From: Candidatus Woesearchaeota archaeon
GTDB lineage: Archaea; Nanobdellota; Nanobdellia; SCGC-AAA011-G17; GW2011-AR18
Length of the DNA stretch: 64,000 nt
Direction of reading: 5' to 3'
Assembly (NCBI GenBank): GCA_964497265.1
Contig: CAZCCK010000002.1
Coordinates: 20,614 to 84,613, forward strand
In this document: positions 1-64,000 of the stretch, one piece after another
Position numbering within the stretch: position 1 is the first letter of the stretch
How the letters are laid out: every line of letters begins with the position of its first letter
Notes under the pieces: generated by a model
Told to the model about the DNA's origin: nothing
Databases searched by the model: none
The model's input: only the letters and a program-made list of their open reading frames with translations
Made by a program: the position numbers and the translations under genes

Positions 1-634
1 GTCCTGGTTCAGGGAATACTTCTTCAGGTGTGATTGACGAACCTCCTCCACCTCCACCTCCGCCACCGCTATCTCCAGAAGGAGGGGTTCCACTAGGAGG
101 GACATCGCTCGGAGGAGGTGTTTCTCCTGGAGGGACATCGCTAGGAGGAGTTTCTACAACAGAAGAGGAAGAGGAACAGCAGATAAGGAGTGGTGCAGTT
201 GGATCGTTACAATCATAAACATGTGCGTCAGTTGGATCGCTTAATCTTAAAACACATTTTTGATCTGAAGCACAAACATCAGTAGTTGAGGTGCAGCTAA
301 AATCAGAATAGCAAAGAGGGGTAGGATCACTTCCATAGGGAATGCCTGCGTGATATCCGCGAAGAGGATCTACATTGATAATAGCGTTTGATCCAGTGCA
401 AGTATGAACGTCTGAAGAAGCGGGCTCATTATTATTGCACAGAGAATAGGTGTAAGTCGTACTGTCCCAGGCTTGAGCGTGTGCATCTGTAGCTTTAGAG
501 AGTTTAAGAATCGTCGCACCGTCCGAAGTACAAGGATAGCTGCTAATAGAGGTGCTTAGTTCTGCGGCAAAAGCAAGAGAGGTAAAACTTAGAAAACAGA
601 GAAGAAAGATAACAGAGATCTTGGAGACGTTCAT
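1..634 (-). CDS. Secreted Cys-rich protein, 5'-partial at window edge (N-terminus at 634, continues past position 1)
   Basis: Minus-strand ORF not in the track because it has no stop in the window. ATG is at 632-634 (rc), 4 nt after the stop of the upstream LamG gene, so the two are tightly coupled. N-terminus is MNVSKISVIFLLCFLSFTSLAFA, a classic signal peptide. This is followed by a Cys-rich region with two copies of the motif L(K/R)LS..TDAH(A/V), then a Pro/Ser/Gly linker (PPSDVPP...GGGGGGGG). The track ORF 30..218(+) is the shadow of this linker. Confidence 0.5.
   Translation of the reverse strand, partial: MNVSKISVIFLLCFLSFTSLAFAAELSTSISSYPCTSDGATILKLSKATDAHAQAWDSTTYTYSLCNNNEPASSDVHTCTGSNAIINVDPLRGYHAGIPYGSDPTPLCYSDFSCTSTTDVCASDQKCVLRLSDPTDAHVYDCNDPTAPLLICCSSSSSVVETPPSDVPPGETPPPSDVPPSGTPPSGDSGGGGGGGGGSSITPEEVFPEPG
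104..168. repeat. Two tandem ~33-nt units inside a coding region (Pro/Ser linker of the partial protein)
   Basis: ggagggacatcgct(c/a)ggaggag(gt)gtttct occurs twice in tandem, encoding (minus strand) the repeated PPSDVPP(G/S)xTPP. Confidence 0.7.
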
Positions 635-638
635 AGGA

Positions 639-2678
639 TTAGCCTTGAAGTGGGGTCTGGTCTAGATTAGCCGGAAGACATTTGCAAGTTCTTCCGGAAG
701 TAGTATCCTGGCAAGTAGTTGCTTTTCCATCGTTAAGATGTGCGCTGTAACAAGTATATTCAATTGAAGCCGTTGTACAGATAGAAGTGCAACTTAAGCT
801 AGAGGTAGTATAGATTGTTGGAGCGAAAAACGCGTGTAATAATTCTTGAAGGCCGTTGATTTCGCCAACGTCATGTGAGCGAATGTGTCTTCGATTAGGA
901 GGAAAGGCAGGTGTAACAGTGGGGGGGATGTTGGATTGTCCTGGAGGAGTATGTGACGGTGGAGGGGAAGCTGCAGGAGGTGTTGTGCTTGGAAGAGTGC
1001 TTTGATATGCTGAAGCGACTTGTTGGGAAGTAAGAGCAGTATTAGGATAGACTTTTACATAATCCATGTATCCTACAAAGTATTGAGAACGTGGAGTGGA
1101 GCTTAAAGCAAGGTCAGGCCATCCGCCTAAGAGAAGATCATCGGATGCTGTAGCTGGTTTTAGAATAGGTGTCCAAGGACCAGTTTTAGCTAATTGTCCG
1201 TTAACGTAGAGTGTGGTAGTATGAGCGGTTTTGTCAAAGACCCAGACAAGATGAGTCCATGCGCGATTGTAATTTGTGCTACTAGCACCATAGGTAAGCG
1301 TGTCTTGAGTTGAATCTGCAAGAGAAACTTCATGTTCGCCTAAGCTAACAGAGTAAAGTCCTGCTAAGGTTTGACTTTGTTGAGTGATAATAGGATAAGC
1401 AATTGATGTGGTTGGTGCTGTAACAAGAGGATTAAGTAGTGAAGAGCGAGGCAAGGTTGAAATGCTAGTTGAAGGATTAAGGTAGACAAGTGCTTCGAAA
1501 GAGTATTGGTTAAAAGAATCTGCTTTTAGTGCGTCTGGAAGTTTTAAAGCTATTTTGTTTGAAGGAGCGAAGTTAAAAGAAGCGGTGTGACCTGGAACAG
1601 TAGTATAGTGAGAAGCGCCTGGCGTGTCTATACCAACAATGCTTGCTGAGTAAGTGCCTGAAGCATCGCTTAAAGAGTTTTCAAAGTTAAATGTGAATGA
1701 AGGAGGAAGAGGATTAGAGGGAAGGGGAGTAGGAGCAGATGTTGGAGCGGGTGTAATTGGAGCAGGGGGAGGAAGTTGACTGATCTGAGCAGGAGTTAAA
1801 GCTTGATTTTTATAAATTTCAACATAATCAATGTATCCTCCAAAATAACTATCCTGAGGGGGAAGCGCGGTTGTGAAGGTAGTTCCGCTTGTTGTTCTTG
1901 GAAGCACAGGTAATGCTCCTACAAGAAATTCATAGGTGGTTCCTGAAGGAACAAAATGGGCTACGTCCGAGCTTTTTGCAACAAGAACACCATTTTCATA
2001 GAGTTCTATTTTTCCAGGAGTGGAAGTTTTATCTACTAAAAGTGTGATCTGAGTCCATTTTCCAGTATAGGTTTGACCTGCAGGAAGAGCGCGGGTTAAA
2101 GCAAAACTAGGATTATCTGGTTTAAGAAGTTTAATTGAGTTTCCATTAATACCTAAAATGTAAAAAGAATTTTCAAGGCCGTTATATTCGCTTAAGATAG
2201 GAAAGTAGCCGAAGTTAGTAGAGCCACTAGCGTCTAGATAAACACGAGTGTTAAGAGTGAATTTAGAAAGTGAAGAAGTTTGAAGAGTAGAAGGGAATAT
2301 AACTGCAGGTAAAGTTTTACTGACGTGAAGTCCTTGTTGAACGCTACTATCGGGACTCCCGTATTTTGCTCCAAGCGCAGCATTTGGTCCATAAGGTTTT
2401 GCTTTGAAAAGGTTAGTAGAATCAGCAAGGCTATTTTCGAATTGGAATTTAACTGGTGCGGCGCTTACAGTTGAAGAGGGAGTAGTTGAAGAAGAAACTC
2501 TAGTTTCAGGAGCTTTAAGCGTGGAAGATTTGAAAAGAGAGGAAAGGTCAAAAGAAGCATATCCTGTTGTTGAAAAAAATTGACTTCCAACAAGTAAAAT
2601 AAAAACAAGAGAGACAACAATTAAAGAAAGAAGAGGGAGACTAATAGTTTTTTGTGAAGACACACCCTTTTTGCTCAT
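639..2678 (-). CDS. Surface protein with two LamG / concanavalin-A-like lectin domains, an N-terminal signal anchor and Pro/Thr-rich linkers
   Basis: N-terminal hydrophobic segment LPLLSLIVVSLVFILLVG. Two domains end in the Laminin_G_3-type signature (FGGYIDYVEIYKNQALTPAQISQL and FVGYMDYVKVYPNTALTSQQVASAY). PT-rich linkers (PPPAPITPAPTSAPTPLP; TPPAASPPPSHTPP). Cys-rich C-terminal tail. Confidence 0.6.
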   Translation of the reverse strand: MSKKGVSSQKTISLPLLSLIVVSLVFILLVGSQFFSTTGYASFDLSSLFKSSTLKAPETRVSSSTTPSSTVSAAPVKFQFENSLADSTNLFKAKPYGPNAALGAKYGSPDSSVQQGLHVSKTLPAVIFPSTLQTSSLSKFTLNTRVYLDASGSTNFGYFPILSEYNGLENSFYILGINGNSIKLLKPDNPSFALTRALPAGQTYTGKWTQITLLVDKTSTPGKIELYENGVLVAKSSDVAHFVPSGTTYEFLVGALPVLPRTTSGTTFTTALPPQDSYFGGYIDYVEIYKNQALTPAQISQLPPPAPITPAPTSAPTPLPSNPLPPSFTFNFENSLSDASGTYSASIVGIDTPGASHYTTVPGHTASFNFAPSNKIALKLPDALKADSFNQYSFEALVYLNPSTSISTLPRSSLLNPLVTAPTTSIAYPIITQQSQTLAGLYSVSLGEHEVSLADSTQDTLTYGASSTNYNRAWTHLVWVFDKTAHTTTLYVNGQLAKTGPWTPILKPATASDDLLLGGWPDLALSSTPRSQYFVGYMDYVKVYPNTALTSQQVASAYQSTLPSTTPPAASPPPSHTPPGQSNIPPTVTPAFPPNRRHIRSHDVGEINGLQELLHAFFAPTIYTTSSLSCTSICTTASIEYTCYSAHLNDGKATTCQDTTSGRTCKCLPANLDQTPLQG

Positions 2679-2725
2679 AAATCAGTTTCTCAAAAAACTA
2701 GTATTTAAATGTTTCTAAAAAAAAT

Positions 2726-4684
2726 TTATTTGAACATATCGAATGCGCCGGCTGGCGGATCTGAAGGATTAGAAGAAGAAGTATTTTTAGTAGAATCATT
2801 AGTCTTAGTAGAGTCATTAGAGTTTGAGGGAGAATAATTAGAACTTGGTGAAGAATAACTTCCGCCGTAATAAGTGCGTTGTTTGTTTCTTTCGTCGTCT
2901 TGAATCATTTTTGTCATGCGTTTTCTAAAGTCTTCAATATCTTTTTCGTCTGCGATTCCGTATTTAGGTTTTTGTTCTTTAGTATACTCAGTCGAATTAT
3001 ATTCCGTTTGTATAGACTGTTTTTTTACTTTAGGCCTAATTGTGATTTCTTCATGGATAACTCTTTTTTCTTTGTGAGGTTTTAGAATAAAAATCAAAGC
3101 AACGACAATTACTAAAAATCCTAGAAGCAAAAGCAGAGAGTTTCCTGGAGAGTGGAGATTTCCAATGGCGTTACCCGTTACTGAGGAAAGATCGTCTAAG
3201 AGACCCGGACTTGGGGGAATTTGAACATTATCAAATTTATCTCCTGTAAAAGGAATTGTAACCGTATAATTCCCTGCCTCGAAAAGTTTAGAAAGTTTTA
3301 CGCGCGCTTCTTCTCCAAGTCCAAGCTTGAGATCTTTCCCACTGGGTTTATCTTGAGTGTTTACTTGTAAGAAGTCTTTGAAAGGAACATTTCCTTTATT
3401 TTTTACGACTAATTCCGTCCCATCTAGTTGAACATCTAAAGATTTGAGTTCTCGGACAGTAATAATTCTTTCATCATGAAGTCCAAAGCCATCTAGCTTA
3501 AGTTTCCATGTTCCCGGAAGAGATTGGCTGGGAACTTCTAAAGTGTCTGCAATGTTTGTTTGAACCAATTGTTGATACTTAGATTCTCCTTGACTGTTCA
3601 AAAGTGCGAGGTTAACTGTCGCAACCATCGGATCTTTAGCTTGATCTAAAAGCACGGTTAGGAAAGGAATTTTTTCTTCTGGAACAAAACTACTTTGATT
3701 AACTTGTAAAATTAAGGTAGTTGGTATTCCTTGAATAGTAAAATTTTCTTGGATAACACCAATATTTCCTTGTTGGTCTTTGGCGTTGATAGTATAGCTA
3801 TGGTCTCCACTCTTAATCGTTGTTGGAATAAGGTAAGAGAATTTATAGAATTCGTCACTTGTTTCTAGAGTTTGAGTTTTAATTAAAGTGTCATCTATTT
3901 GGAAAGATACGCTCAATGATTTAAGGACAGAACCGATTTTAGATTTAACGTTGCCAGTAAGAGTGAAAGTTTCTCCAGGTTTGTAAATATTTTTTTCAGG
4001 ATGCGCGACAACATCCAAATTTCCTTCTAAAGTAAAGTTGTAAATATTAGAAAAAGTTTTTTGATTGCCTTCATTATCTTTAGCTTCAATATCTAAAGTG
4101 TAAATTCCTGGAGGTAGTAAGCTTAAGTCTTTGGTCAGACTTAAAGTACCGAGTTTAATTGGAGCGCTATCGCGACTTATGATTTGATCTTCTTTTTTAA
4201 ATTTCAAGACTGCAAGTCCATCTATACCTACACCATTGTATTTAGAGACAACACCTTTGACATCTAAATGTTCTCCAAGTTGATAAGAAGGTTTTAGAGA
4301 TTCGAAGTTCGCAAGTAAATCAGACGTGATAACAAATTCATTAGATTTTTGTTGTTCAAGTAAAGCTCCTTGTTCGTTCAAAAGACCAACATTGACAAAA
4401 CAAGTGCCAGTCTGTCCTTCAGGAGCGATAAAAAGTTGAGAGAAGCTGGAGGCTTTATTTTCTTCAAGGTCGATAAGTTTTGTAGAAATGGGTGTGGGTT
4501 GGCTGCATTGGAGAGTAATCGCAACTTGTCCTCGAAAGCTTGCGTTTTCTTCAACTTGTCCTGAAACAAGAAGTTTATCTCCAAAATTATAGAGGATAGA
4601 AGGAGTGTGATCTACATTGATATTTGCACTTACAAGGGGTAGGAGTAAAAGAAAACTAAAGAATAAGACATTAATCGACCTCAT
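2726..4684 (-). CDS. Large surface (S-layer-like) glycoprotein candidate with Ig/CARDB-like beta-sandwich repeats and a C-terminal TM anchor
   Basis: N-terminal signal peptide MRSINVLFFSFLLLLPLVSA. About 470 aa of repeated beta-rich segments with many N-x-S/T sequons (NASF, NFTL, NQSS, NFTI, NYTV). C-terminal TM helix LLLLLGFLVIVVALIFIL followed by a Lys/Arg-rich then Ser/Asn-rich tail. It lies about 2.5 kb upstream of aglB. Confidence 0.55.
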   Translation of the reverse strand: MRSINVLFFSFLLLLPLVSANINVDHTPSILYNFGDKLLVSGQVEENASFRGQVAITLQCSQPTPISTKLIDLEENKASSFSQLFIAPEGQTGTCFVNVGLLNEQGALLEQQKSNEFVITSDLLANFESLKPSYQLGEHLDVKGVVSKYNGVGIDGLAVLKFKKEDQIISRDSAPIKLGTLSLTKDLSLLPPGIYTLDIEAKDNEGNQKTFSNIYNFTLEGNLDVVAHPEKNIYKPGETFTLTGNVKSKIGSVLKSLSVSFQIDDTLIKTQTLETSDEFYKFSYLIPTTIKSGDHSYTINAKDQQGNIGVIQENFTIQGIPTTLILQVNQSSFVPEEKIPFLTVLLDQAKDPMVATVNLALLNSQGESKYQQLVQTNIADTLEVPSQSLPGTWKLKLDGFGLHDERIITVRELKSLDVQLDGTELVVKNKGNVPFKDFLQVNTQDKPSGKDLKLGLGEEARVKLSKLFEAGNYTVTIPFTGDKFDNVQIPPSPGLLDDLSSVTGNAIGNLHSPGNSLLLLLGFLVIVVALIFILKPHKEKRVIHEEITIRPKVKKQSIQTEYNSTEYTKEQKPKYGIADEKDIEDFRKRMTKMIQDDERNKQRTYYGGSYSSPSSNYSPSNSNDSTKTNDSTKNTSSSNPSDPPAGAFDMFK

Positions 4685-4727
4685 GAAAAAGCTATAATGA
4701 AGGGAGTTTATAAAGTTTATGGGGGTT

Positions 4728-4746
4728 TTAAGTTAATTTTAAATAG
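4728..4746 (+). promoter_or_regulatory. TATA-like box of thrS
   Basis: ttaattttaaata lies about 25-30 nt upstream of ATG 4768, so the transcript is probably leaderless. Confidence 0.35.
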
Positions 4747-4767
4747 GGGGTTTCTTCTGGTTTGAGA

Positions 4768-6480
4768 ATGGTAGATCTAGAGAGAATTCGTCATTCAAGT
4801 GCGCATGTTTTAGCTGCAGCAGTAAAAAAGTTGTGGCCTGATACAAAACTAGGGATAGGTCCGGTTATTGAAGACGGTTTTTATTATGATATTGATACAA
4901 AGCATGTTTTCACGCCAGAAGATTTTCCTAAGATTGAAAAGGAAATGGAAGCTATCATAAAGAAAGATGAAAAGTTTGAAAGAAAAGTTCTTACGCAAAG
5001 TGAAGCTAAAAAGCTATTCAAGCTAGACCCATACAAAAGCGAATTAATTGAAGACATTCAAAGAAAAGGAGAGGAGATTAGTATTTATCAAACAGGAGAG
5101 TTTGTAGATCTTTGTCACGGACCGCATGTTTCATCTACGAAAGAGATTGGTGCTTTTAAGTTGTTAAAGATCGCGGGTGCGTATTGGAAAGGAGATGCGA
5201 AAAATTCTCAGATGCAAAGAATTTATGGGACTGCTTTCGCTTCCAAAAAAGAGCTAGAGGAATATTTGCATAGGTTAGAAGAAGCCAAGAAGAGAGATCA
5301 TAGAATTCTTGGAGAACAGTTAGATTTAGTTATGATTCATGAATATTCTCCAGGTTCTCCTTTTTTCTTACCTAAGGGAACAATCATCTATCTAGAGTTG
5401 ATGAAGTTCATAAGAGAAGAATATCAAAAGAGAGGCTTCAAAGAAGTAATTACTCCTTTATTATTTAATAAAAAATTATGGGAGACTTCTGGACATTGGG
5501 AACATTATAAGGATAATATGTTTAATATTGAAATTGAAAAGGAGACGTTTAGTTTCAAGCCGATGAATTGTCCTTCTCATTGTTTGATTTACAAAAGAAA
5601 GTTGTGGAGTTATAGAGAATTGCCTTTGAGAATAGCAGATTTTGCAGCGTTACATAGAAATGAACTTTCCGGAACATTGAGTGGATTAACAAGAGTAAGA
5701 AAGATGAGCCAGGATGATGCTCATATTTTTGTTACAAAGGATCAGTTAGAAGAAGAAATAAAAGAAATCTTAGATTTTGAAAAGTTTGTTTACGAAAAAA
5801 TTTTCAAGTTTGAGTATCATATGTATTTAGGAACAAGACCCGATAATTTTTTAGGTGAAAAAGAAGTTTGGGATAAAGCTGAGAAAATCTTAGAAGACGT
5901 TTTGAAAGAGAAAAAAATCACCTACACCCTTATGCCTAAAGACGGCGCGTTTTATGGTCCTAAAATAGATCTAAGAGTAAAAGACGCTTTAGGAAGAGAG
6001 TGGCAGCTTGCAACCGTGCAGCTTGATTTTCAGATGCCATTAAGGTTTGATTTAAGTTATGAGGGTGCAGATGGAAAAAAACATAACCCGATTATGATTC
6101 ACAGAGCAGTGTTGGGAACTTTAGAGCGGTTTATTGGAGTATTGATTGAGCATTTCGCAGGTAAGTTTCCAGTTTGGTTGTCTCCAGTACAGGTGTCTTT
6201 AATTACAGTTGCGGATAGACATATTCCTTTTGCGAATGAACTTAAAAAAGAATTCGAGTCACAAGGATTAAGAGTGGAAGTTGATGCTCGGACTGAGAGT
6301 ATAGGTAAAAAAGTAAGAGATAATCAAGCAGAGAAAATTCCATACGTAGTAACGATTGGAGATAAAGAGATGGAGTCTGGAAATTTAGCAGTTAGAGATA
6401 GGAATAATCAGGTAAATATATTAAAGAAAGAAGTTTTCCTAGAGCAAGTAAAGAAAGAGGTTGCGCAGAGGCAATGTTAG
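4768..6480 (+). CDS. thrS: Threonyl-tRNA synthetase (class II). It has the N2 editing/SAD domain but no N-terminal TGS (N1) domain
   Basis: HxxxH (HSSAHVLAAAV) and CxxxH (CHGPHVSS) zinc motifs of the ThrRS/AlaRS second additional domain. Class II core motifs (FRAx, GAFYGPKIDL, HRAVLGTLERFIGVLIEH). C-terminal anticodon-binding domain. The track start at 4762 is TTG; the first ATG is at 4768, about 25 nt downstream of a TATA-like box, so the transcript is probably leaderless. Confidence 0.9.
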   Translation: MVDLERIRHSSAHVLAAAVKKLWPDTKLGIGPVIEDGFYYDIDTKHVFTPEDFPKIEKEMEAIIKKDEKFERKVLTQSEAKKLFKLDPYKSELIEDIQRKGEEISIYQTGEFVDLCHGPHVSSTKEIGAFKLLKIAGAYWKGDAKNSQMQRIYGTAFASKKELEEYLHRLEEAKKRDHRILGEQLDLVMIHEYSPGSPFFLPKGTIIYLELMKFIREEYQKRGFKEVITPLLFNKKLWETSGHWEHYKDNMFNIEIEKETFSFKPMNCPSHCLIYKRKLWSYRELPLRIADFAALHRNELSGTLSGLTRVRKMSQDDAHIFVTKDQLEEEIKEILDFEKFVYEKIFKFEYHMYLGTRPDNFLGEKEVWDKAEKILEDVLKEKKITYTLMPKDGAFYGPKIDLRVKDALGREWQLATVQLDFQMPLRFDLSYEGADGKKHNPIMIHRAVLGTLERFIGVLIEHFAGKFPVWLSPVQVSLITVADRHIPFANELKKEFESQGLRVEVDARTESIGKKVRDNQAEKIPYVVTIGDKEMESGNLAVRDRNNQVNILKKEVFLEQVKKEVAQRQC

Positions 6481-6947
6481 ATGTAAAGAGTTCCTATGAA
6501 CGTCTGACAAAAGCGGAAAATTTTAAAGCGCCTGGTTTTTTATGCGGAATATTTGTGATGTCTTCACCAGAGCTTTTAGAGAAGGCAGATTTGCAGTTTG
6601 ATTTTTATGATAAGAAGAAAGATAAGATTACAAGTTTTACGTTAGGAGAGAAGATAAAAGAGGTTAATTCTGAAGCCGATGTTTTCAAAGAGGAGAATAC
6701 AACAGTTAATGAGTTAGATTTAGAGGAAGTAAAAGTTTCTTGGCAAGAAAGTCTAAAGAAAGCAAGAACGTTGTTAGAGCATGAAAGTGAAAGCAAGATT
6801 ATTTTAGTGTTGCAAAAGTCAGATGTTCCTTTTTGGAATGTGAGTCTGCTAACAACCATTTTTAATTTACTAAATGTGAAAGTAAACGCTCAAACTGGAG
6901 AGGTTATAGAACATAAAAAAGTTTCATTGTTAAGTTTTAAGAATTGA
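6474..6947 (+). CDS. Hypothetical acidic protein
   Basis: Overlaps the thrS stop (ATGTTAG). K/E-rich, coding-like composition, no recognisable motif. Confidence 0.3.
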   Translation: MLDVKSSYERLTKAENFKAPGFLCGIFVMSSPELLEKADLQFDFYDKKKDKITSFTLGEKIKEVNSEADVFKEENTTVNELDLEEVKVSWQESLKKARTLLEHESESKIILVLQKSDVPFWNVSLLTTIFNLLNVKVNAQTGEVIEHKKVSLLSFKN

Positions 6948-7218
6948 TTACTTGAATTAATTTTACCTTACTGGTCAAGCCGGATTTTATCAATACTTTT
7001 TTCCCTAGTTCTTTGGACAAGAGTTTGAGGAGGGCTTTATTCGCGCGGTTATTTTCGGCAGGTTCTTGAAGTGAAACTAAGTAAGCTTGATGTTCAAGGG
7101 AATAACTAAGAAATTTATTTTCACAAGCGTTTGTTTTTACAATCACTTTAAAGATGTCTGGAAGCATACAGAAATTTTAACAGGAAACTATTTAAAGGTA
7201 GATCAAATTGCGGTTTCA

Positions 7219-9873
7219 ATGACTGAGGGGCAGAGTCAAGATCTTCTAAAAGAACGCAAAGAGAAAGTAGTAACGTATCTTAAAGAGAAGAAAGATTGGT
7301 TTCAATATTTGATTTTAGCTCTTATCATTTGGATAGGCGCGTATGTCAGAGGGTTAGATTTGCCAAATCTAAAAGATATTACAACAGGATTACCTATTTC
7401 TTTAGAGCTTGATTCTACACTTTGGTTAAGATATGCGAGAGCGATTGTAGAGCATGGTTCTTTGTTCAAGGTCGATCCATTGCGTTACGTGCCGCTAGGC
7501 GCAGATATTAGAAATTTGGCTACTTTTACTTCTTATTTTATTGCTTATTTGTACAAAATCTTACACGTATTCAATTCTTCGGTTACGATTGGTTACGCGA
7601 ATAATGTATATCCGATTGTTGCTACAGCGATAATGACTTTTTTTCTTTTTCTTTTAGTAAGGAGATTGTTTGATTGGAAAACCGCGTTAGTTGCTTGTGC
7701 TTTTATTAATGTGAGCCAAACATTTTTCTTTAGAAGTCTAGGCGGATCTTCAGATCATGATATTTTAGGTGCAATGTGGATTATCATGGCATTTTATTTC
7801 TATGTGAGAGGATGGCAATCTAAAAAGAAAGTTGAAAATAGGGCTTGTGCGGTTTTAGCAGCATTAATAACTTCATTAGCGACAATTACGGCTGGTTCTT
7901 ATACATTTATTCTGATGGTGATTGGAGCGGTTAATTTATTTGAGATATTCCTCAATAAGTTTGAGCAGGAGGATTATTACAATTTGCTGACTTACCTTGT
8001 TTCCTTCATGTTGTTTTTCAAGATTTTTAATTCGACTAATTCCATTGTTCCGCTTTTCACTTCCTTAACCACAGGCTCAGTTTATCTTGCTCTAGCGATA
8101 GGAACGATAAATTGGGTAGTTTTCAAGAAAAGGTGGTTAGACAAGATAAGTTATGTACATAAGTACAAAGAAAAAGTTCCTGAAGGAATTTTTAGTTTCG
8201 TTTTAGGTGTATTAATTTTGCTTATCGGAGCTACACTTATTTTTGGACCCAGCTTTTTTATTGAAAAGATAGGAGATCTTTACAGCGTAGTTTTCAAAGC
8301 GTTTAATTATTCGAGATGGGCGTTGACAGTTGCAGAAAACAAAACTCCTTATGTAAAGGATTGGTTCGATCAAATGGGAACGCTTTACGTTTGGGGATTC
8401 ATTATTGGTTCAGTCCTATTATTTTACAACGCTGTGAAAAATTTAAAGAGAGCGTTACCTCTTACGGGAGCTTATACGTTTTTCATTTTCGGCTACATCT
8501 TCTCACGTTATTCAGGAGACAGTATTTTGAATGGATCAAGTTTAATTTCTAAGGGATTGTTTTATGCGGCTATCCTGGTCTTTATTGGAGTAATAGTGTA
8601 TGAGTATTGGAAAATGTTCAAAAGTAGAGATGGAGAGTTTGAAAAGATTAAAGAGATTAACCGAAGATATGCTTTCGTTTTGATGTGGTTCTTAATTATG
8701 ATTCTAGCTGCTGCTTCAGCGATTCGTTTATTATTTGATTTCACACCAATAACAACGATTATTGCAGCGTTTTTAGTGGCAAGTATTTTCGATTATTTTT
8801 ACAGCCTAAAGAATGTGTATTTGAGAAATTTTGGGATTTTCGCTCTTGCTTTAGTATTATTAAGTCCGTTTTCTTTTGCTCAGGGAATTTTGATTTCTGA
8901 GTATCATGCTTCTGAAGGACAAGCAAGATCAGCAGGACCTCAATACAACGCGCAATGGCAAGAAGCTGGAGCGTGGGTAAGAACAAATACCCCGCCAAAC
9001 GCAGTCTTTGCGCACTGGTGGGATTATGGGTATTGGGTACAAGAAGGATTTCAAAGAGCAACGATTACAGATGGAGGGAACTTCTTTGGATGGTGGAATT
9101 ATCTAATGGGAAGAAATGTTTTGACAGGTCAATCCGATGAAGAAGCATTACCTTATTTGTATGCACATAATGCGACTCATCTTTTGGTTCTTGCAGATGA
9201 TGTTGGTAAATATCCTGCATACGCGTCTATTGGTTCAGATAAAAATTATGATCGTTATTCGTTCATTAATACATTTGGATTAGATAAGCAAAACTCTATT
9301 GAAAAAAGAGATGAAACAGTATTACTTTATCAGGGGGGATTTCCTTTAGATGAAGATTTAATTTTGAATGGAAAAGTTTATCCTGCCAGCCAAGCTGGAA
9401 TTGGCGCGGTTATTGTTAATATGAAGCAAAACGGTCAGAATACAGATATTGGTCAGCCAAGAGCTGCTGTTGTTTATCAAGATCAAAGAGTAGATTTACC
9501 CATAAGGTGCATTTTTATTAATGGGCAATTGATTGAATTTAATAATTATAGTTTAGATGGATGTTTTAGAGTCATTCCTGTTATTAATAGTCCAACACAA
9601 ATAGATCCGATTGGCGCGGGCTTTTGGTTATCAAACAGAACGTATCATTCAAGAGTGGGACAATATTATATATTAAACCAAGAATCTAAAAATTTCAAAC
9701 TAGTCTATGATGATTCAAGCAAAATTCCTTTAGCGATCTACCAAGGCCATATTATCGGGCCAATGAAGATTTGGGAGATTAAGTATCCACAAGGATTAAC
9801 TCTTTCCGACAAAGAAAAAGAGTATTATTTAAGGACAGATTATCCTGATGAAGAGTTGTTAAAACCTAGGTAG
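7219..9873 (+). CDS. aglB: Archaeal oligosaccharyltransferase AglB (STT3 family, GT-C)
   Basis: Multi-TM N-terminal half. Acidic first external loop (GLDLPNL...LELDSTLWLRYAR). Hallmark WWDYGYW motif (AHWWDYGYWVQEGFQRATITDGGN). Large C-terminal soluble domain. The track start 7087 is TTG; the first ATG with a sensible N-terminus is 7219 (MTEGQ...). Confidence 0.9.
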   Translation: MTEGQSQDLLKERKEKVVTYLKEKKDWFQYLILALIIWIGAYVRGLDLPNLKDITTGLPISLELDSTLWLRYARAIVEHGSLFKVDPLRYVPLGADIRNLATFTSYFIAYLYKILHVFNSSVTIGYANNVYPIVATAIMTFFLFLLVRRLFDWKTALVACAFINVSQTFFFRSLGGSSDHDILGAMWIIMAFYFYVRGWQSKKKVENRACAVLAALITSLATITAGSYTFILMVIGAVNLFEIFLNKFEQEDYYNLLTYLVSFMLFFKIFNSTNSIVPLFTSLTTGSVYLALAIGTINWVVFKKRWLDKISYVHKYKEKVPEGIFSFVLGVLILLIGATLIFGPSFFIEKIGDLYSVVFKAFNYSRWALTVAENKTPYVKDWFDQMGTLYVWGFIIGSVLLFYNAVKNLKRALPLTGAYTFFIFGYIFSRYSGDSILNGSSLISKGLFYAAILVFIGVIVYEYWKMFKSRDGEFEKIKEINRRYAFVLMWFLIMILAAASAIRLLFDFTPITTIIAAFLVASIFDYFYSLKNVYLRNFGIFALALVLLSPFSFAQGILISEYHASEGQARSAGPQYNAQWQEAGAWVRTNTPPNAVFAHWWDYGYWVQEGFQRATITDGGNFFGWWNYLMGRNVLTGQSDEEALPYLYAHNATHLLVLADDVGKYPAYASIGSDKNYDRYSFINTFGLDKQNSIEKRDETVLLYQGGFPLDEDLILNGKVYPASQAGIGAVIVNMKQNGQNTDIGQPRAAVVYQDQRVDLPIRCIFINGQLIEFNNYSLDGCFRVIPVINSPTQIDPIGAGFWLSNRTYHSRVGQYYILNQESKNFKLVYDDSSKIPLAIYQGHIIGPMKIWEIKYPQGLTLSDKEKEYYLRTDYPDEELLKPR

Positions 9874-9903
9874 TTTTAAAAGGTTTTGCTAGTTGCTAGA
9901 AAG

Positions 9904-11577
9904 ATGCGAAATGCAACTAAAAAGCTTGTTTATTTTTATTTGTTTTTAGTGATAGCAAAAATCATTCTTTCTTTATTTGTTACCGCTCCTTCTGTATTCT
10001 CAGACGAGTACGTATACGCAAAGTTAGCAAGAGGTATTTTTTTTAGTGGAGAATTAAAAATTCATCAAGGAATTTTTACGACTCAGCAAATGCCGTTTTA
10101 TCCATTAGTTATTTCAATTGCTTATATTTTAAAAGATGTGGATCTAGTCTATCTAGTGATAAAAGGGCTGAATGCGCTATTACTAACATTGAGTATATTT
10201 CCAGTATTTTATTTAGCGAAGGATTTTGTCGATGAGAAAAAAGCTTTTTTTGTTGCAGCGATAGTGAGTTTTATTCCTAGTCTGTTTATTACTTCTTTTT
10301 ATATTATGTCTGAAAACGCGTTTTATCCCTTATTTTTATTCTGGATTTTTTTTACGTATAAAGCGCTGAAAGAAGAAAGTTCTTCTTATTTTATTCTTGC
10401 AGGCGGAGCATTAGGACTATGTTTCTTATCAAGGTTTATTGCTTTAGGATTAATTCCGGTTTTATTTTTAGTAAGTATTTTAAAAGTAAAAAAGGTAGGG
10501 TTAAAAAATATAGTATACTACTACACCCCCCCATTAGGAATGATTGCGTTGTGGTTCTTAAGGAATTTGAATTTGACAAAAGAAGCAAGTCAAGTTACGG
10601 GCGTGTATAGCGCTGTAGGAGAGAAATTAATTAATAGCGTTACCGTTTTAATTTTACCATTTGCAAATTGGATTTTGTTATATCTGGGTTATCTTTTGTT
10701 TTCTTCTGGAATTATTTTTGGGATTTACGCTCTTCTTTGTTATAAGATAAAGGACAAAAATCTAAAAATCTTATTTAGTTTATTTTTGTTAAGTTCATTA
10801 ATCTTTGTTCTTGCTGCGGCAAATGAATCTAGTTCTTTTAGAATATTTTTTGAGTCTCCATTTTTGTTTTTTACAAGAAGACCTTTAGGCAGATACGTTG
10901 AGTGTGTAACACCATTGCTAGTTCTTTTAGGTTTCATTGGATTTGAAAAGATAAAGATAAACAATCCTAATTGGAAGAAATTACTTTTATATTCAAGTTG
11001 CTTGCTTCTTTTAACAAGTCAGTTAACAATCGCGCCTTTATTCCCCTTTAATAATTCAAATGTAACTGCTTTAGGCGTTGGAAAATATATTTTAGATATA
11101 ACTTTTGTAGGAAAGTTTGTTGACACTCAAATTGTATATCCTAGTTTTTTTATTCTTGCTTTAGTTTTGGTAGTTTTACCTTGGTTTTTTTTAAAGAAAA
11201 AATCTTGGCAACCTAAATTAATCATGATCTTTTTTATCGTATCTTCAATAGCTGCTTTTGGAGTGACCTACAAAGAAAGTGAGAAATGGTCACAAAGTCC
11301 TCAAATGAAATTTGGTCACGAAATTGAGAAAGAATATCCTTCAAGTAAAATAATTCTCTTTGATGAAAGAGATTGTGTTGAGCAACTTTCGTTAACCCAA
11401 GAGGGAGAGATTTGTGAAAAGAGTAAAAAATCTACCTTAATGGGATTTTGGTTGAATAAGGACATAATAATTGGAAATGTGGAAACGCAAAAAGCGGATT
11501 TAGTTATAAGTAAACATCAGCTAAACTTAAAAAAGGTTAAGGATTTAAATGGAGGCGTTTTTGTGTATCAACCATGA
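9904..11577 (+). CDS. GT-C superfamily membrane glycosyltransferase (ArnT/PMT/GT39-83-like), lipid-linked-sugar dependent
   Basis: About 13 predicted TM helices. Conserved acidic DE motif in the first extracytoplasmic loop (FSDEYVYAKLARGIFF). No WWDYG motif. The track start 9886 is TTG; the first ATG is 9904. Confidence 0.5.
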   Translation: MRNATKKLVYFYLFLVIAKIILSLFVTAPSVFSDEYVYAKLARGIFFSGELKIHQGIFTTQQMPFYPLVISIAYILKDVDLVYLVIKGLNALLLTLSIFPVFYLAKDFVDEKKAFFVAAIVSFIPSLFITSFYIMSENAFYPLFLFWIFFTYKALKEESSSYFILAGGALGLCFLSRFIALGLIPVLFLVSILKVKKVGLKNIVYYYTPPLGMIALWFLRNLNLTKEASQVTGVYSAVGEKLINSVTVLILPFANWILLYLGYLLFSSGIIFGIYALLCYKIKDKNLKILFSLFLLSSLIFVLAAANESSSFRIFFESPFLFFTRRPLGRYVECVTPLLVLLGFIGFEKIKINNPNWKKLLLYSSCLLLLTSQLTIAPLFPFNNSNVTALGVGKYILDITFVGKFVDTQIVYPSFFILALVLVVLPWFFLKKKSWQPKLIMIFFIVSSIAAFGVTYKESEKWSQSPQMKFGHEIEKEYPSSKIILFDERDCVEQLSLTQEGEICEKSKKSTLMGFWLNKDIIIGNVETQKADLVISKHQLNLKKVKDLNGGVFVYQP

Positions 11578-12458
11578 AAGTTGTCGTAACAATTCCCGCT
11601 TATAACGAAGAGAAAACGTTAGGAAAAGTAATTGAAGATATTAAAAAGATTATGGATGAAAATAAGTATAATTATAAAATTCTCGTAGTTAATGATGGTT
11701 CCAGGGATAAAACTGCCGAAATAGCAAAGAAGGCGGGAGCTATTGTCTTTTCTCATCCGTTTAATATGGGTCTTGCAGAAACGTTTAGAACTGAAATGAA
11801 GAAGTGTTTGGAATTAAAGGCGGATATTATTGTGCATACTGACGCCGATGGGCAGTATCTTGCTTCAGATATTCCTCGTCTGATCGATCCGGTTGTTAAA
11901 GGAGAAGCAGATTTAGTATTAGGATCACGTTTTAAAGGAAAGATTGAGTCTATGCCGTTGATTAAAAGGTTAGGGAACAAAGCGTTTTCTCATGTAATTT
12001 CAAAGATTACCAAGCTGAAAATTTCAGATGGTCAAACAGGTTTTAGAGCGTTCACAAAAAAAGTTGCTGAGGCGATTCCGGTTATTTCTACGCACACGTA
12101 TACTCAAGAAACAATTATTCGAACTGCGCATCACAAGTTTAGAATTAAAGAAGTTCCCGTGTATTTTGCAAAGAGAGATGGAAAGTCAAGATTAATTTCT
12201 AATCCTTTTGAGTATGCGATTAAGGCTTGGATTAATATTTTTAGGATTTATAGAGATCATGAGCCTTTGAGGTTTTTCGGTCTGTTTGGAGGAGCTTTTA
12301 TTTTGTTAGGGCTAATCTTAGGTGCTTCTTTAACATATATTTTTTTAAGAACGGGCAAAGTGGGCCATATTCCTTTAACTATTTTAAGTATGCTTTTGAT
12401 TATCGTTGGATTACAGATAGTGTTGTTTGGATTCTTAGCAGATATGAATAAAAGATAA
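11574..12458 (+). CDS. GT2 glycosyltransferase, DPM1/GtrB-like polyprenyl-phosphate sugar synthase with a C-terminal two-TM anchor
   Basis: VVTIPAYNEEKTL...VNDGSRDKT...TDADGQ (DxD). Two C-terminal TM helices. ATGA overlap with the upstream gene. Confidence 0.8.
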   Translation: MKVVVTIPAYNEEKTLGKVIEDIKKIMDENKYNYKILVVNDGSRDKTAEIAKKAGAIVFSHPFNMGLAETFRTEMKKCLELKADIIVHTDADGQYLASDIPRLIDPVVKGEADLVLGSRFKGKIESMPLIKRLGNKAFSHVISKITKLKISDGQTGFRAFTKKVAEAIPVISTHTYTQETIIRTAHHKFRIKEVPVYFAKRDGKSRLISNPFEYAIKAWINIFRIYRDHEPLRFFGLFGGAFILLGLILGASLTYIFLRTGKVGHIPLTILSMLLIIVGLQIVLFGFLADMNKR

Positions 12459-12474
12459 AATGGATGAAACAGAG

Positions 12475-13704
12475 CTACTTCGATTTCGCAGCAAGTTGAT
12501 AAACGTTAAGTGTGTCTTTAAGCATTCTAGGTAAGTTCCAAAAAGAAGAAATTTTTTCTCTTCCGAGTCTACCCATTTCTTGGGCTTTTCGAGGATTTGA
12601 AAAGAGGTCTATGACCGCGTCAGAGATTGCTGCTGGATCTTTAGGAGCGACAAGATAACCTTCTTTAGAGGTTATAAGTTCTGGCTGACCTCCAACATTT
12701 GTACCAACAACAGGGGTGGCGGTCATCATTGCTTCCATATACGCTTGAGCGAGTTGTTCGATAATTGGTGGCATGACAAAGACGTTTGCGTTTTGTAAGT
12801 AAAGGGGAACTTCTTTAGGATCGAGATAGTCCTTAAATTCAAAGCTTTGCGCAAGATTGTTTTTCTGAACAAAATTACGAATCATTTTTTTATAGAGAAA
12901 AGATGCGCTTCCAACAAGAATGAATTTTGTTTCTGGGAATTTTTCAAGAATTTTGGGTGCGGCTTTAACAAGATAGATTGCTCCTTTGCGTTCCATGTTT
13001 GCGCCTATGAAGAGGACTGTTTTTTTCTGATATTTATCTTTTGGAATTGGAACGTCATATTTAGGAATGTTAATTCCTCTATAAACGACATGCATTTTTT
13101 CTTGGGGGAGAGCGTATTTTTTAGTGAGAAGGTTTGCTGCGTATTTGCAGTTTGGAATGATAAAGGTTGCGCCTCGAAGAGTTCGAACATAGAGGTATTT
13201 GATAAGATTATGATGAAGATAGCGGATAGGCATGTCTGTGGATTTGAAATGAAATTTGAAAGGATTCCATGAAGAGCCAACAATGTAATAATCATTAATA
13301 GAAACGATAGTAGGAAAATAAGAGTGGAGATAGGTATGATCCAAAAATGCTGCGTCTCGTAAGGTAATACTATGCAAAAGATCATATTTTGTGAGATCTA
13401 AAGTGCCAGATTTAAGGAAGGCGTTTGCTTTTTTAGCAAAGAGAGTATGCTTGTCTAAGAAGCTCCGGTTTTCTTTAGCTAAAGTTATTTTTTTTTGGAG
13501 GGGAAGACGATAGATAGTAAGATTGTCTATGACTTCATAGTCTAGACTAGTAGCATCATGTTTTGGTGTTAGAAGAGTGATTTTATACTGCTCTTTATAG
13601 TCCGTTTTCAGATAATTAATAAGGTTAAAAGCGTACATTCCTGTACCTGCAAGAGGATAAGGAGGGTATTCAAAACTGATGAGGATAATATTTAATGGTT
13701 TCAT
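12475..13704 (-). CDS. GT4 family glycosyltransferase
   Basis: GT-B fold with the C-terminal E-x7-E region (EAMMTATPVVGTNVGGQPELI). Confidence 0.8.
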   Translation of the reverse strand: MKPLNIILISFEYPPYPLAGTGMYAFNLINYLKTDYKEQYKITLLTPKHDATSLDYEVIDNLTIYRLPLQKKITLAKENRSFLDKHTLFAKKANAFLKSGTLDLTKYDLLHSITLRDAAFLDHTYLHSYFPTIVSINDYYIVGSSWNPFKFHFKSTDMPIRYLHHNLIKYLYVRTLRGATFIIPNCKYAANLLTKKYALPQEKMHVVYRGINIPKYDVPIPKDKYQKKTVLFIGANMERKGAIYLVKAAPKILEKFPETKFILVGSASFLYKKMIRNFVQKNNLAQSFEFKDYLDPKEVPLYLQNANVFVMPPIIEQLAQAYMEAMMTATPVVGTNVGGQPELITSKEGYLVAPKDPAAISDAVIDLFSNPRKAQEMGRLGREKISSFWNLPRMLKDTLNVYQLAAKSK

Positions 13705-13779
13705 AGAAAAAAGAGAATAGATGGCTTTAAAAGATTTACTTAGGACAAAAATTATAAAGAGAGCGCTCTAACCAATAAG

Positions 13780-14139
13780 ATGGAAAAGTACATTCAAGAG
13801 TTAATGAAAGTCAAGGGTATTCTTGACGCTAAACCAATAGAAGGAACTCAGAAGAATGTGTTAACCAATTTAGAAAGTGAAAACAATATTGGTATGTTAG
13901 CGTGTTTACAAAGAACCAATGTGGTGGTAGTAGTTCATAATGAAGCGTTCCGCAAGCCTCTTGGATCGTTAGTTCAGGTTGAGGAGGGAAAGGTAGTGTT
14001 TCCAGGGTTGCCTTTTCCTGAAGTAAAGGCGAAAAACGTCATCTCCGCCTCTCCGTCTAAGGATGCGCACGATTTTTTAAGAAGAGAATTTGGATGGGAA
14101 GAAAATACTTTAGCGACGATTCTTATTGGTTTTGATTAG
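13780..14139 (+). CDS. Hypothetical small protein
   Basis: ORF in a divergent intergenic region. No recognisable motif. Confidence 0.3.
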   Translation: MEKYIQELMKVKGILDAKPIEGTQKNVLTNLESENNIGMLACLQRTNVVVVVHNEAFRKPLGSLVQVEEGKVVFPGLPFPEVKAKNVISASPSKDAHDFLRREFGWEENTLATILIGFD

Positions 14140-14192
14140 GTTTAAAGACGAAAAAGGAAGGTTTAAATAGAAAATCCTAATAATCGAAGAAG

Positions 14193-15662
14193 ATGGATAA
14201 AAGCACAATTGGAAAGGGTGAAACTCTTCTCATAGTTCCTCCAAATAGAAGTTACGATCGCAGGTTGCCTTTAGGAGTAATGCAGATTTCTTCTTATCTA
14301 ACAAGTAAAAACTTCGAAAATGATATTCTTGATTTTAAAGGAATTGAGCAAGAAAAGGGAATGGAGAAGATAAAAGAAGCGATTCTGAAATCTAAGCCAA
14401 AGTTTGTAGGGATGTCTTGTTTTATTACAGAACTTCCAATTTTAAAAGAGTTATGTGAATTTATAAAGAAAGAAAACAAAGATACTGTTATTATCATTGG
14501 CGGACCTTATCCTACTGAGAGGCCAGATCATTTTGTGGAAAAAGAGATAAAGTTTGATTATTTAGTTTTAGGTGAGGCTGAAGAAAGTTTTTATGAGTTA
14601 ATTAAAGAGATTAAAGAAGGAAGAGATGGAAAAGAGTTGAAGGGAGTTGCTTATCTTAAAGAAGGAAAATTAATAAAAAATGCTAGTCGTCCTGACGTTC
14701 AGAATTTAGATGAGCTTCCTTTTCCAGCATATGAAAAAGTTGATATGAAGTATTACACTCAGCCTAATTCTTGGACGATTCGAGGAGTGTATCTTTCTTC
14801 CTTGTTGATGTTTACAGCCAGAGGATGTCCTTATGTGTGTAAGTTTTGTACGGTGAGAGATAGAAGGCCGAGGATGATGAGTCCTAAGAAGATTGTCGAT
14901 CATTTAGAATTATTAGTTAAGAATTATAAGATTGATGGTATTCAATTTGGGGATGATACCTTTACGTTATATCGGTGGAGAGTATATGAGATTTTCAAGT
15001 TGATTAAAGAGAGAGGAATTAAGTTAATTTATGGTATTCAAACAAGAGCAGATTTGTTAGATGAGGAGTTAGTAAAGTTCTTGAAAGAAAATGGAGTTAT
15101 TCAAGTAAACATGGGTATTGAATCTGGTTCTGATAAAATGCTTAAAGTGGTAGATAAACGTGTTACTGTTGCTAGAATTCGACAAACAGCTCAGGTTTGT
15201 AGAACGTTAGGAATGAGGATGTCCGCATTTATGATGATTAATATTCCTGGAGAAACCAAGGAAGATATAGAAGAATCGTTAAAGTTAGTGAAGGAAATGA
15301 AGTTTAACGTGACCCAGTGGAGCGTGTATAATCCTTATCCTGGAACAGATTTAGGAGGAGAATTAGATTTAGAAGATCTTAATGTAATTTCAAAGTTTCC
15401 ATCAAAAGAGTCGATGGAGCTTATTGAAAAGAAGTATAAGTATGCGACTTATCCTGATCGCTTGGCTGATATGTTAGCGTATATTCACTCACAAACGTTT
15501 AATGTAAGAAATGTGAAGATGATTCTTGGTGGGGATTATATTCCTTCATTTTTTAGGTTCGTTTCTTTTATGTTTGATGGAAATTATTTTAAGAAGCTTG
15601 GAACAAGTAAGAGAAAGTTAGATTATATTACCAGTATTAAAAGTCAGTTTTTAGGATTATAA
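14193..15662 (+). CDS. B12-binding (class B) radical SAM protein
   Basis: N-terminal cobalamin-binding-like domain, then the radical SAM cluster motif TARGCPYVCKFCTV (CxxxCxxC). Confidence 0.85.
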   Translation: MDKSTIGKGETLLIVPPNRSYDRRLPLGVMQISSYLTSKNFENDILDFKGIEQEKGMEKIKEAILKSKPKFVGMSCFITELPILKELCEFIKKENKDTVIIIGGPYPTERPDHFVEKEIKFDYLVLGEAEESFYELIKEIKEGRDGKELKGVAYLKEGKLIKNASRPDVQNLDELPFPAYEKVDMKYYTQPNSWTIRGVYLSSLLMFTARGCPYVCKFCTVRDRRPRMMSPKKIVDHLELLVKNYKIDGIQFGDDTFTLYRWRVYEIFKLIKERGIKLIYGIQTRADLLDEELVKFLKENGVIQVNMGIESGSDKMLKVVDKRVTVARIRQTAQVCRTLGMRMSAFMMINIPGETKEDIEESLKLVKEMKFNVTQWSVYNPYPGTDLGGELDLEDLNVISKFPSKESMELIEKKYKYATYPDRLADMLAYIHSQTFNVRNVKMILGGDYIPSFFRFVSFMFDGNYFKKLGTSKRKLDYITSIKSQFLGL

Positions 15663-16588
15663 GGTTTTGTTTCTTTTGAGAAAAAGTGTAAAGAGTATTT
15701 TGTGGAGAGGTAAAAGGTAAGATATCCTCCTATGAGTAGGGCAGGGGCAAGTGAAATAATCCGGAAGAGCAAGACTGCTAGAGCGCTGTCAAGGGGCGCC
15801 ATTCCTAATAAGAGGAGGAATCCTCCCATAGAGAGGTCAGCAGATCCAAATCCGCCTGGAATTCCAGAGAGTCTCCCAATGATAGTAGGTAAGAAGTAAA
15901 CTAAGAAAACGGTAGGATAGGTAATTTTGAAGTTGAAAGAGAGGAGGATAAATTGAAGTATGAGGGGGATGATGAAAATTTGAAGAAGGGTGTAAGGAGA
16001 AACAATAAGGAATGTTTTTTTGTTAAGGAATTGTGTTTTGACTTCTGAGAGGGTTGCGAGTGTATTTTCTTTGGTGAGATTATATTTTTTCCCTAGTTTG
16101 AGGAGGAATTTTGGAAAAATATTTTTAAATTTCCAGGAGAATTCGATAAGGGATCTGTATTTTAAAAAAAGAACGAGGATAAAAACCAAGCTAACTAAGG
16201 ATATACTGAGAACGAAGTAGATTTGTTTAGAAGAGCTAAGAAAGTAGCTGCCTGCAAAAGCGAGAGTAATGGGAAAGAGGAGGATAAGAACTGCGAAATC
16301 GAGAAGTTGTTCGAAAATAGTGATGAGTAAGGCTTTACCAACTGAAAGATCAGTGTAATGTTTCGCAGCTAGAGGTTTGCTTATGAGAGATCCTGCGATA
16401 AAGGGAGTGATTGTTGAGGAGAATTTTGTGATGCAAAAGATATAGAAAGAGTCAAGGTAAGAGACTTTTCCGTTTAAGATGCGTACAAGCGAGGCAAACC
16501 TTGCACCTAGGATAAAATGATAGAGAAGATTAAAAAAGATAGCTAAAAAGAGATAGAAACCAGAAAGTGGGGTTAAAGAAAAGCTCAT
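15644..16588 (-). CDS. UPF0104 / lysylphosphatidylglycerol-synthase-TM-like membrane protein (putative flippase-like)
   Basis: 8 predicted TM helices. GIPGGFGSADLSMGGFLLLLG matches the PGG(L/F)G signature of the flippase-like domain. Confidence 0.45.
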   Translation of the reverse strand: MSFSLTPLSGFYLFLAIFFNLLYHFILGARFASLVRILNGKVSYLDSFYIFCITKFSSTITPFIAGSLISKPLAAKHYTDLSVGKALLITIFEQLLDFAVLILLFPITLAFAGSYFLSSSKQIYFVLSISLVSLVFILVLFLKYRSLIEFSWKFKNIFPKFLLKLGKKYNLTKENTLATLSEVKTQFLNKKTFLIVSPYTLLQIFIIPLILQFILLSFNFKITYPTVFLVYFLPTIIGRLSGIPGGFGSADLSMGGFLLLLGMAPLDSALAVLLFRIISLAPALLIGGYLTFYLSTKYSLHFFSKETKPYNPKN

Positions 16589-16625
16589 AATTTTAAGAGA
16601 AAAAGTTTGTTTTTATAGTTTTGGT

Positions 16626-17891
16626 TTAGTTGTTTCCAACTAAGATAGGTTCCATTTTTTGAAGGTCTGCAGCTTCAGTTGCTTGTTCGCTGCTAGTAGG
16701 TAGAGGAAAGTTTTTTTCACGTAATGAAGCGATTCCATCTTCCTTTTCGTAGGTGATAAGTTTTTCGCAAGTTTTACAGATAGGTAAGACCGGGTTGTTG
16801 AGGAAGCGTTTTCTAAAGTCAGTAAGTTCTTTTCCGTACCAGATTTCTTCGAAAGATTGTTGGAGGATATTTCCAAAGGGTTTTTTTATTGCGAAGCAAA
16901 AGATGACGTTTCCTTCGCAGTCTACTCGTGGAATAAAGAGTTGTTTGCAGAAGTGTTCTCCATCGACAGTACGGTTATAGTAGCTGGAAAGTTTTTCTTT
17001 GAAGTAAAAGGGCATGTATCCAATAACGACGCCTCTATCAGTTGCTGCTTTTTCAGTGTCATCTAAACTAAGTTTAAGTTTTTCCATGCTATATTCTGGA
17101 AGTTCTTGATCTCCTGAAACAAGAGGGAAATTCTCATAAGTATTTGGAATGTTGAGCGCTTTAGCTGTCTCTTCAATCATTTCTTTGGTGTACATTCTTT
17201 CGTATTCTAATTCGATGTAGTTTGCTTTGGATTCCTTAGCGACATCTATAATTTCTTTAAGATGGGGCATGTTTTCTTTAGTTATAACTGAAACTAAGCT
17301 AACAAAGATACCTCGTTCTCTCATAGCTTTGACGTTTTTCATAGACTGTTGGAAGGCAAATTGCCAGCCTCTAATTTGATTGTGAATTTTTTCAGGTCCG
17401 TCAATGGAGACTACGACGCTCGACATTTCTTTGTATTTTTCGAGTTTTTCGATCATAGGTGGAGAAAGAAGTGTTCCGTTGGTTGCGATTGCTGTTTTGA
17501 TTCCTTTTGTTTGTAAGAATTCAAGAATTTCAAAGATATCTCTTCGTAAGAAAAGTTCTCCGCCAATAAGGGTAATGTTTTTGAGCGTGGGAACTTTATT
17601 GACCATTATTTTAAAGTCTTCGAAAGACATTTCTTTGGATTTAGTGGTGACAGCGAAGTTGATATAGCACATTCTACATCTTAAGTTACATTTTCCTGTG
17701 GGTTCCCAGATTAAAGAGTCTGGTAAAGGAATGTCTCCTGTTTCTAGAAATGACCTATACATTCCACGGAGTTTAGAATAATAACGGTTAAGATAAAATT
17801 TTCTTGCTACACCCATTACTCCTAAGTCTGACGCGACGAGTTTAAGTTTGGTAGAAATTTTAGTCATAGCGGAAATTTTAGGCATGGGCAT
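16626..17891 (-). CDS. Radical SAM / SPASM-domain protein (anSME/PqqE-like architecture)
   Basis: CNLRCRMCY (CxxxCxxC). GGE(L/P) and SIDGPEKIHNQIRG motifs. C-terminal Cys cluster (CEGNVIFCFAIKKPFGN...PICKTCEKL). The track TTG start at 17954 would overlap the upstream gene by 50 nt; ATG at 17891 (MPMPKI...) is more plausible. Confidence 0.8.
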   Translation of the reverse strand: MPMPKISAMTKISTKLKLVASDLGVMGVARKFYLNRYYSKLRGMYRSFLETGDIPLPDSLIWEPTGKCNLRCRMCYINFAVTTKSKEMSFEDFKIMVNKVPTLKNITLIGGELFLRRDIFEILEFLQTKGIKTAIATNGTLLSPPMIEKLEKYKEMSSVVVSIDGPEKIHNQIRGWQFAFQQSMKNVKAMRERGIFVSLVSVITKENMPHLKEIIDVAKESKANYIELEYERMYTKEMIEETAKALNIPNTYENFPLVSGDQELPEYSMEKLKLSLDDTEKAATDRGVVIGYMPFYFKEKLSSYYNRTVDGEHFCKQLFIPRVDCEGNVIFCFAIKKPFGNILQQSFEEIWYGKELTDFRKRFLNNPVLPICKTCEKLITYEKEDGIASLREKNFPLPTSSEQATEAADLQKMEPILVGNN

Positions 17892-17904
17892 CACTTTTTG
17901 TTGA

Positions 17905-18909
17905 CTAAAGCAATCTGACTTCGTTTTTAAGTGTTTCGGATTCGTAGAGGGCAAGAATGGTTTTTAGGGTTTTTAAGCCATCTTCTCCTGTAACGCGAGG
18001 AGGCCTATTTTCTTGGATGGCTAAGGTAAAATCTTGAATTTGTTGTTTGATGTGCCCCTTTTTAAAGTGGCTTCTTGTTTTAAGAGAGTCGAGTAAGCTT
18101 AATTTTGTTTGCAAGAGAGTAAAGAAGTGTACGGTTTTATTTTTAGTGAGGATTGCTGATCCTTTTTCTCCGTGAATTTCTAATCTGTCATTAAGTTGGT
18201 TAGGCAGAGTTGTGCTTGCTTCAAAGGTAGCCAGAGCTCCGTTTTTAAATTTGAGAAGCCCGACTAAGGTATCTTCAACTTCCATTTTGTAAGCGTGTCC
18301 GGCTTTGGCGTAGACAGATTCTACGTCTCCTAATAAGTAGAGCAAAAGATCGAAATGGTGGATGGCTTGAACGATTAAAACACCTCCGCCAGCAGTGGCT
18401 AGATTTTTTCTCCATCCTCCAGAAGCGTCGTAGTACTCTTTTTTTCTTGACCATTTTACAGAAGCGTTACTTAAGAAAATTTTTCCAAAAAGTCCTTTAT
18501 CTAGAAGTTTTTTTAGTTCAAGTACTGCTTCGTCAAAGCGGTATTGAGAGATAACACTAAGTTTTACATTGTGTTGTTTGCAAGCGTGAATGAGTTGTTC
18601 TGCTTTCTTTACAGAGATGTCGATTGGTTTTTCTACCAGAACGTGCTTACCTGCTTTTGCTGCTTGAATTCCTAAGTCTGCATGGGTATTGTTTGCGGTG
18701 ACGATGTCTACGGCGTTTATTTCAGGGTTAGCTAATAATTCAGTGTAGTCCGTATAGACGTGAGGGATCTCGTAGCGTTTAGCAAATGCTTCTGCTCTTG
18801 CTCGATCATTACTTCTTATTGCTAAGAGTTTAGTATTTGGAAGGGATTTTAGTGCTTGTGCGTGTTTCTCCGCGATTGATCCTGTTCCGATAAGGGCGAA
18901 ATTTATCAT
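17905..18909 (-). CDS. Gfo/Idh/MocA family NAD(P)-dependent oxidoreductase (sugar or sugar-nucleotide dehydrogenase-like)
   Basis: N-terminal Rossmann motif MINFALIGTGSIAEKHAQAL. Family-typical EKP motif (VLVEKPI). ATGA overlap with the upstream gene. Confidence 0.85.
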   Translation of the reverse strand: MINFALIGTGSIAEKHAQALKSLPNTKLLAIRSNDRARAEAFAKRYEIPHVYTDYTELLANPEINAVDIVTANNTHADLGIQAAKAGKHVLVEKPIDISVKKAEQLIHACKQHNVKLSVISQYRFDEAVLELKKLLDKGLFGKIFLSNASVKWSRKKEYYDASGGWRKNLATAGGGVLIVQAIHHFDLLLYLLGDVESVYAKAGHAYKMEVEDTLVGLLKFKNGALATFEASTTLPNQLNDRLEIHGEKGSAILTKNKTVHFFTLLQTKLSLLDSLKTRSHFKKGHIKQQIQDFTLAIQENRPPRVTGEDGLKTLKTILALYESETLKNEVRLL

Positions 18910-19679
18910 TGTTTCTCCGCGATGACGTAGTAGAGGTGAGAGTAGATATGTTTAATAAATAATGGCATTGGGAATGTTTCAAACAAGTGCATTCCTTTGA
19001 TCCAGGTTGGATATTTTTTTCCCTTCATATATTTAACTGTATTTGCTTGCCATTCCATAGTTTCTACTTTCTCTCCCATCCTGTGGAATTTCATATCTCT
19101 AAATCCGACTGTATCTGGCCAAATTGGGCAGTTCATAACATCTGTTTTTATAATTTTTAATCCGTGTTTTCTTAAAAGTTTTCTTAATTTAGAAGGAAAT
19201 AAAAATAATTTGTCTCCGTGTGTCCAGGGAACATTGTTTATTTTGTGTAAGGTTCTATGGATTGGAGATCCGACATTATATCCATCTACACAAAGAATCA
19301 TTATATACTTGCTTGAAACTCGTTTCATTTCTTGAATAATTTCATTATAATTTGGAAACATAGGTAAGCTGGCGAAGTTCCATACAAAATCATAGGAGTT
19401 ATCTTTTAACGGAAGTTTATTTAGTTCTTTAGTTTTAATTGACTGGGGTTTTAGGTTAAGCTCGGCCCATACTTTAAGTCCGGATTCATGAGGATTGACT
19501 AATCCCACTTCACATCCTGCTTCTCCAAATCCTAAAGAGTAAAGTGAGGGTAGTGCTTTTAGGCCCATTGCGGGAACTTCTAAGACTTTTTGAACGTGAT
19601 ATTTTTTTGCTATTTTTTTTAAAGATTGATTAATTGCGTATCGTTCATAATCCAATTGGAAGGTTTCAGATTCAGCCAT
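18906..19679 (-). CDS. Hypothetical protein (weakly Rossmann/methyltransferase-like)
   Basis: Coupled to the downstream oxidoreductase. VLEVPAMGLKALP has only a weak resemblance to SAM-MTase motif I. No confident assignment. Confidence 0.35.
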   Translation of the reverse strand: MAESETFQLDYERYAINQSLKKIAKKYHVQKVLEVPAMGLKALPSLYSLGFGEAGCEVGLVNPHESGLKVWAELNLKPQSIKTKELNKLPLKDNSYDFVWNFASLPMFPNYNEIIQEMKRVSSKYIMILCVDGYNVGSPIHRTLHKINNVPWTHGDKLFLFPSKLRKLLRKHGLKIIKTDVMNCPIWPDTVGFRDMKFHRMGEKVETMEWQANTVKYMKGKKYPTWIKGMHLFETFPMPLFIKHIYSHLYYVIAEKQ

Positions 19680-19739
19680 AGAAAAAAGAGAAATAAAAGC
19701 TATTTAAAGATTATTAAAAAGAAAAAAAGAAAGTAGAGT

Positions 19740-20471
19740 TTATCCTACTTTACAGCAGAGGGTTCTAAGACTCTCATACAATTTGAAATCTCCAAAGGAA
19801 GGTTCTGCACTCTGAGAGTTAGACCAGCAATATTCCCTATTCCTAGGAGCGGTAAGACCATAACCATAGGACTCGCAGCTTAGCCCTTCAGCAATACCCG
19901 ATCCGATTGGATTACTAATCGTATTGTTTAGCTGTTCCCGAACGCAGGTACGATCAGTAGAAGCGTAATATACAAAGGTAGTATCTCGAAAAATAGTAGA
20001 GCAGGCATAAGGATGTCCGGAGCTATCGAAAATAGAAGCGCATACTTGAGAAGCCGTTTTATCATTAGGTACCCGACGTTCTTCACAGAGGGGTCTAGGG
20101 GAACCTAAGTCACATACACCATTGCGACAAATTTGACTATTACATTGTTTGTTTCCGTAAGGGCATGAGCTGCCTATAGCTAGGTTGGTGGTTACGCATT
20201 TTCCTGGGTAAGCAGGGTCGGCAGTGTAACAAAAGTTTGAGGCGCAGTCTGAGTCTTTGTAGCAAGATGCTCCTATAACTAAGAAGTTTCCTGTTACTGA
20301 TTTGATGCTATTTCCGGTTAGAGTATTTGATGCGCTTGCTAAACTTGCGCCAGTTAAGCTTCCTGTAAGAGCGGTTGTGAAGACAACGACTCCGATTAAT
20401 AATATTAGAACGCCAGCAGTTACCTCTGCGGTTTTGAAATTAGAATTTTGTTGTTTTTCTACTTTTGCCAT
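19740..20471 (-). CDS. Cys-rich secreted / surface protein, paralog A (pilin-like conserved N-terminal helix, 16 Cys, ends in CCKVG)
   Basis: N-terminus MAKVEKQQNSNFKTAEVTAGVLILLIGVVVFTTALTGSLTGASLASASN is identical to that of the 52047..52622 protein. Variable Cys-rich C-terminal domain. Own TATA/(TA)7 promoter and GAGGAG ribosome-binding site. Confidence 0.6.
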   Translation of the reverse strand: MAKVEKQQNSNFKTAEVTAGVLILLIGVVVFTTALTGSLTGASLASASNTLTGNSIKSVTGNFLVIGASCYKDSDCASNFCYTADPAYPGKCVTTNLAIGSSCPYGNKQCNSQICRNGVCDLGSPRPLCEERRVPNDKTASQVCASIFDSSGHPYACSTIFRDTTFVYYASTDRTCVREQLNNTISNPIGSGIAEGLSCESYGYGLTAPRNREYCWSNSQSAEPSFGDFKLYESLRTLCCKVG

Positions 20472-20492
20472 TAAGTATCACTCCTCTTTTAA
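20300..20492. repeat. Dispersed duplicated module, copy A: ribosome-binding site plus first ~57 codons of the Cys-rich protein gene
   Basis: Near-identical at the nucleotide level to 52462..52645 (about 7 substitutions in the ~110-nt core I aligned by eye, plus one small indel). Confidence 0.8.
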
Positions 20493-20520
20493 TTAATTTA
20501 AGAAATAATTTTGATTAAAG

Positions 20521-20537
20521 GTATATATATATATATC
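20521..20537 (-). promoter_or_regulatory. (TA)7 TATA-like tract in the promoter of Cys-rich gene A
   Basis: tatatatatatatat lies about 50 nt upstream of the ATG at 20471, followed by an AT-rich spacer and a GAGGAG ribosome-binding site. Confidence 0.4.
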
Positions 20538-20542
20538 GTTTT

Positions 20543-22003
20543 TTAGATGACGCCTTCCATTGGTTTTGGTGCGCCTACAATTTCAGGTAAAGGAATATCT
20601 CCTCGTTCTTTTCTTTTTTTGATAAAGACTTTAATTCCTAGTTTAATTAGCTGAGATCTCACTCTAACATAAGGAGCGTATTTAATCAAACTCTTATCTA
20701 CAACATCTGCGATTGCTCGAAAGGGTCGATTTGCTTTGTAAACTTCATAGCCAAAGGAATCGCGGATTTCTTTTAGTTCTTGAACAGTAAAGTTAGGGTG
20801 GATCATGTTTGAATCTTGAAAGTAAGAAGTGGAATATTCGTCAGCTAACCAACCATTTTTCTTACAAAGATCGTAAAGAGGTGTTCCAGGTAGAGCAGTG
20901 AAAATAGAACAACCTAGATAATCTGGATTTATTTTTCTATTTAGTTCAACAGTCATTTGAATATCATCTCGAGTTTCGTAAGGTAAACCAATCATGTTAA
21001 AAGCGTAAGTTTGGATTCCCGCTTCTCGTGCCCATTTAAAAGTTTGAATAATTTCTTCGTCAGTCATATCACGTTCAAGGAGTTCATTGCGTAATTTAGG
21101 GCTTCCACATTCAACACCCATATTGACACGCACACAGCCAGCGTGAGCTAGGTGCATAAAAATTTCTTTTGTGACGCAGTTAACGCGTGCGTTTACATAG
21201 AAAGGAACTTTGCCTACAGCCTCTGGATATTTTTTAGAGAATTCTTTGACGCGGGTAAAGTTTAAAGTAAAGGTATCGTCATTGAAGCCCACTTCTTTGA
21301 CGTGGTATTTATCTACAACCCCTTTGATTTCTGCGATAATCTTATCTACCGATTTGTAACGAACGAATGATCCTTGTCCTTTGTAGATTTCTTTTTGTCT
21401 ACGATTAATGCAATAAGTGCAAGGATAGGGACATCCTCGGGTTGAGACAAATGTTGCTGTTCCGTTATGCCAGTCTACGTAACGTTGGTAGTCAAAGATC
21501 GTTCGATCAGGAATGGGTAATTCGTCGAGGTTAGGTAAAGGTCTTTGGGGATTAGAGATAATTTTTCCATTTTCTTTAAACCAGATGTTAAGAATATTAG
21601 TTTTCTTCTCTCCTTTAGAGATCATATCAGCGACTTCTGCGATTGCTAGGTCTCCTTCTCCAACACAGACCATGTCTACGTTTTTTTGATCAAGTACTTC
21701 GTTAGGGGCCATCGTTGCATGGTAGCCGCCAACAACTACAGGAGCAGAAGGGTATTTTGTTTTGATCATATCGATAATGTGCATGCCGTATTTGAAATCG
21801 TTGGTAGCTACGGTAATGCAGAGCATTTCTGGGTTAAAGGCGGAAGCTTGTTTAACAATTTCTTCGTCAGTAATTCCCCAGGTTGTGTCAATTAAAGAAA
21901 CTTCATGTCCATTTTGTTTGAGCATTGCGCTGACGCAAGCTAAACCCATAGAGATGTCTTTAGGAGTTTCGATAATGTTTGGATAAATGAGTAGTACTCG
22001 CAT
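20543..22003 (-). CDS. B12-binding (class B) radical SAM protein
   Basis: N-terminal B12-binding-like domain (MRVLLIYPN...). Radical SAM motif STRGCPYPCTYCIN. Paralog of 14193..15662. Confidence 0.85.
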   Translation of the reverse strand: MRVLLIYPNIIETPKDISMGLACVSAMLKQNGHEVSLIDTTWGITDEEIVKQASAFNPEMLCITVATNDFKYGMHIIDMIKTKYPSAPVVVGGYHATMAPNEVLDQKNVDMVCVGEGDLAIAEVADMISKGEKKTNILNIWFKENGKIISNPQRPLPNLDELPIPDRTIFDYQRYVDWHNGTATFVSTRGCPYPCTYCINRRQKEIYKGQGSFVRYKSVDKIIAEIKGVVDKYHVKEVGFNDDTFTLNFTRVKEFSKKYPEAVGKVPFYVNARVNCVTKEIFMHLAHAGCVRVNMGVECGSPKLRNELLERDMTDEEIIQTFKWAREAGIQTYAFNMIGLPYETRDDIQMTVELNRKINPDYLGCSIFTALPGTPLYDLCKKNGWLADEYSTSYFQDSNMIHPNFTVQELKEIRDSFGYEVYKANRPFRAIADVVDKSLIKYAPYVRVRSQLIKLGIKVFIKKRKERGDIPLPEIVGAPKPMEGVI

Positions 22004-22117
22004 CAGATTTGTCTTCTTTTGAGCTATTTAAAGTTTTTTGTTAAAAGAAAAAGTATATGGGCCGCTAAGGAAATTTTTACACAAAATCTTTATAAACTAA
22101 TTGCCTTTAGGGTTCCT
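22004..22117. promoter_or_regulatory. Divergent promoter region between the B12-rSAM (minus) and SPASM-rSAM (plus) genes
   Basis: 114-bp AT-rich spacer with two TATA-like elements (tatttaaag; ctttataaact) facing opposite directions. Confidence 0.35.
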
Positions 22118-23293
22118 ATGCCTCCACTATCTACTATTCCGAAGTTTATTGGATATAAATTGGCGAATAAAGGGTTTTTAAAAAAGACTCCTAAACCGTA
22201 TCAGATTACGTTCTCGGTTACAACAGCATGTCAATCTTTGTGTAAGAGTTGTAATATTGGATTAGTGTATCAGAAAAATCCAGCGGTAGCGAAAAATGAT
22301 TTAACAATTGAAGAAATAGAAAAGATGTTTAAAAGTATTGGCCCGGTTTACTTTTTTAATATCAGCGGAGGAGAGCCTTATCTGAGGACAGATTTACCAA
22401 AGATTGTGGAATTAGCATGTAAGTACCTAAAACCCAGGGTGATTCATACTCCTACAAATGCGTTGATGCCTGCTCTGATTGAAAAGAAAACCAGAGAAAT
22501 AATGGAAATTATAAAAAGATATGATCCGTCTGTTCCTTATACAATTAAGCCTTCTTTTGATGGAGTCGGAGCAAAGCATGATGAATTAAGAGGAGTTAAA
22601 GGAAATTTTGAAAAATTAGTTGAAACCTATAAGCGATTAAAGGTTTTACAAAAAGATTTTCCTAATTTGCATGTAGGTTTAGGAACGGTAATTTCTAAAA
22701 ATAATTTAGATACGATCAAAGAGACAGTGGATTACGCCTTAAGTTTAGAACCAGATACGTATATCAATGAAGTTGCTGAAGAACGAAGTGAGATGTTTAA
22801 TACTTCTTCAATTACTCCGAGCGCGGAAGAGTATAAGAAAGCTACTGATTATTTTTCTCAGGAAGTTGCAAAAAAGATGAAGGGTAAGTCCGGGTTATCT
22901 AGGATTACGCAGGCTTTTAGATTAGTCTATTATGATTTAACCGTTAATATTTTAAAAACTAAGACACAGGTTATTCCTTGTTTTGCAGGTACTGTTTCTG
23001 CGCATATTAATGCGCAAGGGCAGGTCTGGGTGTGTTCTATTCTAGCATACGATAAGCCTATGGGCAATATTAGAGAGGCTAATTATGATTTTTATAAGAT
23101 TTGGCATTCAGAGCAGGCTCAAAAAGCAAGGGAATCTGTAAGAAGGAAAGAGTGCGCCTGTCCTATGGCGAATGCTTCTTATTATAATATGATGATGGAT
23201 CCTCCTTCAATGTTAAAGGCGATAAAATATTTCTTATTTCCAGAGAGTTATAAAAGAAATACTCAAACTGAAGATAAAAGTAAGTCGCAATAG
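22118..23293 (+). CDS. Radical SAM / SPASM-domain protein
   Basis: TACQSLCKSC (CxxxCxxC). ISGGEPYLR and SFDGVGAKHDELRG motifs. C-terminal Cys cluster (CFAGT...VWVCS...ECACP). The track start 22019 is TTG and only 15 nt from the divergent gene; the first ATG is 22118. Confidence 0.8.
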   Translation: MPPLSTIPKFIGYKLANKGFLKKTPKPYQITFSVTTACQSLCKSCNIGLVYQKNPAVAKNDLTIEEIEKMFKSIGPVYFFNISGGEPYLRTDLPKIVELACKYLKPRVIHTPTNALMPALIEKKTREIMEIIKRYDPSVPYTIKPSFDGVGAKHDELRGVKGNFEKLVETYKRLKVLQKDFPNLHVGLGTVISKNNLDTIKETVDYALSLEPDTYINEVAEERSEMFNTSSITPSAEEYKKATDYFSQEVAKKMKGKSGLSRITQAFRLVYYDLTVNILKTKTQVIPCFAGTVSAHINAQGQVWVCSILAYDKPMGNIREANYDFYKIWHSEQAQKARESVRRKECACPMANASYYNMMMDPPSMLKAIKYFLFPESYKRNTQTEDKSKSQ

Positions 23294-24354
23294 TTTTTCC
23301 AGCTGTATTTTGATTTTTCTTCTTGAATATTTTTAGAGAATTTATCTTTTTTCTTTTCCTTATAGAAAGTAAGAATAGCGTCAGCTAGAGCTTTAGGGTT
23401 TTTAGGTGGAACAACAAAGCCAGTCTTATCATGGAGAACAATTTCGTTAAATCCGCCTACGTTTGTGCAGAGAACAGGAGTGTTATAGTGATAAGCTAAT
23501 TGAATGATTCCCGATTGTGTCCCAGAAACATAGGGCAAGATGACAAGGTCTGCTTGTTTGAAATAGCCCCCAACTTCTTCTTTGGGAATGTAATGGTCAA
23601 CAAAGGTAATGTGTTCTTTTAAGTGCAGTTGGTCAACCTGTTTTAGATATTCTTCTTTATTTTCCCAGAATTCTCCGGCGATAACCAAATGAACTTCTTT
23701 TTCTTTAAGGATAAGAGGCATTGCTTCTAAAAGGTAACGTAATCCTTTGTAAGGTCGAACGTATCCAAAAAAGAGAAGCCTGTTTTTTTTCAATTGAGGA
23801 AGCGGTAAAGAGCGTGCTTCTGGATAGGTATCATAAAGAGGATGAAAAGATTGGATAATACGAACATGAGGAGCGAGAGTGATTAAATTTTCTTTGTCAG
23901 TTTGAGAATGGACTAAAGCGAGGTCAACCGAATTGAAAAAGAGCTTAGAGAGTAACAAGTCTAAAGGTGTTTTTTCGTGAGGTAAGACATTGTGACATAA
24001 AACAACTACTTTAGCTTTTGAAGATTTTTTAATGATTTTCAAGAGAGGAAGAAAAACAGGCGTGCTAAGAGGGCTAACCCAAGGAAAGATGATAAGGTCG
24101 GGATTAAAGTTTTTTATTTTCTCACCCGCTTTTCTCCAACTGAGAGGATTTGCGTAATGTAAGAAAAATTCAGAATTTGCAAAGGGTTCTAAACGTGAAT
24201 CAAAATTGTTTTTTACAATGAAGGAGGGATATTGTTTTTTCCAACTCAAGATTTGAAGAGTGTGGTTTTTTCCAAGTTCTTGGAGTAAAGCAGCGTTGAA
24301 TTCTGAGTTTCCACCCTTATAGGGAGGAACCAGACCAAGGAGAGTAATTTTCAT
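23263..24354 (-). CDS. GT4 family glycosyltransferase
   Basis: GT-B fold. C-terminal E-x7-E region (ILPYVSGTQSGIIQLAYHYNTPVLCTNVGGFNEIV). Confidence 0.8.
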   Translation of the reverse strand: MKITLLGLVPPYKGGNSEFNAALLQELGKNHTLQILSWKKQYPSFIVKNNFDSRLEPFANSEFFLHYANPLSWRKAGEKIKNFNPDLIIFPWVSPLSTPVFLPLLKIIKKSSKAKVVVLCHNVLPHEKTPLDLLLSKLFFNSVDLALVHSQTDKENLITLAPHVRIIQSFHPLYDTYPEARSLPLPQLKKNRLLFFGYVRPYKGLRYLLEAMPLILKEKEVHLVIAGEFWENKEEYLKQVDQLHLKEHITFVDHYIPKEEVGGYFKQADLVILPYVSGTQSGIIQLAYHYNTPVLCTNVGGFNEIVLHDKTGFVVPPKNPKALADAILTFYKEKKKDKFSKNIQEEKSKYSWKNYCDLLLSSV

Positions 24355-24395
24355 GGACTAGAAACTATAAGAAGTTATTTAAACATATCTTCAAA

Positions 24396-25952
24396 ATGAA
24401 AAAGATGGATAAATCTAATGCCGCATTAGAAAAAATCGCGCACGGAACTGTTCTTGTTTTTGCAGGGATTCTTATTTCAAAAATTTTGGGATATGCGTAT
24501 CGTTTGATTACTGCCCGTTTTGGAGCTTCAGAATACGGATTACTTTCAGTGGGACTTGCCTTATTTAACGTACTTTCTATCACTGCAATGTTAGGGTTAA
24601 ATCAGGGAGTGTTAAGGTATGTTTCTTTTTATAGAACAAAAAAAGATGAGGAGCGAGTAAAGGGTGTCATTTTTTCATCGCTATTTTTTTCAGCCTTAGC
24701 GAGTATTTTTTTAGGAATTTTAACGTACTTATTTGCGGATAAAATAGCGATACTGTATTTTCACGAGCCTCGATTAGGGGTTGTTTTTAAGATTCTTGCG
24801 ATTGCTATTCCATTTGATGTTTTAAAAAATGTGTTATTTAATGGTGTTCGAGCGTTTGAAAACGTGACGTATGAGATTTATACAAGGAATGGTTTTGAGA
24901 CATTAGCGAAAGTTGTTTTTACCCTAGTATTCCTGCTTATAGGATGGAAATTGCTAGGCGCGACTTTAGCATTTACTTTCTCTTTGATCGCTTCGTTTGT
25001 TTTAGCGGTTTATTACAGTAAAAAGGTATTTAGTTTTAAAAAAGAGATAAAACCAAGATTCTTAAATAAAGAATTGTTGAATTATTCTATTCCTTTAGTC
25101 GTTAACAATTTGACCATTCTCGTACTTTTATGGGCGGATACATTATTAATCGGCCATTTTAGAACCGCGCAAGAAGTTGGAATATATAATGCGGCGGGCC
25201 CCACAGCCGCGCTAATGTATCTTTTCCCTCAAGCGATTCTCGCTCTATTCTTACCGGTTCTAACCGGATTGTATGCTCAAGAAAACAAGGATGAATTTAG
25301 AAGGGCGTATTTGATAACCACAAAATGGATTTCGATTGCAAATGTGGCATTGTTTGGTGCTTTCATTTTAATGTCGAAAGAAATCTTAGTTCTTTTTTTT
25401 GGAAAAGAGTACGCATCTGGAAGTCTTGCCCTGATTATTCTTTCTAGTGGGTATTTAGTGTATTATTTAGCGCTAGTTTCGAATAATATTCTTCTGATCT
25501 ATGAACGAACAAAAACGATTTTAGTTTCATCGGCAATAGGTTCTATTTTAAATATTGTCTTAAACATTATTCTTACTCCAAGGTATGGAATTGTGGGAGC
25601 AGCAATTTCTACTTCTATTTCTTATATTATTGTTAGTGTAATCTTATTCGTTATTACAAACAGATTAACGAAAGTAAATATTTTTGATAAATATTTTTGG
25701 AAGATTTTCCTAGCGGGCGTATTGAGTTTAGGGGTAAGCTATATCCTTAACAGTTATCTGAGTATTTTAGGGATAAAAAAGCTTATTGTGTTATCTGTTA
25801 CATTTTCTTTTATTTATGGCCTACTTCTACTGCTCTTACGAGTAGTGCAAGAAGCAGATCTTATTATGATTCGAGAAGTAGGAAAGAGGACTAAAATAAA
25901 CACGCTAAAAATTGAACGATTTTTAGAAAAATATCAGTCAGATAAGATTTAA
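24396..25952 (+). CDS. MOP-superfamily oligosaccharide flippase (Wzx/AglR-like)
   Basis: About 14 TM helices with the polysaccharide-biosynthesis-protein architecture. A TATA-like box lies 12-20 nt upstream of the ATG. Confidence 0.7.
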   Translation: MKKMDKSNAALEKIAHGTVLVFAGILISKILGYAYRLITARFGASEYGLLSVGLALFNVLSITAMLGLNQGVLRYVSFYRTKKDEERVKGVIFSSLFFSALASIFLGILTYLFADKIAILYFHEPRLGVVFKILAIAIPFDVLKNVLFNGVRAFENVTYEIYTRNGFETLAKVVFTLVFLLIGWKLLGATLAFTFSLIASFVLAVYYSKKVFSFKKEIKPRFLNKELLNYSIPLVVNNLTILVLLWADTLLIGHFRTAQEVGIYNAAGPTAALMYLFPQAILALFLPVLTGLYAQENKDEFRRAYLITTKWISIANVALFGAFILMSKEILVLFFGKEYASGSLALIILSSGYLVYYLALVSNNILLIYERTKTILVSSAIGSILNIVLNIILTPRYGIVGAAISTSISYIIVSVILFVITNRLTKVNIFDKYFWKIFLAGVLSLGVSYILNSYLSILGIKKLIVLSVTFSFIYGLLLLLLRVVQEADLIMIREVGKRTKINTLKIERFLEKYQSDKI

Positions 25953-25978
25953 ATACTTTCCATCAGTTTTTTGTTTTT

Positions 25979-26971
25979 ATGGAAGTAACCTTTCTGTATA
26001 ATGCGCCGCATAAAGTTCATGCGGAATGGGCGCGATCCGTGAATGCTTTCTTTGTAAAGGATCGGGTAAAGGAGAATGGTATTCAGAATTTTTCTCGTCT
26101 TTTCAAGTCTTTAGATACTCTAAAAAAGATACCTCCAGGCACAGAAGTGTTGTTATGTGAAGGAGGGTCTCAGATTTTTTCTGGTGCGTTATGGAAAGTG
26201 TTTCATCCAAAGAAAAAATTAGTGCTAATTGTTTCAGATCCGAAGATGTATTATTTGCATAAGATGAATTTTATAAAGAAATTTTTTAACATTTTAGCGT
26301 TAAGGAGATTTGATCTGTTCATCCCTACATCTCCTTTGATGGCTTCTCTAATTCCTAAAGGATTGAAAGGTGAGAGAGTTATAGTTTATCCTTTTTTTGA
26401 GAGGGAAAGGTTTAAAGGGAAGGGGGGAAATCTAAAAAGCCACAATATTATTTTTGCAGCTCGAACATGTAAAGAGAAAGGATCGGATTTATTAGTCGAC
26501 TTATTTGTAGATCTTAAGAAAGAGTTCGAGGATACTAAGCTTTTTTTCTTAGGTATAAGTTCTTATATTCCAGGACAAGGAGATTTAAGAAAGGAGTTAG
26601 AAGAGAGAAGGTTAAAAGATGTTTATTTCGAGGGGTTAGTTAAGGATCCAGAATTGTTTATGCAGAATTGTTCGTTATATGTTTCTCTTGCTAGAATCGA
26701 ACCAGCAGGCGTGTCGATTTTGGAAGCAATGTATCTTGGTCTTGTTCCAGTAGTTTCAAGGGGAACAGGAAACAGCTATATTGTAAAAGAGATAGCCGAG
26801 GAGTTAGTAGTTGCTGATAAAGAAGAAGCGCGTCGTTTAATAAAGAGGCTTTGGACTAGTCCTCGCTTATTAAAGACTTATTCACAAAGAGGAAAGAAGA
26901 TTTCTAAAGGGTATACAAAACAAGGAAGTGTTAAGTTGTTTGGGCAAGCGATGGGTTTGGCCGCAAAATAA
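25979..26971 (+). CDS. GT4-like glycosyltransferase
   Basis: C-terminal GT-B domain motif VSLARIEPAGVSILEAMYLGLVPVVSRGTGNSYIV. Confidence 0.55.
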   Translation: MEVTFLYNAPHKVHAEWARSVNAFFVKDRVKENGIQNFSRLFKSLDTLKKIPPGTEVLLCEGGSQIFSGALWKVFHPKKKLVLIVSDPKMYYLHKMNFIKKFFNILALRRFDLFIPTSPLMASLIPKGLKGERVIVYPFFERERFKGKGGNLKSHNIIFAARTCKEKGSDLLVDLFVDLKKEFEDTKLFFLGISSYIPGQGDLRKELEERRLKDVYFEGLVKDPELFMQNCSLYVSLARIEPAGVSILEAMYLGLVPVVSRGTGNSYIVKEIAEELVVADKEEARRLIKRLWTSPRLLKTYSQRGKKISKGYTKQGSVKLFGQAMGLAAK

Positions 26972-27596
26972 AAGTAGTATGTACATTTAAAAAATCAGGA
27001 AGTCTTAATTTTCCGAAAATCTTGGCGTATCTTTTGTTAAGAGAAAGAAAATTACAGGTAGAGTATTTTTTTTGGATGGAAAATCCAGTTTTTAAAAAGA
27101 GAGCGCGATAATTCTTTTCCCTCCATTCAAAGAGTTCGTAAAAGAGAGAGTGTTTATGGGGATGGCCGTGAGTGAAGAAGCGTAAAGGATGTTTTAAAAA
27201 AGCTAAAGGATTTTTGAAAGGTTTTATCCAGACGCTAGGGCTAAGGAAGTAGGAAAAATACCACAAAGGACGAGGAATACTAAGGATGATTTTTCCCTGG
27301 AAAGAAAGACAGCGTTTCATTTCTTGGAGATAAAGCTCTGGGTTTTCGACATGTTCAAGAACGAAGTTAGATAAGAATACGTCTATAGCGTGGTCTTTGA
27401 AAGGAAGTTTTTTCCCATCTGTTAATAGATCCAGGGAAGGGTGGTAGTTGAGGTCAAGCCCATAGATTTTTGGGCCATAGGATTGTTTGAATTCGTTTCT
27501 ACCGCAACCATTATCGATGATTATTCCAGAGGGAGGAAGGAGTGTTGCAATAAAAGGATAGGAAGGATTATTTTCTTGCATCATTTTAAGCTGCAT
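26931..27596 (-). CDS. Class I SAM-dependent methyltransferase (Methyltransf_11-like)
   Basis: Motif I IIDNGCGRNEF. Motif II/III region DVFLSNFVLEHVENP. Confidence 0.7.
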   Translation of the reverse strand: MQLKMMQENNPSYPFIATLLPPSGIIIDNGCGRNEFKQSYGPKIYGLDLNYHPSLDLLTDGKKLPFKDHAIDVFLSNFVLEHVENPELYLQEMKRCLSFQGKIILSIPRPLWYFSYFLSPSVWIKPFKNPLAFLKHPLRFFTHGHPHKHSLFYELFEWREKNYRALFLKTGFSIQKKYSTCNFLSLNKRYAKIFGKLRLPDFLNVHTTFILRPNPSLAQTT

Positions 27597-28483
27597 TTAA
27601 GGACAACGGTTCTTGCAAATTTGTTTTGGGTGACTTTATTAAGCAAGTTATCCAAAGGATAGTTAAACGTTAATTTGCTCATTGCAGAATAAACCAAAGG
27701 ATTTGTGGTTTTGATGGGTCGAAATAAGCTACCTTTTATTTTTCTTATTTTAAATCCTTCTTCTTCCAGAAGAGAGATAAGTTCAGAAATGGGGTATTCT
27801 TTATGCCAAACGCGATAATATTTCTGGTCTGCAAGAAGTTGGGATTGATCTTGGGTTTCAAAAGTTTTCTCACCTTGTTTTTGAATGTACCAGACGTTTC
27901 CGTTTTTATTAAAGTAGGGAAGAGGAACAGAAAAGATGATTCTCGTTTTTTCTGTACAAAGGTTTTTTACTTTTCTTAAAAAAGGTTTTGGATCAACGAG
28001 GTGTTCGAGAATTTCTGTTGCGAGGATATAGTTTGGTTTGCTAAAACCTCCAAGTTCTTTCTCATCTATTTTTTCCACATCTAAAACTTTAAAGGCTATT
28101 CTTTTGCTATCGACTTTTTTAGAAAGTTCTGTTGCAAGTCTGATCTGTTTATGAGAGATGTCTATTCCTAGAACTGTCGAGTTTTTAATTTTCTTGAGGA
28201 TATAAAAGTCGTAAAGACCTATTCCGCAACCAAGGTCAAGAATGACTGTTTCTTCTTTTTTAGGTTTGATAAGCGCAATTGTTGCTTTCATGCGCGCTTT
28301 GAAAGAAGAATCCTTGGGAGTGAGAGTTGGATCTATATCTTCTGCTCGTTGAGCTTCCCATGCTTCCTGATAGAATTCTTCTAATTCTTGTTTAGTGGGT
28401 ATTTCTCCTTGAGAAGATTCTTGTGAGCCTAGAGGTTTTGAGGGATTGTCTTGTTGTATAATCGTTTTTGCTCTTTTTGCCAT
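27581..28483 (-). CDS. Class I SAM-dependent methyltransferase
   Basis: VILDLGCGIGLYD (motif I), VLGIDIS, YILATEILEHLVDP. Confidence 0.75.
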   Translation of the reverse strand: MAKRAKTIIQQDNPSKPLGSQESSQGEIPTKQELEEFYQEAWEAQRAEDIDPTLTPKDSSFKARMKATIALIKPKKEETVILDLGCGIGLYDFYILKKIKNSTVLGIDISHKQIRLATELSKKVDSKRIAFKVLDVEKIDEKELGGFSKPNYILATEILEHLVDPKPFLRKVKNLCTEKTRIIFSVPLPYFNKNGNVWYIQKQGEKTFETQDQSQLLADQKYYRVWHKEYPISELISLLEEEGFKIRKIKGSLFRPIKTTNPLVYSAMSKLTFNYPLDNLLNKVTQNKFARTVVLKCSLK

Positions 28484-28563
28484 TATTGGAGGGAGAGAGG
28501 GTCGTTTTATTAGCTTTACTGTTTTTTAGAAAGGTTTAAAAGGAATTTAGAGTGACAGCAAGT

Positions 28564-29643
28564 ATGAAAATCGCGGTTGTAGGCGGTGGAATTTTTGGGG
28601 TGACAATAGCGTGGATGCTTGCAAAGGAAAAGCAGTCTGTAGATCTCTACGAAAAGAATAAGGATATTCTTTCTGCAGCCTCGGGAATTAATCAGTATCG
28701 GCTTCATAGAGGTTACCATTATCCTCGAAGCGAAGAAACAACGTTTTTTGCGCTTGCAGGGGAACCTAGTTTTAGAAGAGAGTACAAAGACGCTCTTATT
28801 GAACAAGCAGAGCATTATTATTGTATTGCTAAAGAAAAAACATTAACAACTGCTGAGCAATGTTTAAAGACATGGAAGAAGTTAGGTTTAGTTCATGAAA
28901 AAAAAGAATTGCCGATCATTAATTCAGATAAGATTGAAGTTTCTGTGAAAGTAAAGGAAAGTTTGATTGATCCAGCAAAACTAAAAGAGGTTTGTTGGGA
29001 GAAGTTAAAAGAAAATAAAGTGAATGTTTTGCTTAATCATGAAGCGACTGAGGAGATAATTCCAAAGTACGATCTTGTCATTCTTGCTACGTATAGCCAA
29101 AATAATCAATTTTTAGGAAAGTTCCCTCATGCAAAAAAGAAGTATCAGTTTGAACTTTGTGAAAAGCCAGTATTGAAGCTTCCAGATTCTTTTAAGGATA
29201 AAAGTGTTGTTGTTTTAGACGGCCCATTTATGTGTATTGATCCGTTCGGAAGTACAGGCTTATTTGTTATGGGACATGTGGAGCATTGTATTCATAACAG
29301 AAACATCGGAGAGTTACCTCAGATTCCTCCAGAGTATAAAGAGTTATTAAACAAGGGAGTGATTAAAAATCCACCAATCACGCATATTAAAGAGTTCTTA
29401 GAAGCTGCTGAAGAATTTTTTCCCCAAATAAAAGAAGCAGAGCATGTAGGTTCAATGTTTACAATAAGAACAGTACTTCCTTATAGAGAGAAGGATGATG
29501 CCAGGCCTACGATTTTAGAGAAGATAAACAACAATGTATTTGCAGTTTTTTCTGGAAAGCTAGGAACAGCGGTACATGTTGCGGAAGAGGTGGTTGCTTT
29601 AGTAAAAGAGATGAAAGAGATTGAGAATGTTTCTATGGAGTAA
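28564..29643 (+). CDS. FAD/NAD(P)-binding oxidoreductase (DAO/glycine-oxidase-like fold)
   Basis: N-terminal dinucleotide-binding motif KIAVVGGGIFGVTIAWMLA. The track start 28552 is GTG; ATG at 28564. Confidence 0.55.
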   Translation: MKIAVVGGGIFGVTIAWMLAKEKQSVDLYEKNKDILSAASGINQYRLHRGYHYPRSEETTFFALAGEPSFRREYKDALIEQAEHYYCIAKEKTLTTAEQCLKTWKKLGLVHEKKELPIINSDKIEVSVKVKESLIDPAKLKEVCWEKLKENKVNVLLNHEATEEIIPKYDLVILATYSQNNQFLGKFPHAKKKYQFELCEKPVLKLPDSFKDKSVVVLDGPFMCIDPFGSTGLFVMGHVEHCIHNRNIGELPQIPPEYKELLNKGVIKNPPITHIKEFLEAAEEFFPQIKEAEHVGSMFTIRTVLPYREKDDARPTILEKINNNVFAVFSGKLGTAVHVAEEVVALVKEMKEIENVSME

Positions 29644-30805
29644 GAAGGGTTGCGTAGAGTGCTTCAATTTTAACAACCATTTTTTCAGGACTAAACTCTT
29701 TGGACTTGAGTTTGGCGGCGTGTCCCATTTTAGTTCTTAAGGTTGGATTGTCAATAAGGAGTTGTATTCTTTCTTCCCAAAGTTGAGTGTTTGAAGGATC
29801 GATTAAGAAACCTGTTTTGTCATCTTCTACAGCGTCAACAGTACCTCCACGGTTAGAAGCAATGATTGGTTTTCCCATGAACATACATTCTAGGGGAATT
29901 CCACTAAATGGTTCTGACCAGATAGAAGGGAATACAACAATATCAGTCATAGAATAGATTGACCATGTTTTATCATGAGGAACTCTGCCTAAGAGTTTGA
30001 AACGGTCAAGGTTATTTTTCTGGATGAATTCTTGAACAGTTGGATAAAGTGGTCCGTCTCCAACCATAAGGAAATGAACATTTTTATTTTTTTGCACAAT
30101 ATTTTTCATGATTTCTATGATCATAGTAATTCCTTTAGTTGGGAAAAAGCTACCGAAAAACGTGATGGTAAGTTCGTTTTTAGGTTTTGCGGTGGTTTCT
30201 ACGTCTTGGGGAAGATGGCGAGAGTTGTGAAGGACATAGACGTTTTTAGTTACTCCAATTTGAGCAAGTTTTTGAGTGACTGAAGAGCTTATACCGATTT
30301 TAAGATTTGCTTCTTCTAAAGTTTTTCTTGATGCCCTTAAATAAAGAAGTTTGTAAAAATCCCAAGGAATACGATAAAGAGAAGAGCTGCATTGGGAAAG
30401 ATCTTTTATCGGGCAACTAGAGCATTCTTTAAGATCGTTTCTTAAGCAAGTACTTTTGGGACATGCGAACCAATAATCTCTAAAATGGACAACCGATTTT
30501 ATGCCTGTTTCTTGAGCGGCTTTGATTGAAGCAATGCTTGTGAGTCGATCTTGGGCATGGATGATTTGAATGTTTTTTTCTTTAATGATTTTTTTTAGGA
30601 AATGTTTAAGGTAGAGTGTGTGGATTGGATAAAAAGGAATTTTTTTATAGGTCCTAAAGAGAAAGGTTTCTATTCCCGGATAATTCCCGGTAGAAGCGAT
30701 GAAGATGTTATGTCCGCGAGTTTTAAGTTCTTGTGCTAAAGTGAGAGTGCTTACTTCTGCTCCCCCTAGTCCTAGAGGAGAGTAAACAACGAAGAGTATG
30801 TTCAT
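29633..30805 (-). CDS. GT4 family glycosyltransferase with a Cys-rich insertion
   Basis: MNILFVVYSPLGLGGAEV... C-terminal FPSIWSEPFSGIPLECMFMGKPIIASNRGG. Insertion WFACPKSTCLRNDLKECSSCPIKDLSQCSS within the N-terminal domain. Confidence 0.8.
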   Translation of the reverse strand: MNILFVVYSPLGLGGAEVSTLTLAQELKTRGHNIFIASTGNYPGIETFLFRTYKKIPFYPIHTLYLKHFLKKIIKEKNIQIIHAQDRLTSIASIKAAQETGIKSVVHFRDYWFACPKSTCLRNDLKECSSCPIKDLSQCSSSLYRIPWDFYKLLYLRASRKTLEEANLKIGISSSVTQKLAQIGVTKNVYVLHNSRHLPQDVETTAKPKNELTITFFGSFFPTKGITMIIEIMKNIVQKNKNVHFLMVGDGPLYPTVQEFIQKNNLDRFKLLGRVPHDKTWSIYSMTDIVVFPSIWSEPFSGIPLECMFMGKPIIASNRGGTVDAVEDDKTGFLIDPSNTQLWEERIQLLIDNPTLRTKMGHAAKLKSKEFSPEKMVVKIEALYATLLTP

Positions 30806-30855
30806 AAAGGTAGTTTTAAAGGAAGTTATTTAAAGTTATTGCCTATGGCCCAAGG

Positions 30856-31974
30856 ATGAGAATTGGTTTTATTACGACCTATTTTTATCCCGTCTTAGGT
30901 GGAGCTGAAACAAACTGTTTTTATCTTGCTAGAGAGCTTGCTAAAAAACATGAAGTGCATGTTTTTACTTCTACAACAGGTGCTAAAGAGGAGGAAACAA
31001 TCGAGAATATTCATATTCATCGTTCAAAAACTTTTTTTAGATTCGGGTATTATGCCGCGCTCTATCCTTCTTTAATGAAAAATTTATTGAGGTATCAGTT
31101 AGAGATTGTTCACGTTCATTCTTTTGGTTTTCTATGGCATGATATTTGTTTATTGATTAAGAAACTGCAATCTCCAAAAACCAAGTTTGTTATTACCCCT
31201 CACGGCCCATTTATGGCCTTGAACAATTATCGGAGTTGGAAGAGGATTTTAAAGTTTGCAGTCAATGTGTTAGAGTATTTTCCAAATAAAATGTATGATC
31301 GGGTTATTGAGGTGAATCCTGCTCAGAGAAAATGGTTGCCCAAATACGGTTTTAAAAAAGAAAATATTATTTTTATACCGAATGGTATTCCGCAAGAGTT
31401 CACAAAGAAGAAAGGAAGGTTAAATCTCCTTTCAGGAAGAGTGGTGGTAAGTTATGTTGGAAGAGTGCAGCGCTATAAGGGATTAGATCAAGTGATTTCA
31501 GTGCTTCCAGAGCTAATTAAAATCGAGCCAAAGTTGTTGTTTGTAATGGCGGGCCATCCAGAGGAGATGGATGGGTTAGTAAGATTAGCGAAGGAGAAAG
31601 GGGTGGGAGAGCACGTTCTTTTTTTAGGAAAAATTCCTGAAAGAGAAAAAGAGGAGCTTTTGGAAAGTTCAAGAATATTTGTTTTTCCAAGTAAGTGGGA
31701 GGCGTTCGGAATTGTAGTGTTAGAAGCGATGGCTAAAGGCGTTCCAATCGTTTCTACAAAAACTGAAGGAGGGAAATTTTTGATTGAAGAGGGCAAGAAT
31801 GGTTTTCTCTTTGATTATGGGGATCATGCGGTATTGAGAAATATTTTAATAAGATTACTAACGGACAAGAAGATAAGAAAAGAAATTTCTGAAAAGAATC
31901 GTCAAAAGGCTAAAAGATTTGTGTGGGAAAAAATTGCTCAAGATTTAGAAGAAGAGTATAGGCGGATCTTATGA
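30856..31974 (+). CDS. GT4 family glycosyltransferase
   Basis: MRIGFITTYFYPVLGGAETN... FPSKWEAFGIVVLEAMAKGVPIVST. Confidence 0.85.
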   Translation: MRIGFITTYFYPVLGGAETNCFYLARELAKKHEVHVFTSTTGAKEEETIENIHIHRSKTFFRFGYYAALYPSLMKNLLRYQLEIVHVHSFGFLWHDICLLIKKLQSPKTKFVITPHGPFMALNNYRSWKRILKFAVNVLEYFPNKMYDRVIEVNPAQRKWLPKYGFKKENIIFIPNGIPQEFTKKKGRLNLLSGRVVVSYVGRVQRYKGLDQVISVLPELIKIEPKLLFVMAGHPEEMDGLVRLAKEKGVGEHVLFLGKIPEREKEELLESSRIFVFPSKWEAFGIVVLEAMAKGVPIVSTKTEGGKFLIEEGKNGFLFDYGDHAVLRNILIRLLTDKKIRKEISEKNRQKAKRFVWEKIAQDLEEEYRRIL

Positions 31975-33089
31975 AGATTGTTTTTGTTTCTCCCTTTTTT
32001 TATCCGGTGCAAGGAGGTATGGAAAATCACGTATATCATCTTGCTGATCAGCTTATTAAAAAAGGGCACGAGGTAGAAGTGTTTACTTCGAATTTGTCTC
32101 GTGATGGAAAGATAAAAGAAAAAGAAGCGCAGATTAGCGGAATTAAGGTTAAAAGATTTAAGGCGTGGTTTAAGTTAGGGCAATTTGCTTCTTTTTTTCC
32201 AGCAGTATTTAGTGCGATTAAAAAATCAAATGCGGATATTATTCATGTGCATAATTATAGACATCCAATTAATCTTGCTCCTTTATTGACCAAAAAGCCT
32301 TGTCTTATTACGTTGCATTGGCCTGAGTATCCAGCAGGGTTAAGAGTGAGGAAGATGGATATTTTTGCTAGGAATTTTGATAGGTTTTTAGGTCCGTTTT
32401 TGCTTAAGAGATATAAGCGCGTGTGTGCGGTTTCACAAAATGAGATTGCATTTATTCAGAATTTGGGTGTTTCAAAAGAAAGAATCGTGCTTATTCCTAA
32501 CGGGATTCCTCAAAGTTTTTTAGCTAAGGAAGAAAAAAGAAGTTTTAGAGTAAAATATGGTTTTAAAGAAAATGATTTTATAGTTTTAGCGCTATCGAGA
32601 ATTCATAAAAGTAAAGGCTTTGATAAAATTATAAGGCTGGCTGAGAAATTTCCGCATGTAAAGTTTGTTATTGCTGGGAAAGACGAGGGTTTTAAAAAAG
32701 AATTAGAGCAATTAAAAGAAAAATTAAAGGTAAATAATGTTTTCTTTATAGGCGAGGTTTCAGAAGAAGATAAAAGAAAGGCTTTTGCTAGTTGCGATTT
32801 ATTTATTCATCCAACAAAGTTTGAAGCTTTCGGCATTGTTGTTCTTGAGGCTATGGCCCAGGGAAAACCAATCATCGCTTCGAATGTGGGTGGTCTGTCT
32901 TATGTGGTTTCGGATGCGGGGATTTTATTTCAAGAGAGGGATTTAAAAGATCTAGAAGACAAATTTAAAAGAGTCTTGTATAGTTCTGCTTTGAGAAAGA
33001 AGTTATCAGAGAAAGCGGTTGAGAGGGCTTCAAAGTTTACGTGGGAAAAGATTGCGGATAATTTAGAAAGGGTGTATAAAGAACTATGA
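31971..33089 (+). CDS. GT4 family glycosyltransferase (tandem paralog of the previous gene, same length)
   Basis: MKIVFVSPFFYPVQGGMENH... HPTKFEAFGIVVLEAMAQGKPIIAS. ATGA overlap with the upstream gene. Confidence 0.85.
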   Translation: MKIVFVSPFFYPVQGGMENHVYHLADQLIKKGHEVEVFTSNLSRDGKIKEKEAQISGIKVKRFKAWFKLGQFASFFPAVFSAIKKSNADIIHVHNYRHPINLAPLLTKKPCLITLHWPEYPAGLRVRKMDIFARNFDRFLGPFLLKRYKRVCAVSQNEIAFIQNLGVSKERIVLIPNGIPQSFLAKEEKRSFRVKYGFKENDFIVLALSRIHKSKGFDKIIRLAEKFPHVKFVIAGKDEGFKKELEQLKEKLKVNNVFFIGEVSEEDKRKAFASCDLFIHPTKFEAFGIVVLEAMAQGKPIIASNVGGLSYVVSDAGILFQERDLKDLEDKFKRVLYSSALRKKLSEKAVERASKFTWEKIADNLERVYKEL

Positions 33090-33958
33090 AAGTTTCAGTT
33101 ATAATTACTACGTTTAAAGAAGCAGGAACTATTCGCAAGGCAGTGGAGTCTTTTCTTAGTCAAAAGTTACCTAAAAGTACAGAGGTGGTGGTTGTTTCTC
33201 CAGATAGAGAGACTAAAGATGTCCTTAAAGATTTAATTCAAAAGAAAAAGATAGTGTATTTGCAGGATGAGGGAAAAGGAAAACCTGCTGCGTTAAATAA
33301 GGTTTTCAAAGAGATTAAAAGCGATATTCTGATTTTAACAGATGGAGATGTTTTTGTTGATCAAAGGGCAGTAGAAGAAATTCTTAAACCTTTTAAAGAG
33401 GAACAGGTAGGTTTAGTTTCTGCTAGGCCTTTTTCTTTAGAATCTAAGGAGACAATGTTAGGTTTTTGGTCGTATGTATTGACTGATATTGCCCATCGAA
33501 TTAGATTAAGATCTCGTTTTATTGTTGGTTCTGGATATTTAATGGCTTTTAGAAAAAGTTTAATTAAAGAACTACCAAAGGAAGCGTTGGCAGATGATGC
33601 GGTTATTTCGCATATTATTTTTGATGAGGGTTTCAAAACAGTATATATGCCTACAGCTAAAGTGTTTGTGAAATATCCTACGACTTTTAAGGATTGGATT
33701 AAGCAAAAGAAGAGAAGCGCGGGAGGATATTTGCAGTTAAAAAGGTATACAAAAGGAAATCAAAGAATGCGGTCGTTTTCTAAAGAGTCAAGCGGAATTT
33801 GGATGCTTATCAAGTATATGGATTCGTTTAAAAGAGTTTTTTTCTTGTTCTTATTAGTGTTAGCAAGAATTTATTTGTGGTTAGTGATCTTAATAGATTT
33901 AAAGATTAAAAGAAAGTCTTTTAAAGAGATTTGGGTTCGTGTAGATAGCACCAAATGA
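33086..33958 (+). CDS. GT2 family glycosyltransferase with a C-terminal membrane anchor
   Basis: VSVIITTFKEAG...TDGDVFVD (DxD). C-terminal TM segment. ATGA overlap. Confidence 0.75.
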   Translation: MKVSVIITTFKEAGTIRKAVESFLSQKLPKSTEVVVVSPDRETKDVLKDLIQKKKIVYLQDEGKGKPAALNKVFKEIKSDILILTDGDVFVDQRAVEEILKPFKEEQVGLVSARPFSLESKETMLGFWSYVLTDIAHRIRLRSRFIVGSGYLMAFRKSLIKELPKEALADDAVISHIIFDEGFKTVYMPTAKVFVKYPTTFKDWIKQKKRSAGGYLQLKRYTKGNQRMRSFSKESSGIWMLIKYMDSFKRVFFLFLLVLARIYLWLVILIDLKIKRKSFKEIWVRVDSTK

Positions 33959-35427
33959 ACGAAAAGCTCAAAGTGTGGTTTAAGGATTGGCATAATCGTA
34001 TTTTTATTCTAGTTTTTCTTCTGGCGTTAGGTATTCGTTTATACTATCTACATGTAAATTCTGCGGTCTGGTGGGATGAAGCGGATTATTTGAGTTCTGC
34101 CAAGCACTGGTTTTTTAATGTTCCGTATAATTATAATCCTCAGAGAGGAATCCTGTTTCCTTTATTAATCGGAATCTTGTTCAAGTTAGGGTTTTCTGAA
34201 ACGTTAACGAGGATTTTTGTGGTTTTACTTCCTTCATTAGGGGTTGTTGTTTTAACGTATTTATTAGGAAAGCAGATGTATAATAAAAACGTGGGTCTTA
34301 TTGCTTCTTCGATAATGAGTGTGTTTTGGGTATCTTTATTTTGGACGAACAGATTTAGTAATGATTTTTTAGCGTTCTTTTTCCAATTGCTTGCGCTTTA
34401 TTGTTTTTGGATGGGCGTTGTAAAGAATCACTCAAAATATTTTACGTGGTTGTTTGGTTTGTTTTTGGGACTAGGTTTTATTACAAGAGCGCAGTCGATT
34501 TTGATTGGAGGGAGTTTGTTTTTATTTTTAGTGATAGTTCAAAGATTCAAGTTTTTAGCGAATAAGGATTTGTGGATTTCAGTTTTATTCTTTTTGATTC
34601 CGGTTCTTCCTTATTTAGGATGGTTATGGATAAATTTTAAAACACCTTTAGCGTTTAGTACAGGGTATTCTTCTCAAGTGGCGTCTAACGCTCCGTTTGC
34701 GTGGGCAATATTACAATTTATTTATCAGTTTTCTGCGAAGTATTTGTTTATTCTTTTTTTGATAGGGTTGGCTAGTCTTGCGGATTTATTGTTTGGTTTA
34801 GATCTTATTTTCAAAAGAAAGGCTGAGGAAAAAGTTCAAGCTGATATTTTCTGGTTAATCGCAAGTTTAGTGACGCTAGCATTCTTTATTTTTTGGTTAA
34901 GAGGAGCTGAAGATAGGTGGGTTATTCTTTTATCTATCCCGATTTTTTTATTTGTAGGAAAAGGATGTATGCTTATTTATGAAGCGATTAAAAAGAAGAA
35001 TATTCACGTTGCAGCTTTGTTAGTTATGATTTTAGTGATAGCGGGGATGTATATTCAGTTTTCAGTAGCGCAAGAGATTATAGGTCAAAAGAAAGATACG
35101 TATAAAGAAGTGAAAGATGCTGCGTTATGGATGAAAGAACATACTACCGTTTCAGATAAACTTTATTCAGCGTCTGGTCCTCAAACAACGTATTATAGTG
35201 AAAGAGACGTATTAGGATTTCCAGGCACTGAAGCGGAGTTTCTCAGAGATATAAAAGAAAAGAAGCCTAAGTTTATGACTATTTCTGTATTCGAGCGGCA
35301 TCCAGATTGGGTCGCTAATTTTCCAAATAATCACCCAGCGCTTGTTATTCCAGTAAATGCGTGGTTCGCAGATAGTGCAAAAACACAACCATTATTAATT
35401 ATATTTGCTTTTAAAGCCTACGAGTGA
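33955..35427 (+). CDS. GT-C superfamily membrane glycosyltransferase (ArnT/PMT-like)
   Basis: About 12 TM helices. DE motif in the first loop (VWWDEADYLSSAKHWF). Coupled to the upstream GT2. Confidence 0.5.
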   Translation: MNEKLKVWFKDWHNRIFILVFLLALGIRLYYLHVNSAVWWDEADYLSSAKHWFFNVPYNYNPQRGILFPLLIGILFKLGFSETLTRIFVVLLPSLGVVVLTYLLGKQMYNKNVGLIASSIMSVFWVSLFWTNRFSNDFLAFFFQLLALYCFWMGVVKNHSKYFTWLFGLFLGLGFITRAQSILIGGSLFLFLVIVQRFKFLANKDLWISVLFFLIPVLPYLGWLWINFKTPLAFSTGYSSQVASNAPFAWAILQFIYQFSAKYLFILFLIGLASLADLLFGLDLIFKRKAEEKVQADIFWLIASLVTLAFFIFWLRGAEDRWVILLSIPIFLFVGKGCMLIYEAIKKKNIHVAALLVMILVIAGMYIQFSVAQEIIGQKKDTYKEVKDAALWMKEHTTVSDKLYSASGPQTTYYSERDVLGFPGTEAEFLRDIKEKKPKFMTISVFERHPDWVANFPNNHPALVIPVNAWFADSAKTQPLLIIFAFKAYE

Positions 35428-36570
35428 CTCAATTTCGGTAAGGAAAAGTTTCATTTGTTCTTCTTCTTTAAATTTTTCTACGCTTTTAGCAATTTTTATC
35501 TTATTGAATTTAGTTTGAAGGGCGAGAGCCATTTTTTCACTAAAGTCTTTATGGTTGTACGGACGAGCAAGATATCCTGTTAGTCCTTCAATAACTGTTT
35601 CGCTAGGTCCCGCATTATCTGCCCATGCAACGACAGGGCATCCACAGGCCATTGCCTCAACAGGGACTAAACCAAAGTCTTCTTCTGGCGCTGGAAAAGC
35701 AAATAAAGAGGCCTGATTATACAGCGCAATTAGATCTTGATCAGAGACGTATCCTAAGAATTTTATTCGGTGCATACATCCAGATCTGATTGCTAAATTT
35801 CTTAAGAGGTATTCATATTCTTTTCCTATTCTTCCTGCAATAACAAGTTCTATTTCTTTATTTTCTAGTAAAGCAAATGCTTCAATAAGCCAATCATATT
35901 TTTTGTCAGGGATAAGTCGTCCTGTACAAAAAATGAATTTTTTAAGATTATATTTTTCGAGAACATACTTCGTCTCTTCATTTTTTTTTAATGAAAAGTT
36001 TTTATAGAGCGTAGGATAAATAACAGTTGCATCAATCCCATAAATCTTTTCGATCCTTCTTTTGGTGTAATAGCTATTAACAAAGACTTTCTCTGCTGCC
36101 CGTACATATTTTTTGTCTAAAATTCTTAATAAAGGTCCAAGAGTAATGCCTGTAGCCATTGCAATTTTTCTTCCCAAATCAAAACCCCATTCTTTTATGC
36201 TACCTTTAAAATAAAGGAAGTTAGGGGGGTGATGCATATAGATCACATAAGGTGTTTTTTGTTTTTGTTTCATATGATAAGCTAAGCTACTGCAGATAAA
36301 ACTGTGACTTATAAAAAGGTCTGTATCTTTACTTTTTCTTAGGATACCTTTGTCTAAAAAGGAATACATTATTTTAAAAGTGTGGTTCTTCAAATTAAGT
36401 GAGTGTTCTCTTAATTCGATACCCTCAAATAATTTTAATAATCTTCGATTGAAAGTCGCAAATGAAACTCTAACGTTATGATTTTTAGCAAGATATTTGG
36501 CTTGTGTTGCCATAACTCGTTCTAATCCGCCTTCTTCTAAAAGATAATCATAAAGGAGAGTAATGTTCAT
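35395..36570 (-). CDS. GT4 family glycosyltransferase
   Basis: FPAPEEDFGLVPVEAMACGCPVVAWADNAGPSETV. Confidence 0.8.
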   Translation of the reverse strand: MNITLLYDYLLEEGGLERVMATQAKYLAKNHNVRVSFATFNRRLLKLFEGIELREHSLNLKNHTFKIMYSFLDKGILRKSKDTDLFISHSFICSSLAYHMKQKQKTPYVIYMHHPPNFLYFKGSIKEWGFDLGRKIAMATGITLGPLLRILDKKYVRAAEKVFVNSYYTKRRIEKIYGIDATVIYPTLYKNFSLKKNEETKYVLEKYNLKKFIFCTGRLIPDKKYDWLIEAFALLENKEIELVIAGRIGKEYEYLLRNLAIRSGCMHRIKFLGYVSDQDLIALYNQASLFAFPAPEEDFGLVPVEAMACGCPVVAWADNAGPSETVIEGLTGYLARPYNHKDFSEKMALALQTKFNKIKIAKSVEKFKEEEQMKLFLTEIESLVGFKSKYN

Positions 36571-37088
36571 TTGAGGACCTCAAGTTCAGCAATTACTTCT
36601 GAACAAGGAAAGATCCAGCAGAAGAATCTTTCATAGATTAAAGGAGTTAAATTAATTAATGGATTAAGGATCGGATTAAGGAAGGTAAAGTTCATTCGAG
36701 TAAAGTTTAGTTTTCGAAATTTAATTTTAAATTTTGGTGTTTCGTAGAAGGTTTTTGAGGTGAAATAATCAAAGGTGAAGTAAGAGAAAAATCTTTTATG
36801 GGTTGGGTCCCAGTAGCTGACGCCGCAAGAAAAGTGAGGTCCTCTAATAATGACTTTTCCTTTATTTTTGGTAATGCGATGGATTTCTTTCATAGTAAAG
36901 ATAAGGTCGTTAACGTGTTCTAGGACATGGCTGCAAAAGACTTCATCAAATTCATTATTTTTGAAAGGGAGTTTCTTATTTAGGTTTGAAATAACGTCTA
37001 CTCCGGGAAGGGAGAGTTCGTCTAAGTTTACCCATCCTTGGGAAGAAGGTTTGATGTCTTTGCCGCAACCGAGGTTAAGTCTTTTCAT
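36567..37088 (-). CDS. Class I SAM-dependent methyltransferase (Methyltransf_11-like)
   Basis: LNLGCGKD...FDEVFCSHVLEHV. Confidence 0.75.
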   Translation of the reverse strand: MKRLNLGCGKDIKPSSQGWVNLDELSLPGVDVISNLNKKLPFKNNEFDEVFCSHVLEHVNDLIFTMKEIHRITKNKGKVIIRGPHFSCGVSYWDPTHKRFFSYFTFDYFTSKTFYETPKFKIKFRKLNFTRMNFTFLNPILNPLINLTPLIYERFFCWIFPCSEVIAELEVLK

Positions 37089-37124
37089 TTTCTTAGATGA
37101 GATTAAGTAAATGTTTATAAAGTT

Positions 37125-38075
37125 TTATTGTCTTTGTGCTCGAAGAAGCCATCCTTCTTTTGTGCTCTTTTTTTTGAAGGAAAGTTTGTGTTTTACAGAG
37201 CCGTATGCGGTAAGGAGTATCCAGCTACTTGTAGCGATAACAACTTTTGGTCCTTTTTTCCACATGTGAGTAAAGGCGTAGAAGAAAAGAGGGATGTAAA
37301 AGTTAAAAGGTGTGATTTTCAAGTGGTATTTAGAATAGAGTTGCTCTCTAGCAAGGGCAGTTCGCGATTTTTGCTTTTTTGCGTCCTTAAAGGTTTGGTA
37401 GGAGTATCCTGCTATGAGTCTAGGTTGTGTTGGATGATCGAGTATTCTTAAGGAGTATCCTTTTTGTAGGATGTCTAAGGATCGTTCAAAGTCGTCTGCA
37501 AGAGTTTCGTTGAAGTTATAGAGTTCTTTTCTGAAAGTGTTACAAAGAAAAGGAAAATTTTTACTGCTTGGATTGACATACAGAATATTTTCTTTTAAGA
37601 TTGAAAAGTTTTTTTTCATGAATTCGAGCCAGAAGTAATTTCCCCAAGCAATAGAAAGAAAAGCAAGATCCTTTGATTGGAGGAGTGTTGGATCATATTC
37701 TACTGGATAAGATTCTGCGATTCCTCCCAGGTTTGGATCCTCAAACCAAGAAACGAAAGTGTGCATGTCTTCTTTAGATTTAGCTCTAAAAATCCAGTCT
37801 GCGTCATGGATGACAATGATTTCTCCTTTGGCGTGAGGAAATATTTTATTGATAACTGCAGGTTTTCCTTTTCTTTCATTAAGTTCAAAGTAGTGAAAGA
37901 TAGTTGGTTGTTTCTTTGCGTATTCTTGAACGATAGGAAGGGTGTTGTCGGAGCATCCATCAAGGCCTAAAAGAACTTCGTAAGAGTCAAAAGGAAGTTT
38001 GGAGAGGTTTTCGAGAGCGCCACGAATAATTTTTTCTTCATTATGTGCAGCCATTAAAAAGCTTATTTTAACCAT
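37125..38075 (-). CDS. GT2 family glycosyltransferase
   Basis: ISFLMAAHNEEKII...DGCSDNT...IHDADW. Confidence 0.7.
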   Translation of the reverse strand: MVKISFLMAAHNEEKIIRGALENLSKLPFDSYEVLLGLDGCSDNTLPIVQEYAKKQPTIFHYFELNERKGKPAVINKIFPHAKGEIIVIHDADWIFRAKSKEDMHTFVSWFEDPNLGGIAESYPVEYDPTLLQSKDLAFLSIAWGNYFWLEFMKKNFSILKENILYVNPSSKNFPFLCNTFRKELYNFNETLADDFERSLDILQKGYSLRILDHPTQPRLIAGYSYQTFKDAKKQKSRTALAREQLYSKYHLKITPFNFYIPLFFYAFTHMWKKGPKVVIATSSWILLTAYGSVKHKLSFKKKSTKEGWLLRAQRQ

Positions 38076-38111
38076 GATAGGAAAGAAAAAGAAGGGGTTT
38101 ATAAGGTTTAT

Positions 38112-38852
38112 TTAAAGGAGTTTATCGTAGATTTTTACTACAAATTTAAAAGGAGAATAAATAAGTCTCAGACGAGTGATTGCTAAGAACATTTCAAAAG
38201 TCGCTTTTTTAATATTGAGCGCTGAGCCTTGAGCATCTTTCCAGACCGTGGGATATTCTTTAAAAGAAAGGTTGCGTCTTTTCATTTGGTAGAGTAAGTC
38301 TACATCAAATGCCCAGCGGGTTATTCCTAAGTGAGGGGTAATGTTTTTTATTGTTTTTTTTGTGAAGAGTTTTGCTCCGCATTGGCTATCATAGATTTGT
38401 AAATTAAAAAGTAGGCGAATAAGCAGATTAAATACTCTTGAAGCGACTCTTCTCTTTAAAGCTTGTTTGGGTTCTACGATTGAGCCTGGAATATACCGAG
38501 AGGCAATAATTCCATCTAAATGACCAATATGTAAGAAGAGTTTTTCAAATTCTTCTGGAGAAGTAGAATTGTCAGCATCTACAAAACCAATGTAATCTCC
38601 TTGGCTGATTTTAAATCCTTCAATAATCGCCCCTCCTTTTCCTATTGCTTCTTTGAAATTTAAAGATTTGAGTTGTTTGTAGGAATGATATTTTTCAACT
38701 TCTTTTGCGGTATTATCTTTGCATCCGTTCATAACAACAATTAGTTCGTAAGAGCTATGATATTTTTTAGTAAAATAAGTTAGGTAAGCATCGAGAGTTT
38801 TGCCTATACGTTTTTCTTCGTTGTATGCTGGAAGGACGATGCTGAGGTTCAT
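38112..38852 (-). CDS. GT2 glycosyltransferase, dolichyl-phosphate hexose synthase-like (DPM1/AglJ-like)
   Basis: LSIVLPAYNEEKRIGKTL...VMNGCKDNT...FVDADNS. Confidence 0.8.
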   Translation of the reverse strand: MNLSIVLPAYNEEKRIGKTLDAYLTYFTKKYHSSYELIVVMNGCKDNTAKEVEKYHSYKQLKSLNFKEAIGKGGAIIEGFKISQGDYIGFVDADNSTSPEEFEKLFLHIGHLDGIIASRYIPGSIVEPKQALKRRVASRVFNLLIRLLFNLQIYDSQCGAKLFTKKTIKNITPHLGITRWAFDVDLLYQMKRRNLSFKEYPTVWKDAQGSALNIKKATFEMFLAITRLRLIYSPFKFVVKIYDKLL

Positions 38853-40087
38853 TTTTTTCTCGTATAGGCAAAGAGGACAATAAAGAGAAGGGTCATAAGA
38901 GCAGTGAGGGTCTTAACGATTTGAGCTAGATTAGTATGGAAAAGGATGAGAAGAACAACTTCTAGGATAAGGAAGAAGGCGCAAATGATTAAAAGGCCTT
39001 TAGATCGATTTATAGAAAGATTGTAAAGAGCAAGGAGGTAAGAGAGAGAGTAGAAGCTCATCATGATTCCCATCCAACCTACAAGGGGGATGATAGGATA
39101 ATATTGTTTTCCAAAGAGAAGTCGGACAATCAGCTGAGGAAGGAAGAAATAAGCTAATGTTGCAACGATTGCGCCAAGAACCATCAGACCTAGAGATTTG
39201 TAAAGAAGGTGTTTGTTTTCTTTGTTAAGAGCGTGCATTTCAGCGACTTTGGGGAACATGACATTTCCTAAAGAGAAAGTTGCGAAAAAGATCATTTTTC
39301 CAATAAGGGAGAGCGCTGCGTAAAATCCTGCTTCTTGTTCTGAAAGAAAATGTTTAACAAGTAAAACATCAAAGGTGTAATAACTTGTGAGAAAAAGCAT
39401 GATTAAAAAGACAGGGAAGGCATAGGTAAAGATTTGTTTGCTTGAAATTTTTTCATTATTTGAAGAAAGATATTTTTTAAGAGGTTTGTAACTAAAGAAA
39501 AAAGAAAAGGCGTAAGAGGCGACAATACCTAGAATTGCTCCCCTAATGCCAAATCCAAGAAAGATAAGGGTAACCCCGATGAGAAGTTTGCTTATTCCTT
39601 CAAGAACCAAGTTTATTCCTAAGCTCGGAAATTTTTGAAGACCTTGTAAGATTCCTCGCGGAATAGGAAGGAGAAGTGAGAAAAGAAGAAGTGGGGAGAA
39701 AAAATAAAGTGCTTCTTTTGGTATTTTAAAGAAGCTGGCGATCCATCCTTGAGTAATAAAAAAGAGGATAGTAATTATAATTCCAGCAATAAAAAGTTGT
39801 TTTAAGCTTCTCCGAAGAAGAGGATTAACTTTTTGTTCTTGTTGTTCTGCTTTGTATTGACTAGAAAATTTAGCAAGACTTGTTTGAATGACATTGACTG
39901 GAACGTTTACTAAATAAAGCAAGGATAGGATTGCTCCTAAAATCCCATAGTTAACTGGTCCAAGAAGTCTTCCGGCAGAGAAATGATAAAAATAACCGAG
40001 GACATTCGCAGCCATAGTCGCGATAAATAAGATAAAGCCATCTCGGATAAGACTATCTTCTTTGTTGAATTTTAATTTTTCAAGCAT
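38849..40087 (-). CDS. MOP-superfamily polysaccharide/oligosaccharide flippase (Wzx-like), second copy
   Basis: About 12 TM helices. ATGA overlap with the downstream GT2. Confidence 0.65.
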   Translation of the reverse strand: MLEKLKFNKEDSLIRDGFILFIATMAANVLGYFYHFSAGRLLGPVNYGILGAILSLLYLVNVPVNVIQTSLAKFSSQYKAEQQEQKVNPLLRRSLKQLFIAGIIITILFFITQGWIASFFKIPKEALYFFSPLLLFSLLLPIPRGILQGLQKFPSLGINLVLEGISKLLIGVTLIFLGFGIRGAILGIVASYAFSFFFSYKPLKKYLSSNNEKISSKQIFTYAFPVFLIMLFLTSYYTFDVLLVKHFLSEQEAGFYAALSLIGKMIFFATFSLGNVMFPKVAEMHALNKENKHLLYKSLGLMVLGAIVATLAYFFLPQLIVRLLFGKQYYPIIPLVGWMGIMMSFYSLSYLLALYNLSINRSKGLLIICAFFLILEVVLLILFHTNLAQIVKTLTALMTLLFIVLFAYTRKK

Positions 40088-40088
40088 G

Positions 40089-41105
40089 TTAGACGATCCA
40101 GATGAGAATGCTAAAAAAGAGAGAGATAAGAATCATAAAGAAGGTAATTTGTTTTTCTGTGAATTTTCCTGTTCTGGTAAAAAGGTGAGGGAGAGAATAG
40201 ATTTCTCGATTATGACGAGAGTGAATTTTTCCGTCTTTCCAGTAGCCGTAGGTTTGGGCTTTGAATTTGCTTCTTGCTTTTAGCAAGAATTCTAGAAAGA
40301 AGGGTGTTGAAAGAATGAGTGCTGCTCGTTCTACATTTCCTACGATTGCGATAACAGCTAATGTTCCTCCGACTAGATAAGTTAGGGAATCTCCTGCGAG
40401 GATTTTTGCGGGAGTTTTGTTAAAAAGGTAAAAGGCCAAGAGTGCGAAGACGGTAACAAGGGCTATCAAAGCTGCCAGAGCGCCTCCATTTTTGTAGGCG
40501 AAGAGCCCTAAGCTTGTTAAAGTGACAATTCCAACTCCTGTCTCTAGTCCGTTAAATCCTGCGAGCATATTGACCATGTTCGCTGCGCCTACAAGTCCGA
40601 GTGGAACAAAGACGAGAGGATAGAGTATTCCAAAGTTGATTACTCCAATGAAAGGAAGGCCCATATCGGTATTTCCTACGCTTACAACCATTAAAGGTAT
40701 TGCTGCGGTTAAGGTAAGAAGAGGTTTTTGCCATTGTTTAAGTCCTGATGAACTTTCTTTGTTTTCTAAAACAAGATCGTCTAAAAATCCTACAAAGGTG
40801 ATTATGAAAAGAGAGATCATAGACGCAAACAGAAACAGAAGGTTTTGTGAATCGAGAGTAATGCCAAATGTAATGCGAGGAAAGAAGGTTCGAATAAAGA
40901 TAAAGAGGAAAAGTCCAGAAAGCATTCCTACCAGAGCAGGTATTCCTCCTGAGAAAGCGACAAGAGGAGTATTTTCTTTGTTTTGATCTTTGACTTCTAG
41001 ATGAATTTTTTTAAGATAGCGGATCCACCAAGGAGTAAGAGAGAATACTACAAAGAAGCTTAAGAAGGCGGGAAAGAGTAAGGAAATGACCATAGGAGGG
41101 TTCAA
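40089..41105 (-). CDS. Polyprenyl-phosphate GlcNAc-1-phosphate transferase (MraY/WecA/ALG7 family; AglH-like initiating enzyme)
   Basis: 10-11 TM helices. Family signature NMVNMLAGFNGLETG (N-x-x-N-x-x-D/A-G-x-x-G-L). DDxxE-like loop (LDDLVLE). Confidence 0.8.
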   Translation of the reverse strand: MNPPMVISLLFPAFLSFFVVFSLTPWWIRYLKKIHLEVKDQNKENTPLVAFSGGIPALVGMLSGLFLFIFIRTFFPRITFGITLDSQNLLFLFASMISLFIITFVGFLDDLVLENKESSSGLKQWQKPLLTLTAAIPLMVVSVGNTDMGLPFIGVINFGILYPLVFVPLGLVGAANMVNMLAGFNGLETGVGIVTLTSLGLFAYKNGGALAALIALVTVFALLAFYLFNKTPAKILAGDSLTYLVGGTLAVIAIVGNVERAALILSTPFFLEFLLKARSKFKAQTYGYWKDGKIHSRHNREIYSLPHLFTRTGKFTEKQITFFMILISLFFSILIWIV

Positions 41106-41128
41106 AGGGGTATTTTATAAAAAGGTTT

Positions 41129-42280
41129 CTAAACCGCTATTTGGGCGCTCCAGTCGTAGGTTGTTGAGAATTGGAGATAAAAGAAGATTACTGTAATCCA
41201 GGCTATAAAAAGAAGAGCAAGGAGGATAAGTCGGAGAGGTTTGGATTTGAGAGAGAAGATGCCTTTCATAAGAAGAAGAACATAGATTGGAACAAGATAA
41301 GAAAAATAACGGAAGTAGTAAAGAGAATAGTGATCTGTAGTAAAATGTTCTATTAAGGGGTTAAGGAGCAATAAAAGCAAAGGAGGTCCCAAGAGGCTTA
41401 AACTACTAAAAATGCCAAGGTGGAAATTTTCTTTAAAGAGTTTAAAAATACCATAAACAACGAAGAATGAAAGAAGGGGAAAGAGGATAAAAAGATAATT
41501 AAAATGTGTTTGTAAGTAATGAAGGTTGATCATTAAAGCGAATTTGTAAAAGGGATAGGGTATCTCTTGAAGTTGAAGCGGATAAAGTTTTATGTGACCC
41601 GGTTGGACAACTGCGCGGTTAAATTGTTTAAGAAAGAAAGGGATCCAAAGGAGTAAAGGTACAACAAAGAAAAGGCTTTGGAAAAGATAGCTTTTTTTAA
41701 AGGAAATTCTTTTCGTGTAAAGAAAGTAAAAGAAAATAAAAAAGTGCGTTGCGATTAAAAAAAGAGAAAAGAAATTAACGTAAAAAAGAACAGCGTAAGA
41801 AAAGAAGAGTAATCCTAAGATTTTTTCTTTTTTTTCAAATAAAAATAAGTAAAGCAAGTAAGTGCTTATCAAAAAAATGAGGGTAAGAAGTGCGTAATTA
41901 CGTAAGTGTCTTGAATAGATAAAAAACAAAGGATTAAGTGAAAGAAAAAGTGTGGCAAGTAAAGCTTTTTCTTCAGAGAAGAATTTTTTAGAGAGAAAGT
42001 AGAAGAGTACCAAACTTAAAAGAGAGATAAAGATAGTGCAAAGTCTTAAAAAAGTAATTGAAGAAGAAACGCGTTGGAGAAATGCGATAAAAAAATAGTA
42101 TCCAGGAGGACTTGGATCAAGAGAGACATTATGATAATCTCCGTGATTAATTTCATGGCCAAAGCTTAAGGTAAAGTCTTCGTCTGTAGCAAATTGCATG
42201 TCGCTAACATGAGGAAGATGAAGAAGAAAACTTAAGGAGAGGAGGATAATTAAAAGGGAATATTCTAATTTTTTATTCAT
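41129..42280 (-). CDS. Polytopic membrane protein (possible GT-C / glycan polymerase-like), function unknown
   Basis: About 10 hydrophobic helices. Lies between aglH-like and a SPASM rSAM gene. No diagnostic motif. Confidence 0.4.
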   Translation of the reverse strand: MNKKLEYSLLIILLSLSFLLHLPHVSDMQFATDEDFTLSFGHEINHGDYHNVSLDPSPPGYYFFIAFLQRVSSSITFLRLCTIFISLLSLVLFYFLSKKFFSEEKALLATLFLSLNPLFFIYSRHLRNYALLTLIFLISTYLLYLFLFEKKEKILGLLFFSYAVLFYVNFFSLFLIATHFFIFFYFLYTKRISFKKSYLFQSLFFVVPLLLWIPFFLKQFNRAVVQPGHIKLYPLQLQEIPYPFYKFALMINLHYLQTHFNYLFILFPLLSFFVVYGIFKLFKENFHLGIFSSLSLLGPPLLLLLLNPLIEHFTTDHYSLYYFRYFSYLVPIYVLLLMKGIFSLKSKPLRLILLALLFIAWITVIFFYLQFSTTYDWSAQIAV

Positions 42281-42340
42281 GAAAAAGGAGTTTCAAAAAA
42301 GCTTATAAAAGGTTGTTTTTTAAGGCGTTTTTCATAGGTA

Positions 42341-43420
42341 ATGCATAACTATAAAAAGGTTGAGCCTTTTCTGCATTTTAAGAGAAGCATGGACGCGCTA
42401 GCTTATCCTAAATTTGCGAAAAAAATCGGGTTGACTCGTTTGGCAAGAGATTGGAATACAACAATTCCGTTGCCGTGGAAATTATTAGTTGAGATTACAA
42501 AAGTTTGTAATAATAAGTGCGTGAATTGTTCGATTTGGTCTTCTCCAAATAAGCAGTTTTTATCTTTAGCAGATTATGAAAAACTATTCAAAGAGAATGA
42601 GAATTTATTTTGGCTTTCTTTAACAGGTGGTGAACCTTTTACAAGACCAGATATTGATAAAATTGCAAAGTTAGCAGTAGATAATTGTCCCGATGTAAAA
42701 TTATTGTCTATTCCTACAAACGGTTTTTGGGTTGAAAAAATTGTTGAAAAAACAAAAGCCTTGATGAATACAGGGTTAGAGTGCCACATCACAATTTCGT
42801 TGGATGGTCCTGAAGGGATTCATAATCAAATTAGAGGAATGAAAGATGGGTGGCAACGAGCAGTTAGGACATTTCACGCGTTAAAAGATTTAGGGGTAGA
42901 TGTTCGTTATCAGTCCACATTACACGCTCAGAATATGGATGTTTTCAAAGAGTTTTACACCCGGTATGCGAAAGATATTGGCGTGTTAACGTTTACTCAA
43001 ACTTCAGAAGTGTATTATGAAAATAGTGATATAAAAGCGTTGCAAGGTGAGGAAGCGGCTAAGATGTTTGATTGGCTTTCTGAAAATTTTCAGATTAGGG
43101 AAAAGCACGATCATTTTGAGAAGATGCATCTTAAGATTGCTTCAAAGTATTTAAGAAAAAAGGATATGATGATTCCGTGTACTGCCGGTTTTTCTGGCGC
43201 GTATATTGCTACTGATGGAAATGTGTATCCTTGTTTTTCAATGCCTTCTTGGGGGAATATAAAAGAGAAGTCTTTCAAAGATATTTGGTATAGTGAGATG
43301 GCTGCTAAAGAAAGAGGCAAGATTAAAGCAAAGCAATGTCCAAAGTGTTGGATTAATTGTTTCTCGTTCCAAGACATGGTGACGTATCCTGAGAAAGCGA
43401 TTGCTAAAGCGTATTTGTAG
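42341..43420 (+). CDS. Radical SAM / SPASM-domain protein, third paralog
   Basis: KVCNNKCVNCSIW (CxxxCxxC). LTGGEPFTR and SLDGPEGIHNQIRG motifs. C-terminal Cys cluster (CTAG...YPCFS...CPKCWINC). Clearly homologous to 16626..17891 and 22118..23293. Confidence 0.8.
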   Translation: MHNYKKVEPFLHFKRSMDALAYPKFAKKIGLTRLARDWNTTIPLPWKLLVEITKVCNNKCVNCSIWSSPNKQFLSLADYEKLFKENENLFWLSLTGGEPFTRPDIDKIAKLAVDNCPDVKLLSIPTNGFWVEKIVEKTKALMNTGLECHITISLDGPEGIHNQIRGMKDGWQRAVRTFHALKDLGVDVRYQSTLHAQNMDVFKEFYTRYAKDIGVLTFTQTSEVYYENSDIKALQGEEAAKMFDWLSENFQIREKHDHFEKMHLKIASKYLRKKDMMIPCTAGFSGAYIATDGNVYPCFSMPSWGNIKEKSFKDIWYSEMAAKERGKIKAKQCPKCWINCFSFQDMVTYPEKAIAKAYL

Positions 43421-43449
43421 ATAAAGGGGGTTCTAGGAAAAGTAGGGGT

Positions 43450-44175
43450 TTAATTTATATGGTTAAAGTCCTTTTTTTCTTTCCAGAGTTTGTAGAGGCT
43501 TTTGAGCATAGAGAGTGTTGCTTTAATAGGTCTAACTTTGCTTTGTCTATTTGGAATATCAATAATTTTAGCAGGTATTTCTTTAACACTTAATCCTAAC
43601 CATTGACTTTTAAGTAAAACTTCTGTGTCCCACGCCCATCCTGTTTCGTGGATAAAGGGAAGAAAGCGTTGTACTGCAAAATGTCTGAATGCTTTAAAGC
43701 CGCATTGATAGTCATGAATATGAGAGTCTAAGAAAATTCTGGTAAGAAGAGAATATCCTTTACTTAAAATCCTGCGTGAAAAAGAATAGGTAACATCCGC
43801 ATTTGGAAGATGCTTTGATGCGATTGCAATGTCGTATGTAGTGAGTGCTTCAATAAGTTTTGGAAAAAGTTCTAGGTCTATAGCTAAGTCTGCATCTAGA
43901 ATAACGACAATTGTTCCTTTTGCTTGTTTAAGTCCGTTTGTTAACGCTGCTCCTTTTCCTAGATTTTGAGGATGTGTAATCAGATGAAGTTCTTTGTAAA
44001 TATTTATCTTTTCTTTTACAATAATTTCTGTTTTATCCCAAGAGCCATCATTTACAAGGAGGATTTCAAAAGGTTTGTGTTGGTTAAGAAGATAAGAGTA
44101 GACTCTGTCAAGAGTAGAAGAAATTATTTTTTCTTCATTATATGCAGGAATAATTAAAGAGTAAGTAAGGGCCAT
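43450..44175 (-). CDS. GT2 glycosyltransferase, DPM1-like
   Basis: YSLIIPAYNEEKII...LVNDGSWDKT...LDADL. Confidence 0.8.
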   Translation of the reverse strand: MALTYSLIIPAYNEEKIISSTLDRVYSYLLNQHKPFEILLVNDGSWDKTEIIVKEKINIYKELHLITHPQNLGKGAALTNGLKQAKGTIVVILDADLAIDLELFPKLIEALTTYDIAIASKHLPNADVTYSFSRRILSKGYSLLTRIFLDSHIHDYQCGFKAFRHFAVQRFLPFIHETGWAWDTEVLLKSQWLGLSVKEIPAKIIDIPNRQSKVRPIKATLSMLKSLYKLWKEKKDFNHIN

Positions 44176-44206
44176 AAAAAGGAGGTTAGAAAGATTCTTA
44201 TAAATG

Positions 44207-45226
44207 TTACTTTAAGGAGGAAGGAGAAGAGTTTATTTTTTCTTGGATCTGATTCAAGATTTTTACAACGCGATATCCATTCATACCATCCGTAAGAAGA
44301 GGAACTCGACCTTCTAAAGCATCTACAAAGTGAGAAAGTTCTACATAGAGGGGTTCTGCTCCTTCAACAGGAAGACTGGTGATTGGACCGTTTCTATAAG
44401 CAGCTTGAAAGCCTGCAAAAGAGTCATAAGAAGATTCTACTCCTCTAGAATAAACGCGAAGGGGTTCCTTAGAGGTATCATCAAAAATAATCATTTTTTT
44501 ACTCCCTATGACGCTTACTTCTCTTACTTTTTGTGGATCAATCCAAGAAACATCTAAGTAAGCAGAGACGTTATTTGGGAAACGAAGTCTTGCTCTAGCC
44601 GTATCTTGGATACCATTATTCGTAGGATAGTGTTTATCTGCTTCTGCACTGACAAAAATAGGCATTTGATCATTTAGGAGGTAGAGTAAAATTGAAATAT
44701 CATGGGGCATTAAGTCCCAGACAACATTTACGTCTTTTTGGAAAAGACCTAAGTTTAAGCGTCTGGTAGAGATATGTAATATGTCTCCAATTTCTCCAGA
44801 GTCGATAAGGCTTTTCATTTGATGGACGGCAGGATTGTAAAGAAAGGTGTGACCGACACAGAGTTGAAGGTTAGAGTTCTTAGCCAGAGAAACTAAGTCT
44901 TGAGCGTCCTCTTCTCGTAAGGTAAGAGGTTTTTCAACGAAAACATGTTTCCCAGCATCTAATGCTTTCTTTGCTAAAGGATAATGAGTTGCTACTGGTG
45001 TTGCAAAGACGATTGCGTCTACTTCTGGATTTGAAAGTAAGTCTTCAAGGTTAGTAAGTTTTTGTGTAGAAGGAGGAAGGTTTTTTACTTTTTTTGCGCC
45101 AGTTTCTAAACGTTTGGGATCGCTGTCACAAAGAGCATAGAGATTCGCGTTCGGAAGGTTTGCTATGTTTCGAGCTAGATTTGGACCCCAATATCCTAAT
45201 CCCACAACAGCAAGGTTTTTCATCAA
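44207..45226 (-). CDS. Gfo/Idh/MocA family oxidoreductase (UDP-sugar 3-dehydrogenase-like, WbpB/WlbA type)
   Basis: MMKNLAVVGLGYWGPNLARN (Rossmann). VFVEKPL. Confidence 0.8.
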   Translation of the reverse strand: MMKNLAVVGLGYWGPNLARNIANLPNANLYALCDSDPKRLETGAKKVKNLPPSTQKLTNLEDLLSNPEVDAIVFATPVATHYPLAKKALDAGKHVFVEKPLTLREEDAQDLVSLAKNSNLQLCVGHTFLYNPAVHQMKSLIDSGEIGDILHISTRRLNLGLFQKDVNVVWDLMPHDISILLYLLNDQMPIFVSAEADKHYPTNNGIQDTARARLRFPNNVSAYLDVSWIDPQKVREVSVIGSKKMIIFDDTSKEPLRVYSRGVESSYDSFAGFQAAYRNGPITSLPVEGAEPLYVELSHFVDALEGRVPLLTDGMNGYRVVKILNQIQEKINSSPSSLK

Positions 45227-45337
45227 AAAAGGAGTTTTTATAGTGTTTAAAAGGCTTGCGATAAAATCTTTAAAAAGTCTTATAAAGTAGTGGAAATTGT
45301 CAGATTTTAGATTCTTGATTAAAAAAGTAAAGAAAAA

Positions 45338-46450
45338 ATGAAAGCATTAGTTACTGGCGGAGCTGGATTGATTGGTTCTCATATTGTAGATCAGCTTCTT
45401 GCTAAAGGGTATTCTGTGAAAGTTATTGATAATCTAGAACAAGAAACGCATCAAAAAGGAAAGCCAGAGTGGATTCCTAAAGAAGTGGAATTTATTCATG
45501 GAAATACTGCAGATCCTGTTGCTATGCTTAAAGCGATGGACGGTGTTGATGTGATCTTTCATCAGGCAGCTTATGGTGGTTTTGCGCTAGATCAGAATAA
45601 GTATGTTCATTCAAATACGTTAGGGACAACAAATATGTTTTCTTTGATTAAGCAACATAAGTTGCCGATTAAAAAAGTAGTGTATGCTTCTTCTCAAGCG
45701 GTGTATGGTGAGGGAAAGTATTATTGTTCTGAGCATGGTGTTCAAGAGCCACATTTTAGAGGTCAAGAGCAAAGTCAAGCGGGAAGGTGGGAAATGGAAT
45801 GTGCTCAATGTGGTCATCCAATGATTCCATTGCCGACAGATGAAAACAAGAAACTTTGTCTTGACACTATGTATGCTATTACAAAGTATAGTCAAGAATT
45901 AGTTGCAAAAGCGATGGGAAAATCATTAGGTATTCCTACGGTAGGTTTAAGATATTCTATTACGTATGGTCCTCGTCAGTCGTTGTATAATCCCTATACT
46001 GGAATTTGTTCTATTTTTTCAACAATGATTCTCAATGATATTGCTCCAACAGTATATGAAGATGGAAGGCAAACGAGGGATTTTGTTTTTGTTGAGGATG
46101 TGGCGAAAGCAAATATAGTGGTAATGGAGAATGATAAAGCGAATAATGAAGTGTTTAATGTTGGTACAGGAAAGCAAACAAGTGTAATTGATTTTGTTAG
46201 GCATTTATCTGATGCGTATGGAAAAGAAGCGAAGTATAATTTTACTCAAGAGTTTCGTCCTTGTGATGTCAGGCATTTATATTCCGATAATAGGAAACTT
46301 GCAAAGTTAGGATTTAAACCTCAAGTAAGTCTTCAAGAAGGCATTAAAAAGTACGCAAATTGGATTAAAACCCAAGGACAGATAGAGGAGTATTTTAGTA
46401 AGTATAAGGAAAAGATGTTGCAGATGGGGATTGTTAAAAAGAAACAATGA
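45338..46450 (+). CDS. NAD-dependent nucleotide-sugar epimerase/dehydratase (extended SDR) with a Cys/His-rich insertion
   Basis: MKALVTGGAGLIGSHIV (GxxGxxG). Catalytic YAITK. About 35-aa insertion CSEHG...WEMECAQCGH between the catalytic Ser region and YxxxK. Confidence 0.8.
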   Translation: MKALVTGGAGLIGSHIVDQLLAKGYSVKVIDNLEQETHQKGKPEWIPKEVEFIHGNTADPVAMLKAMDGVDVIFHQAAYGGFALDQNKYVHSNTLGTTNMFSLIKQHKLPIKKVVYASSQAVYGEGKYYCSEHGVQEPHFRGQEQSQAGRWEMECAQCGHPMIPLPTDENKKLCLDTMYAITKYSQELVAKAMGKSLGIPTVGLRYSITYGPRQSLYNPYTGICSIFSTMILNDIAPTVYEDGRQTRDFVFVEDVAKANIVVMENDKANNEVFNVGTGKQTSVIDFVRHLSDAYGKEAKYNFTQEFRPCDVRHLYSDNRKLAKLGFKPQVSLQEGIKKYANWIKTQGQIEEYFSKYKEKMLQMGIVKKKQ

Positions 46451-47151
46451 ACGATTTTACTCTCTCGGTTGTTGCGCCAGCGTATAATGAAGAGAAGAAT
46501 CTGCAAAAGTTTTTAGAAGAAACAACAAAGTTCTTAGAAGCGCATACGAAGGATTATGAATTATTATTGATTAATGATGGAAGTAAGGATAATACTCTTA
46601 AGATTGCTAAAGAATTTGCTAAAAGCCATAAGAAAGTGAAAGTGATTGACAATGAGGTGAATCTTGGTTTCGGAGGTACAGAAAGAAAGGGTTTAGGAAT
46701 GGCTTCTATGGAGCTAGTTACATTGATTCCTTCAGATAATCAGTTTTATCTTCCAGATTTACCTCGTTATTTTGAAGCGATGAAGAACGCAGACATTGTC
46801 GTAGGATGGAGAATTAAAAGGCAGGATCCGTTGATGAGAAGGGTTGTTGCGAAGATCTATAGCTTAACGATCGCTATTCTATTTGGAACAACTTGGTTTG
46901 GAGATATTGATTGGGTTAAGATGTATCGAAGAGAAGTATTTGATAAAGTTAAAATAACGACAACGAGTGCCTTTGTTGACGCTGAAATTTTAATCCAAGC
47001 GCATCAGAATAAGTTTAGGATTAGAGAGCTTCCGGTGACCCATCTTCCGCGAGTTGAGGGAAAAGCTACTGGTGCAGGTTTAAAAGTTTTAAAAAGAGTT
47101 TTGCCTGAAGTATTTTCTTATTGGACAAAGCATCTAAGAAAGAAGCTATGA
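46447..47151 (+). CDS. GT2 glycosyltransferase, DPM1-like
   Basis: LSVVAPAYNEEKNL...LINDGSKDNT. ATGA overlap. Confidence 0.8.
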   Translation: MNDFTLSVVAPAYNEEKNLQKFLEETTKFLEAHTKDYELLLINDGSKDNTLKIAKEFAKSHKKVKVIDNEVNLGFGGTERKGLGMASMELVTLIPSDNQFYLPDLPRYFEAMKNADIVVGWRIKRQDPLMRRVVAKIYSLTIAILFGTTWFGDIDWVKMYRREVFDKVKITTTSAFVDAEILIQAHQNKFRIRELPVTHLPRVEGKATGAGLKVLKRVLPEVFSYWTKHLRKKL

Positions 47152-48314
47152 AAAATGTCTTGCTTGAGTTAGAGTTTAAGGATAAGAGATTAAGACCTAC
47201 TTGGTTAAGTAAAAATCCAAGGATTTTATTTAAAGAAGTAAAAGAGATAAGTGGAAAAGCTTTAGTGATCGGAAGAGATGAAAATAAAAGAGAATTCGTT
47301 TTAGTTACAAAAGATAAATGTGCTTATAATTATCAAGAGCAAATAAGTTTTTTATTAAATCAAGAGTATATAGAAAAGAAAAAGCCTTTACTGGCCATTC
47401 TTCCATTTCATTATCACCATATTCCATTTAGGATTTTTTTAAATAAGTTGTTAGTTAAATATCAAAGTAAAAAAATAAAGAAAGGCTTTCCGGATTGGCC
47501 AAGTGATGTTTCTGTTGACGTTCTTACTTTTATTAAAGAGAAGAAGAAAAGAGTTTCTTGGCCAAAGAAAAAGAAATATGCAATAATTTTAAGCCATGAT
47601 ATCGATACATCACAAGGGATGTCTCTGCTACCGGCGATTCTTTCAGTTGAAGAAAAGGCAGGGTTAAGATCAACGAATTTTTTTGTTGGGAATTACTACA
47701 AATTAAATCATGTTTTTTTGACAAAAATGCAAGAAAGAGGTCATGAGGTTGCTTGTCATGGGGATAAGCACGATTATCTTCTTCCTTATCTTACTAAAGA
47801 AGAAATAAGGCAGAGAATGGAAAAATGTAATCTTTTTTTAAAAAAGTATGATATCGCAGGTTTTCGAGCTCCTTCTTTGTTAATTAGCGAAAGTCTAGAT
47901 CAGGTAAATGAAAGTTTTTTTAGTTATGATTCTAGTGTGACAGATACAGAGTTGTTTATGCCTGATTCTAATTATAGTGGGTCTTGTAGTGTTTTTCCAT
48001 TTTTTAAAGGAAAGTTACTAAGAATTCCTATTACTTTACCAATGGATTCTTCACTGCTTTTTTTAGGGTATTCTCCAGAAAAAGTTTTAGAAGTATGGAG
48101 AGAGAAATTAAAATTAATTAAGGAAATAGGCGGGGTGGCTATGCTTGTGACCCATTCAGAAAAGCATTTTAGCGCAAATAGGAGGATGTTAGTGCTATAT
48201 GAAAGGTTTATTAAAGAGATTTGTAGCGACAAAGAAGTGTGGATTACCACCGGAAAAGAATTAACACAATACCTAAAAGGGAAAGAACATGACTTTGCAA
48301 AGATTAGTCAATAA
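47148..48314 (+). CDS. Polysaccharide deacetylase-like (CE4/NodB-fold) protein
   Basis: ILSHDIDTS (Asp motif), CHGDKHD (H-x-x-x-H-like metal motif), FRAPSL (R-x-P motif). The start is moved to the ATG giving an ATGA overlap (track 47121). Confidence 0.5.
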   Translation: MKNVLLELEFKDKRLRPTWLSKNPRILFKEVKEISGKALVIGRDENKREFVLVTKDKCAYNYQEQISFLLNQEYIEKKKPLLAILPFHYHHIPFRIFLNKLLVKYQSKKIKKGFPDWPSDVSVDVLTFIKEKKKRVSWPKKKKYAIILSHDIDTSQGMSLLPAILSVEEKAGLRSTNFFVGNYYKLNHVFLTKMQERGHEVACHGDKHDYLLPYLTKEEIRQRMEKCNLFLKKYDIAGFRAPSLLISESLDQVNESFFSYDSSVTDTELFMPDSNYSGSCSVFPFFKGKLLRIPITLPMDSSLLFLGYSPEKVLEVWREKLKLIKEIGGVAMLVTHSEKHFSANRRMLVLYERFIKEICSDKEVWITTGKELTQYLKGKEHDFAKISQ

Positions 48315-48882
48315 AGTGTTTTCAAATCCGTCTATTTTTATTTGGGTAAGAAGAATTTTAGAAAATAATTTTAAAGGAGAAAAGAGGGCAATAAGAACAG
48401 AACTAAATACGCAAGGAAAAACGCTAGACATTGCATGTGGGACTGGAGAGTTTTGTAGATTTTTTAATAAAGAAAGTTATTTGGGCATTGATCTTTCTGA
48501 AAAGTATATTAAGTATGCGCGAAAAAAGTATAAGTATCGTTTTGAGGTAGTTGATGCGACTAAAATGGATATTAGGTCAGAGTTTGATAATATTTTAGTT
48601 TGCGGCGTGTTTCATCATTTAGAGGATGAAGCGGTTTTAAAAATTTTAGCATCTGCAAAGAGGATGATAAAACCAGAAGGGAAAGTCTTAGTGATTGAAG
48701 ATATTCCAACAAGATCGAGACTAAATATTATTGGAAAGATAGTGCAGCACTTTGATGTTGGAAAGTTTATTAGGAAGCACGAGCAATATGGCCAGTTATA
48801 TCAAAAAGAGTTAACAATAATTAAAAATTATAAGATGAGGAGCGGAGTGAGCGATTATTCTGTGTTTGTTCTTCAAAGATGA
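48289..48882 (+). CDS. Class I SAM-dependent methyltransferase
   Basis: TLDIACGTGEF (motif I), LGIDLSEKYIKYA, VCGVFHHLEDEA. Confidence 0.75.
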   Translation: MTLQRLVNKVFSNPSIFIWVRRILENNFKGEKRAIRTELNTQGKTLDIACGTGEFCRFFNKESYLGIDLSEKYIKYARKKYKYRFEVVDATKMDIRSEFDNILVCGVFHHLEDEAVLKILASAKRMIKPEGKVLVIEDIPTRSRLNIIGKIVQHFDVGKFIRKHEQYGQLYQKELTIIKNYKMRSGVSDYSVFVLQR

Positions 48883-49592
48883 AAGAAAGAGAATATCAAA
48901 TTATGTATGAGATTGAGGATGATTTTTGGTGGTTTGTAGCGCTAAGAAGGTTGTATCGTTTTTTATTAGGGAAGAAGAAAGGATTGATTTTGGATGTGGG
49001 TTGTGGGACTGGAAGAAATTTGAAGATGTTAGACCGTTATGGAGAGGCAGTTGGTTTAGATTTTTCTGCTTTGGCTTTAGAATTTTCTTTAAAGAGAGGC
49101 AATAAGAAGCTTATAGAAGGGGATGTAAAGAGCTTACCTTTTAAGGACGAAACGTTTGATATTGTGTTAGCGAGTGATGTTTTGTATCATCAGTGGGTTG
49201 ATCAAGAGAAAGCGATTGGAGAGTTGAACAGAGTTTTAAAAAGAGAGGGCTTATTGATTTTCAATACTGCGTCTTATAATTTTCTAAAAAGCGAGCACGA
49301 TCGGGCGGTAATGACAAAAGTAAGATATACAAAAAAAGAGTTTAAGAAATTTCTTGAAAGAAATAAGTTTAAAGTTGAGAAGATTTTTTATTGGAATTCA
49401 TTTCTATTTCCTCTTGTTGCTTTAGGTAGAGTTTTAGAATTTAAAAACAGAAAGAATTCAGAGTTAAGAGAGATAAATCCGTTGATAAATAAAATATTAA
49501 AGAATATCTTAACTATAGAGATAATGTTGATTAGACTAGGTTTTTCTTTTCCGTTTGGATTGTCGATTATGGGTAGAGCAAAAAAGCTTTAA
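48879..49592 (+). CDS. Class I SAM-dependent methyltransferase
   Basis: LILDVGCGTGRNL, VGLDFSALALE, DIVLASDVLYHQW. ATGA overlap. Confidence 0.8.
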   Translation: MKEREYQIMYEIEDDFWWFVALRRLYRFLLGKKKGLILDVGCGTGRNLKMLDRYGEAVGLDFSALALEFSLKRGNKKLIEGDVKSLPFKDETFDIVLASDVLYHQWVDQEKAIGELNRVLKREGLLIFNTASYNFLKSEHDRAVMTKVRYTKKEFKKFLERNKFKVEKIFYWNSFLFPLVALGRVLEFKNRKNSELREINPLINKILKNILTIEIMLIRLGFSFPFGLSIMGRAKKL

Positions 49593-51070
49593 AGGCTATA
49601 AAGGCAGCTATTTTCTTTAACGATTTTTTGATGTAGTCCACATTGATTGAGTTGTTCACAAAATTCTTTTCGCGCAAGAACTTCAGTGGTATTAAAGTAA
49701 GAAAGTTCGCTTCTAAAAGTGAGACAATCATTGCGATCGAATGCTCTGTAGACCCCGTCCATTCTTGCAAGATAAGAATATTCTTTTTCTTCGGGATACC
49801 AGCCTGAGATGGATTTGACGTTTTGTGTTGCTGCAAGAGAATAGAATGCTTTGGGAAAAGGTCCTTCTGGATAAGTGCCAACCATAATGAACCGATCATG
49901 AAGGTTAGGTAAGTAAGAACTAAATTCGTTTTCAAGAGGCGTAGGTACTGCAAAAAGAGGAGTGTGTACGATATTAATAAGAACGCTCAAGAGAGCGAAA
50001 AGAGTCAAAAGATAAGGAAGGGCTTTCTTTAAGAGAGGGGGCAAAGATGTTAAATCCAGCATAAGGAGAAAAAAGGTTGCTAGAAAAATAAAGTAGTGGA
50101 GAATTGGGTCTGGATAGATTTGGTCAAAGATAGGTAAGAGCGCGCTAAGTCTTAAGAAAAAGAGTAAACAAAGAATCATGCTTGGAGCAAAGAAGAGAAA
50201 TTCTACTTTTTCTTTACGAGTATAAAAAAAGAATAACAAAAGTGTTGCGAGAGGAATGATCGCTAAAGCGATTTGAGTATAAAGATCGTGGGGGGTAAAG
50301 GACCAAATCCATTGTCCTTGTTTGAGATGGGGAATTGCGCTTTCTGTGAAGATTTTTAAAACAAAGGGAACAAGCCAAAACGAGCTAAGAAGAAAGCTAG
50401 AAAAGAGGGTGGCAATAATTTTAAGAAAGTCTTTTCTCTTTACGAGGAGAAATCCTAGCCAGAGAAGTCCTGCGAGCACAGCAGTGCTGTGATAGGAGAG
50501 GATAATGAGCGCATAAGTCGGTGCAGATAAGTAAAAGATCCAGTCTAAAGGTTTTTTTCGGTAAGTATAGAGGGTGAAGAAAAGGAGAATAAAAAAGACC
50601 CAAGAGAAAAGTTCGTGTGCTCTTCCTAAACGAATAAAGTTTCCAATAGCAGAAGCGTTTGTAAAGAAAAGAAGGAAGAAAAAGATTCTTTTTAGAGGAG
50701 TTAGTCCTAAAGGTTTTGTTAAGAAGTAAAGAAGGATAAATCCAGCAAGAAAGCTGATGAGCAAGGTAAGATAAAGTGCGATATTTACCTGATGGAAAAG
50801 TAAGTAGAAAGGATAGGCGAAGTAGTACCAAGCTGGAGGAGAGAAGGTGAAGGTAGTAAATCCATTGTACCAATAAGGGCAAAATTGGTGAAATCCACAA
50901 ACTTTAATGAAGTGAATTTGAGCCATGTAGGAGCTAAGATCGTTGAAGAAATCAAGAGGGAAGTAACGTAAGAGTTTTGATTCATCAATAAGTCGATAGA
51001 GGAAATTGAGAGCTAAGAGAAGTATTGGGAAAAGAAGCCATTTATCTGAGATTTTTTTGGAATCAGACAT
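49589..51070 (-). CDS. Large polytopic membrane protein (possible GT-C / polymerase / ligase-like), function unknown
   Basis: More than 12 hydrophobic helices. Last gene of the glyco island on this side. Confidence 0.4.
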   Translation of the reverse strand: MSDSKKISDKWLLFPILLLALNFLYRLIDESKLLRYFPLDFFNDLSSYMAQIHFIKVCGFHQFCPYWYNGFTTFTFSPPAWYYFAYPFYLLFHQVNIALYLTLLISFLAGFILLYFLTKPLGLTPLKRIFFFLLFFTNASAIGNFIRLGRAHELFSWVFFILLFFTLYTYRKKPLDWIFYLSAPTYALIILSYHSTAVLAGLLWLGFLLVKRKDFLKIIATLFSSFLLSSFWLVPFVLKIFTESAIPHLKQGQWIWSFTPHDLYTQIALAIIPLATLLLFFFYTRKEKVEFLFFAPSMILCLLFFLRLSALLPIFDQIYPDPILHYFIFLATFFLLMLDLTSLPPLLKKALPYLLTLFALLSVLINIVHTPLFAVPTPLENEFSSYLPNLHDRFIMVGTYPEGPFPKAFYSLAATQNVKSISGWYPEEKEYSYLARMDGVYRAFDRNDCLTFRSELSYFNTTEVLARKEFCEQLNQCGLHQKIVKENSCLYSL

Positions 51071-51107
51071 GTTTTCTTAAAAGAGGGATTGTATTTAAAG
51101 GCTCTCT

Positions 51108-51974
51108 TTAAAAGAGCATAGGGGTGATAAAGACTTCTATGAGTCCTCCAATAAAAAGTAAGAAGAGTGCGATGACCATTAGGATTAAAGCGTCGTACAT
51201 TACTCTGTTAAATTTTTCTGTTCCTGCTCCATGTTTGATTAAAGCGATGGAAATAATTCCGCCTGCAAGTCCCCCTACAAAATAAGCGACAATTTCAAAG
51301 ATTCCATGAATCATGTAGCGTAAGAAGCTAATTGTGAAAAGGTTAAAGTAAACTGCTACTTTACTAAAGCCTAAGACTCCTGCGTAACTTGCGAGTCTGT
51401 TCCTAAAGTAGGTTCCTACTGCTGCGCTGATGACTGAGGCGTTCCAGGCTAGGATAAAGATTGATCCTGCGCCAAAGAAAAAAGCGAAGAGTAAGCAGAA
51501 GAGAAGTACTTTAAAGTTATTTGTAAGAATTGTGAAGAATGATCCCCATCCTGTGGAAAAGTTGATTGCGTTTCCTTGTAAACTTGGTCCAGAATTGATG
51601 GTGTTGATGGTATCAAGTTGTACATTAAAAGTAGTTTGTAAAAGGGTAGAAGGTAAAAAGAGGTAGCAAAGAGAATAGCCAACGACAAATCCTAAGAAGA
51701 GGAAACTTAAGAATGTTAATGCTTTACTGTGTTCTTTAAGGATATTTGTTTCGCTTTGGACTTTAAGGTTTTCTTTTTCTTCATCTACTAAAGTACTATA
51801 CATTAAAGGAACAGTCATGACTACTGTTAAGAAAACCATTACCAGACTTGCTTGTGTTTTAAAAATCCAGAGTCCGAAGAAGACTGAGAATGCGGAAAAG
51901 ATAACTCCTAAAACGAAAAGCCATAAAGGATGTTTTTTTGCGGTGTTTGGTCCGACAAGAGATTCTAAAACCAT
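51108..51974 (-). CDS. Integral membrane protein, unknown function
   Basis: 6-7 TM helices. No diagnostic motif. Confidence 0.35.
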   Translation of the reverse strand: MVLESLVGPNTAKKHPLWLFVLGVIFSAFSVFFGLWIFKTQASLVMVFLTVVMTVPLMYSTLVDEEKENLKVQSETNILKEHSKALTFLSFLFLGFVVGYSLCYLFLPSTLLQTTFNVQLDTINTINSGPSLQGNAINFSTGWGSFFTILTNNFKVLLFCLLFAFFFGAGSIFILAWNASVISAAVGTYFRNRLASYAGVLGFSKVAVYFNLFTISFLRYMIHGIFEIVAYFVGGLAGGIISIALIKHGAGTEKFNRVMYDALILMVIALFLLFIGGLIEVFITPMLF

Positions 51975-52046
51975 TTTTGTAATATTTAAGATAAGGGGTT
52001 TAAATAGCTTTGGTTAAAATAAAAAAAAAGAAAAAGGGTTGTAAGC

Positions 52047-52622
52047 TTATGCAGCTTTACAACAGGTTACTCTAACGGGATCAACGTAGGATTTAGAGTA
52101 AATTCTAGTAGGGGTAAGGATGTTATAAACCTGTGCGCACGGCGGGTTTGCTCTAAAATCTGCAATTGTAGTCTGACAACCTTGATCAGAATTTGTACTA
52201 GTAGTCCCGGTTTGCTGGTATACCTTATCTGTGTAGGTTATAACTCCCGAACAAGTTGAAGAGCCATAATAATTTGTAACATTGAATATTCCTACTGTCG
52301 AACATTTAGAATTAGCCATATTTTGACTGCAAACTTGATCTCCTGTCAAAGTGAGGGGCCAATTGGGAAAATTAAAAACCCTACAGGTAGGCGTAGCAGG
52401 TTGGCAGTATCCTCCGCTGCAAACTTCTGTTCTTGCACAGTCTAAATTAGATTTACACGATGCTCCAATTGCATTTCCAGTTAAAGCATTTGATGCGCTT
52501 GCTAAACTTGCGCCGGTTAAGCTTCCTGTAAGAGCGGTTGTGAAGACAACGACTCCGATTAATAAGATTAAAACACCAGCAGTGACTTCTGCGGTTTTAA
52601 AGTTAGATTCTTTTTTTGCCAT
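52047..52622 (-). CDS. Cys-rich secreted / surface protein, paralog B (same N-terminal module as 19740..20471; 12 Cys; ends in CCKAA)
   Basis: MAKKESNFKTAEVTAGVLILLIGVVVFTTALTGSLTGASLASASN is identical to paralog A. C-terminus is divergent but keeps GASCxxxxDCA and TCCK motifs. Confidence 0.6.
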   Translation of the reverse strand: MAKKESNFKTAEVTAGVLILLIGVVVFTTALTGSLTGASLASASNALTGNAIGASCKSNLDCARTEVCSGGYCQPATPTCRVFNFPNWPLTLTGDQVCSQNMANSKCSTVGIFNVTNYYGSSTCSGVITYTDKVYQQTGTTSTNSDQGCQTTIADFRANPPCAQVYNILTPTRIYSKSYVDPVRVTCCKAA

Positions 52623-52645
52623 TAAGTATCAGCTCCTTTTTTTAT
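52462..52645. repeat. Dispersed duplicated module, copy B
   Basis: See copy A. The encoded 45-aa N-terminus is 100% identical. Confidence 0.8.
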
Positions 52646-52776
52646 ATAAGTATAAACTGATTTTGAAAAAACTAGTATATAAAGCTTTTTTTTAGAATAA
52701 CGTCCAGAATATAGAGATTCAACAAATTATTTTAGAGAAAGAGAAGTTTTTTAAAGAAGAGAGTAATAAAAAAAGT

Positions 52777-53121
52777 ATGAGTAATGAGGTTTTGAATAAG
52801 TTAAAAGAGTTGAAAGATGTTTCTCGCGCGGTTTATGTGGATTTAGAAGAGAATGGTTTGAAAGTGTCTGATCCTCATGCTGGAGTTGCTAAAGAGCAGC
52901 TGTTTAACAATAATATTAAGAATATTACTGGCGCGATGGAAGGATTGTTAAGAGGAGAGCCTGCAGAAAGGCATATGGTAAGGTTAGATAAGGAGTTTCC
53001 TAATTCTTTTGAGAATATGAAAAAGGTAAAGCAAGCGTCAGCGTCTCAGAAAAGTATGGGTGATCTAAATAGAATTGAAGCGTTATTAACATTTTTAGAA
53101 AATAATTATAGAGAATTATAG
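52777..53121 (+). CDS. Hypothetical protein
   Basis: ORF only. Confidence 0.3.
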   Translation: MSNEVLNKLKELKDVSRAVYVDLEENGLKVSDPHAGVAKEQLFNNNIKNITGAMEGLLRGEPAERHMVRLDKEFPNSFENMKKVKQASASQKSMGDLNRIEALLTFLENNYREL

Positions 53122-53156
53122 GAAATTATTTAAACGTTTGAAAGTTCGTTGAAAAG

Positions 53157-53429
53157 ATGATTGTTAAGTTTTTAGGAATTCTCGATTTAGTGCTTGCAGT
53201 AGGTTTACTTTTAGCGTCAGTGTTGCCGGCAGAGGTATTGATGGTTTTTGGATTATACTTGCTAGTCAAAGGAGGATTTTTTCTTCTGACTGGAGATTGG
53301 ATGAGCGTATTAGATATTGGAGTGGCGATTTATTTTATGGTAGCTGCTTTTGGAGTGACAAGTGCTGTAATTACTGCGGTAGCTACTCTTTTTTTAATTC
53401 AGAAAGGCGGATTTAGTTTGTTAAATTAG
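53157..53429 (+). CDS. Small membrane protein (3 TM)
   Basis: Hydrophobic 90-aa ORF. Confidence 0.35.
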   Translation: MIVKFLGILDLVLAVGLLLASVLPAEVLMVFGLYLLVKGGFFLLTGDWMSVLDIGVAIYFMVAAFGVTSAVITAVATLFLIQKGGFSLLN

Positions 53430-54307
53430 TTTTTCTTAAGTCGTTTTTGTTTTTCTGGAGTATCTAAATAGTTTTCTGAAGTAGAAATTTTTTGTCCGCT
53501 TCGTTTCTCAAGTTCTTTTCGAGCGATTCCAGCGACTTCCCCTCCTTCCTTAGCTGCCTTTTTATTTTCAGTAAAACCTTGAGCATCTTTATTTTTAGCG
53601 ATAGAGGTGGTTGAAGCTTCTCCGAGCATAGTAAATACTAATTCTAAATCGTTCATATGATCCCGTAAGTTGGGTTTATCTAATTTTTTAAAATCTTTGT
53701 ATTCTTCTACAGTTTTTCCAAAAGTTGCTTTACTAATTTCATTCGTTAAGATTGCATACTCCTTTTGTTCGTCTACGCCTCTGTTTTTCCATTCATCAGT
53801 AAGTTGATTTCTTATTACAATCCCCCTTACTCTTTTTTCTATCCATTCTTCAGAGTAGCCTTTTAGTCGATAAAGTTCTTTCATACGGGTTTGGGCTAAT
53901 TCTGGGTTTTCTATTTCTTGTAAGCGTTCATAGCCAACTTTAGCTAGCCAAAGTTTGAAAGGTTCTGCTTTTGAGGAAGGTATTGATTGAATAAGTCTAA
54001 ATGCGCCTTCCGTATTTACACAATTAAGATTCTGTGGACCTCCTTGAGTATCAATGCGAAGGGGGGTGGCAATTTGCCCCCACCCTTGAGCAAACCCTTC
54101 ATCTCTTCTCCTCATATCTTTCAAATAACCTTGAGGATCTTTAGAATCGGTTAAAACAGAAACGATATCTAGCGCAACAAACCACCATTCATTATTATGC
54201 CAGGTTTTTCTAACATTTTTTCCTTCGAAAACAGCTAGAGAGAGCACCATAAAGGAGTAAAGTTTTAAAGGTTTATAAATAAATCGCGAGGTTGGCGCGG
54301 ATGGCAT
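53426..54307 (-). CDS. Bro-N-like (phage antirepressor N-terminal) domain protein
   Basis: The N-terminal segment FEGKNVRKTWHNNEWWFVALDIVSVLTDSKDPQGY fits the Bro-N pattern (F..VR....gE.WFva.Dv...L). The rest is a K/E-rich coiled-coil-like region. Confidence 0.5.
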   Translation of the reverse strand: MPSAPTSRFIYKPLKLYSFMVLSLAVFEGKNVRKTWHNNEWWFVALDIVSVLTDSKDPQGYLKDMRRRDEGFAQGWGQIATPLRIDTQGGPQNLNCVNTEGAFRLIQSIPSSKAEPFKLWLAKVGYERLQEIENPELAQTRMKELYRLKGYSEEWIEKRVRGIVIRNQLTDEWKNRGVDEQKEYAILTNEISKATFGKTVEEYKDFKKLDKPNLRDHMNDLELVFTMLGEASTTSIAKNKDAQGFTENKKAAKEGGEVAGIARKELEKRSGQKISTSENYLDTPEKQKRLKKN

Positions 54308-54316
54308 GAGTTAGGG

Positions 54317-54640
54317 CTAAGTATCGTCTTTGGAAGCGTCAGTTGTGATTTGCTCTCCTTTCTTAATGTCTCTCAAAGCAAGAGCACACTGACTTCTCAG
54401 GTCTTGAATGGTATTGGGTTGATCTGAATGGTTTACGTATCGTTCAGGAGGAGGGTAAAGATAAAGCACTCCCCAGTGAGTATGAACAAAGTATCGTTCT
54501 GTTTTAGAAAGTTTAGTAAACTCTTGTTCAGAAATGGGTTTAAGGTGATATTTTAGAACAACCTCTCCTTTCTTAAAAGGCTTATTAGCAAAAAGTCCTT
54601 TTCCAAAGATATTACCTTTTTTAAGAGTTACAGGTTTCAT
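54317..54640 (-). CDS. Mini SET-domain protein (putative protein-lysine methyltransferase)
   Basis: GKGLFANKPFKKGEVVLKY (N-SET GxG..F...I..Ge.i.eY). NHSDQPNT (NHSC-like motif). 107 aa, like other archaeal mini-SET proteins. Confidence 0.65.
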   Translation of the reverse strand: MKPVTLKKGNIFGKGLFANKPFKKGEVVLKYHLKPISEQEFTKLSKTERYFVHTHWGVLYLYPPPERYVNHSDQPNTIQDLRSQCALALRDIKKGEQITTDASKDDT

Positions 54641-54665
54641 AAGAAAGAATTCAAAAGAGGAGCAG

Positions 54666-55379
54666 TTAAAGGTTTCTATCTAAAGAAGGCCTAACAATCT
54701 GTTTTGCAACTAAAGCCGCTTTGGTAACAACCAAGTGTCCAGAATATTTGCTTTCAGCTACTTTGTAAGAATCAAGGATTTCTAAAGCTTTTGGAAAGAA
54801 AGGAGCGTCAATGGTTAAAGTGTCGTAATAGCCACCTTCTCCAAGCAAGTCAAATCCGTATTGAGTAGATAATTTTTTTAAGTGTTCAAAATTTTCTAAG
54901 GTTAATTCTCTTCCAAGCCAATCTTGATTAAGACCATCAGTAGCATATTGGGTGATAATAATCCTAAAACCTCGAGCGATCATATCGCGCATAATGGTTT
55001 CTTCGTCTTCTCCGGCATGGCTTGCAAAGACATCAATTCCTAGGGGAAGTAGAGCCTTTTGTAAGCTGCCTAGTTGAGTTTCTTGTAAGCCTACGCCTCC
55101 AAGGACAACTGCTTCTACAGGATTTTTTTCTATAATTTCTTTTACTAAATTAGCTTCTAAAGTAGGATCTGCAACAGTACAAGGGATAAGGATGTGTTTT
55201 ATTCCTAAACTTTGCGCGATAAGAGGAGTGTGTTCTACTGTAGGAAAATGGAACAAGAAACAATCAGTTCTATTTGGTTTTACAGATAATAAATAGTCAA
55301 TAGTCCAGCCTTTTCTTAGAGCAAAGTCTATTGCGTGAGCACTGTCCTTTCCTCCAGAGTATAATACTGCAACTTTCAT
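54666..55379 (-). CDS. dph6: PP-loop ATPase of the Dph6 / MJ0570 family (diphthine--ammonia ligase N-domain-like)
   Basis: MKVAVLYSGGKDSAHAIDF (SGGxDS PP-loop). About 235 aa, DUF71-like layout. Confidence 0.65.
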   Translation of the reverse strand: MKVAVLYSGGKDSAHAIDFALRKGWTIDYLLSVKPNRTDCFLFHFPTVEHTPLIAQSLGIKHILIPCTVADPTLEANLVKEIIEKNPVEAVVLGGVGLQETQLGSLQKALLPLGIDVFASHAGEDEETIMRDMIARGFRIIITQYATDGLNQDWLGRELTLENFEHLKKLSTQYGFDLLGEGGYYDTLTIDAPFFPKALEILDSYKVAESKYSGHLVVTKAALVAKQIVRPSLDRNL

Positions 55380-55464
55380 AGTTTTTTGAGAATTTCTAAC
55401 TGTTTATAAAGCTTATTAAAGAGAGGAGCTAGCTTTATATAAGGCAAGAGGAATAAAAGGAAGA

Positions 55465-56442
55465 ATGGAGAAAAAAGAGTTAGAGAAATATGTTGTGATT
55501 ATTTTTCTTTTAATTCTTATTTATTTGTGTTACTCGATTTTAAAGCCGTTTCTAAATGCGTTGTTAGCAAGTGCGATTTTAGCTTACCTCTTCCATCCTT
55601 TATTTTTAAAAATAAATGAGAAAGTAAAAAATAGGTATATCTCTTCAGGGTTGACAACGGCTTTAGTAGTTATTTTAATTGTTCTTCCTTTAGTAGGGGT
55701 AATCAATGTGTTAATTCGAGAAGCGTCAAATGCGTATCATTCGGGTGCGGTAAATGCGGTAAGTTCTTTTATTACGTCTGCTTTGGGCGATGTTGAAGTT
55801 GGTTCAATTACTTCCAGTTTTCTTTCAAGAGCGATAAATTATCTTGTGAATTGGGCGAGTGATTTTGTAGTAAATATTCCTACAACGATTCTTAGAGCGA
55901 TTATTTTAGTGTACGCGTTATTTCATTTTTTAATGAGTGGAGAATCCATTGTAGAGGTAATCAAAGAGCATTTACCTTTAAAGAATAAAGAAAAGGTTAT
56001 GAAACAATTAGGTGAAACCACGAAAGGAGTGGTTTACGGTGTTTTTGTGATTGCTTTAGTTGATGCGATTCTTACAAGTATTGTTTTTAGAATGTTAGGA
56101 TTGAATAATTCTTTGTTATGGGGTTTACTTGTGGGTATTCTTGCGATTCTTCCGTTATTAGGGACTGGATTAGTGTGGATTCCTTTCGCGATTCTAGAAG
56201 GAATAAAAGGAAATTATACTGCAGTTATTATTCTTTTGAGTTTAGGTGTTGCTTTAACACTAATAGACTATTTAGGTAGGCCTTGGATTATTGGGAAGAA
56301 AACAACGATACATCCTTTGGTTGTTTATCTTGGTGTTGCGGGAGGATTGTATGTGTTTGGAATAACTGGCTTAATTGTGGGTCCGTTATGTTTATCTTTT
56401 TTAGCGATTTGTATTGAAGAGTATTATGTGAAGGCTAATTAA
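55465..56442 (+). CDS. AI-2E family (UPF0118/PerM-like) transporter
   Basis: 7-8 TM helices with the family-typical N-terminal segment and long first loop. Confidence 0.55.
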   Translation: MEKKELEKYVVIIFLLILIYLCYSILKPFLNALLASAILAYLFHPLFLKINEKVKNRYISSGLTTALVVILIVLPLVGVINVLIREASNAYHSGAVNAVSSFITSALGDVEVGSITSSFLSRAINYLVNWASDFVVNIPTTILRAIILVYALFHFLMSGESIVEVIKEHLPLKNKEKVMKQLGETTKGVVYGVFVIALVDAILTSIVFRMLGLNNSLLWGLLVGILAILPLLGTGLVWIPFAILEGIKGNYTAVIILLSLGVALTLIDYLGRPWIIGKKTTIHPLVVYLGVAGGLYVFGITGLIVGPLCLSFLAICIEEYYVKAN

Positions 56443-57283
56443 GAATTTTTGAAAAAGTAGTAAAAATTGATTGGTCAGTAACAACTGGATAAAAGTCAGA
56501 TCCTGTTTCTGCGCAGACTTTAAGGATTTCTTCTTGGTGTTGTTGCATTTTTTGTAAGTAGGTTTTTCTTAAGTAGGGGTCAATGAAGGTTCTCATGTTT
56601 TGTTGGCTTTCTAGATCCATCAAGGTATAATCTCCTTCAAGTTTAAGATTTTTTTCAAGAGGGTCAAGAACTTGGATAAGTTTTACTTTGTTTTTCCTTA
56701 ATTTGGAAAGAATTGCTTTAAGAGAAGCGGGATCGTAGAGAAAGTCTGAGACGATGATAACAAGAGATTTTGTGTTTATGAATTTTTTGTAAGAAGACAG
56801 AGCTTGTTCTATATCTGTCGTTCCCCCGGGTTTTCTTTTGTTTAAGTAAGCGAGTATTTCTGCAAGTTGTTGTGCTCCTTTGCGTGCTTTAAACAAATCA
56901 AGTCTTCCATCAAAAGTACTTAGGACGAATTTTTCATTATTTTTGTGGGCAAGGTAGACAAATCCTAATCCAATCATAGCAGCGTATTCATATTTTTTTA
57001 TTTGTTTTCCAAAATTCATGCTGCCGCTATAATCGACAAGAACGTGAACTGTTAAGTTTCGATCTTCTTCAAATCGTTTGACGTAGAGTTTATCTGTTCT
57101 TGAGAAGACCTTCCAATCGATGTGTTTAAAGTCATCTCCAGGTACGTAGTTTGCGTGGTCTCTAAAGAGTAATCCTGATCCTAAGTGTCTGCTTTGTCGT
57201 TCTCCCGTAAAAGGAGAGGTTAATCTTTTTTTAACGATGATGCTGAATTTATCAAGTTGGCGTAAGAATTGGCTATCAATCAT
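56435..57283 (-). CDS. DUF58 family protein (MoxR-associated, vWA-like)
   Basis: LLFRDHANYVPGDDFKHIDWKVFSRTDKLYVKRFEEDRNLTVHVLVDYSGSM carries the DUF58 signature (GDD.r.IDWk...R). Confidence 0.8.
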   Translation of the reverse strand: MIDSQFLRQLDKFSIIVKKRLTSPFTGERQSRHLGSGLLFRDHANYVPGDDFKHIDWKVFSRTDKLYVKRFEEDRNLTVHVLVDYSGSMNFGKQIKKYEYAAMIGLGFVYLAHKNNEKFVLSTFDGRLDLFKARKGAQQLAEILAYLNKRKPGGTTDIEQALSSYKKFINTKSLVIIVSDFLYDPASLKAILSKLRKNKVKLIQVLDPLEKNLKLEGDYTLMDLESQQNMRTFIDPYLRKTYLQKMQQHQEEILKVCAETGSDFYPVVTDQSIFTTFSKILN

Positions 57284-57428
57284 AGTTTTATTTGGAAATT
57301 TTTGTTAATAAATCTAACTAATTCAAATTATTCTGATTGCTTTTAGAATTGATTAAATAAAGAATATTAATAAGGATTTCTAAGTAAAAAGAGGAAAGGT
57401 TATATAATCCAGAAAAGAAAAATTAAGT

Positions 57429-57920
57429 ATGAATAAAAACCGACTGAGTTTGATTTTAGGTGCTGTCGGTCTTTTAATTGTTACAATATTTGGAATTCTT
57501 ATAGCTAATCCTAAAACCAGAGAGTATGCGTTAGGATTTACTGATGCGAGTGGAAGAGGAGGATTAGGAATGTATACATTTTTGTTCCTTACTCCTTTAA
57601 TTCTTGGAATAACAGGATTTATTCTGGGAGTAAAAGCTATTGAAAAAAATGAAAAGCGGATAAGTGGAAATGTTGTTAATTATTTAATATTTTGTGCTTA
57701 CCATTTACCTTTGATTAGTATAATTTGGAAAGATAAAGAGTTGTTAAGTTTTTTCGCAGTACCAATCGCTTTATTTTTACTAGGAAGTGTTCTTTTAATA
57801 AAAAGTTGGATTAAGATAAAGAAAGGTGAAAAAAGCAAAGATTTAATGGTATCGTTTGGGTTATTAGTTGCTTCATTACTTCCCTTAGTAGGATTATTTA
57901 TAATGAGTTTTCAAAGATAA
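57429..57920 (+). CDS. Small polytopic membrane protein
   Basis: 4-5 TM helices. Sits between DUF58 and MoxR on the opposite strand. Confidence 0.35.
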   Translation: MNKNRLSLILGAVGLLIVTIFGILIANPKTREYALGFTDASGRGGLGMYTFLFLTPLILGITGFILGVKAIEKNEKRISGNVVNYLIFCAYHLPLISIIWKDKELLSFFAVPIALFLLGSVLLIKSWIKIKKGEKSKDLMVSFGLLVASLLPLVGLFIMSFQR

Positions 57921-58859
57921 TTATTTTTTTAGTAATAATTTAATCACATCATCTTCATTCAAGTTTTGTCGTTCTGCTTCAAAGGAAAGAATTATTCTAT
58001 GACGTAAGACAGGGTAAGCCATTGCTTGAATGTCTTCTTTGCTTACGAATTTACGACCGTTTAAAAGTGCTCTAGCTTTGGCAGCCAAGATTAGCCCGAT
58101 AGAAGCTCTTGGTGAAGCGCCATATTCAATGAGATTATTCTTTTCGCGAGTAGAGGCAATGAGATTCAAAGCGTATTTTTTTATATCATTGGCGATAGGT
58201 ACTTCTTTAACTAAATGGTGTAATCCGGAAATTGTTTCTTTGTCAAATACTTTCTTAAGTTGGGTTACAGCTTTTCCTTCAGTAAATCTATTGACAATTT
58301 CCAATTCTTCTGCTTGAGTAGGATATCCTATTTTTATTTTAAAGAGAAATCTGTCGCTTTGAGCTTCGGGTAAAGCAAAGACCCCCTCCTGCTCAATAGG
58401 ATTCTGTGTTGCAAGTACAAAAAAGGGTTCTTCTAGTTTGTAAGTACTATTTCCAATAGTCACTTGTCTTTCTTGCATTGATTCTAGAAGTGCTGAATGT
58501 ACTTTAGGGGGCGCGCGGTTAATTTCATCTACAAGGACAACATTAGCGAAAATAGGACCTGGTTGGAATTTGAATTCTCTTTTTCCTTTGCTTTCATCAA
58601 TAATGTAAGTTCCAGTAATGTCACTTGGAAGTAAATCTGGAGTTCCTTGAATTCTGCTAAAGCTCATATCCATTGTGTCTGCGATTGCTTTAACCATCAG
58701 AGTTTTTGCTAGACCCGGATATCCTTCTACAATCGCGTGAGAGTTAGAAAGAATTGCGACTAAGAATTGTTCAATGACTGCTTCTTGACCAACAACAACT
58801 TTAGAAACTTCTTCATAGAGCGCATGAAATTTTTTTTGTGCGTCTGCTGTTGAAACCAC
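57921..58859 (-). CDS. MoxR-family AAA+ ATPase
   Basis: VVGQEAVIEQFLVAILSNSHAIVEGYPGLAKTLMVKAIADTM (Walker A region). Walker B VLVDEINRAPPKV. Confidence 0.9.
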   Translation of the reverse strand: MVSTADAQKKFHALYEEVSKVVVGQEAVIEQFLVAILSNSHAIVEGYPGLAKTLMVKAIADTMDMSFSRIQGTPDLLPSDITGTYIIDESKGKREFKFQPGPIFANVVLVDEINRAPPKVHSALLESMQERQVTIGNSTYKLEEPFFVLATQNPIEQEGVFALPEAQSDRFLFKIKIGYPTQAEELEIVNRFTEGKAVTQLKKVFDKETISGLHHLVKEVPIANDIKKYALNLIASTREKNNLIEYGASPRASIGLILAAKARALLNGRKFVSKEDIQAMAYPVLRHRIILSFEAERQNLNEDDVIKLLLKK

Positions 58860-58863
58860 TTTT

Positions 58864-59658
58864 TCACCTTGATATTTCTTGGAAATAACTTTTAATAACT
58901 TTGGAATTTTGCGCTTCTAAGCGTTCATTTGAGGCTATGTCGTAACTAGTATATATCTCTTTTGGGTATTCAGGAGGATTGAAGTCTTTTTGTGAAGTAT
59001 CTCCCACATTTTCAAAGTCTGCTTCGCTTTGGAGGGGATTTAATTGTAAGACAACTTCTTTCTTTCCAAGTAAAGCTAAAGATTTGTTTCCTAAAACAGA
59101 ACTAAGATTTCCTTCTGAGATTTTTCTGTCTACGCTAGGAACATCCTGTCCTGAAATTCTTTCTTTAAGACTTTGTACTGGTTCTTGTATTTTTTGAGAA
59201 AGTTGGGGGAGGTCAAATCCTACGTCTAAGTAAGAGACGACAAGAATAAGTAAAGCAAGGGTGAATAACAAAGTAGTTTTAATGCTTAATTCTTTAAAGT
59301 CTAAAAATTTAACGGTTTCTACTTTTCTTAAATCTCGAATGACTTCTTCTTGAAGTTCTTGGTTGATTTGGTTTTCTTTGTCAAGGTTGTCTGCTGCAGT
59401 TCTTAGTTTTTCGGCCAAGTCAGGTGTGGTTTGTTCAGTTCTAAGGAATTTGTTTTGTTTAAACTTAAACCAACCATAGAAGAGAAAGAAAAAGATTGAA
59501 GGTAAGAACGCCCATTGCCAGTTAATGTGAGCCAGCATAAAAAGAAAAAAAGAGAATAAAAATGCAAAGGTAGTGTTGTAAAAAAGATCGAATAAGTCCA
59601 GTAAGCTAATGGCGCGTTTTAGTTCTAAAAAAGCTTCTTCTATTGGTTTCACGTGCAA
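58864..59658 (-). CDS. Hypothetical membrane protein of the Bat-like operon
   Basis: Two TM segments plus a soluble region. Coupled to moxR. Confidence 0.4.
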   Translation of the reverse strand: MHVKPIEEAFLELKRAISLLDLFDLFYNTTFAFLFSFFLFMLAHINWQWAFLPSIFFFLFYGWFKFKQNKFLRTEQTTPDLAEKLRTAADNLDKENQINQELQEEVIRDLRKVETVKFLDFKELSIKTTLLFTLALLILVVSYLDVGFDLPQLSQKIQEPVQSLKERISGQDVPSVDRKISEGNLSSVLGNKSLALLGKKEVVLQLNPLQSEADFENVGDTSQKDFNPPEYPKEIYTSYDIASNERLEAQNSKVIKSYFQEISR

Positions 59659-60137
59659 CCTTCTGCGTTAAGGCGACTTATTTCTGCTTTTAGCGAAACC
59701 TGTTCGTCTTGTTGTTCTCGAACGGTTTTCTTAGCGTGATCTAATTCCTGTTGCAAGTTGTCATTCTCATCTAATGCGTCTAAGAGTTGTCTTTTTTCAT
59801 CCAAAAGTTCTTTTTCGAGTTCTTCTTTTGTTTTTTCAAGTTGAGCTTTTTGATTTTCAGTTTTGGTGTTAATTTGTTTAAGGTCAGTAAATTGACTGCT
59901 TAGGTTTTGTTCACGCTCTGATTTAAGGGTGAGTTCTTCTTTTGTTTTATTAATAATATTTTGAGAGTTAAGGAGTTGGTTAAAAGTTTTGTTAAGTTGT
60001 TCAACTTTAACTTTATATTTATCATTAATGATATGGAAGCTAGAGCTATAAATCAGGGTAAGAACTGCTATTCCGAGGATTAAAGCAAGTAAGAGGAAGA
60101 GCAATTTTGTATTAAGATTTTTTTGGATGAAGCTCAT
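59649..60137 (-). CDS. Membrane-anchored coiled-coil protein
   Basis: N-terminal TM helix, then a K/E/Q-rich heptad-like region. Confidence 0.4.
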   Translation of the reverse strand: MSFIQKNLNTKLLFLLLALILGIAVLTLIYSSSFHIINDKYKVKVEQLNKTFNQLLNSQNIINKTKEELTLKSEREQNLSSQFTDLKQINTKTENQKAQLEKTKEELEKELLDEKRQLLDALDENDNLQQELDHAKKTVREQQDEQVSLKAEISRLNAEGCT

Positions 60138-60157
60138 TGAGTAGTTTTCTTGTTTCT

Positions 60158-62536
60158 CTACTTATAAAAATTTCTAATGATCCTCCTTGTGCAGATTTCA
60201 ATTAAAAAAAGAAGTAAAGCCAGAAGAGCCAATATCCAAGAGTAAGATTGTTTGACGAGAACAAATCGGTGTGACCGAGCGCGAACATATTCTATAATTT
60301 CGTTAGTTTGGTCTTTAGTGAACATTTTTCCGCCGCTTCTGCTTAAAGTTTTTTCAAGAGTTTGATCTTGCCCGATTTCTTTATACTCTGTGAGGGAGTT
60401 TACAGCATAAAGTGCATTTCCTAAGGAGAAAAATCCTGTTTGGTTTTGAATGGTTTTGGCGAGCCAGAGTTTTTCGTCGGTTTTAACAAAGGTCAGAGAG
60501 TCTAGAGTGGGTTCTTGAGTATCTTTAACTAGGACGTCAATATCTGTTCCAACAATACTATCGCTGATTTGAATGTATTTTTCATTTTTTCTTTCTGGAT
60601 CTCCAATAGCCCAATTTGCGCTCCGCGTGTAGATGCGAGAGTTATCTTTGTTGAGAAGTTCTGGTGCGTATAAGCTTCCATCGTCTGTGGTGAGTGCTGC
60701 GATCCTTCCAAGTCCAAATCTGCTGACCGTAAGTAATGGATCTCCAACATCAGTCGTAGCGATAAGTTTTGCTGAGTTTTTAGGAACTACTGTATTAAAG
60801 CCGTAAATTGTTCCTTTTGGTTCTAATCCTTGACTAATGAAGTGTTGGGGGTCAACAAAGACATAAGGATAGACTCTTCGTGAGCCGCTTGTCTCGCTAT
60901 CTCCAAAGAGGATTTTAAGTCGATCTTTAATTTCTGGTTTGTAGTAGGCTCCGCCGGTTAAATCAGCATAATGTTCCAGGAGGTATTCGTTTGTATCACC
61001 GCCAACACCCACCGTATAGATCCTTATTCCTTGACTTGAAGCGAAAGAAGCTGCGTCTTCTGCTTCTTCTAAGTTTTGTGTTTTTCCATCGCTAATGAGG
61101 ATGATGTTTTTGCTTCCTTTTTGGTTTTGGAGCATTTCTACTGCTTTGAGAATACCTACTCCAATGTAGGTTCCTCCATTATCTTGAAGTCTTGCAATGC
61201 TTTCTTCTAAGTCGGGTTGTTCTAAGAGAGGTTTAATTTCTCCAACAGAATAAGCTTGTGTGTTGAAAGCGACTGTTCCTACTTTGTGAATGAGACTAAG
61301 GTCTTTAAGCACCCCGATAGCGAGAGCTTTTTCAACGTCTACCGCTTTATCTTCTCCAAAAGAGCTGCCAGTACTTCCAGAGATATCAATAAGAAGGACG
61401 ACACTAATGTCTCCTTTTTTCTTTCCTGCTTGAGCAATAGAGACGGGAAGTATTTGTTCTATTCTAGATCCTTTGTAGTTTCCAAGGTCATAAGAGTTTT
61501 CTCCACCCACAAAGAATAATCCATTTCCTTCAAGAGCAAAGGTAGTAAGCTGTTCTGTAATCGGATTAAGGAAAGAGCCAGGTAAATCGTTAAGGATGAT
61601 TGCGCTATAAGGGGTTAAGTCTTTAGGGAAGGTATTCATGCTCGTAAGTTCGTAGACAGGAGAATAGAGTGTTTGTAGTGGACTTTCTTTTTGGCTGATA
61701 AAGAGAACTTTTGGTTTGGGAACAACTTTAACGGTTTTATAATAAATGTTATTGTAAGAAAAGTAATCTTTTTCTCCTAGGGTCGCAGTAATCTTATGAT
61801 ACCCTTCTAAAAATTGTTGTTTGAAAGAAATTTCTTCTTTATCAGTGAGTTCATGGTAAACTTCTTTACCATCAACAGTGATTATCAAAGTGCTTGGTTT
61901 TTTAAGAGTTTTCGAAATGTGAACAATAAAAGTATTTTCTGAATAAGCTATGACCTTCTCAGGCCCAAAGATTTCAACAGCAGCATCATGTTTGTCAGCT
62001 TCAAGAGTAAGACCGTTGATAGTTGCGTTAAGAGTACTTGCGTAAAGAGTTGCGTCTCCTAGAGTAGTTCCTTCGCTCACCCTTCCATCTGAGATTAAAA
62101 GGATATTATCATCTCTTCGAATGTTTGCAAGAAGATCGTCTCCGAGGCGAGAGCTTTCTTTTTTCCCGATAAAAACGGTCTCTACAGGAATTTGCGCCTC
62201 AAGGTTTTTTTGAAGTTGCTCTACAGCCGCATGAGGAAAAACTTGCATTGAACTAGAATTGTCAATTAAAAGTTTTACTTTTGGTGTTCCTTGAACATCT
62301 TTGGTAACTTCTTTGAAAGGAGATGCTAAAGCGAGAATAAGGAGGATAAAAATGAGAATTCTGCTAAAAAGAAGGAAAAGTTTGAGTTTTTTACGTTTAT
62401 TTTTTTCTTCTAAAGATTCGTCTTTGAAAGAGATGAAATCTTTTAAGATAAAATAAGCTAGAAGTGGAATGAGTAAGAGAAAGAGTGCCATGAAGGGATA
62501 TTCCAGGTGGAGGAAAATGAAATCAACAAAGTTCAT
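60158..62536 (-). CDS. von Willebrand factor A domain membrane protein (BatA/BatB-like, two vWA domains)
   Basis: Two N-terminal TM helices. LLIDNSSSMQ and VVLLIDISGSTGS (vWA MIDAS DxSxS). C-terminal TM. Confidence 0.7.
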   Translation of the reverse strand: MNFVDFIFLHLEYPFMALFLLLIPLLAYFILKDFISFKDESLEEKNKRKKLKLFLLFSRILIFILLILALASPFKEVTKDVQGTPKVKLLIDNSSSMQVFPHAAVEQLQKNLEAQIPVETVFIGKKESSRLGDDLLANIRRDDNILLISDGRVSEGTTLGDATLYASTLNATINGLTLEADKHDAAVEIFGPEKVIAYSENTFIVHISKTLKKPSTLIITVDGKEVYHELTDKEEISFKQQFLEGYHKITATLGEKDYFSYNNIYYKTVKVVPKPKVLFISQKESPLQTLYSPVYELTSMNTFPKDLTPYSAIILNDLPGSFLNPITEQLTTFALEGNGLFFVGGENSYDLGNYKGSRIEQILPVSIAQAGKKKGDISVVLLIDISGSTGSSFGEDKAVDVEKALAIGVLKDLSLIHKVGTVAFNTQAYSVGEIKPLLEQPDLEESIARLQDNGGTYIGVGILKAVEMLQNQKGSKNIILISDGKTQNLEEAEDAASFASSQGIRIYTVGVGGDTNEYLLEHYADLTGGAYYKPEIKDRLKILFGDSETSGSRRVYPYVFVDPQHFISQGLEPKGTIYGFNTVVPKNSAKLIATTDVGDPLLTVSRFGLGRIAALTTDDGSLYAPELLNKDNSRIYTRSANWAIGDPERKNEKYIQISDSIVGTDIDVLVKDTQEPTLDSLTFVKTDEKLWLAKTIQNQTGFFSLGNALYAVNSLTEYKEIGQDQTLEKTLSRSGGKMFTKDQTNEIIEYVRARSHRFVLVKQSYSWILALLALLLFLIEICTRRIIRNFYK

Positions 62537-64000
62537 TAGAGTTCACCTCGGATTTTAGTATAAATAAGTTCTAAGAGGATAACAATGGTTGCCAGAAGCA
62601 AAATCCATTTTAAGAGTTGAGTTTTAACATCTTGTTTAAAGGGCTCTAAAACATAGGTTTTAACAGCGCTACCTGTTTGTTGTACAGGATTAATATTGGA
62701 TTCTTCTTCATTGAGCAGGTTTACTGCAATTTTTTGTTTACCAAGATCAAAAACGCCAGCTTTTTCTAAAGGAAGAAAACTGCCCTCAGTAGTTTGGATT
62801 GTTATTCCCGTTTTAAGATTGATATCTTCAATTTCAGGAGTGTTTGTAAGGTATTTAAGCAGGTTCGTCCAGAACAAAGGATAAGAAGTGCTGAGTTTAA
62901 AGTCACTTTGTTTCTCTAAGATTCCATAATAAACAATGAATCCTTTTCCTTTTTGGCTAAGGGTGATGATTGGATCTTTATTTGCGGATGCGAGAACAAG
63001 TTTGTCTACGGGTGAGGTTACAAAGTGAGAAGGGACGACTCCAAAATCAATGTCCTTAGTAAATTTGGTAACGGTATCGATAGTGACTATAGAAGGTTGG
63101 TTGCTAAGATTGAGGATTTTAAAAGGAAGAATTTTGTAATCGATAGCGTCGCTGTTTTTTTGTGCGTGGATGATAACGTCTGCTCCTTGTTCTGCGCGTT
63201 GACCGAGTTCTTCAAATGTTCCAGGTAAAATGCGTGAAGGATCTATGTTATCAATAATGTAAACATCATAAGGTTCTTTTGGGAGTACAGGGGGTTCTGC
63301 AAAGTCAAGTTTGCTTCCTTCAAAAGAATTAATTGCGGCTTGGAGGAATTTAGATTTATTGTTTGTGATAAGAAGAATTTTAGCAGCTCCAAGGTTGGGT
63401 TTTGCTACGAAGATTTGGTTGTCAACGGCAAAGTCATCGGCTTGAAGAATTTTTATTGGGGTTATTTGTTCTTGCGGAGTAAATAAGACTGTTTCTATGC
63501 TTTCTGGTTTAAGAGAGATTTCTTGTTTTTGTCCATTTGCATCCAAAGTGATTTTTTCTTCTTGAGCGTTATAGTTTTTTACATAAAGCGTGATTGCTTC
63601 TTCTTTCGGGACTAATTTAATAATACCTACATTTTTTCTTATTTCTGAAGCGGTAGTGATAAAATCGACGGGAATTGATCGAGAAATTAAAACATTTTTT
63701 GCTGTTTCTGGATTCAAGCCTTTTGTGTTGATAAAGTCGCTTAAGACAATAACCCGTCCATTTTTATTGTTGAGAAGTTCTCCTGCTAGAAGGATTGCTT
63801 CTCCTAATCCTGTTTCTTCGTCAGTGGCTTGTAATCTTTGTAAGTATCTGAATGCTTCGCTTTTTCCCACGTTTTGAAGAGCGACTGTGGGGGTTGATTT
63901 TGCTAAAACTAAACTTACTCTGTCTCCCGCTAAGTTTTTTATTTTTTCTTTAGAAAGGTCTAATCTTGTTTGTCCGTTTTCTAAAACTTGTGAACTTGCA
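62536..64000 (-). CDS. vWA-domain protein with C-terminal TM anchor, 5'-partial (continues beyond window end)
   Basis: The reading frame stays open through 63871..64000 upstream of the track's GTG 'start'. ...ETGLGEAILLAGELL...GRVIVLSDFINTKG is the C-terminal part of a vWA fold. Confidence 0.6.
   Translation of the reverse strand, partial: ASSQVLENGQTRLDLSKEKIKNLAGDRVSLVLAKSTPTVALQNVGKSEAFRYLQRLQATDEETGLGEAILLAGELLNNKNGRVIVLSDFINTKGLNPETAKNVLISRSIPVDFITTASEIRKNVGIIKLVPKEEAITLYVKNYNAQEEKITLDANGQKQEISLKPESIETVLFTPQEQITPIKILQADDFAVDNQIFVAKPNLGAAKILLITNNKSKFLQAAINSFEGSKLDFAEPPVLPKEPYDVYIIDNIDPSRILPGTFEELGQRAEQGADVIIHAQKNSDAIDYKILPFKILNLSNQPSIVTIDTVTKFTKDIDFGVVPSHFVTSPVDKLVLASANKDPIITLSQKGKGFIVYYGILEKQSDFKLSTSYPLFWTNLLKYLTNTPEIEDINLKTGITIQTTEGSFLPLEKAGVFDLGKQKIAVNLLNEEESNINPVQQTGSAVKTYVLEPFKQDVKTQLLKWILLLATIVILLELIYTKIRGEL

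What the first reader, a model, noticed from the sequence alone, without database searches (positions are those of the whole stretch)
19740..20542. Cys-rich secreted protein pair sharing a nucleotide-identical 5' module (RBS plus 45-aa N-terminal helix) with divergent Cys-rich C-termini
Seen in sequence:
- The gene at 19740..20471 and the gene at 52047..52622, about 32 kb apart on the same strand, share about 94% nucleotide identity over their ribosome-binding site and first ~57 codons.
- The encoded segment NFKTAEVTAGVLILLIGVVVFTTALTGSLTGASLASASN is 100% identical.
- The remaining 130-185 aa are only weakly similar, but both have an even number of Cys (16 and 12), a shared GASCxxxxDCA spacing and the same TCCK(V/A)x C-terminus.
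- Paralog A sits immediately downstream of a B12-rSAM gene.

Inference: a conserved N-terminal hydrophobic helix with a variable disulfide-rich C-domain is the architecture of type IV pilin-like or class III signal peptide proteins. It would also fit a family of surface or toxin-like modules swapped behind a common export/anchor cassette. Nucleotide-level conservation, with no synonymous drift, suggests recent duplication, gene conversion or a constrained 5' RNA element. Extracellular disulfide-rich proteins are unusual in archaea.
Basis: seen in the sequence. Interest (0 to 1): 0.8.

Follow-up and report, generated by a model that had tools for sequence, protein, structure and literature searches.

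The report
Paralogous Cys-rich archaeal surface proteins
Two genes of a tiny DPANN-type archaeon encode exported, cysteine-rich proteins with an almost identical membrane-helix front end and very different bodies; they belong to a small undescribed gene family, and this front end was recently copied from one gene to the other.

Summary
Genes A (19740-20471) and B (52047-52622), both on the minus strand, share about 180 nt, from the ribosome-binding site to codon 54 (A) or 50 (B). Identity is 124/135 over the ungapped part, and nothing similar occurs elsewhere in the window.

"No synonymous drift" is wrong. The module has 10 synonymous and 1 non-synonymous difference (dS 0.32, dN 0.009). The rest of the genes is synonymously saturated.

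A profile search of 1.84 billion proteins found about a dozen relatives, labelled Nanoarchaeia where a source names them. All carry the module (K-rich leader, GxLILLIGxVVFTTALxGSxTG) in front of different bodies, which hold 1-11 four-Cys colipase/Dickkopf-like knots. P0003, apparently a third paralogue on the same contig, resembles A in the body, yet A's module matches B's. That indicates recombination or gene conversion.

None of four homologue neighbourhoods holds a radical SAM gene. There is no RNA structure and no Rfam hit.

Best reading: the module is a retained N-terminal membrane helix that works like a type IV pilin H-domain and displays variable disulfide-rich heads. A and B themselves lack the canonical class III cleavage motif, although half of their relatives have it. 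Function is untested. The family is new; the kind of system is known.

The parts
19740..20471 (-). Gene A, 243 aa, 16 Cys. Order: leader, module, spacer, two 4-Cys knots, about 118-aa tail ending LCCKVG.
   Evidence: ORF list, translation, family alignment.
52047..52622 (-). Gene B, 191 aa, 12 Cys. Same module; the Cys-knot part is shorter than A's (about 45 residues of A unmatched); homologous tail ending TCCKAA. Identical to database protein P0002.
20310..20490 (-). Shared 5' block in A (SD-like GGAGTGAT, ATG, codons 1-54). Inferred recombination / gene-conversion tract.
52473..52643 (-). Shared 5' block in B (SD-like GGAGCTGAT, ATG, codons 1-50).
20367..20423 (-). A residues 17-35, VTAGVLILLIGVVVFTTAL. 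This is the strongly hydrophobic core of the conserved helix. The uncharged stretch runs 17-48 and the AF2 helix 15-46.
52530..52586 (-). B residues 13-31, the same hydrophobic core (AF2 helix 10-41).
20112..20276 (-). A residues 66-120: two 4-Cys repeats of form SC-x5-C-x3-4-C-x4-10-C. This is the only confidently modelled part (pLDDT about 90). Similarity to Dickkopf_N / colipase is sub-threshold.
52383..52469 (-). B residues 52-80: the IGASC...DCA...C..G.C...C Cys-knot region.
19743..20096 (-). A residues 126-243: tail domain with motifs YYASTDRTC ... AEPxxGD ... LCCKVG. The first and last motifs recur in B, P0004 and P0005 (AEPxxGD in P0004/P0005 only). The fold is not predictable (pLDDT below 50).
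20522..20536 (-). TA-run (TATA-like box) 51-65 nt upstream of A's ATG, inside the 71-nt gap after the rSAM gene. This suggests A has its own promoter. The string TATATATATACCTTTAATCAAAA is shared with the promoter region of homologue P0004 (L086).
   Evidence: Promoter function is an inference.
52676..52683 (-). TTTATATA (TATA-like box) 54-61 nt upstream of B's ATG.
   Evidence: Inference.

Best explanation
A and B are paralogues of a small, undescribed protein family. A third paralogue, P0003, apparently lies on the same 84.6-kb contig outside the window. The relatives that a source names are labelled Candidatus Nanoarchaeia (the DPANN group of very small archaea).

Architecture:
- a short Lys-rich leader;
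- a conserved, roughly 32-residue uncharged helix, G(V/I)LILLIG(L/V)VVFTTAL(A/T)GS(I/L)TG(A/F)S(I/L);
- a Gly/Ser/Thr spacer, mostly with an (L/I/V)TG(N/Q)x(I/V) motif;
- one to eleven 4-Cys knots;
- a variable tail, ending CC(K/R/N)x0-2 in six members.

Proposed mechanism:
1. The leader and helix send the protein to the Sec translocon.
2. The helix stays in the mature protein as an N-in/C-out membrane segment.
3. The disulfide-bonded body is therefore displayed outside the cell.
4. The helix is conserved whatever body follows it. I therefore think it is an assembly or partner-binding domain that works like the H-domain of archaeal type IV pilins, rather than a passive anchor.

The DNA-level near-identity of A and B is not a separate functional element. 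It comes from strong purifying selection on the peptide plus a fairly recent recombination or gene-conversion event that overwrote about 180 nt (SD to codon 54/50) of one copy with the other.

Shown: the family, the architecture, the selection pattern, the mosaicism, and the lack of conserved rSAM linkage.
Inferred: export, retention of the helix, pilin-like assembly.

My sub-probabilities:
- family, export and recombination: about 0.85;
- helix retained in the mature protein: about 0.65;
- pilin-like assembly: about 0.35-0.4.
For: Family:
- The profile search of 1.84e9 representatives gave 15 hits, 14 of them true, and every true hit begins with the module.
- Four family-like genes lie in one array in L083, two of them with a different, 2-Cys tail.

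Selection:
- A versus B module: 10 synonymous and 1 non-synonymous difference, dS 0.32, dN 0.009.
- A versus B tail: pS 0.76, dN 0.90. Fisher P = 2.5e-7.
- Reliably aligned Cys codons in the tail differ in 7 of 11 cases.
- Second lineage (P0004, P0005, P0015): module dS 0.42-1.13 with dN 0.05-0.12. The peptide is constrained, not the DNA.

Recombination:
- Module identity: A-B 41/42, A-P0003 33/42.
- Spacer plus Cys-knot region: A-P0003 35/66 with the same architecture, against A-B 11/26.
- P0004 versus P0005 is a mosaic: dS 0.24 in codons 42-112, against 1.13 and 1.46 on either side.

Helix:
- AF2 predicts helix 15-46 in A and 10-41 in B.
- The uncharged run is 25-35 residues in 14 of 16 members, after a leader with net charge of +1 to +3 in 15 of 16.
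- The MG2-domain protein in the same window has an ordinary 20-aa signal peptide (MRSINVLFFSFLLLLPLVSA|N). The module is therefore not this genome's generic signal peptide.

Pilin-likeness:
- 8 of 16 members have [KRD][GAS] exactly at the leader/helix junction.
- Three of these have +1 Gln (KA|QI, RG|QA), like the Methanococcus Epd pilin sites KGQV and RAQI (PMC4371748).
- In the family alignment, A and B keep Lys at -3 and Ala at -1.
- The six H. volcanii PilA pilins likewise share an almost fully conserved H-domain; none of their genes is co-regulated with the pilus-biosynthesis genes.

Expression signals: an extended SD-like site and a TATA-like box lie in front of both genes.
Against: - A and B lack a charged residue at -2 with G/A/S at -1 (they have K-T-A|E-V). 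By the published rule they are not canonical class III substrates.
- No Pilin_N, Class III or archaellin Pfam match, even at E<=10, for A or B. No pilin or archaellin among PDB sequence hits.
- The 64-kb window holds no prepilin peptidase and no PilB/PilC genes (not every ORF was scanned).
- AF2 places a low-confidence spacer after the helix rather than a packed pilin head. The tails are unmodelled (pLDDT below 50).
- Small-residue sites exist (ALA|GS in most members; ASA|S in A and B), so signal peptidase I cleavage is possible.
- dS in the tail depends on a difficult alignment.
Confidence: 0.5

Rival explanations
1. Passive signal-anchor. The helix is an uncleaved type II membrane anchor that tethers Cys-rich ectodomains under the S-layer. 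There is no filament or complex assembly. Conservation reflects common descent and gene conversion only.
For: - The 19-residue hydrophobic core with a positive-inside leader is enough for a transmembrane span.
- A and B have no canonical prepilin site.
- No pilin family matches.
- AF2 places a flexible spacer between helix and knots.
Against: - Passive anchors rarely keep near-identical sequences across species and in front of unrelated ectodomains.
- In the second lineage synonymous sites are diverged (dS up to 1.1), yet the peptide is kept (dN/dS about 0.1). This means selection on the exact sequence.
- Half of the relatives have a class III-type junction.
Confidence: 0.25
2. Cleavable Sec signal peptide with a conserved pro-region. 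The module is removed by signal peptidase I, and the Cys-rich proteins are released as soluble effectors or toxins. This would be the conotoxin-like pattern: a conserved signal with a hypervariable disulfide-rich mature part.
For: - Small residues at -3 and -1: TT-ALA|GS in 7 of 16 members, ALT|G and ASA|S in A and B.
- Knottin-like Cys modules; the best, non-significant structural hit is a spider toxin. Weak hits to LEAP-2 and colipase.
Against: - The uncharged stretch is 25-35 residues in 14 of 16 members and is predicted as one helix, far longer than the 7-15-residue h-region of Sec signals. An ordinary short signal peptide is present in the same window.
- Conservation continues past the putative site (GS(I/L)TG(A/F)S(I/L)).
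Confidence: 0.15
3. Radical-SAM-modified peptide (RiPP-like). A is the substrate of the adjacent B12-rSAM or SPASM enzymes, and the conserved N-terminus is a leader peptide.
For: - A lies 71 nt downstream of a B12-rSAM gene.
- Two SPASM rSAM genes lie within about 3 kb.
- The C-terminal part is Cys-rich.
Against: - No radical SAM gene lies near P0004, P0005, P0014 or P0015, nor near B.
- A has its own TATA-like box and SD.
- The rSAM genes sit in a 42-kb glycosylation island.
- At 191-243 aa, and with a membrane helix, the proteins are unlike RiPP precursors.
- No rSAM gene in the window reaches any RiPP-maturase NCBIfam cut-off.
Confidence: 0.03
4. A nucleotide-level element (structured 5' RNA, antisense transcript or regulatory site) keeps the two 5' regions alike.
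For: - Identity starts in the 5' UTR at the SD.
- There is a 50-nt perfect core.
- Antisense ORFs overlap the module.
Against: - The fold energy is no better than shuffled sequence (z = -0.19).
- No Rfam family reaches its gathering score in the window.
- Differences fall almost only on synonymous sites.
- The 50-nt run is not significantly long (P = 0.075).
- In the other lineage the same module has dS 0.4-1.1.
Confidence: 0.04

Closest known systems
Haloferax volcanii adhesion pilins PilA1-PilA6 (archaeal type IV pilins, arCOG02416)
   Same: - Several paralogues; none of their genes is co-regulated with the pilus-biosynthesis genes.
- All share an almost completely conserved N-terminal hydrophobic (H) domain in front of different C-terminal parts.
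- The H-domain is itself functional (PMC4371748).
- A short charged leader precedes the helix.
   Different: - The PilA proteins have canonical (R/D)(A/S) processing sites and, as far as I recall, belong to the Pilin_N family. A and B have K-T-A|E-V and no Pfam pilin match.
- No Cys-knot heads are described for PilA (my understanding).
- Nothing is known here about a peptidase or an assembly ATPase.
Methanococcus maripaludis Epd pilins (EppA substrates)
   Same: Their processing sites KGQ(V/L/I) and RAQI, with +1 Gln, are mirrored in relatives P0008 (KKA|QIASG), P0013 and L083_9614 (KRG|QAI(S/T)G) at exactly the leader/helix junction.
   Different: - A and B carry Glu where these carry Gln, and Thr where these carry Lys or Arg.
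- There is no sequence homology beyond that motif.
Dickkopf N-terminal / colipase-fold cysteine-rich modules (Pfam PF04706; also EB, DUF7107)
   Same: - Cys spacing in the knots.
- P0012 (33 bits) and P0009 (25.4 bits) pass the 25-bit Pfam cut-off. NCBI names P0009 'dickkopf-related protein'.
- Colipase is a weak PDB sequence hit.
   Different: - A (19 bits) is below the cut-off, and B does not match Dickkopf_N at all.
- Foldseek finds no significant match.
- The resemblance may reflect only convergent small disulfide knots.
Gene families with a conserved signal or N-terminal region and a hypervariable Cys-rich mature part (conotoxin superfamilies), and pilin variation by gene conversion (Neisseria pilE/pilS). 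Both are from general knowledge.
   Same: - A sharp boundary between a conserved 5' module and a diverged body.
- Recombination between paralogues produces mosaics.
   Different: - No silent cassettes.
- No evidence of programmed switching.
- The conserved part here is probably retained in the mature protein.

Membership tests
Archaeal class III signal peptide / type IV pilin-like proteins | [quoted passage not shown] | tested here: not met
   - A and B have ...F-K-T-A-E-V-T-A-G... with no [KRDE][GAS] at the junction. Aligned to their relatives they keep Ala at -1 and Lys at -3, but have Thr at -2.
- The feature is met in 8 of 16 relatives: KG|I, KA|Q, RG|Q, DS|G.
Archaeal class III signal peptide / type IV pilin-like proteins | A short charged leader followed at once by a hydrophobic H-domain of at least about 20 residues at the extreme N-terminus. 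| tested here: met
   - Leaders are 5-17 aa with net charge +1 to +3 in 15 of 16 members.
- The uncharged stretch is 25-35 aa in 14 of 16 members.
- AF2 predicts helix 15-46 in A and 10-41 in B.
Archaeal class III signal peptide / type IV pilin-like proteins | Sequence membership in the Pfam pilin or archaellin families (Pilin_N, Class III signal peptide, Arch_flagellin). | tested here: not met
   - No such hit for A or B, or for five other N-terminal modules, at E<=10.
- The only trace is one Arch_flagellin hit at E = 0.38 for L083_7654.
- No pilin among PDB sequence hits.
Archaeal class III signal peptide / type IV pilin-like proteins | A prepilin peptidase (PibD/FlaK/EppA) and a PilB/PilC-type assembly system in the same genome. 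| not testable with these tools
   - Only 64 kb of the genome is available, and none was seen among the window ORFs scanned.
- The genome is not in the searchable collections.
Sec (signal peptidase I) signal peptide | Tripartite n-h-c structure with a short h-region (about 7-15 aa) and small residues at -3 and -1. | tested here: inconclusive
   - Small-residue sites exist (ALT|G and ASA|S in A and B; ALA|G in most relatives).
- The hydrophobic or uncharged stretch is 19-32 aa, longer than in the ordinary signal peptide of the MG2 protein in the same window.
- No SignalP-type predictor was available.
RiPP precursor / radical SAM substrate | Conserved genomic association of the precursor with its maturase. 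| tested here: not met
   Four independent homologue contexts, and B's own context, contain no radical SAM gene.
Dickkopf_N / colipase-like Cys-rich domain (PF04706) | A score at or above the Pfam gathering threshold (25 bits). | tested here: not met
   - A scores 19.0 bits. B has no hit.
- Relatives P0009 (25.4) and P0012 (33.3) pass.
Diversity-generating retroelement target | A template/variable repeat pair at the 3' end of the target gene, plus a reverse transcriptase nearby. | tested here: not met
   The only long repeat in the window is the 5' module. No repeat involves the 3' part of either gene.

The most novel reading that the evidence does not exclude
The family could be a new class of archaeal type IV pilin-like subunits specific to Nanoarchaeia/Woesearchaeales. 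That would supply pilins that could not be identified in nanoarchaeal genomes for a T4P ATPase clade also found in nanoarchaea (Makarova et al. 2016, PMC4858521). The subunits would have a relaxed processing site (K-T-A|E) and knottin-like disulfide heads.

The conserved 5' module would also act as a recombination handle. It would swap heads between loci. Because A and B are direct repeats, it could also excise the 32-kb glycosylation island between them. The hybrid contig L001 has exactly that junction. Together this would be a surface-variation system in an episymbiotic archaeon.
Probability: 0.15. Interest if true: 0.75.

Novelty: new member of a known kind. Interest (0 to 1): 0.4.

Why it matters
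All cultivated DPANN archaea live attached to host cells, and their attachment proteins are largely unknown. This is a lineage-restricted, multi-copy family with expression signals suggesting high expression. Its N-terminal helix is strictly conserved and its exported Cys-rich heads diverge and recombine quickly. That makes it a reasonable candidate for host-contact or pilus-like structures.

It also gives a clean small example of recombination homogenising one domain of paralogues while the rest diverges to saturation. The family has no Pfam or NCBIfam model for its defining module, and one member is currently mislabelled 'dickkopf-related'.

Tried and rejected
- Word-index homologue search with A found only a hybrid and B itself. 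With the family alignment it found 5 proteins. With the module-only alignment it found nothing.
- Genome-collection scan with the module peptide found no relative. The JGI metagenome scan found none with the single peptide and only two loci from one sample with the alignment. The viral-contig scan found none.
- Exact look-ups of A, B, P0003, P0007 and a window-edge protein were not on record. I therefore could not extend the contig or get P0003's DNA.
- RNA element: fold z = -0.19; no Rfam hit in the window. Rejected.
- A nested, younger conversion tract: the 50-nt perfect run is not significant (P = 0.075). Not claimed.
- Structure: both AF2 models are confident only for the helix and the Cys knots; the tails have pLDDT below 50. 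Foldseek against PDB gave nothing significant. The afdb50 library was unavailable.
- The (L/I/V)TG(N/Q)x(I/V) motif as a general sorting signal: in about 110 kb of DPANN DNA it occurs after an N-terminal helix almost only in family members, plus one other L083 protein (a script that aborted partway). Left open.
- Sigma-70 promoter and terminator scans are uninformative for an archaeon.
- A literature search found no description of this family.
- DGR and RiPP readings were rejected (see membership tests).
Full report
**1. Observation**

Both ORFs are on the minus strand: A at 19740-20471 (243 aa) and B at 52047-52622 (191 aa).

- A nucleotide alignment shows one sharply bounded shared block. 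It starts at the SD-like AAGGAG(C)TGATACTTA just before the ATG. It ends at codon 54 of A and codon 50 of B (...LTGN).
- The block has a 1-nt indel in the SD and a 12-nt indel after codon 4.
- In the ungapped 135 nt, 124 positions are identical, with a 50-nt perfect core. The repeat finder reports 143 nt at 90%.
- A 47-nt core pattern occurs exactly twice, against 0 expected. blastp against every window ORF finds no third copy.
- Upstream of the SD there is only AT-rich, roughly 55-60% similarity. Both genes have a TATA-like box 51-65 nt before the ATG.

**2. Selection pattern**

- Nei-Gojobori counts for the module: 10 synonymous and 1 non-synonymous difference (pS 0.26, dS 0.32, dN 0.009).
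- For the 137 alignable tail codons: pS 0.76 (saturated) and dN 0.90. Fisher P = 2.5e-7.
- The reliably aligned Cys codons in the tail differ in 7 of 11 cases.
- 'No synonymous drift' is therefore wrong. The module is nonetheless far younger at the DNA level than the rest of the two genes, and since then it has been under very strong purifying selection on the peptide.

**3. Organism and surroundings**

- The window has 36% GC and no tRNA genes.
- It encodes an archaeal-type Dph6, an AglB/STT3 oligosaccharyltransferase, and DUF7407, DUF7408 and DUF7502 proteins.
- Its ThrRS is bacterial-type. The best matches (about 53%) include Woesearchaeota and Nanoarchaeota MAGs. This points to a DPANN archaeon with no close relative among the GTDB representatives.
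- Positions 7087-49592 form a roughly 42-kb envelope-glycosylation island. It holds glycosyltransferases, flippases, methyltransferases, a deacetylase and five radical SAM genes.
- A lies inside this island, 71 nt after a B12-rSAM gene, but it has its own TATA-like box and SD.
- B lies just beyond the island, upstream of a SpoIIM-like membrane protein gene.

**4. The family**

- Word-index searches were nearly empty.
- A full HMMER profile search of 1.84 billion representatives gave 15 hits. One of them, P0010, is a repeat-protein false positive.
- Every true hit starts with the same module: a K-rich leader, G(V/I)LILLIG(L/V)VVFTTAL(A/T)GS(I/L)TG(A/F)S(I/L), and then mostly (L/I/V)TG(N/Q)x(I/V).
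- Behind the module come one to eleven 4-Cys repeats and various tails. Several tails end in CC(K/R/N)x0-2.
- Other tails are unrelated. P0003 has a 200-aa tail with no cysteines. Two L083 genes have a 2-Cys tail, AYACLD...YRS..PC.
- Source labels, where present, say Candidatus Nanoarchaeia. NCBI calls P0009 'dickkopf-related protein'.
- Pfam gives only sub-threshold Dickkopf_N (A) and DUF7107 (B) hits. P0009 and P0012 pass the Dickkopf_N cut-off. NCBIfam gives nothing.

**5. Neighbourhoods**

- P0015 follows the ribosomal-protein / SecY / prefoldin cluster.
- P0014 sits in an array of four family-like genes after MCM.
- P0005 follows eRF1.
- P0004 lies next to RNase T and RIO1.
- No radical SAM gene occurs in any of these contexts. 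The rSAM adjacency in the window is therefore incidental.

**6. Replication of the pattern and evidence for recombination**

- P0004, P0005 and P0015 come from the same samples and share the module MKIQDVKTSKGITGG(V/I)LILLIGLVVFTTALAGSITGFSIF.
- Their module DNA is about 85-90% identical (estimated from the alignment), with dS 0.42-1.13 and dN 0.05-0.12. The peptide is what is constrained, not the DNA.
- P0004 versus P0005 is a mosaic. dS is 0.24 in codons 42-112, against 1.13 before that segment and 1.46 after it.
- In the window's own genome, P0003 comes from an NCBI contig of 84,636 nt. That is the same length and source as B's contig, so it is presumably the same contig outside the window.
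- In the spacer and Cys-knot region, P0003 is A's closest relative (35/66 identical, with the same two-knot architecture). A-B there is 11/26.
- In the module the picture reverses: A-B is 41/42 and A-P0003 is 33/42.
- This incongruence, together with the dS contrast, is best explained by recombination or gene conversion that homogenised the 5' ends of A and B.

**7. What the module is**

- AF2 predicts a single helix, residues 15-46 in A and 10-41 in B. The Cys knots are confident in A (pLDDT about 90) and moderately so in B. The tails are unmodelled.
- Foldseek against PDB finds nothing significant. PDB sequence searches give only weak LEAP-2 and colipase hits for the knots and nothing for the module.
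- The uncharged stretch is 25-35 residues in 14 of 16 members. It follows a 5-17-residue leader that is positively charged in all but one member.
- This is much longer than the ordinary signal peptide of the MG2-domain protein in the same window.
- By these criteria, 8 of 16 members qualify. Three of them have +1 Gln, as in the Methanococcus Epd pilins.
- A, B, P0003 and P0011 do not qualify. They have K-T-(A/T)-(E/D) at the aligned position.
- No pilin Pfam family matches.
- I therefore do not file A and B as class III proteins. The anatomy still works like a pilin H-domain:
  - the helix is conserved irrespective of the body that follows it;
  - each genome carries several scattered or arrayed paralogues;
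  - the genes carry expression signals suggesting high expression.
- The closest described parallel is the set of six H. volcanii PilA pilins, which share an almost fully conserved H-domain.

**8. Rejected readings**

- RNA element: z = -0.19 and no Rfam hit.
- RiPP precursor (section 5).
- DGR target: no 3' repeat.
- Virus-borne gene: no relatives in viral contigs.

**9. Verdict**

This is a real feature. It is an undescribed, lineage-restricted multigene family of exported Cys-rich proteins with a conserved N-terminal helix, and A and B are linked by a recombination tract.

The function (pilin-like subunit, tethered surface protein or secreted effector) remains inferred. The kind of system is known; the family is new. 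Interest is moderate.

Noticed in passing
L001 (Logan SRR8931234 contig, 1211 nt), compared with window 52812-52473 and about 20365-19439: The contig joins B's upstream region and B-type module to A's body and the downstream methyltransferase. Each unique part is 100% identical to the window. This is the junction expected if the two direct-repeat modules recombined and deleted about 32 kb (B's body, the SpoIIM-like gene, most of the glycosylation island and the B12-rSAM gene). It could equally be an assembly chimera through the 50-nt identical core (I recall Logan assemblies using k=31).
   Followed up: partly
Outside the window (protein P0003, 340 aa; NCBI contig of 84,636 nt): An apparent third paralogue lies on the same contig. 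Its module is 79% identical to A's. Its spacer and two Cys knots are closest to A. It then has an unrelated tail of about 200 aa with no cysteines. Its DNA could not be retrieved.
   Followed up: partly
window 7087-49592: A roughly 42-kb envelope glycosylation island. It holds AglB/STT3, four PMT_2-type transferases, many GT1/GT2/GT4 genes, two Wzx-like flippases, a polysaccharide deacetylase, several methyltransferases and five radical SAM genes. The B12-type rSAM genes are at 14193-15662 and 20543-22003; the SPASM-type at 16626-17954, 22019-23293 and 42341-43420. None of the four scanned against NCBIfam (42341-43420 was not) reaches an equivalog cut-off, so their substrates are unknown.
   Followed up: partly
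L083 6912-10033 (GCA_023245385.1): A segmental duplication of a unit made of an OB-fold gene plus family genes. It gives four family-like genes in one array (the OB-fold paralogue interposed). Two of them carry a different 2-Cys tail (AYACLD...YRS..PC), and one starts MKRGQAITG, a canonical class III-like start.
   Followed up: partly
window 20491-20536 and L086 about 470-530: The string TATATATATACCTTTAATCAAAA upstream of A recurs upstream of homologue P0004 in another genome. There the TA-run ends about 25 nt from the ATG, which suggests a leaderless mRNA. A and B have an extra stretch of about 30 nt that carries an SD. The family's promoter therefore seems conserved across species.
   Followed up: no
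window 53426-54307 (-) and L085 1-642: A Bro-N domain gene, a type usually associated with viruses or mobile elements, lies about 0.8 kb from B. Another lies on the contig that carries homologue P0005.
   Followed up: no
window 4762-6480 (+): The threonyl-tRNA synthetase is bacterial-type. It is equally similar (about 50-54%) to Bacillota enzymes and to Woesearchaeota/Nanoarchaeota MAG enzymes, which suggests an old inter-domain transfer shared by these DPANN lineages.
   Followed up: no
window 56435-63870 (-): A MoxR-type AAA ATPase, DUF58, VWA (Bat-like) gene cluster together with DUF7407, DUF7408 and DUF7502 proteins. A SET-domain protein lies at 54317-54640.
   Followed up: no
window 20302-20496 (+) and 52351-52695 (+): Antisense ORFs of 64 and 114 aa run across the shared module in both loci. 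They are most simply by-products of the conserved sequence on the other strand.
   Followed up: no
L083 2387-3055 (+): A protein outside the family has a different N-terminal helix but the same NQLTGNAV motif about 20 residues after it. The (L/I/V)TG(N/Q)x(I/V) motif may therefore have a role beyond this family.
   Followed up: no

Follow-up and report, generated by a model that had tools for sequence, protein, structure and literature searches.

Cytoplasmic methylation of lipid-linked archaeal N-glycans has a precedent in AglP of Haloferax volcanii, a soluble SAM-dependent methyltransferase (MTase) encoded with AglB in the agl cluster, whose action must precede the next step of the pathway (PMC2952790). 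The lipid-linked N-glycan precursor of Halobacterium salinarum is likewise methylated before transfer (PMC11407970, PMC8674786). As that methylation is transient, methylation of the mature glycan does not necessarily follow from the presence of an MTase gene in an agl cluster. H. salinarum is, however, a haloarchaeon and not a DPANN archaeon, and no MTase gene is known for its 3-O-methylglucose; the literature searched contained no biochemical or glycan-structure data on any DPANN archaeon. An earlier note on the DNA analyzed here had taken one O-methyl sugar per archaeal N-glycan as the rule, which may not hold, since the original structure paper reportedly places more than one 3-O-methylmannose on the N-glycan of Methanothermus fervidus. 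The presence of 3-O-methylmannose on that glycan, with its number not given, is on record (PMC2948927).

We analyzed a stretch of DNA (64,000 nucleotides; henceforth the window) that we assign to a tiny, uncultured archaeon, a DPANN member of the Nanoarchaeota (Pacearchaeota/Woesearchaeota) type: the named homologues of MT3 and MT4 belong to Nanoarchaeota, Pacearchaeota or Woesearchaeota, and the window displays archaeal markers such as an AglB with a WWDYG motif, a diphthamide synthase and DUF7xxx families. About 44 kb of it (~7–51 kb) is a cell-surface glycosylation super-island featuring AglB, two Wzx-type flippases, three GT-C enzymes of the PMT_2 family, three short GT2s resembling dolichol-phosphate-sugar synthases, a membrane protein with ~10 predicted TM helices and six genes of the class I SAM MTase fold (MT1–MT6; Table 1). 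In the reading that we consider reasonably probable, these six unrelated genes are glycan-tailoring enzymes distributed over at least three separate modules of the island.

Table 1. Positions and supporting matches of the window features discussed in the text
Feature	Coordinates	Strand	Evidence
AglB (STT3-type oligosaccharyltransferase), 928 aa	7087..9873	+	Pfam STT3 4.1e-10; WWDYG at residue 644
B12-binding (class B) radical SAM enzyme 1	14193..15662	+	Pfam B12-binding 1.1e-18, Radical_SAM 6.4e-29; CPYVCKFC at residue 212
Radical SAM/SPASM enzyme 1	16626..17954	-	Pfam Radical_SAM 8.4e-24, SPASM 1.3e-10
MT6, MTase-fold protein, 257 aa	18906..19679	-	Pfam Methyltransf_11 6.1e-7, 30.4 bits vs cutoff 21.2
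B12-binding (class B) radical SAM enzyme 2	20543..22003	-	Pfam B12-binding 2.5e-21, Radical_SAM 1.4e-22; CPYPCTYC at residue 191
Radical SAM/SPASM enzyme 2	22019..23293	+	Pfam Radical_SAM 2.7e-12, SPASM 1.1e-8
MT1, class I SAM MTase, 221 aa	26931..27596	-	Pfam Methyltransf_11 2.9e-10, Methyltransf_23 3.2e-9
MT2, class I SAM MTase, 300 aa	27581..28483	-	Pfam Methyltransf_31 1.4e-16
PMT2_b, PMT_2 GT-C glycosyltransferase	33955..35427	+	Pfam PMT_2 6.1e-15
Core operon (AglH-like, flippase, GT2_d, GT2_c, MT3, GT4_g)	35395..41105	-	Pfam
GT4_g	35395..36570	-	Pfam
MT3, minimal class I SAM MTase, 173 aa	36567..37088	-	Pfam Methyltransf_11 1.1e-10
GT2_c	37125..38075	-	Pfam
GT2_d	38112..38852	-	Pfam; closest to GtrB, DPMS, ArnC and to AglJ
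Wzx-type flippase	38849..40087	-	Pfam
AglH-like Glycos_transf_4	40089..41105	-	Pfam
Radical SAM/SPASM enzyme 3	42341..43420	+	Pfam Radical_SAM 4.3e-15, SPASM 3e-11
Epimerase/dehydratase	45338..46450	+	Pfam
GT2_f, ArnC/DPMS-like	46447..47151	+	Pfam; best PDB match ArnC 8e-16
Polysaccharide deacetylase	47121..48314	+	Pfam
MT4, class I SAM MTase, 197 aa	48289..48882	+	Pfam Methyltransf_25 1.3e-16
MT5, class I SAM MTase, 237 aa	48879..49592	+	Pfam Methyltransf_11 5.8e-23
unk493, uncharacterized membrane protein, 493 aa, ~10 predicted TM helices	49589..51070	-	Hydropathy analysis; convergent to MT5

MT1–MT5 are the five open reading frames that the earlier note had called; they lie exactly where it placed them, and all of them stand as class I SAM MTases with scores above the Pfam gathering cutoffs (Methyltransf_11/23/25/31/12). 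The two adjacent pairs that it described are also real, with the reading frames of MT2 and MT1 sharing 16 nt and those of MT4 and MT5 sharing 4 nt. The GxGxG motif I that it ascribed to all five is strict only in MT2 (GCGIG in LDLGCGIG) and MT5 (GCGTG in LDVGCGTG); the equivalent positions read GCGRN in MT1 (motif I IIDNGCG), GCGKD in MT3 (LNLGCG, beginning at residue 4) and ACGTG in MT4 (LDIACGTG). The GxG core is kept in all five. The acidic motif II is borne out by an Asp that ends strand 2 in each protein (MT1 D48, MT2 D108, MT3 D23, MT4 D68, MT5 D61), that of MT3 being invariant in its family. For both MT1 and MT3, the match to the Methyltransf_11 profile is confined to its C-terminal half. 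Pairwise identity among the six MTases over the SAM core does not exceed 34%, indicating that they are separate lineages rather than recent duplicates.

All of the MTases score below every curated NCBIfam cutoff for named methyltransferases, those of rRNA, tRNA and quinones included, which argues against housekeeping roles; the rRNA, tRNA or ubiquinone functions by which the earlier note's proposal could have been refuted thus find no support. The classification into substrate families that it had suggested yielded less, since the profile and fold searches returned flat lists of generic class I matches, from which no substrate class (O-, N- or ester methylation) is assignable. These searches do not separate sugar MTases from those acting on lipids, small molecules or proteins: the sugar O-MTases RebM and AtmM rank no better than phosphatidylethanolamine (PE)/phosphoethanolamine N-MTases, TehB and DnrK. 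AtmM (6uv6) and RebM (3bus) are among the matches of MT4, MT5 and MT3, and DesVI (3bxo, an NDP-aminosugar N,N-dimethyltransferase) is a weak match to MT4 (E 0.0034). All three have the class I fold in common with the island MTases; their ranking level with dozens of unrelated MTases, at 10–20% identity, does not support membership of their families.

The link to glycans comes instead from gene context. The earlier note's placement of the MTases in a glycosylation island is upheld by their frequent translational coupling to glycan genes and by orthologues of MT3, MT4/MT5 and MT1/MT2 housed in glycan clusters of other genomes. Within the window, the clustering is not significant and constitutes weak evidence (P ~0.08 for at least two adjacent MTase pairs; P ~0.11 for all six MTases lying inside the island), and it is the synteny conserved in other genomes, as read from gene order, that argues against chance. 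At least two MTases are present in 14 of 27 related loci, making a multi-MTase glycan island an ordinary kind of feature that is frequent in this lineage.

The most widely conserved of these contexts is that of MT3. Judged by gene order across 27 metagenomic loci, none shorter than 12 kb, MT3 is a core member of a predicted DPANN AglB-linked N-glycosylation operon: near it are found GT2_d (25/27), PMT_2 (22/27), AglH (21/27), the flippase (21/27) and AglB (13/27), in the recurring order SpoIIM>AglB>AglH>Wzx>GT2_d>MT3, also seen in L009. The gene order of the window's operon is identical in five loci (L016, L017, L019, L021 and L022), and most of the 27 keep the core order. MT3 has 384 homologues, the best 120 of which share 60–81% identity and, where named, belong to Nanoarchaeota-type DPANN archaea; one homologue carries a COG4627 label, and the mean column identity of the MT3 alignment (A1) is 69%. 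Its AlphaFold2 model (pLDDT 90.9) displays a truncated fold from which the early helices are missing, and this minimal architecture of 173 aa, together with the high identity across its DPANN lineage, sets it apart from AglP. Yet its position in an AglB-AglH-flippase-GT2 operon parallels the logic of AglP, a likeness of gene context. By this analogy, MT3, too, would most likely methylate a sugar that is still on dolichol phosphate at the cytoplasmic face, its probable substrate being made by the GT2 whose gene lies immediately upstream.

A second conserved module unites MT4 and MT5 with unk493 and the epimerase/dehydratase, GT2_f and deacetylase trio (45338..48314), which lies directly upstream of them on the same strand; MT4 begins within the last 26 nt of the deacetylase gene, so that the two overlap by that length. 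In L013, a related Nanoarchaeia contig, the whole module is kept at 42–71% identity, with adjoining orthologues of MT4 (71%) and MT5 (54%), unk493 at the same position (57%) and the trio at 57%, 43% and 42%; genes for a GFO dehydrogenase, a DegT aminotransferase and an NTP-transferase lie upstream of MT4 there. unk493 has no match in NCBIfam or in Pfam, in the latter even at E<=1, and a 30% identical relative adjoins an MT4-like gene in another locus (L063). MT4 has 58 homologues (AlphaFold2 model, pLDDT 94.7), one of which, from Parcubacteria, is flanked by a GT2 on one side and by FdtA and DegT on the other. Bacterial full-length relatives of MT5, which bears a C-terminal hydrophobic helix (~residues 210–228 by hydropathy analysis), also adjoin GT2 genes. 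Like GT2_d, GT2_f groups with polyprenyl-phosphate glycosyltransferases (GtrB, DPMS, ArnC, AglJ), and its best solved relatives are ArnC structures, from the ArnC-ArnD-ArnT pathway of bacterial lipid A aminoarabinose modification. The protein directly following it is of the polysaccharide-deacetylase family, to which ArnD also belongs, and ArnT-like PMT_2 GT-C enzymes also lie in the island. The combination fits an order in which a sugar is loaded onto polyprenyl phosphate, its amine is unmasked, and it is flipped and then transferred by a GT-C enzyme. In contrast to ArnC, GT2_f has no TM helices and reaches 69 bits where the ArnC cutoff is 529; unlike in the Arn pathway, which has no MTases, two follow the deacetylase here, and the window lacks equivalents of ArnA and ArnB. 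MT4 and MT5 would thus be likely N- or O-methylases of a lipid- or nucleotide-linked, possibly amino, sugar that a PMT_2 enzyme would then transfer outside the cell. With no DegT aminotransferase in the window, the amino-sugar proposal rests on the deacetylase and on the relatives.

MT1 and MT2 are, by comparison of homologue counts, likely to be a rare, lineage-restricted accessory pair that would provide strain-specific decoration. Among 1.84 billion representatives, the MT1 family numbers 29 proteins at E<=1e-10, and MT2 has only two close homologues among 5.8 billion proteins; the pair is kept in L016 as adjoining orthologues (57% identical for MT2 and 60% for MT1). MT1 ends in a conserved HGHPHKH motif, whereas MT2 has an N-terminal extension of ~70 aa and finds its top NCBIfam match in UbiG (59 bits; cutoff 103).

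The two B12-radical SAM candidates of the earlier note are genuine, each combining an N-terminal B12-binding domain with a radical SAM core bearing one CxxxCxxC motif, an architecture shared with BchE and HpnJ as well as with the methylases PhpK, HpnR and GenK. They lie, however, outside the range that it gave (26931–49592), in a separate radical SAM sub-cluster 5–12 kb away, and its reading of them as possible C-methylases is not borne out: the top NCBIfam matches are the non-methylases BchE for enzyme 1 (171 bits; cutoff 481) and HpnJ for enzyme 2 (166 bits; cutoff 578), with the methylase models PhpK, HpnR and KedN5 scoring lower. No equivalog cutoff is reached by either enzyme, the best scores being about a third of the cutoff. 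The same sub-cluster houses MT6, absent from the earlier list of five, which aligns to Methyltransf_11 from profile position 14 onward. Motif I of MT6 is degenerate beyond recognition (VLEVPAMG), and the protein may not bind SAM.

A single heavily methylated glycan, as proposed in the earlier note, presumes one product. That all five or six MTases, with the B12-radical SAM enzymes as C-methylases, act on one N-glycan bearing at least five methyls when mature is quite unlikely, even though the genes form one contiguous island with AglB, as many as five MTase-like genes lie within 20 kb of the MT3 core in relatives (L016/L017), and some class B radical SAM enzymes are sugar C-methylases (GenK and GenD1 of gentamicin biosynthesis). 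The two flippases, AglB, the three PMT_2 enzymes, the ~10-TM protein and the three GT2s point to several parallel glycoconjugate routes; moreover, the MTases belong to modules conserved independently of each other, and the B12-radical SAM enzymes, in their distinct sub-cluster, fall far under every methylase cutoff. The methylations are, hence, probably spread over several glycoconjugates. Some of them could be transient, with any persistence on mature glycans presumptive. A stronger version, in which one or more of the MTases, MT3 foremost, would cap a lipid-linked glycan with a transient or terminal methyl as a signal for chain termination, flipping or transfer, a cap that the mature protein-bound glycan may lack, strikes us as rather unlikely. 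Capping is used in bacteria, where WbdD ends O9a O-antigen chains with methyl phosphate, and MT3 does lie beside the flippase in the invariant core, outside the island's variable portion. Furthermore, the dolichol-phosphate tetrasaccharide of H. salinarum has a 3-O-methylglucose that is not found on protein (PMC11407970, PMC8674786), and AglP methylation is required before the last sugar is added in Haloferax (PMC2952790). However, the need of methylation for translocation is doubted by one of these studies itself (PMC8674786), and neither a demethylase nor a trimming-glycosidase candidate was recognized in the island, nor any removal enzyme in the window.

A further reading, which we judge very unlikely, is that some of the MTase-fold proteins transfer no methyl groups, being degenerate, scaffolding or devoted to other SAM-fold chemistry, while the B12-radical SAM enzymes perform non-methylating radical chemistry on sugars or cyclitols (e.g., ring contraction, dehydration or epimerization). 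Most improbable of all is that the MTases act on non-glycan substrates, such as surface proteins, small molecules or the head groups of membrane lipids, and are merely co-located with glycan genes. Phosphatidylethanolamine/phosphoethanolamine N-MTases and small-molecule MTases are indeed among the nearest structural neighbors, MT6 weakly matches PmtA and has an LPG_synthase_TM protein in its minus-strand gene string, and the Trm112-like and ferredoxin (Fe-S) domains of MT1 relatives hint at non-glycan roles in part of that family. Against this, all scores to lipid MTases are far under the cutoffs, and the MTases, which almost certainly decorate sugars, are in tight synteny with glycosyltransferase, flippase and GT-C genes, often with overlapping reading frames, in many genomes and even across domains of life.

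We found the region from ~7 kb to ~51 kb of the window, which has a GC content of ~35%, to form a single glycosylation island encoding AglB, an AglH-like phosphosugar transferase, two Wzx-type flippases, three PMT_2 GT-C enzymes, about 15 glycosyltransferases (GT1, GT2 and GT4), five radical SAM genes, six genes with the methyltransferase fold (MT1–MT6), two GFO oxidoreductases, an epimerase/dehydratase, a deacetylase, an FAD oxidoreductase and a 493 aa membrane protein. Archaeal markers include the STT3/AglB protein (WWDYG at residue 644), a diphthamide synthase and the domains DUF7502, DUF7407 and DUF7408, and the closest named homologues come from Nanoarchaeia, Nanoarchaeota, Pacearchaeota and Woesearchaeota MAGs. 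Scans of the window for tRNAs and Rfam families returned no matches, and a promoter and terminator scan gave fewer matches than shuffled sequences; its sigma-70 consensus is uninformative because the host is an archaeon.

Positions, strands and domain content of the methyltransferase genes and of other features of the window
Feature	Position	Strand	Description
MT1	26931-27596	minus	221 aa; Methyltransf_11, Methyltransf_23 (Pfam)
MT2	27581-28483	minus	300 aa; Methyltransf_31, 23, 12 (Pfam)
MT3	36567-37088	minus	173 aa; Methyltransf_11, match to C-terminal half only (Pfam)
MT4	48289-48882	plus	197 aa; Methyltransf_25, 11 (Pfam)
MT5	48879-49592	plus	237 aa; Methyltransf_11, 5.8e-23 (Pfam)
MT6	18906-19679	minus	Methyltransf_11, 6e-7, 30.4 bits vs cutoff 21.2 (Pfam)
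Surface proteins	639-4684		two large proteins, LamG and MG2/Ig-like domains
AglB	7087-9873	plus	
Radical SAM sub-cluster	14193-23293		
B12-binding radical SAM gene	14193-15662		B12-binding and Radical_SAM domains
B12-binding radical SAM gene	20543-22003		B12-binding and Radical_SAM domains
AglH to MT3	41105-36567	minus	
Membrane protein	49589-51070		493 aa, ~10 predicted TM segments
SpoIIM	51108-51974	minus	
Bro-N protein	53426-54307		
SET-domain protein	54317-54640		107 aa
MoxR operon	56435-63870		MoxR AAA ATPase, DUF58, VWA, DUF7502, DUF7407, DUF7408

The coordinates that the earlier note assigned to five methyltransferase genes (MT1–MT5) are exact, and all five products exceed the Pfam gathering cutoffs of class I SAM-methyltransferase families, with the seven-stranded α/β fold of that class and, as had been claimed, an acidic motif II in the form of the Asp ending strand 2. 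A GxGxG motif I had likewise been ascribed to all five; the GxG core is indeed universal, but the strict form is confined to MT2 (GCGIG) and MT5 (GCGTG), the remaining versions being GCGRN in MT1, GCGKD in MT3 and ACGTG in MT4. Both the GxG core and the strand-2 Asp are invariant within the MT3 and MT4 families. In MT6, a sixth gene with the methyltransferase fold that the earlier note had overlooked, motif I is not recognizable (VLEVPAMG), and the combination of a glycine-rich motif I with an acidic residue was not found. Both pairs of neighboring genes do exist and show translational coupling, overlapping by 16 nt (MT2/MT1) and 4 nt (MT4/MT5); in addition, MT4 starts 26 nt inside the deacetylase gene that precedes it, and MT3 shares 4 nt with the GT4 gene downstream of it. 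Because identity among the methyltransferases is at most 34% over the SAM-binding core, they represent independent lineages, and an origin as recent paralogues is ruled out. MT5 ends in a C-terminal hydrophobic helix. The exact 221 aa translation of MT1 is absent from a collection of 15 billion proteins in which the other methyltransferases of the contig are present; the deposited annotation probably employs another start codon, e.g., Met5 or Met6.

It is synteny that supplies the informative evidence on these enzymes. A metagenome scan with an alignment of 36 MT3 sequences recovered 80 loci, and in the 27 of these that span 12 kb or more, the MT3 orthologue is accompanied by relatives of the window's GT2_d glycosyltransferase (25/27), the GT-C enzyme PMT2_b (22/27), AglH and the flippase Wzx_b (21/27 each), AglB (13/27) and SpoIIM (11/27). 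The recurring order is SpoIIM>AglB>AglH>Wzx>GT2_d>(GT2_c>)MT3, where GT2_c is a further glycosyltransferase, and a Pacearchaeota contig shows an identical SpoIIM-to-MT3 order in its precomputed Pfam annotation. An AglP-type setting, i.e., an agl cluster with AglB, glycosyltransferases and a flippase, thus surrounds MT3 in the window and in the 27 related loci. GT2_d, which immediately precedes the family in this order or is separated from it by GT2_c, is closest to the polyprenyl-phosphate glycosyltransferases GtrB, DPMS and ArnC, and to AglJ. From the co-occurrence and the recurring gene order we infer that MT3 is a fixed component of the AglB operon of this lineage, placed directly after a GT2 resembling Dol-P-sugar synthases. 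The family comprises 384 homologues, the best 120 of which are 60–81% identical, and the 36-sequence alignment has a mean column identity of 69%; its invariant positions include G9 and D23 of the SAM motif and, in a His/Asp-rich C-terminal half, H54, E57, H58 and PHFS-G-Y-D-TH. An AlphaFold2 model of MT3 (pLDDT 90.9) shows the fold at an unusually small size and devoid of the early helices. MT3, an uncharacterized, highly conserved minimal methyltransferase at the core of the DPANN AglB operon, is the most interesting element of this island. A second, diverged MT3 paralogue, 38–48% identical to that of the window, lies a few genes from the core MT3 in four loci (L027, L029, L049 and L088); therefore, this minimal family has expanded within glycan clusters.

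The MT4-MT5 pair belongs to a different module. In a related Nanoarchaeia contig (L013; its ThrRS is 66% identical) the arrangement is kept for MT4 (71% identity), MT5 (54%) and the convergent membrane protein (57%), together with the trio of epimerase (57%), the glycosyltransferase GT2_f (43%) and deacetylase (42%), and the genes upstream of MT4 encode a GFO dehydrogenase, a DegT aminotransferase and an NTP-transferase. A Parcubacteria homologue of MT4 (41%) is flanked by GT2 and by FdtA plus DegT, and full-length bacterial relatives of MT5 adjoin GT2 genes. Scanning a genome collection with MT5 did not uncover any close relative of the organism; the top match, 42% identical, resides in a Dehalococcoidia MAG in which BLAST recovered no recognizable glycan neighbors. 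The solved structures closest to GT2_f are those of ArnC (top PDB match, 8e-16), followed by DPMS and GtrB. The 493 aa membrane protein lacks any NCBIfam match and any Pfam match even at E ≤ 1; in L013 it is 57% conserved and keeps its place beside MT4-MT5, in another locus (L063) it adjoins an MT4-like gene, and it is a candidate for a transporter, a GT-C enzyme or a polymerase of a novel kind. MT2 and MT1 make up a rare pair: MT2 has only two close homologues among 5.8 billion proteins and the MT1 family, at E ≤ 1e-10, numbers 29 members among 1.84 billion representatives, with the MT2>MT1 order retained beside a B12-rSAM-like gene in the closest metagenomic relative (L016; 57% and 60% identity). 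Many MT1 relatives (P0189–P0198) feature an N-terminal Trm112p-like zinc ribbon and one or two 4Fe-4S ferredoxin domains, an extension lacking in the MT1 of the window, and the family displays a conserved His-rich C-terminal motif (HGHPHKH in the window, ERAHEKDW in relatives).

We compared the six methyltransferases and both B12-binding radical SAM (B12-rSAM) proteins with NCBIfam, whose curated equivalog models include rRNA, tRNA, quinone and BioC methyltransferases, and nothing scored above cutoff. The best ratios were obtained for MT2 against UbiG (59/103 bits), MT5 against the DVU_1556 family (68/155) and MT4 against CpaM (44/180), and all rRNA and tRNA models remained below 35 bits, with cutoffs above 130. 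As no methyltransferase reaches any cutoff, the alternative that they are housekeeping enzymes of the rRNA, tRNA or ubiquinone classes unrelated to sugars is disfavored, and on these models they fall outside the RNA and quinone classes. No model among the matches is named for AglP of Hfx. volcanii or MMP1085 of M. maripaludis. The profile and structure comparisons that the earlier note had proposed for assigning substrate families did not deliver a substrate class at any level: searches of PDB chains, whether by single sequence or by family profile, matched only generic or structural-genomics class I methyltransferases, and the structural neighbors are a mixture of cyclases, sterol and fatty-acid C-methyltransferases, PE/phosphoethanolamine N-methyltransferases, tRNA methyltransferases, RebM, AtmM, TehB and DnrK. 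RebM and AtmM are sugar O-methyltransferases. The fold, modeled with confidence for MT3 and for MT4 (pLDDT 94.7 for the latter), confirms methyltransferase identity and is silent on substrate. A DesVI/TylM1-type NDP-aminosugar N,N-dimethyltransferase activity for MT4 is unsupported, with no similarity above that of generic class I enzymes: DesVI (3bxo) matches residues 38–81 alone at E 0.0034 and is not among its best 50 structural neighbors.

SAM methyltransferases are an established and common theme of archaeal glycosylation clusters. At least two methyltransferase-like genes occur in 14 of the 27 related loci (mean 18.5 kb), with five in 2/27, and B12 or SPASM radical SAM-like genes in 8/27; thus, a methyltransferase-rich glycan island is a trait of the lineage and not particular to this genome. 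Within the window alone, enrichment or clustering of methyltransferases is not significant (P ~0.08–0.11). We favor, with moderate confidence, the view that MT1–MT5 are glycan-tailoring methyltransferases spread over at least three modules. The interpretation in the earlier note is thus supported in part; the single heavily methylated glycan that it had predicted is unsupported, since several routes through flippases and GT-C enzymes are encoded in the island.

In the AglB operon, MT3 would probably methylate a dolichol-phosphate-bound sugar on the cytoplasmic face. A serious rival to a lasting modification is that this methylation is transient or serves as a cap. Methylation of the lipid-stage glycan of Halobacterium was reportedly observed in 1985. 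In H. salinarum the DolP-linked glycan bears a 3-O-methylglucose that the protein-bound glycan lacks, and the methyltransferase responsible is not yet identified (PMC11407970, PMC8674786). MT3 is a candidate for the type of enzyme behind the methylation of archaeal N-glycans at the lipid-linked stage, which has long gone unexplained. In the MT4-MT5 module, GT2_f would probably make a lipid-linked or nucleotide-linked (amino) sugar, which the deacetylase would unmask and MT4 and MT5 would modify before a GT-C enzyme transfers it outside the cell. This resembles the logic of ArnC-ArnD-ArnT with methylation added: an ArnC-like GT2_f, a deacetylase (PF01522) and PMT_2 GT-C genes are present, whereas GT2_f attains just 69/529 bits on the ArnC equivalog and the window has no ArnA or ArnB equivalents. 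We regard as rather unlikely the joint proposition that the MT3 family is an obligatory part of the N-glycosylation core in Nanoarchaeota-type DPANN and that the module with MT4-MT5 is a version of the Arn scheme with methylation. Under it, the ~171 aa MT3 family would act on the dolichol-phosphate-linked sugar produced by the adjacent AglJ/DPMS-like GT2, leaving, in the manner of the lipid-stage methylation of Halobacterium, either a permanent mark or a transient cap that controls flipping or transfer, and GT2_f, deacetylase, MT4 and MT5 would furnish a lipid-linked amino sugar, N-methylated, as the substrate of a GT-C enzyme. The literature searched turned up no DPANN glycan structures or glycosylation enzymes; DPANN surfaces mediate attachment to hosts, which lends relevance to such enzymes, and both MT3, as a fixed part of the AglB operon, and the methyltransferase- and radical-SAM-rich islands common in the lineage offer concrete targets for biochemistry.

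The two B12-rSAM candidates, which the earlier note had counted with the methyltransferases, are genuine class B enzymes, each with one CxxxCxxC, but they lie outside the 26931-49592 interval. Their proposed role as C-methylases is unsupported: the best NCBIfam scores are to BchE and HpnJ at about a third of the cutoffs, and the methylase models (PhpK, HpnR, KedN5, TsrM-type and MCR Gln C-MT) score lower still, far below cutoff. BchE and HpnJ are non-methylases. The two B12-rSAM genes belong to a dense radical SAM sub-cluster that also includes MT6, two SPASM radical SAM genes out of the window's three, an inositol-2-dehydrogenase-like GFO enzyme (179 bits vs cutoff 355), a membrane protein (LPG_synthase_TM) and a Cys-rich protein of 243 aa, secreted or membrane-anchored. 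The sub-cluster has the appearance of a pathway of its own, directed at a lipid head group or at an unusual sugar or cyclitol, apart from the methyltransferases discussed here.

Relative to L013 and another locus (L009), the island is rearranged and expanded: SpoIIM and the AglH-to-MT3 segment keep the relative order of their relatives on the minus strand, and AglB stands ~30 kb away on the plus strand beside ThrRS, with accessory genes between. The large surface proteins, also beside ThrRS, could plausibly be glycoproteins on which the island acts; L013 has a counterpart of the MG2 protein at the same position (35% conserved). Bro-N domains are typical of viruses and mobile elements, and a protein with this domain is encoded just outside the island; together with an IS240-family transposase within the corresponding module of L013, it suggests mobile-element activity around such islands. 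A MoxR operon with archaeal-specific DUFs is unrelated to the glycan island. The SET-domain protein, a putative lysine methyltransferase, adjoins the diphthamide synthase gene, and a SET-like ORF is found inside the glycan cluster of another locus (L019).
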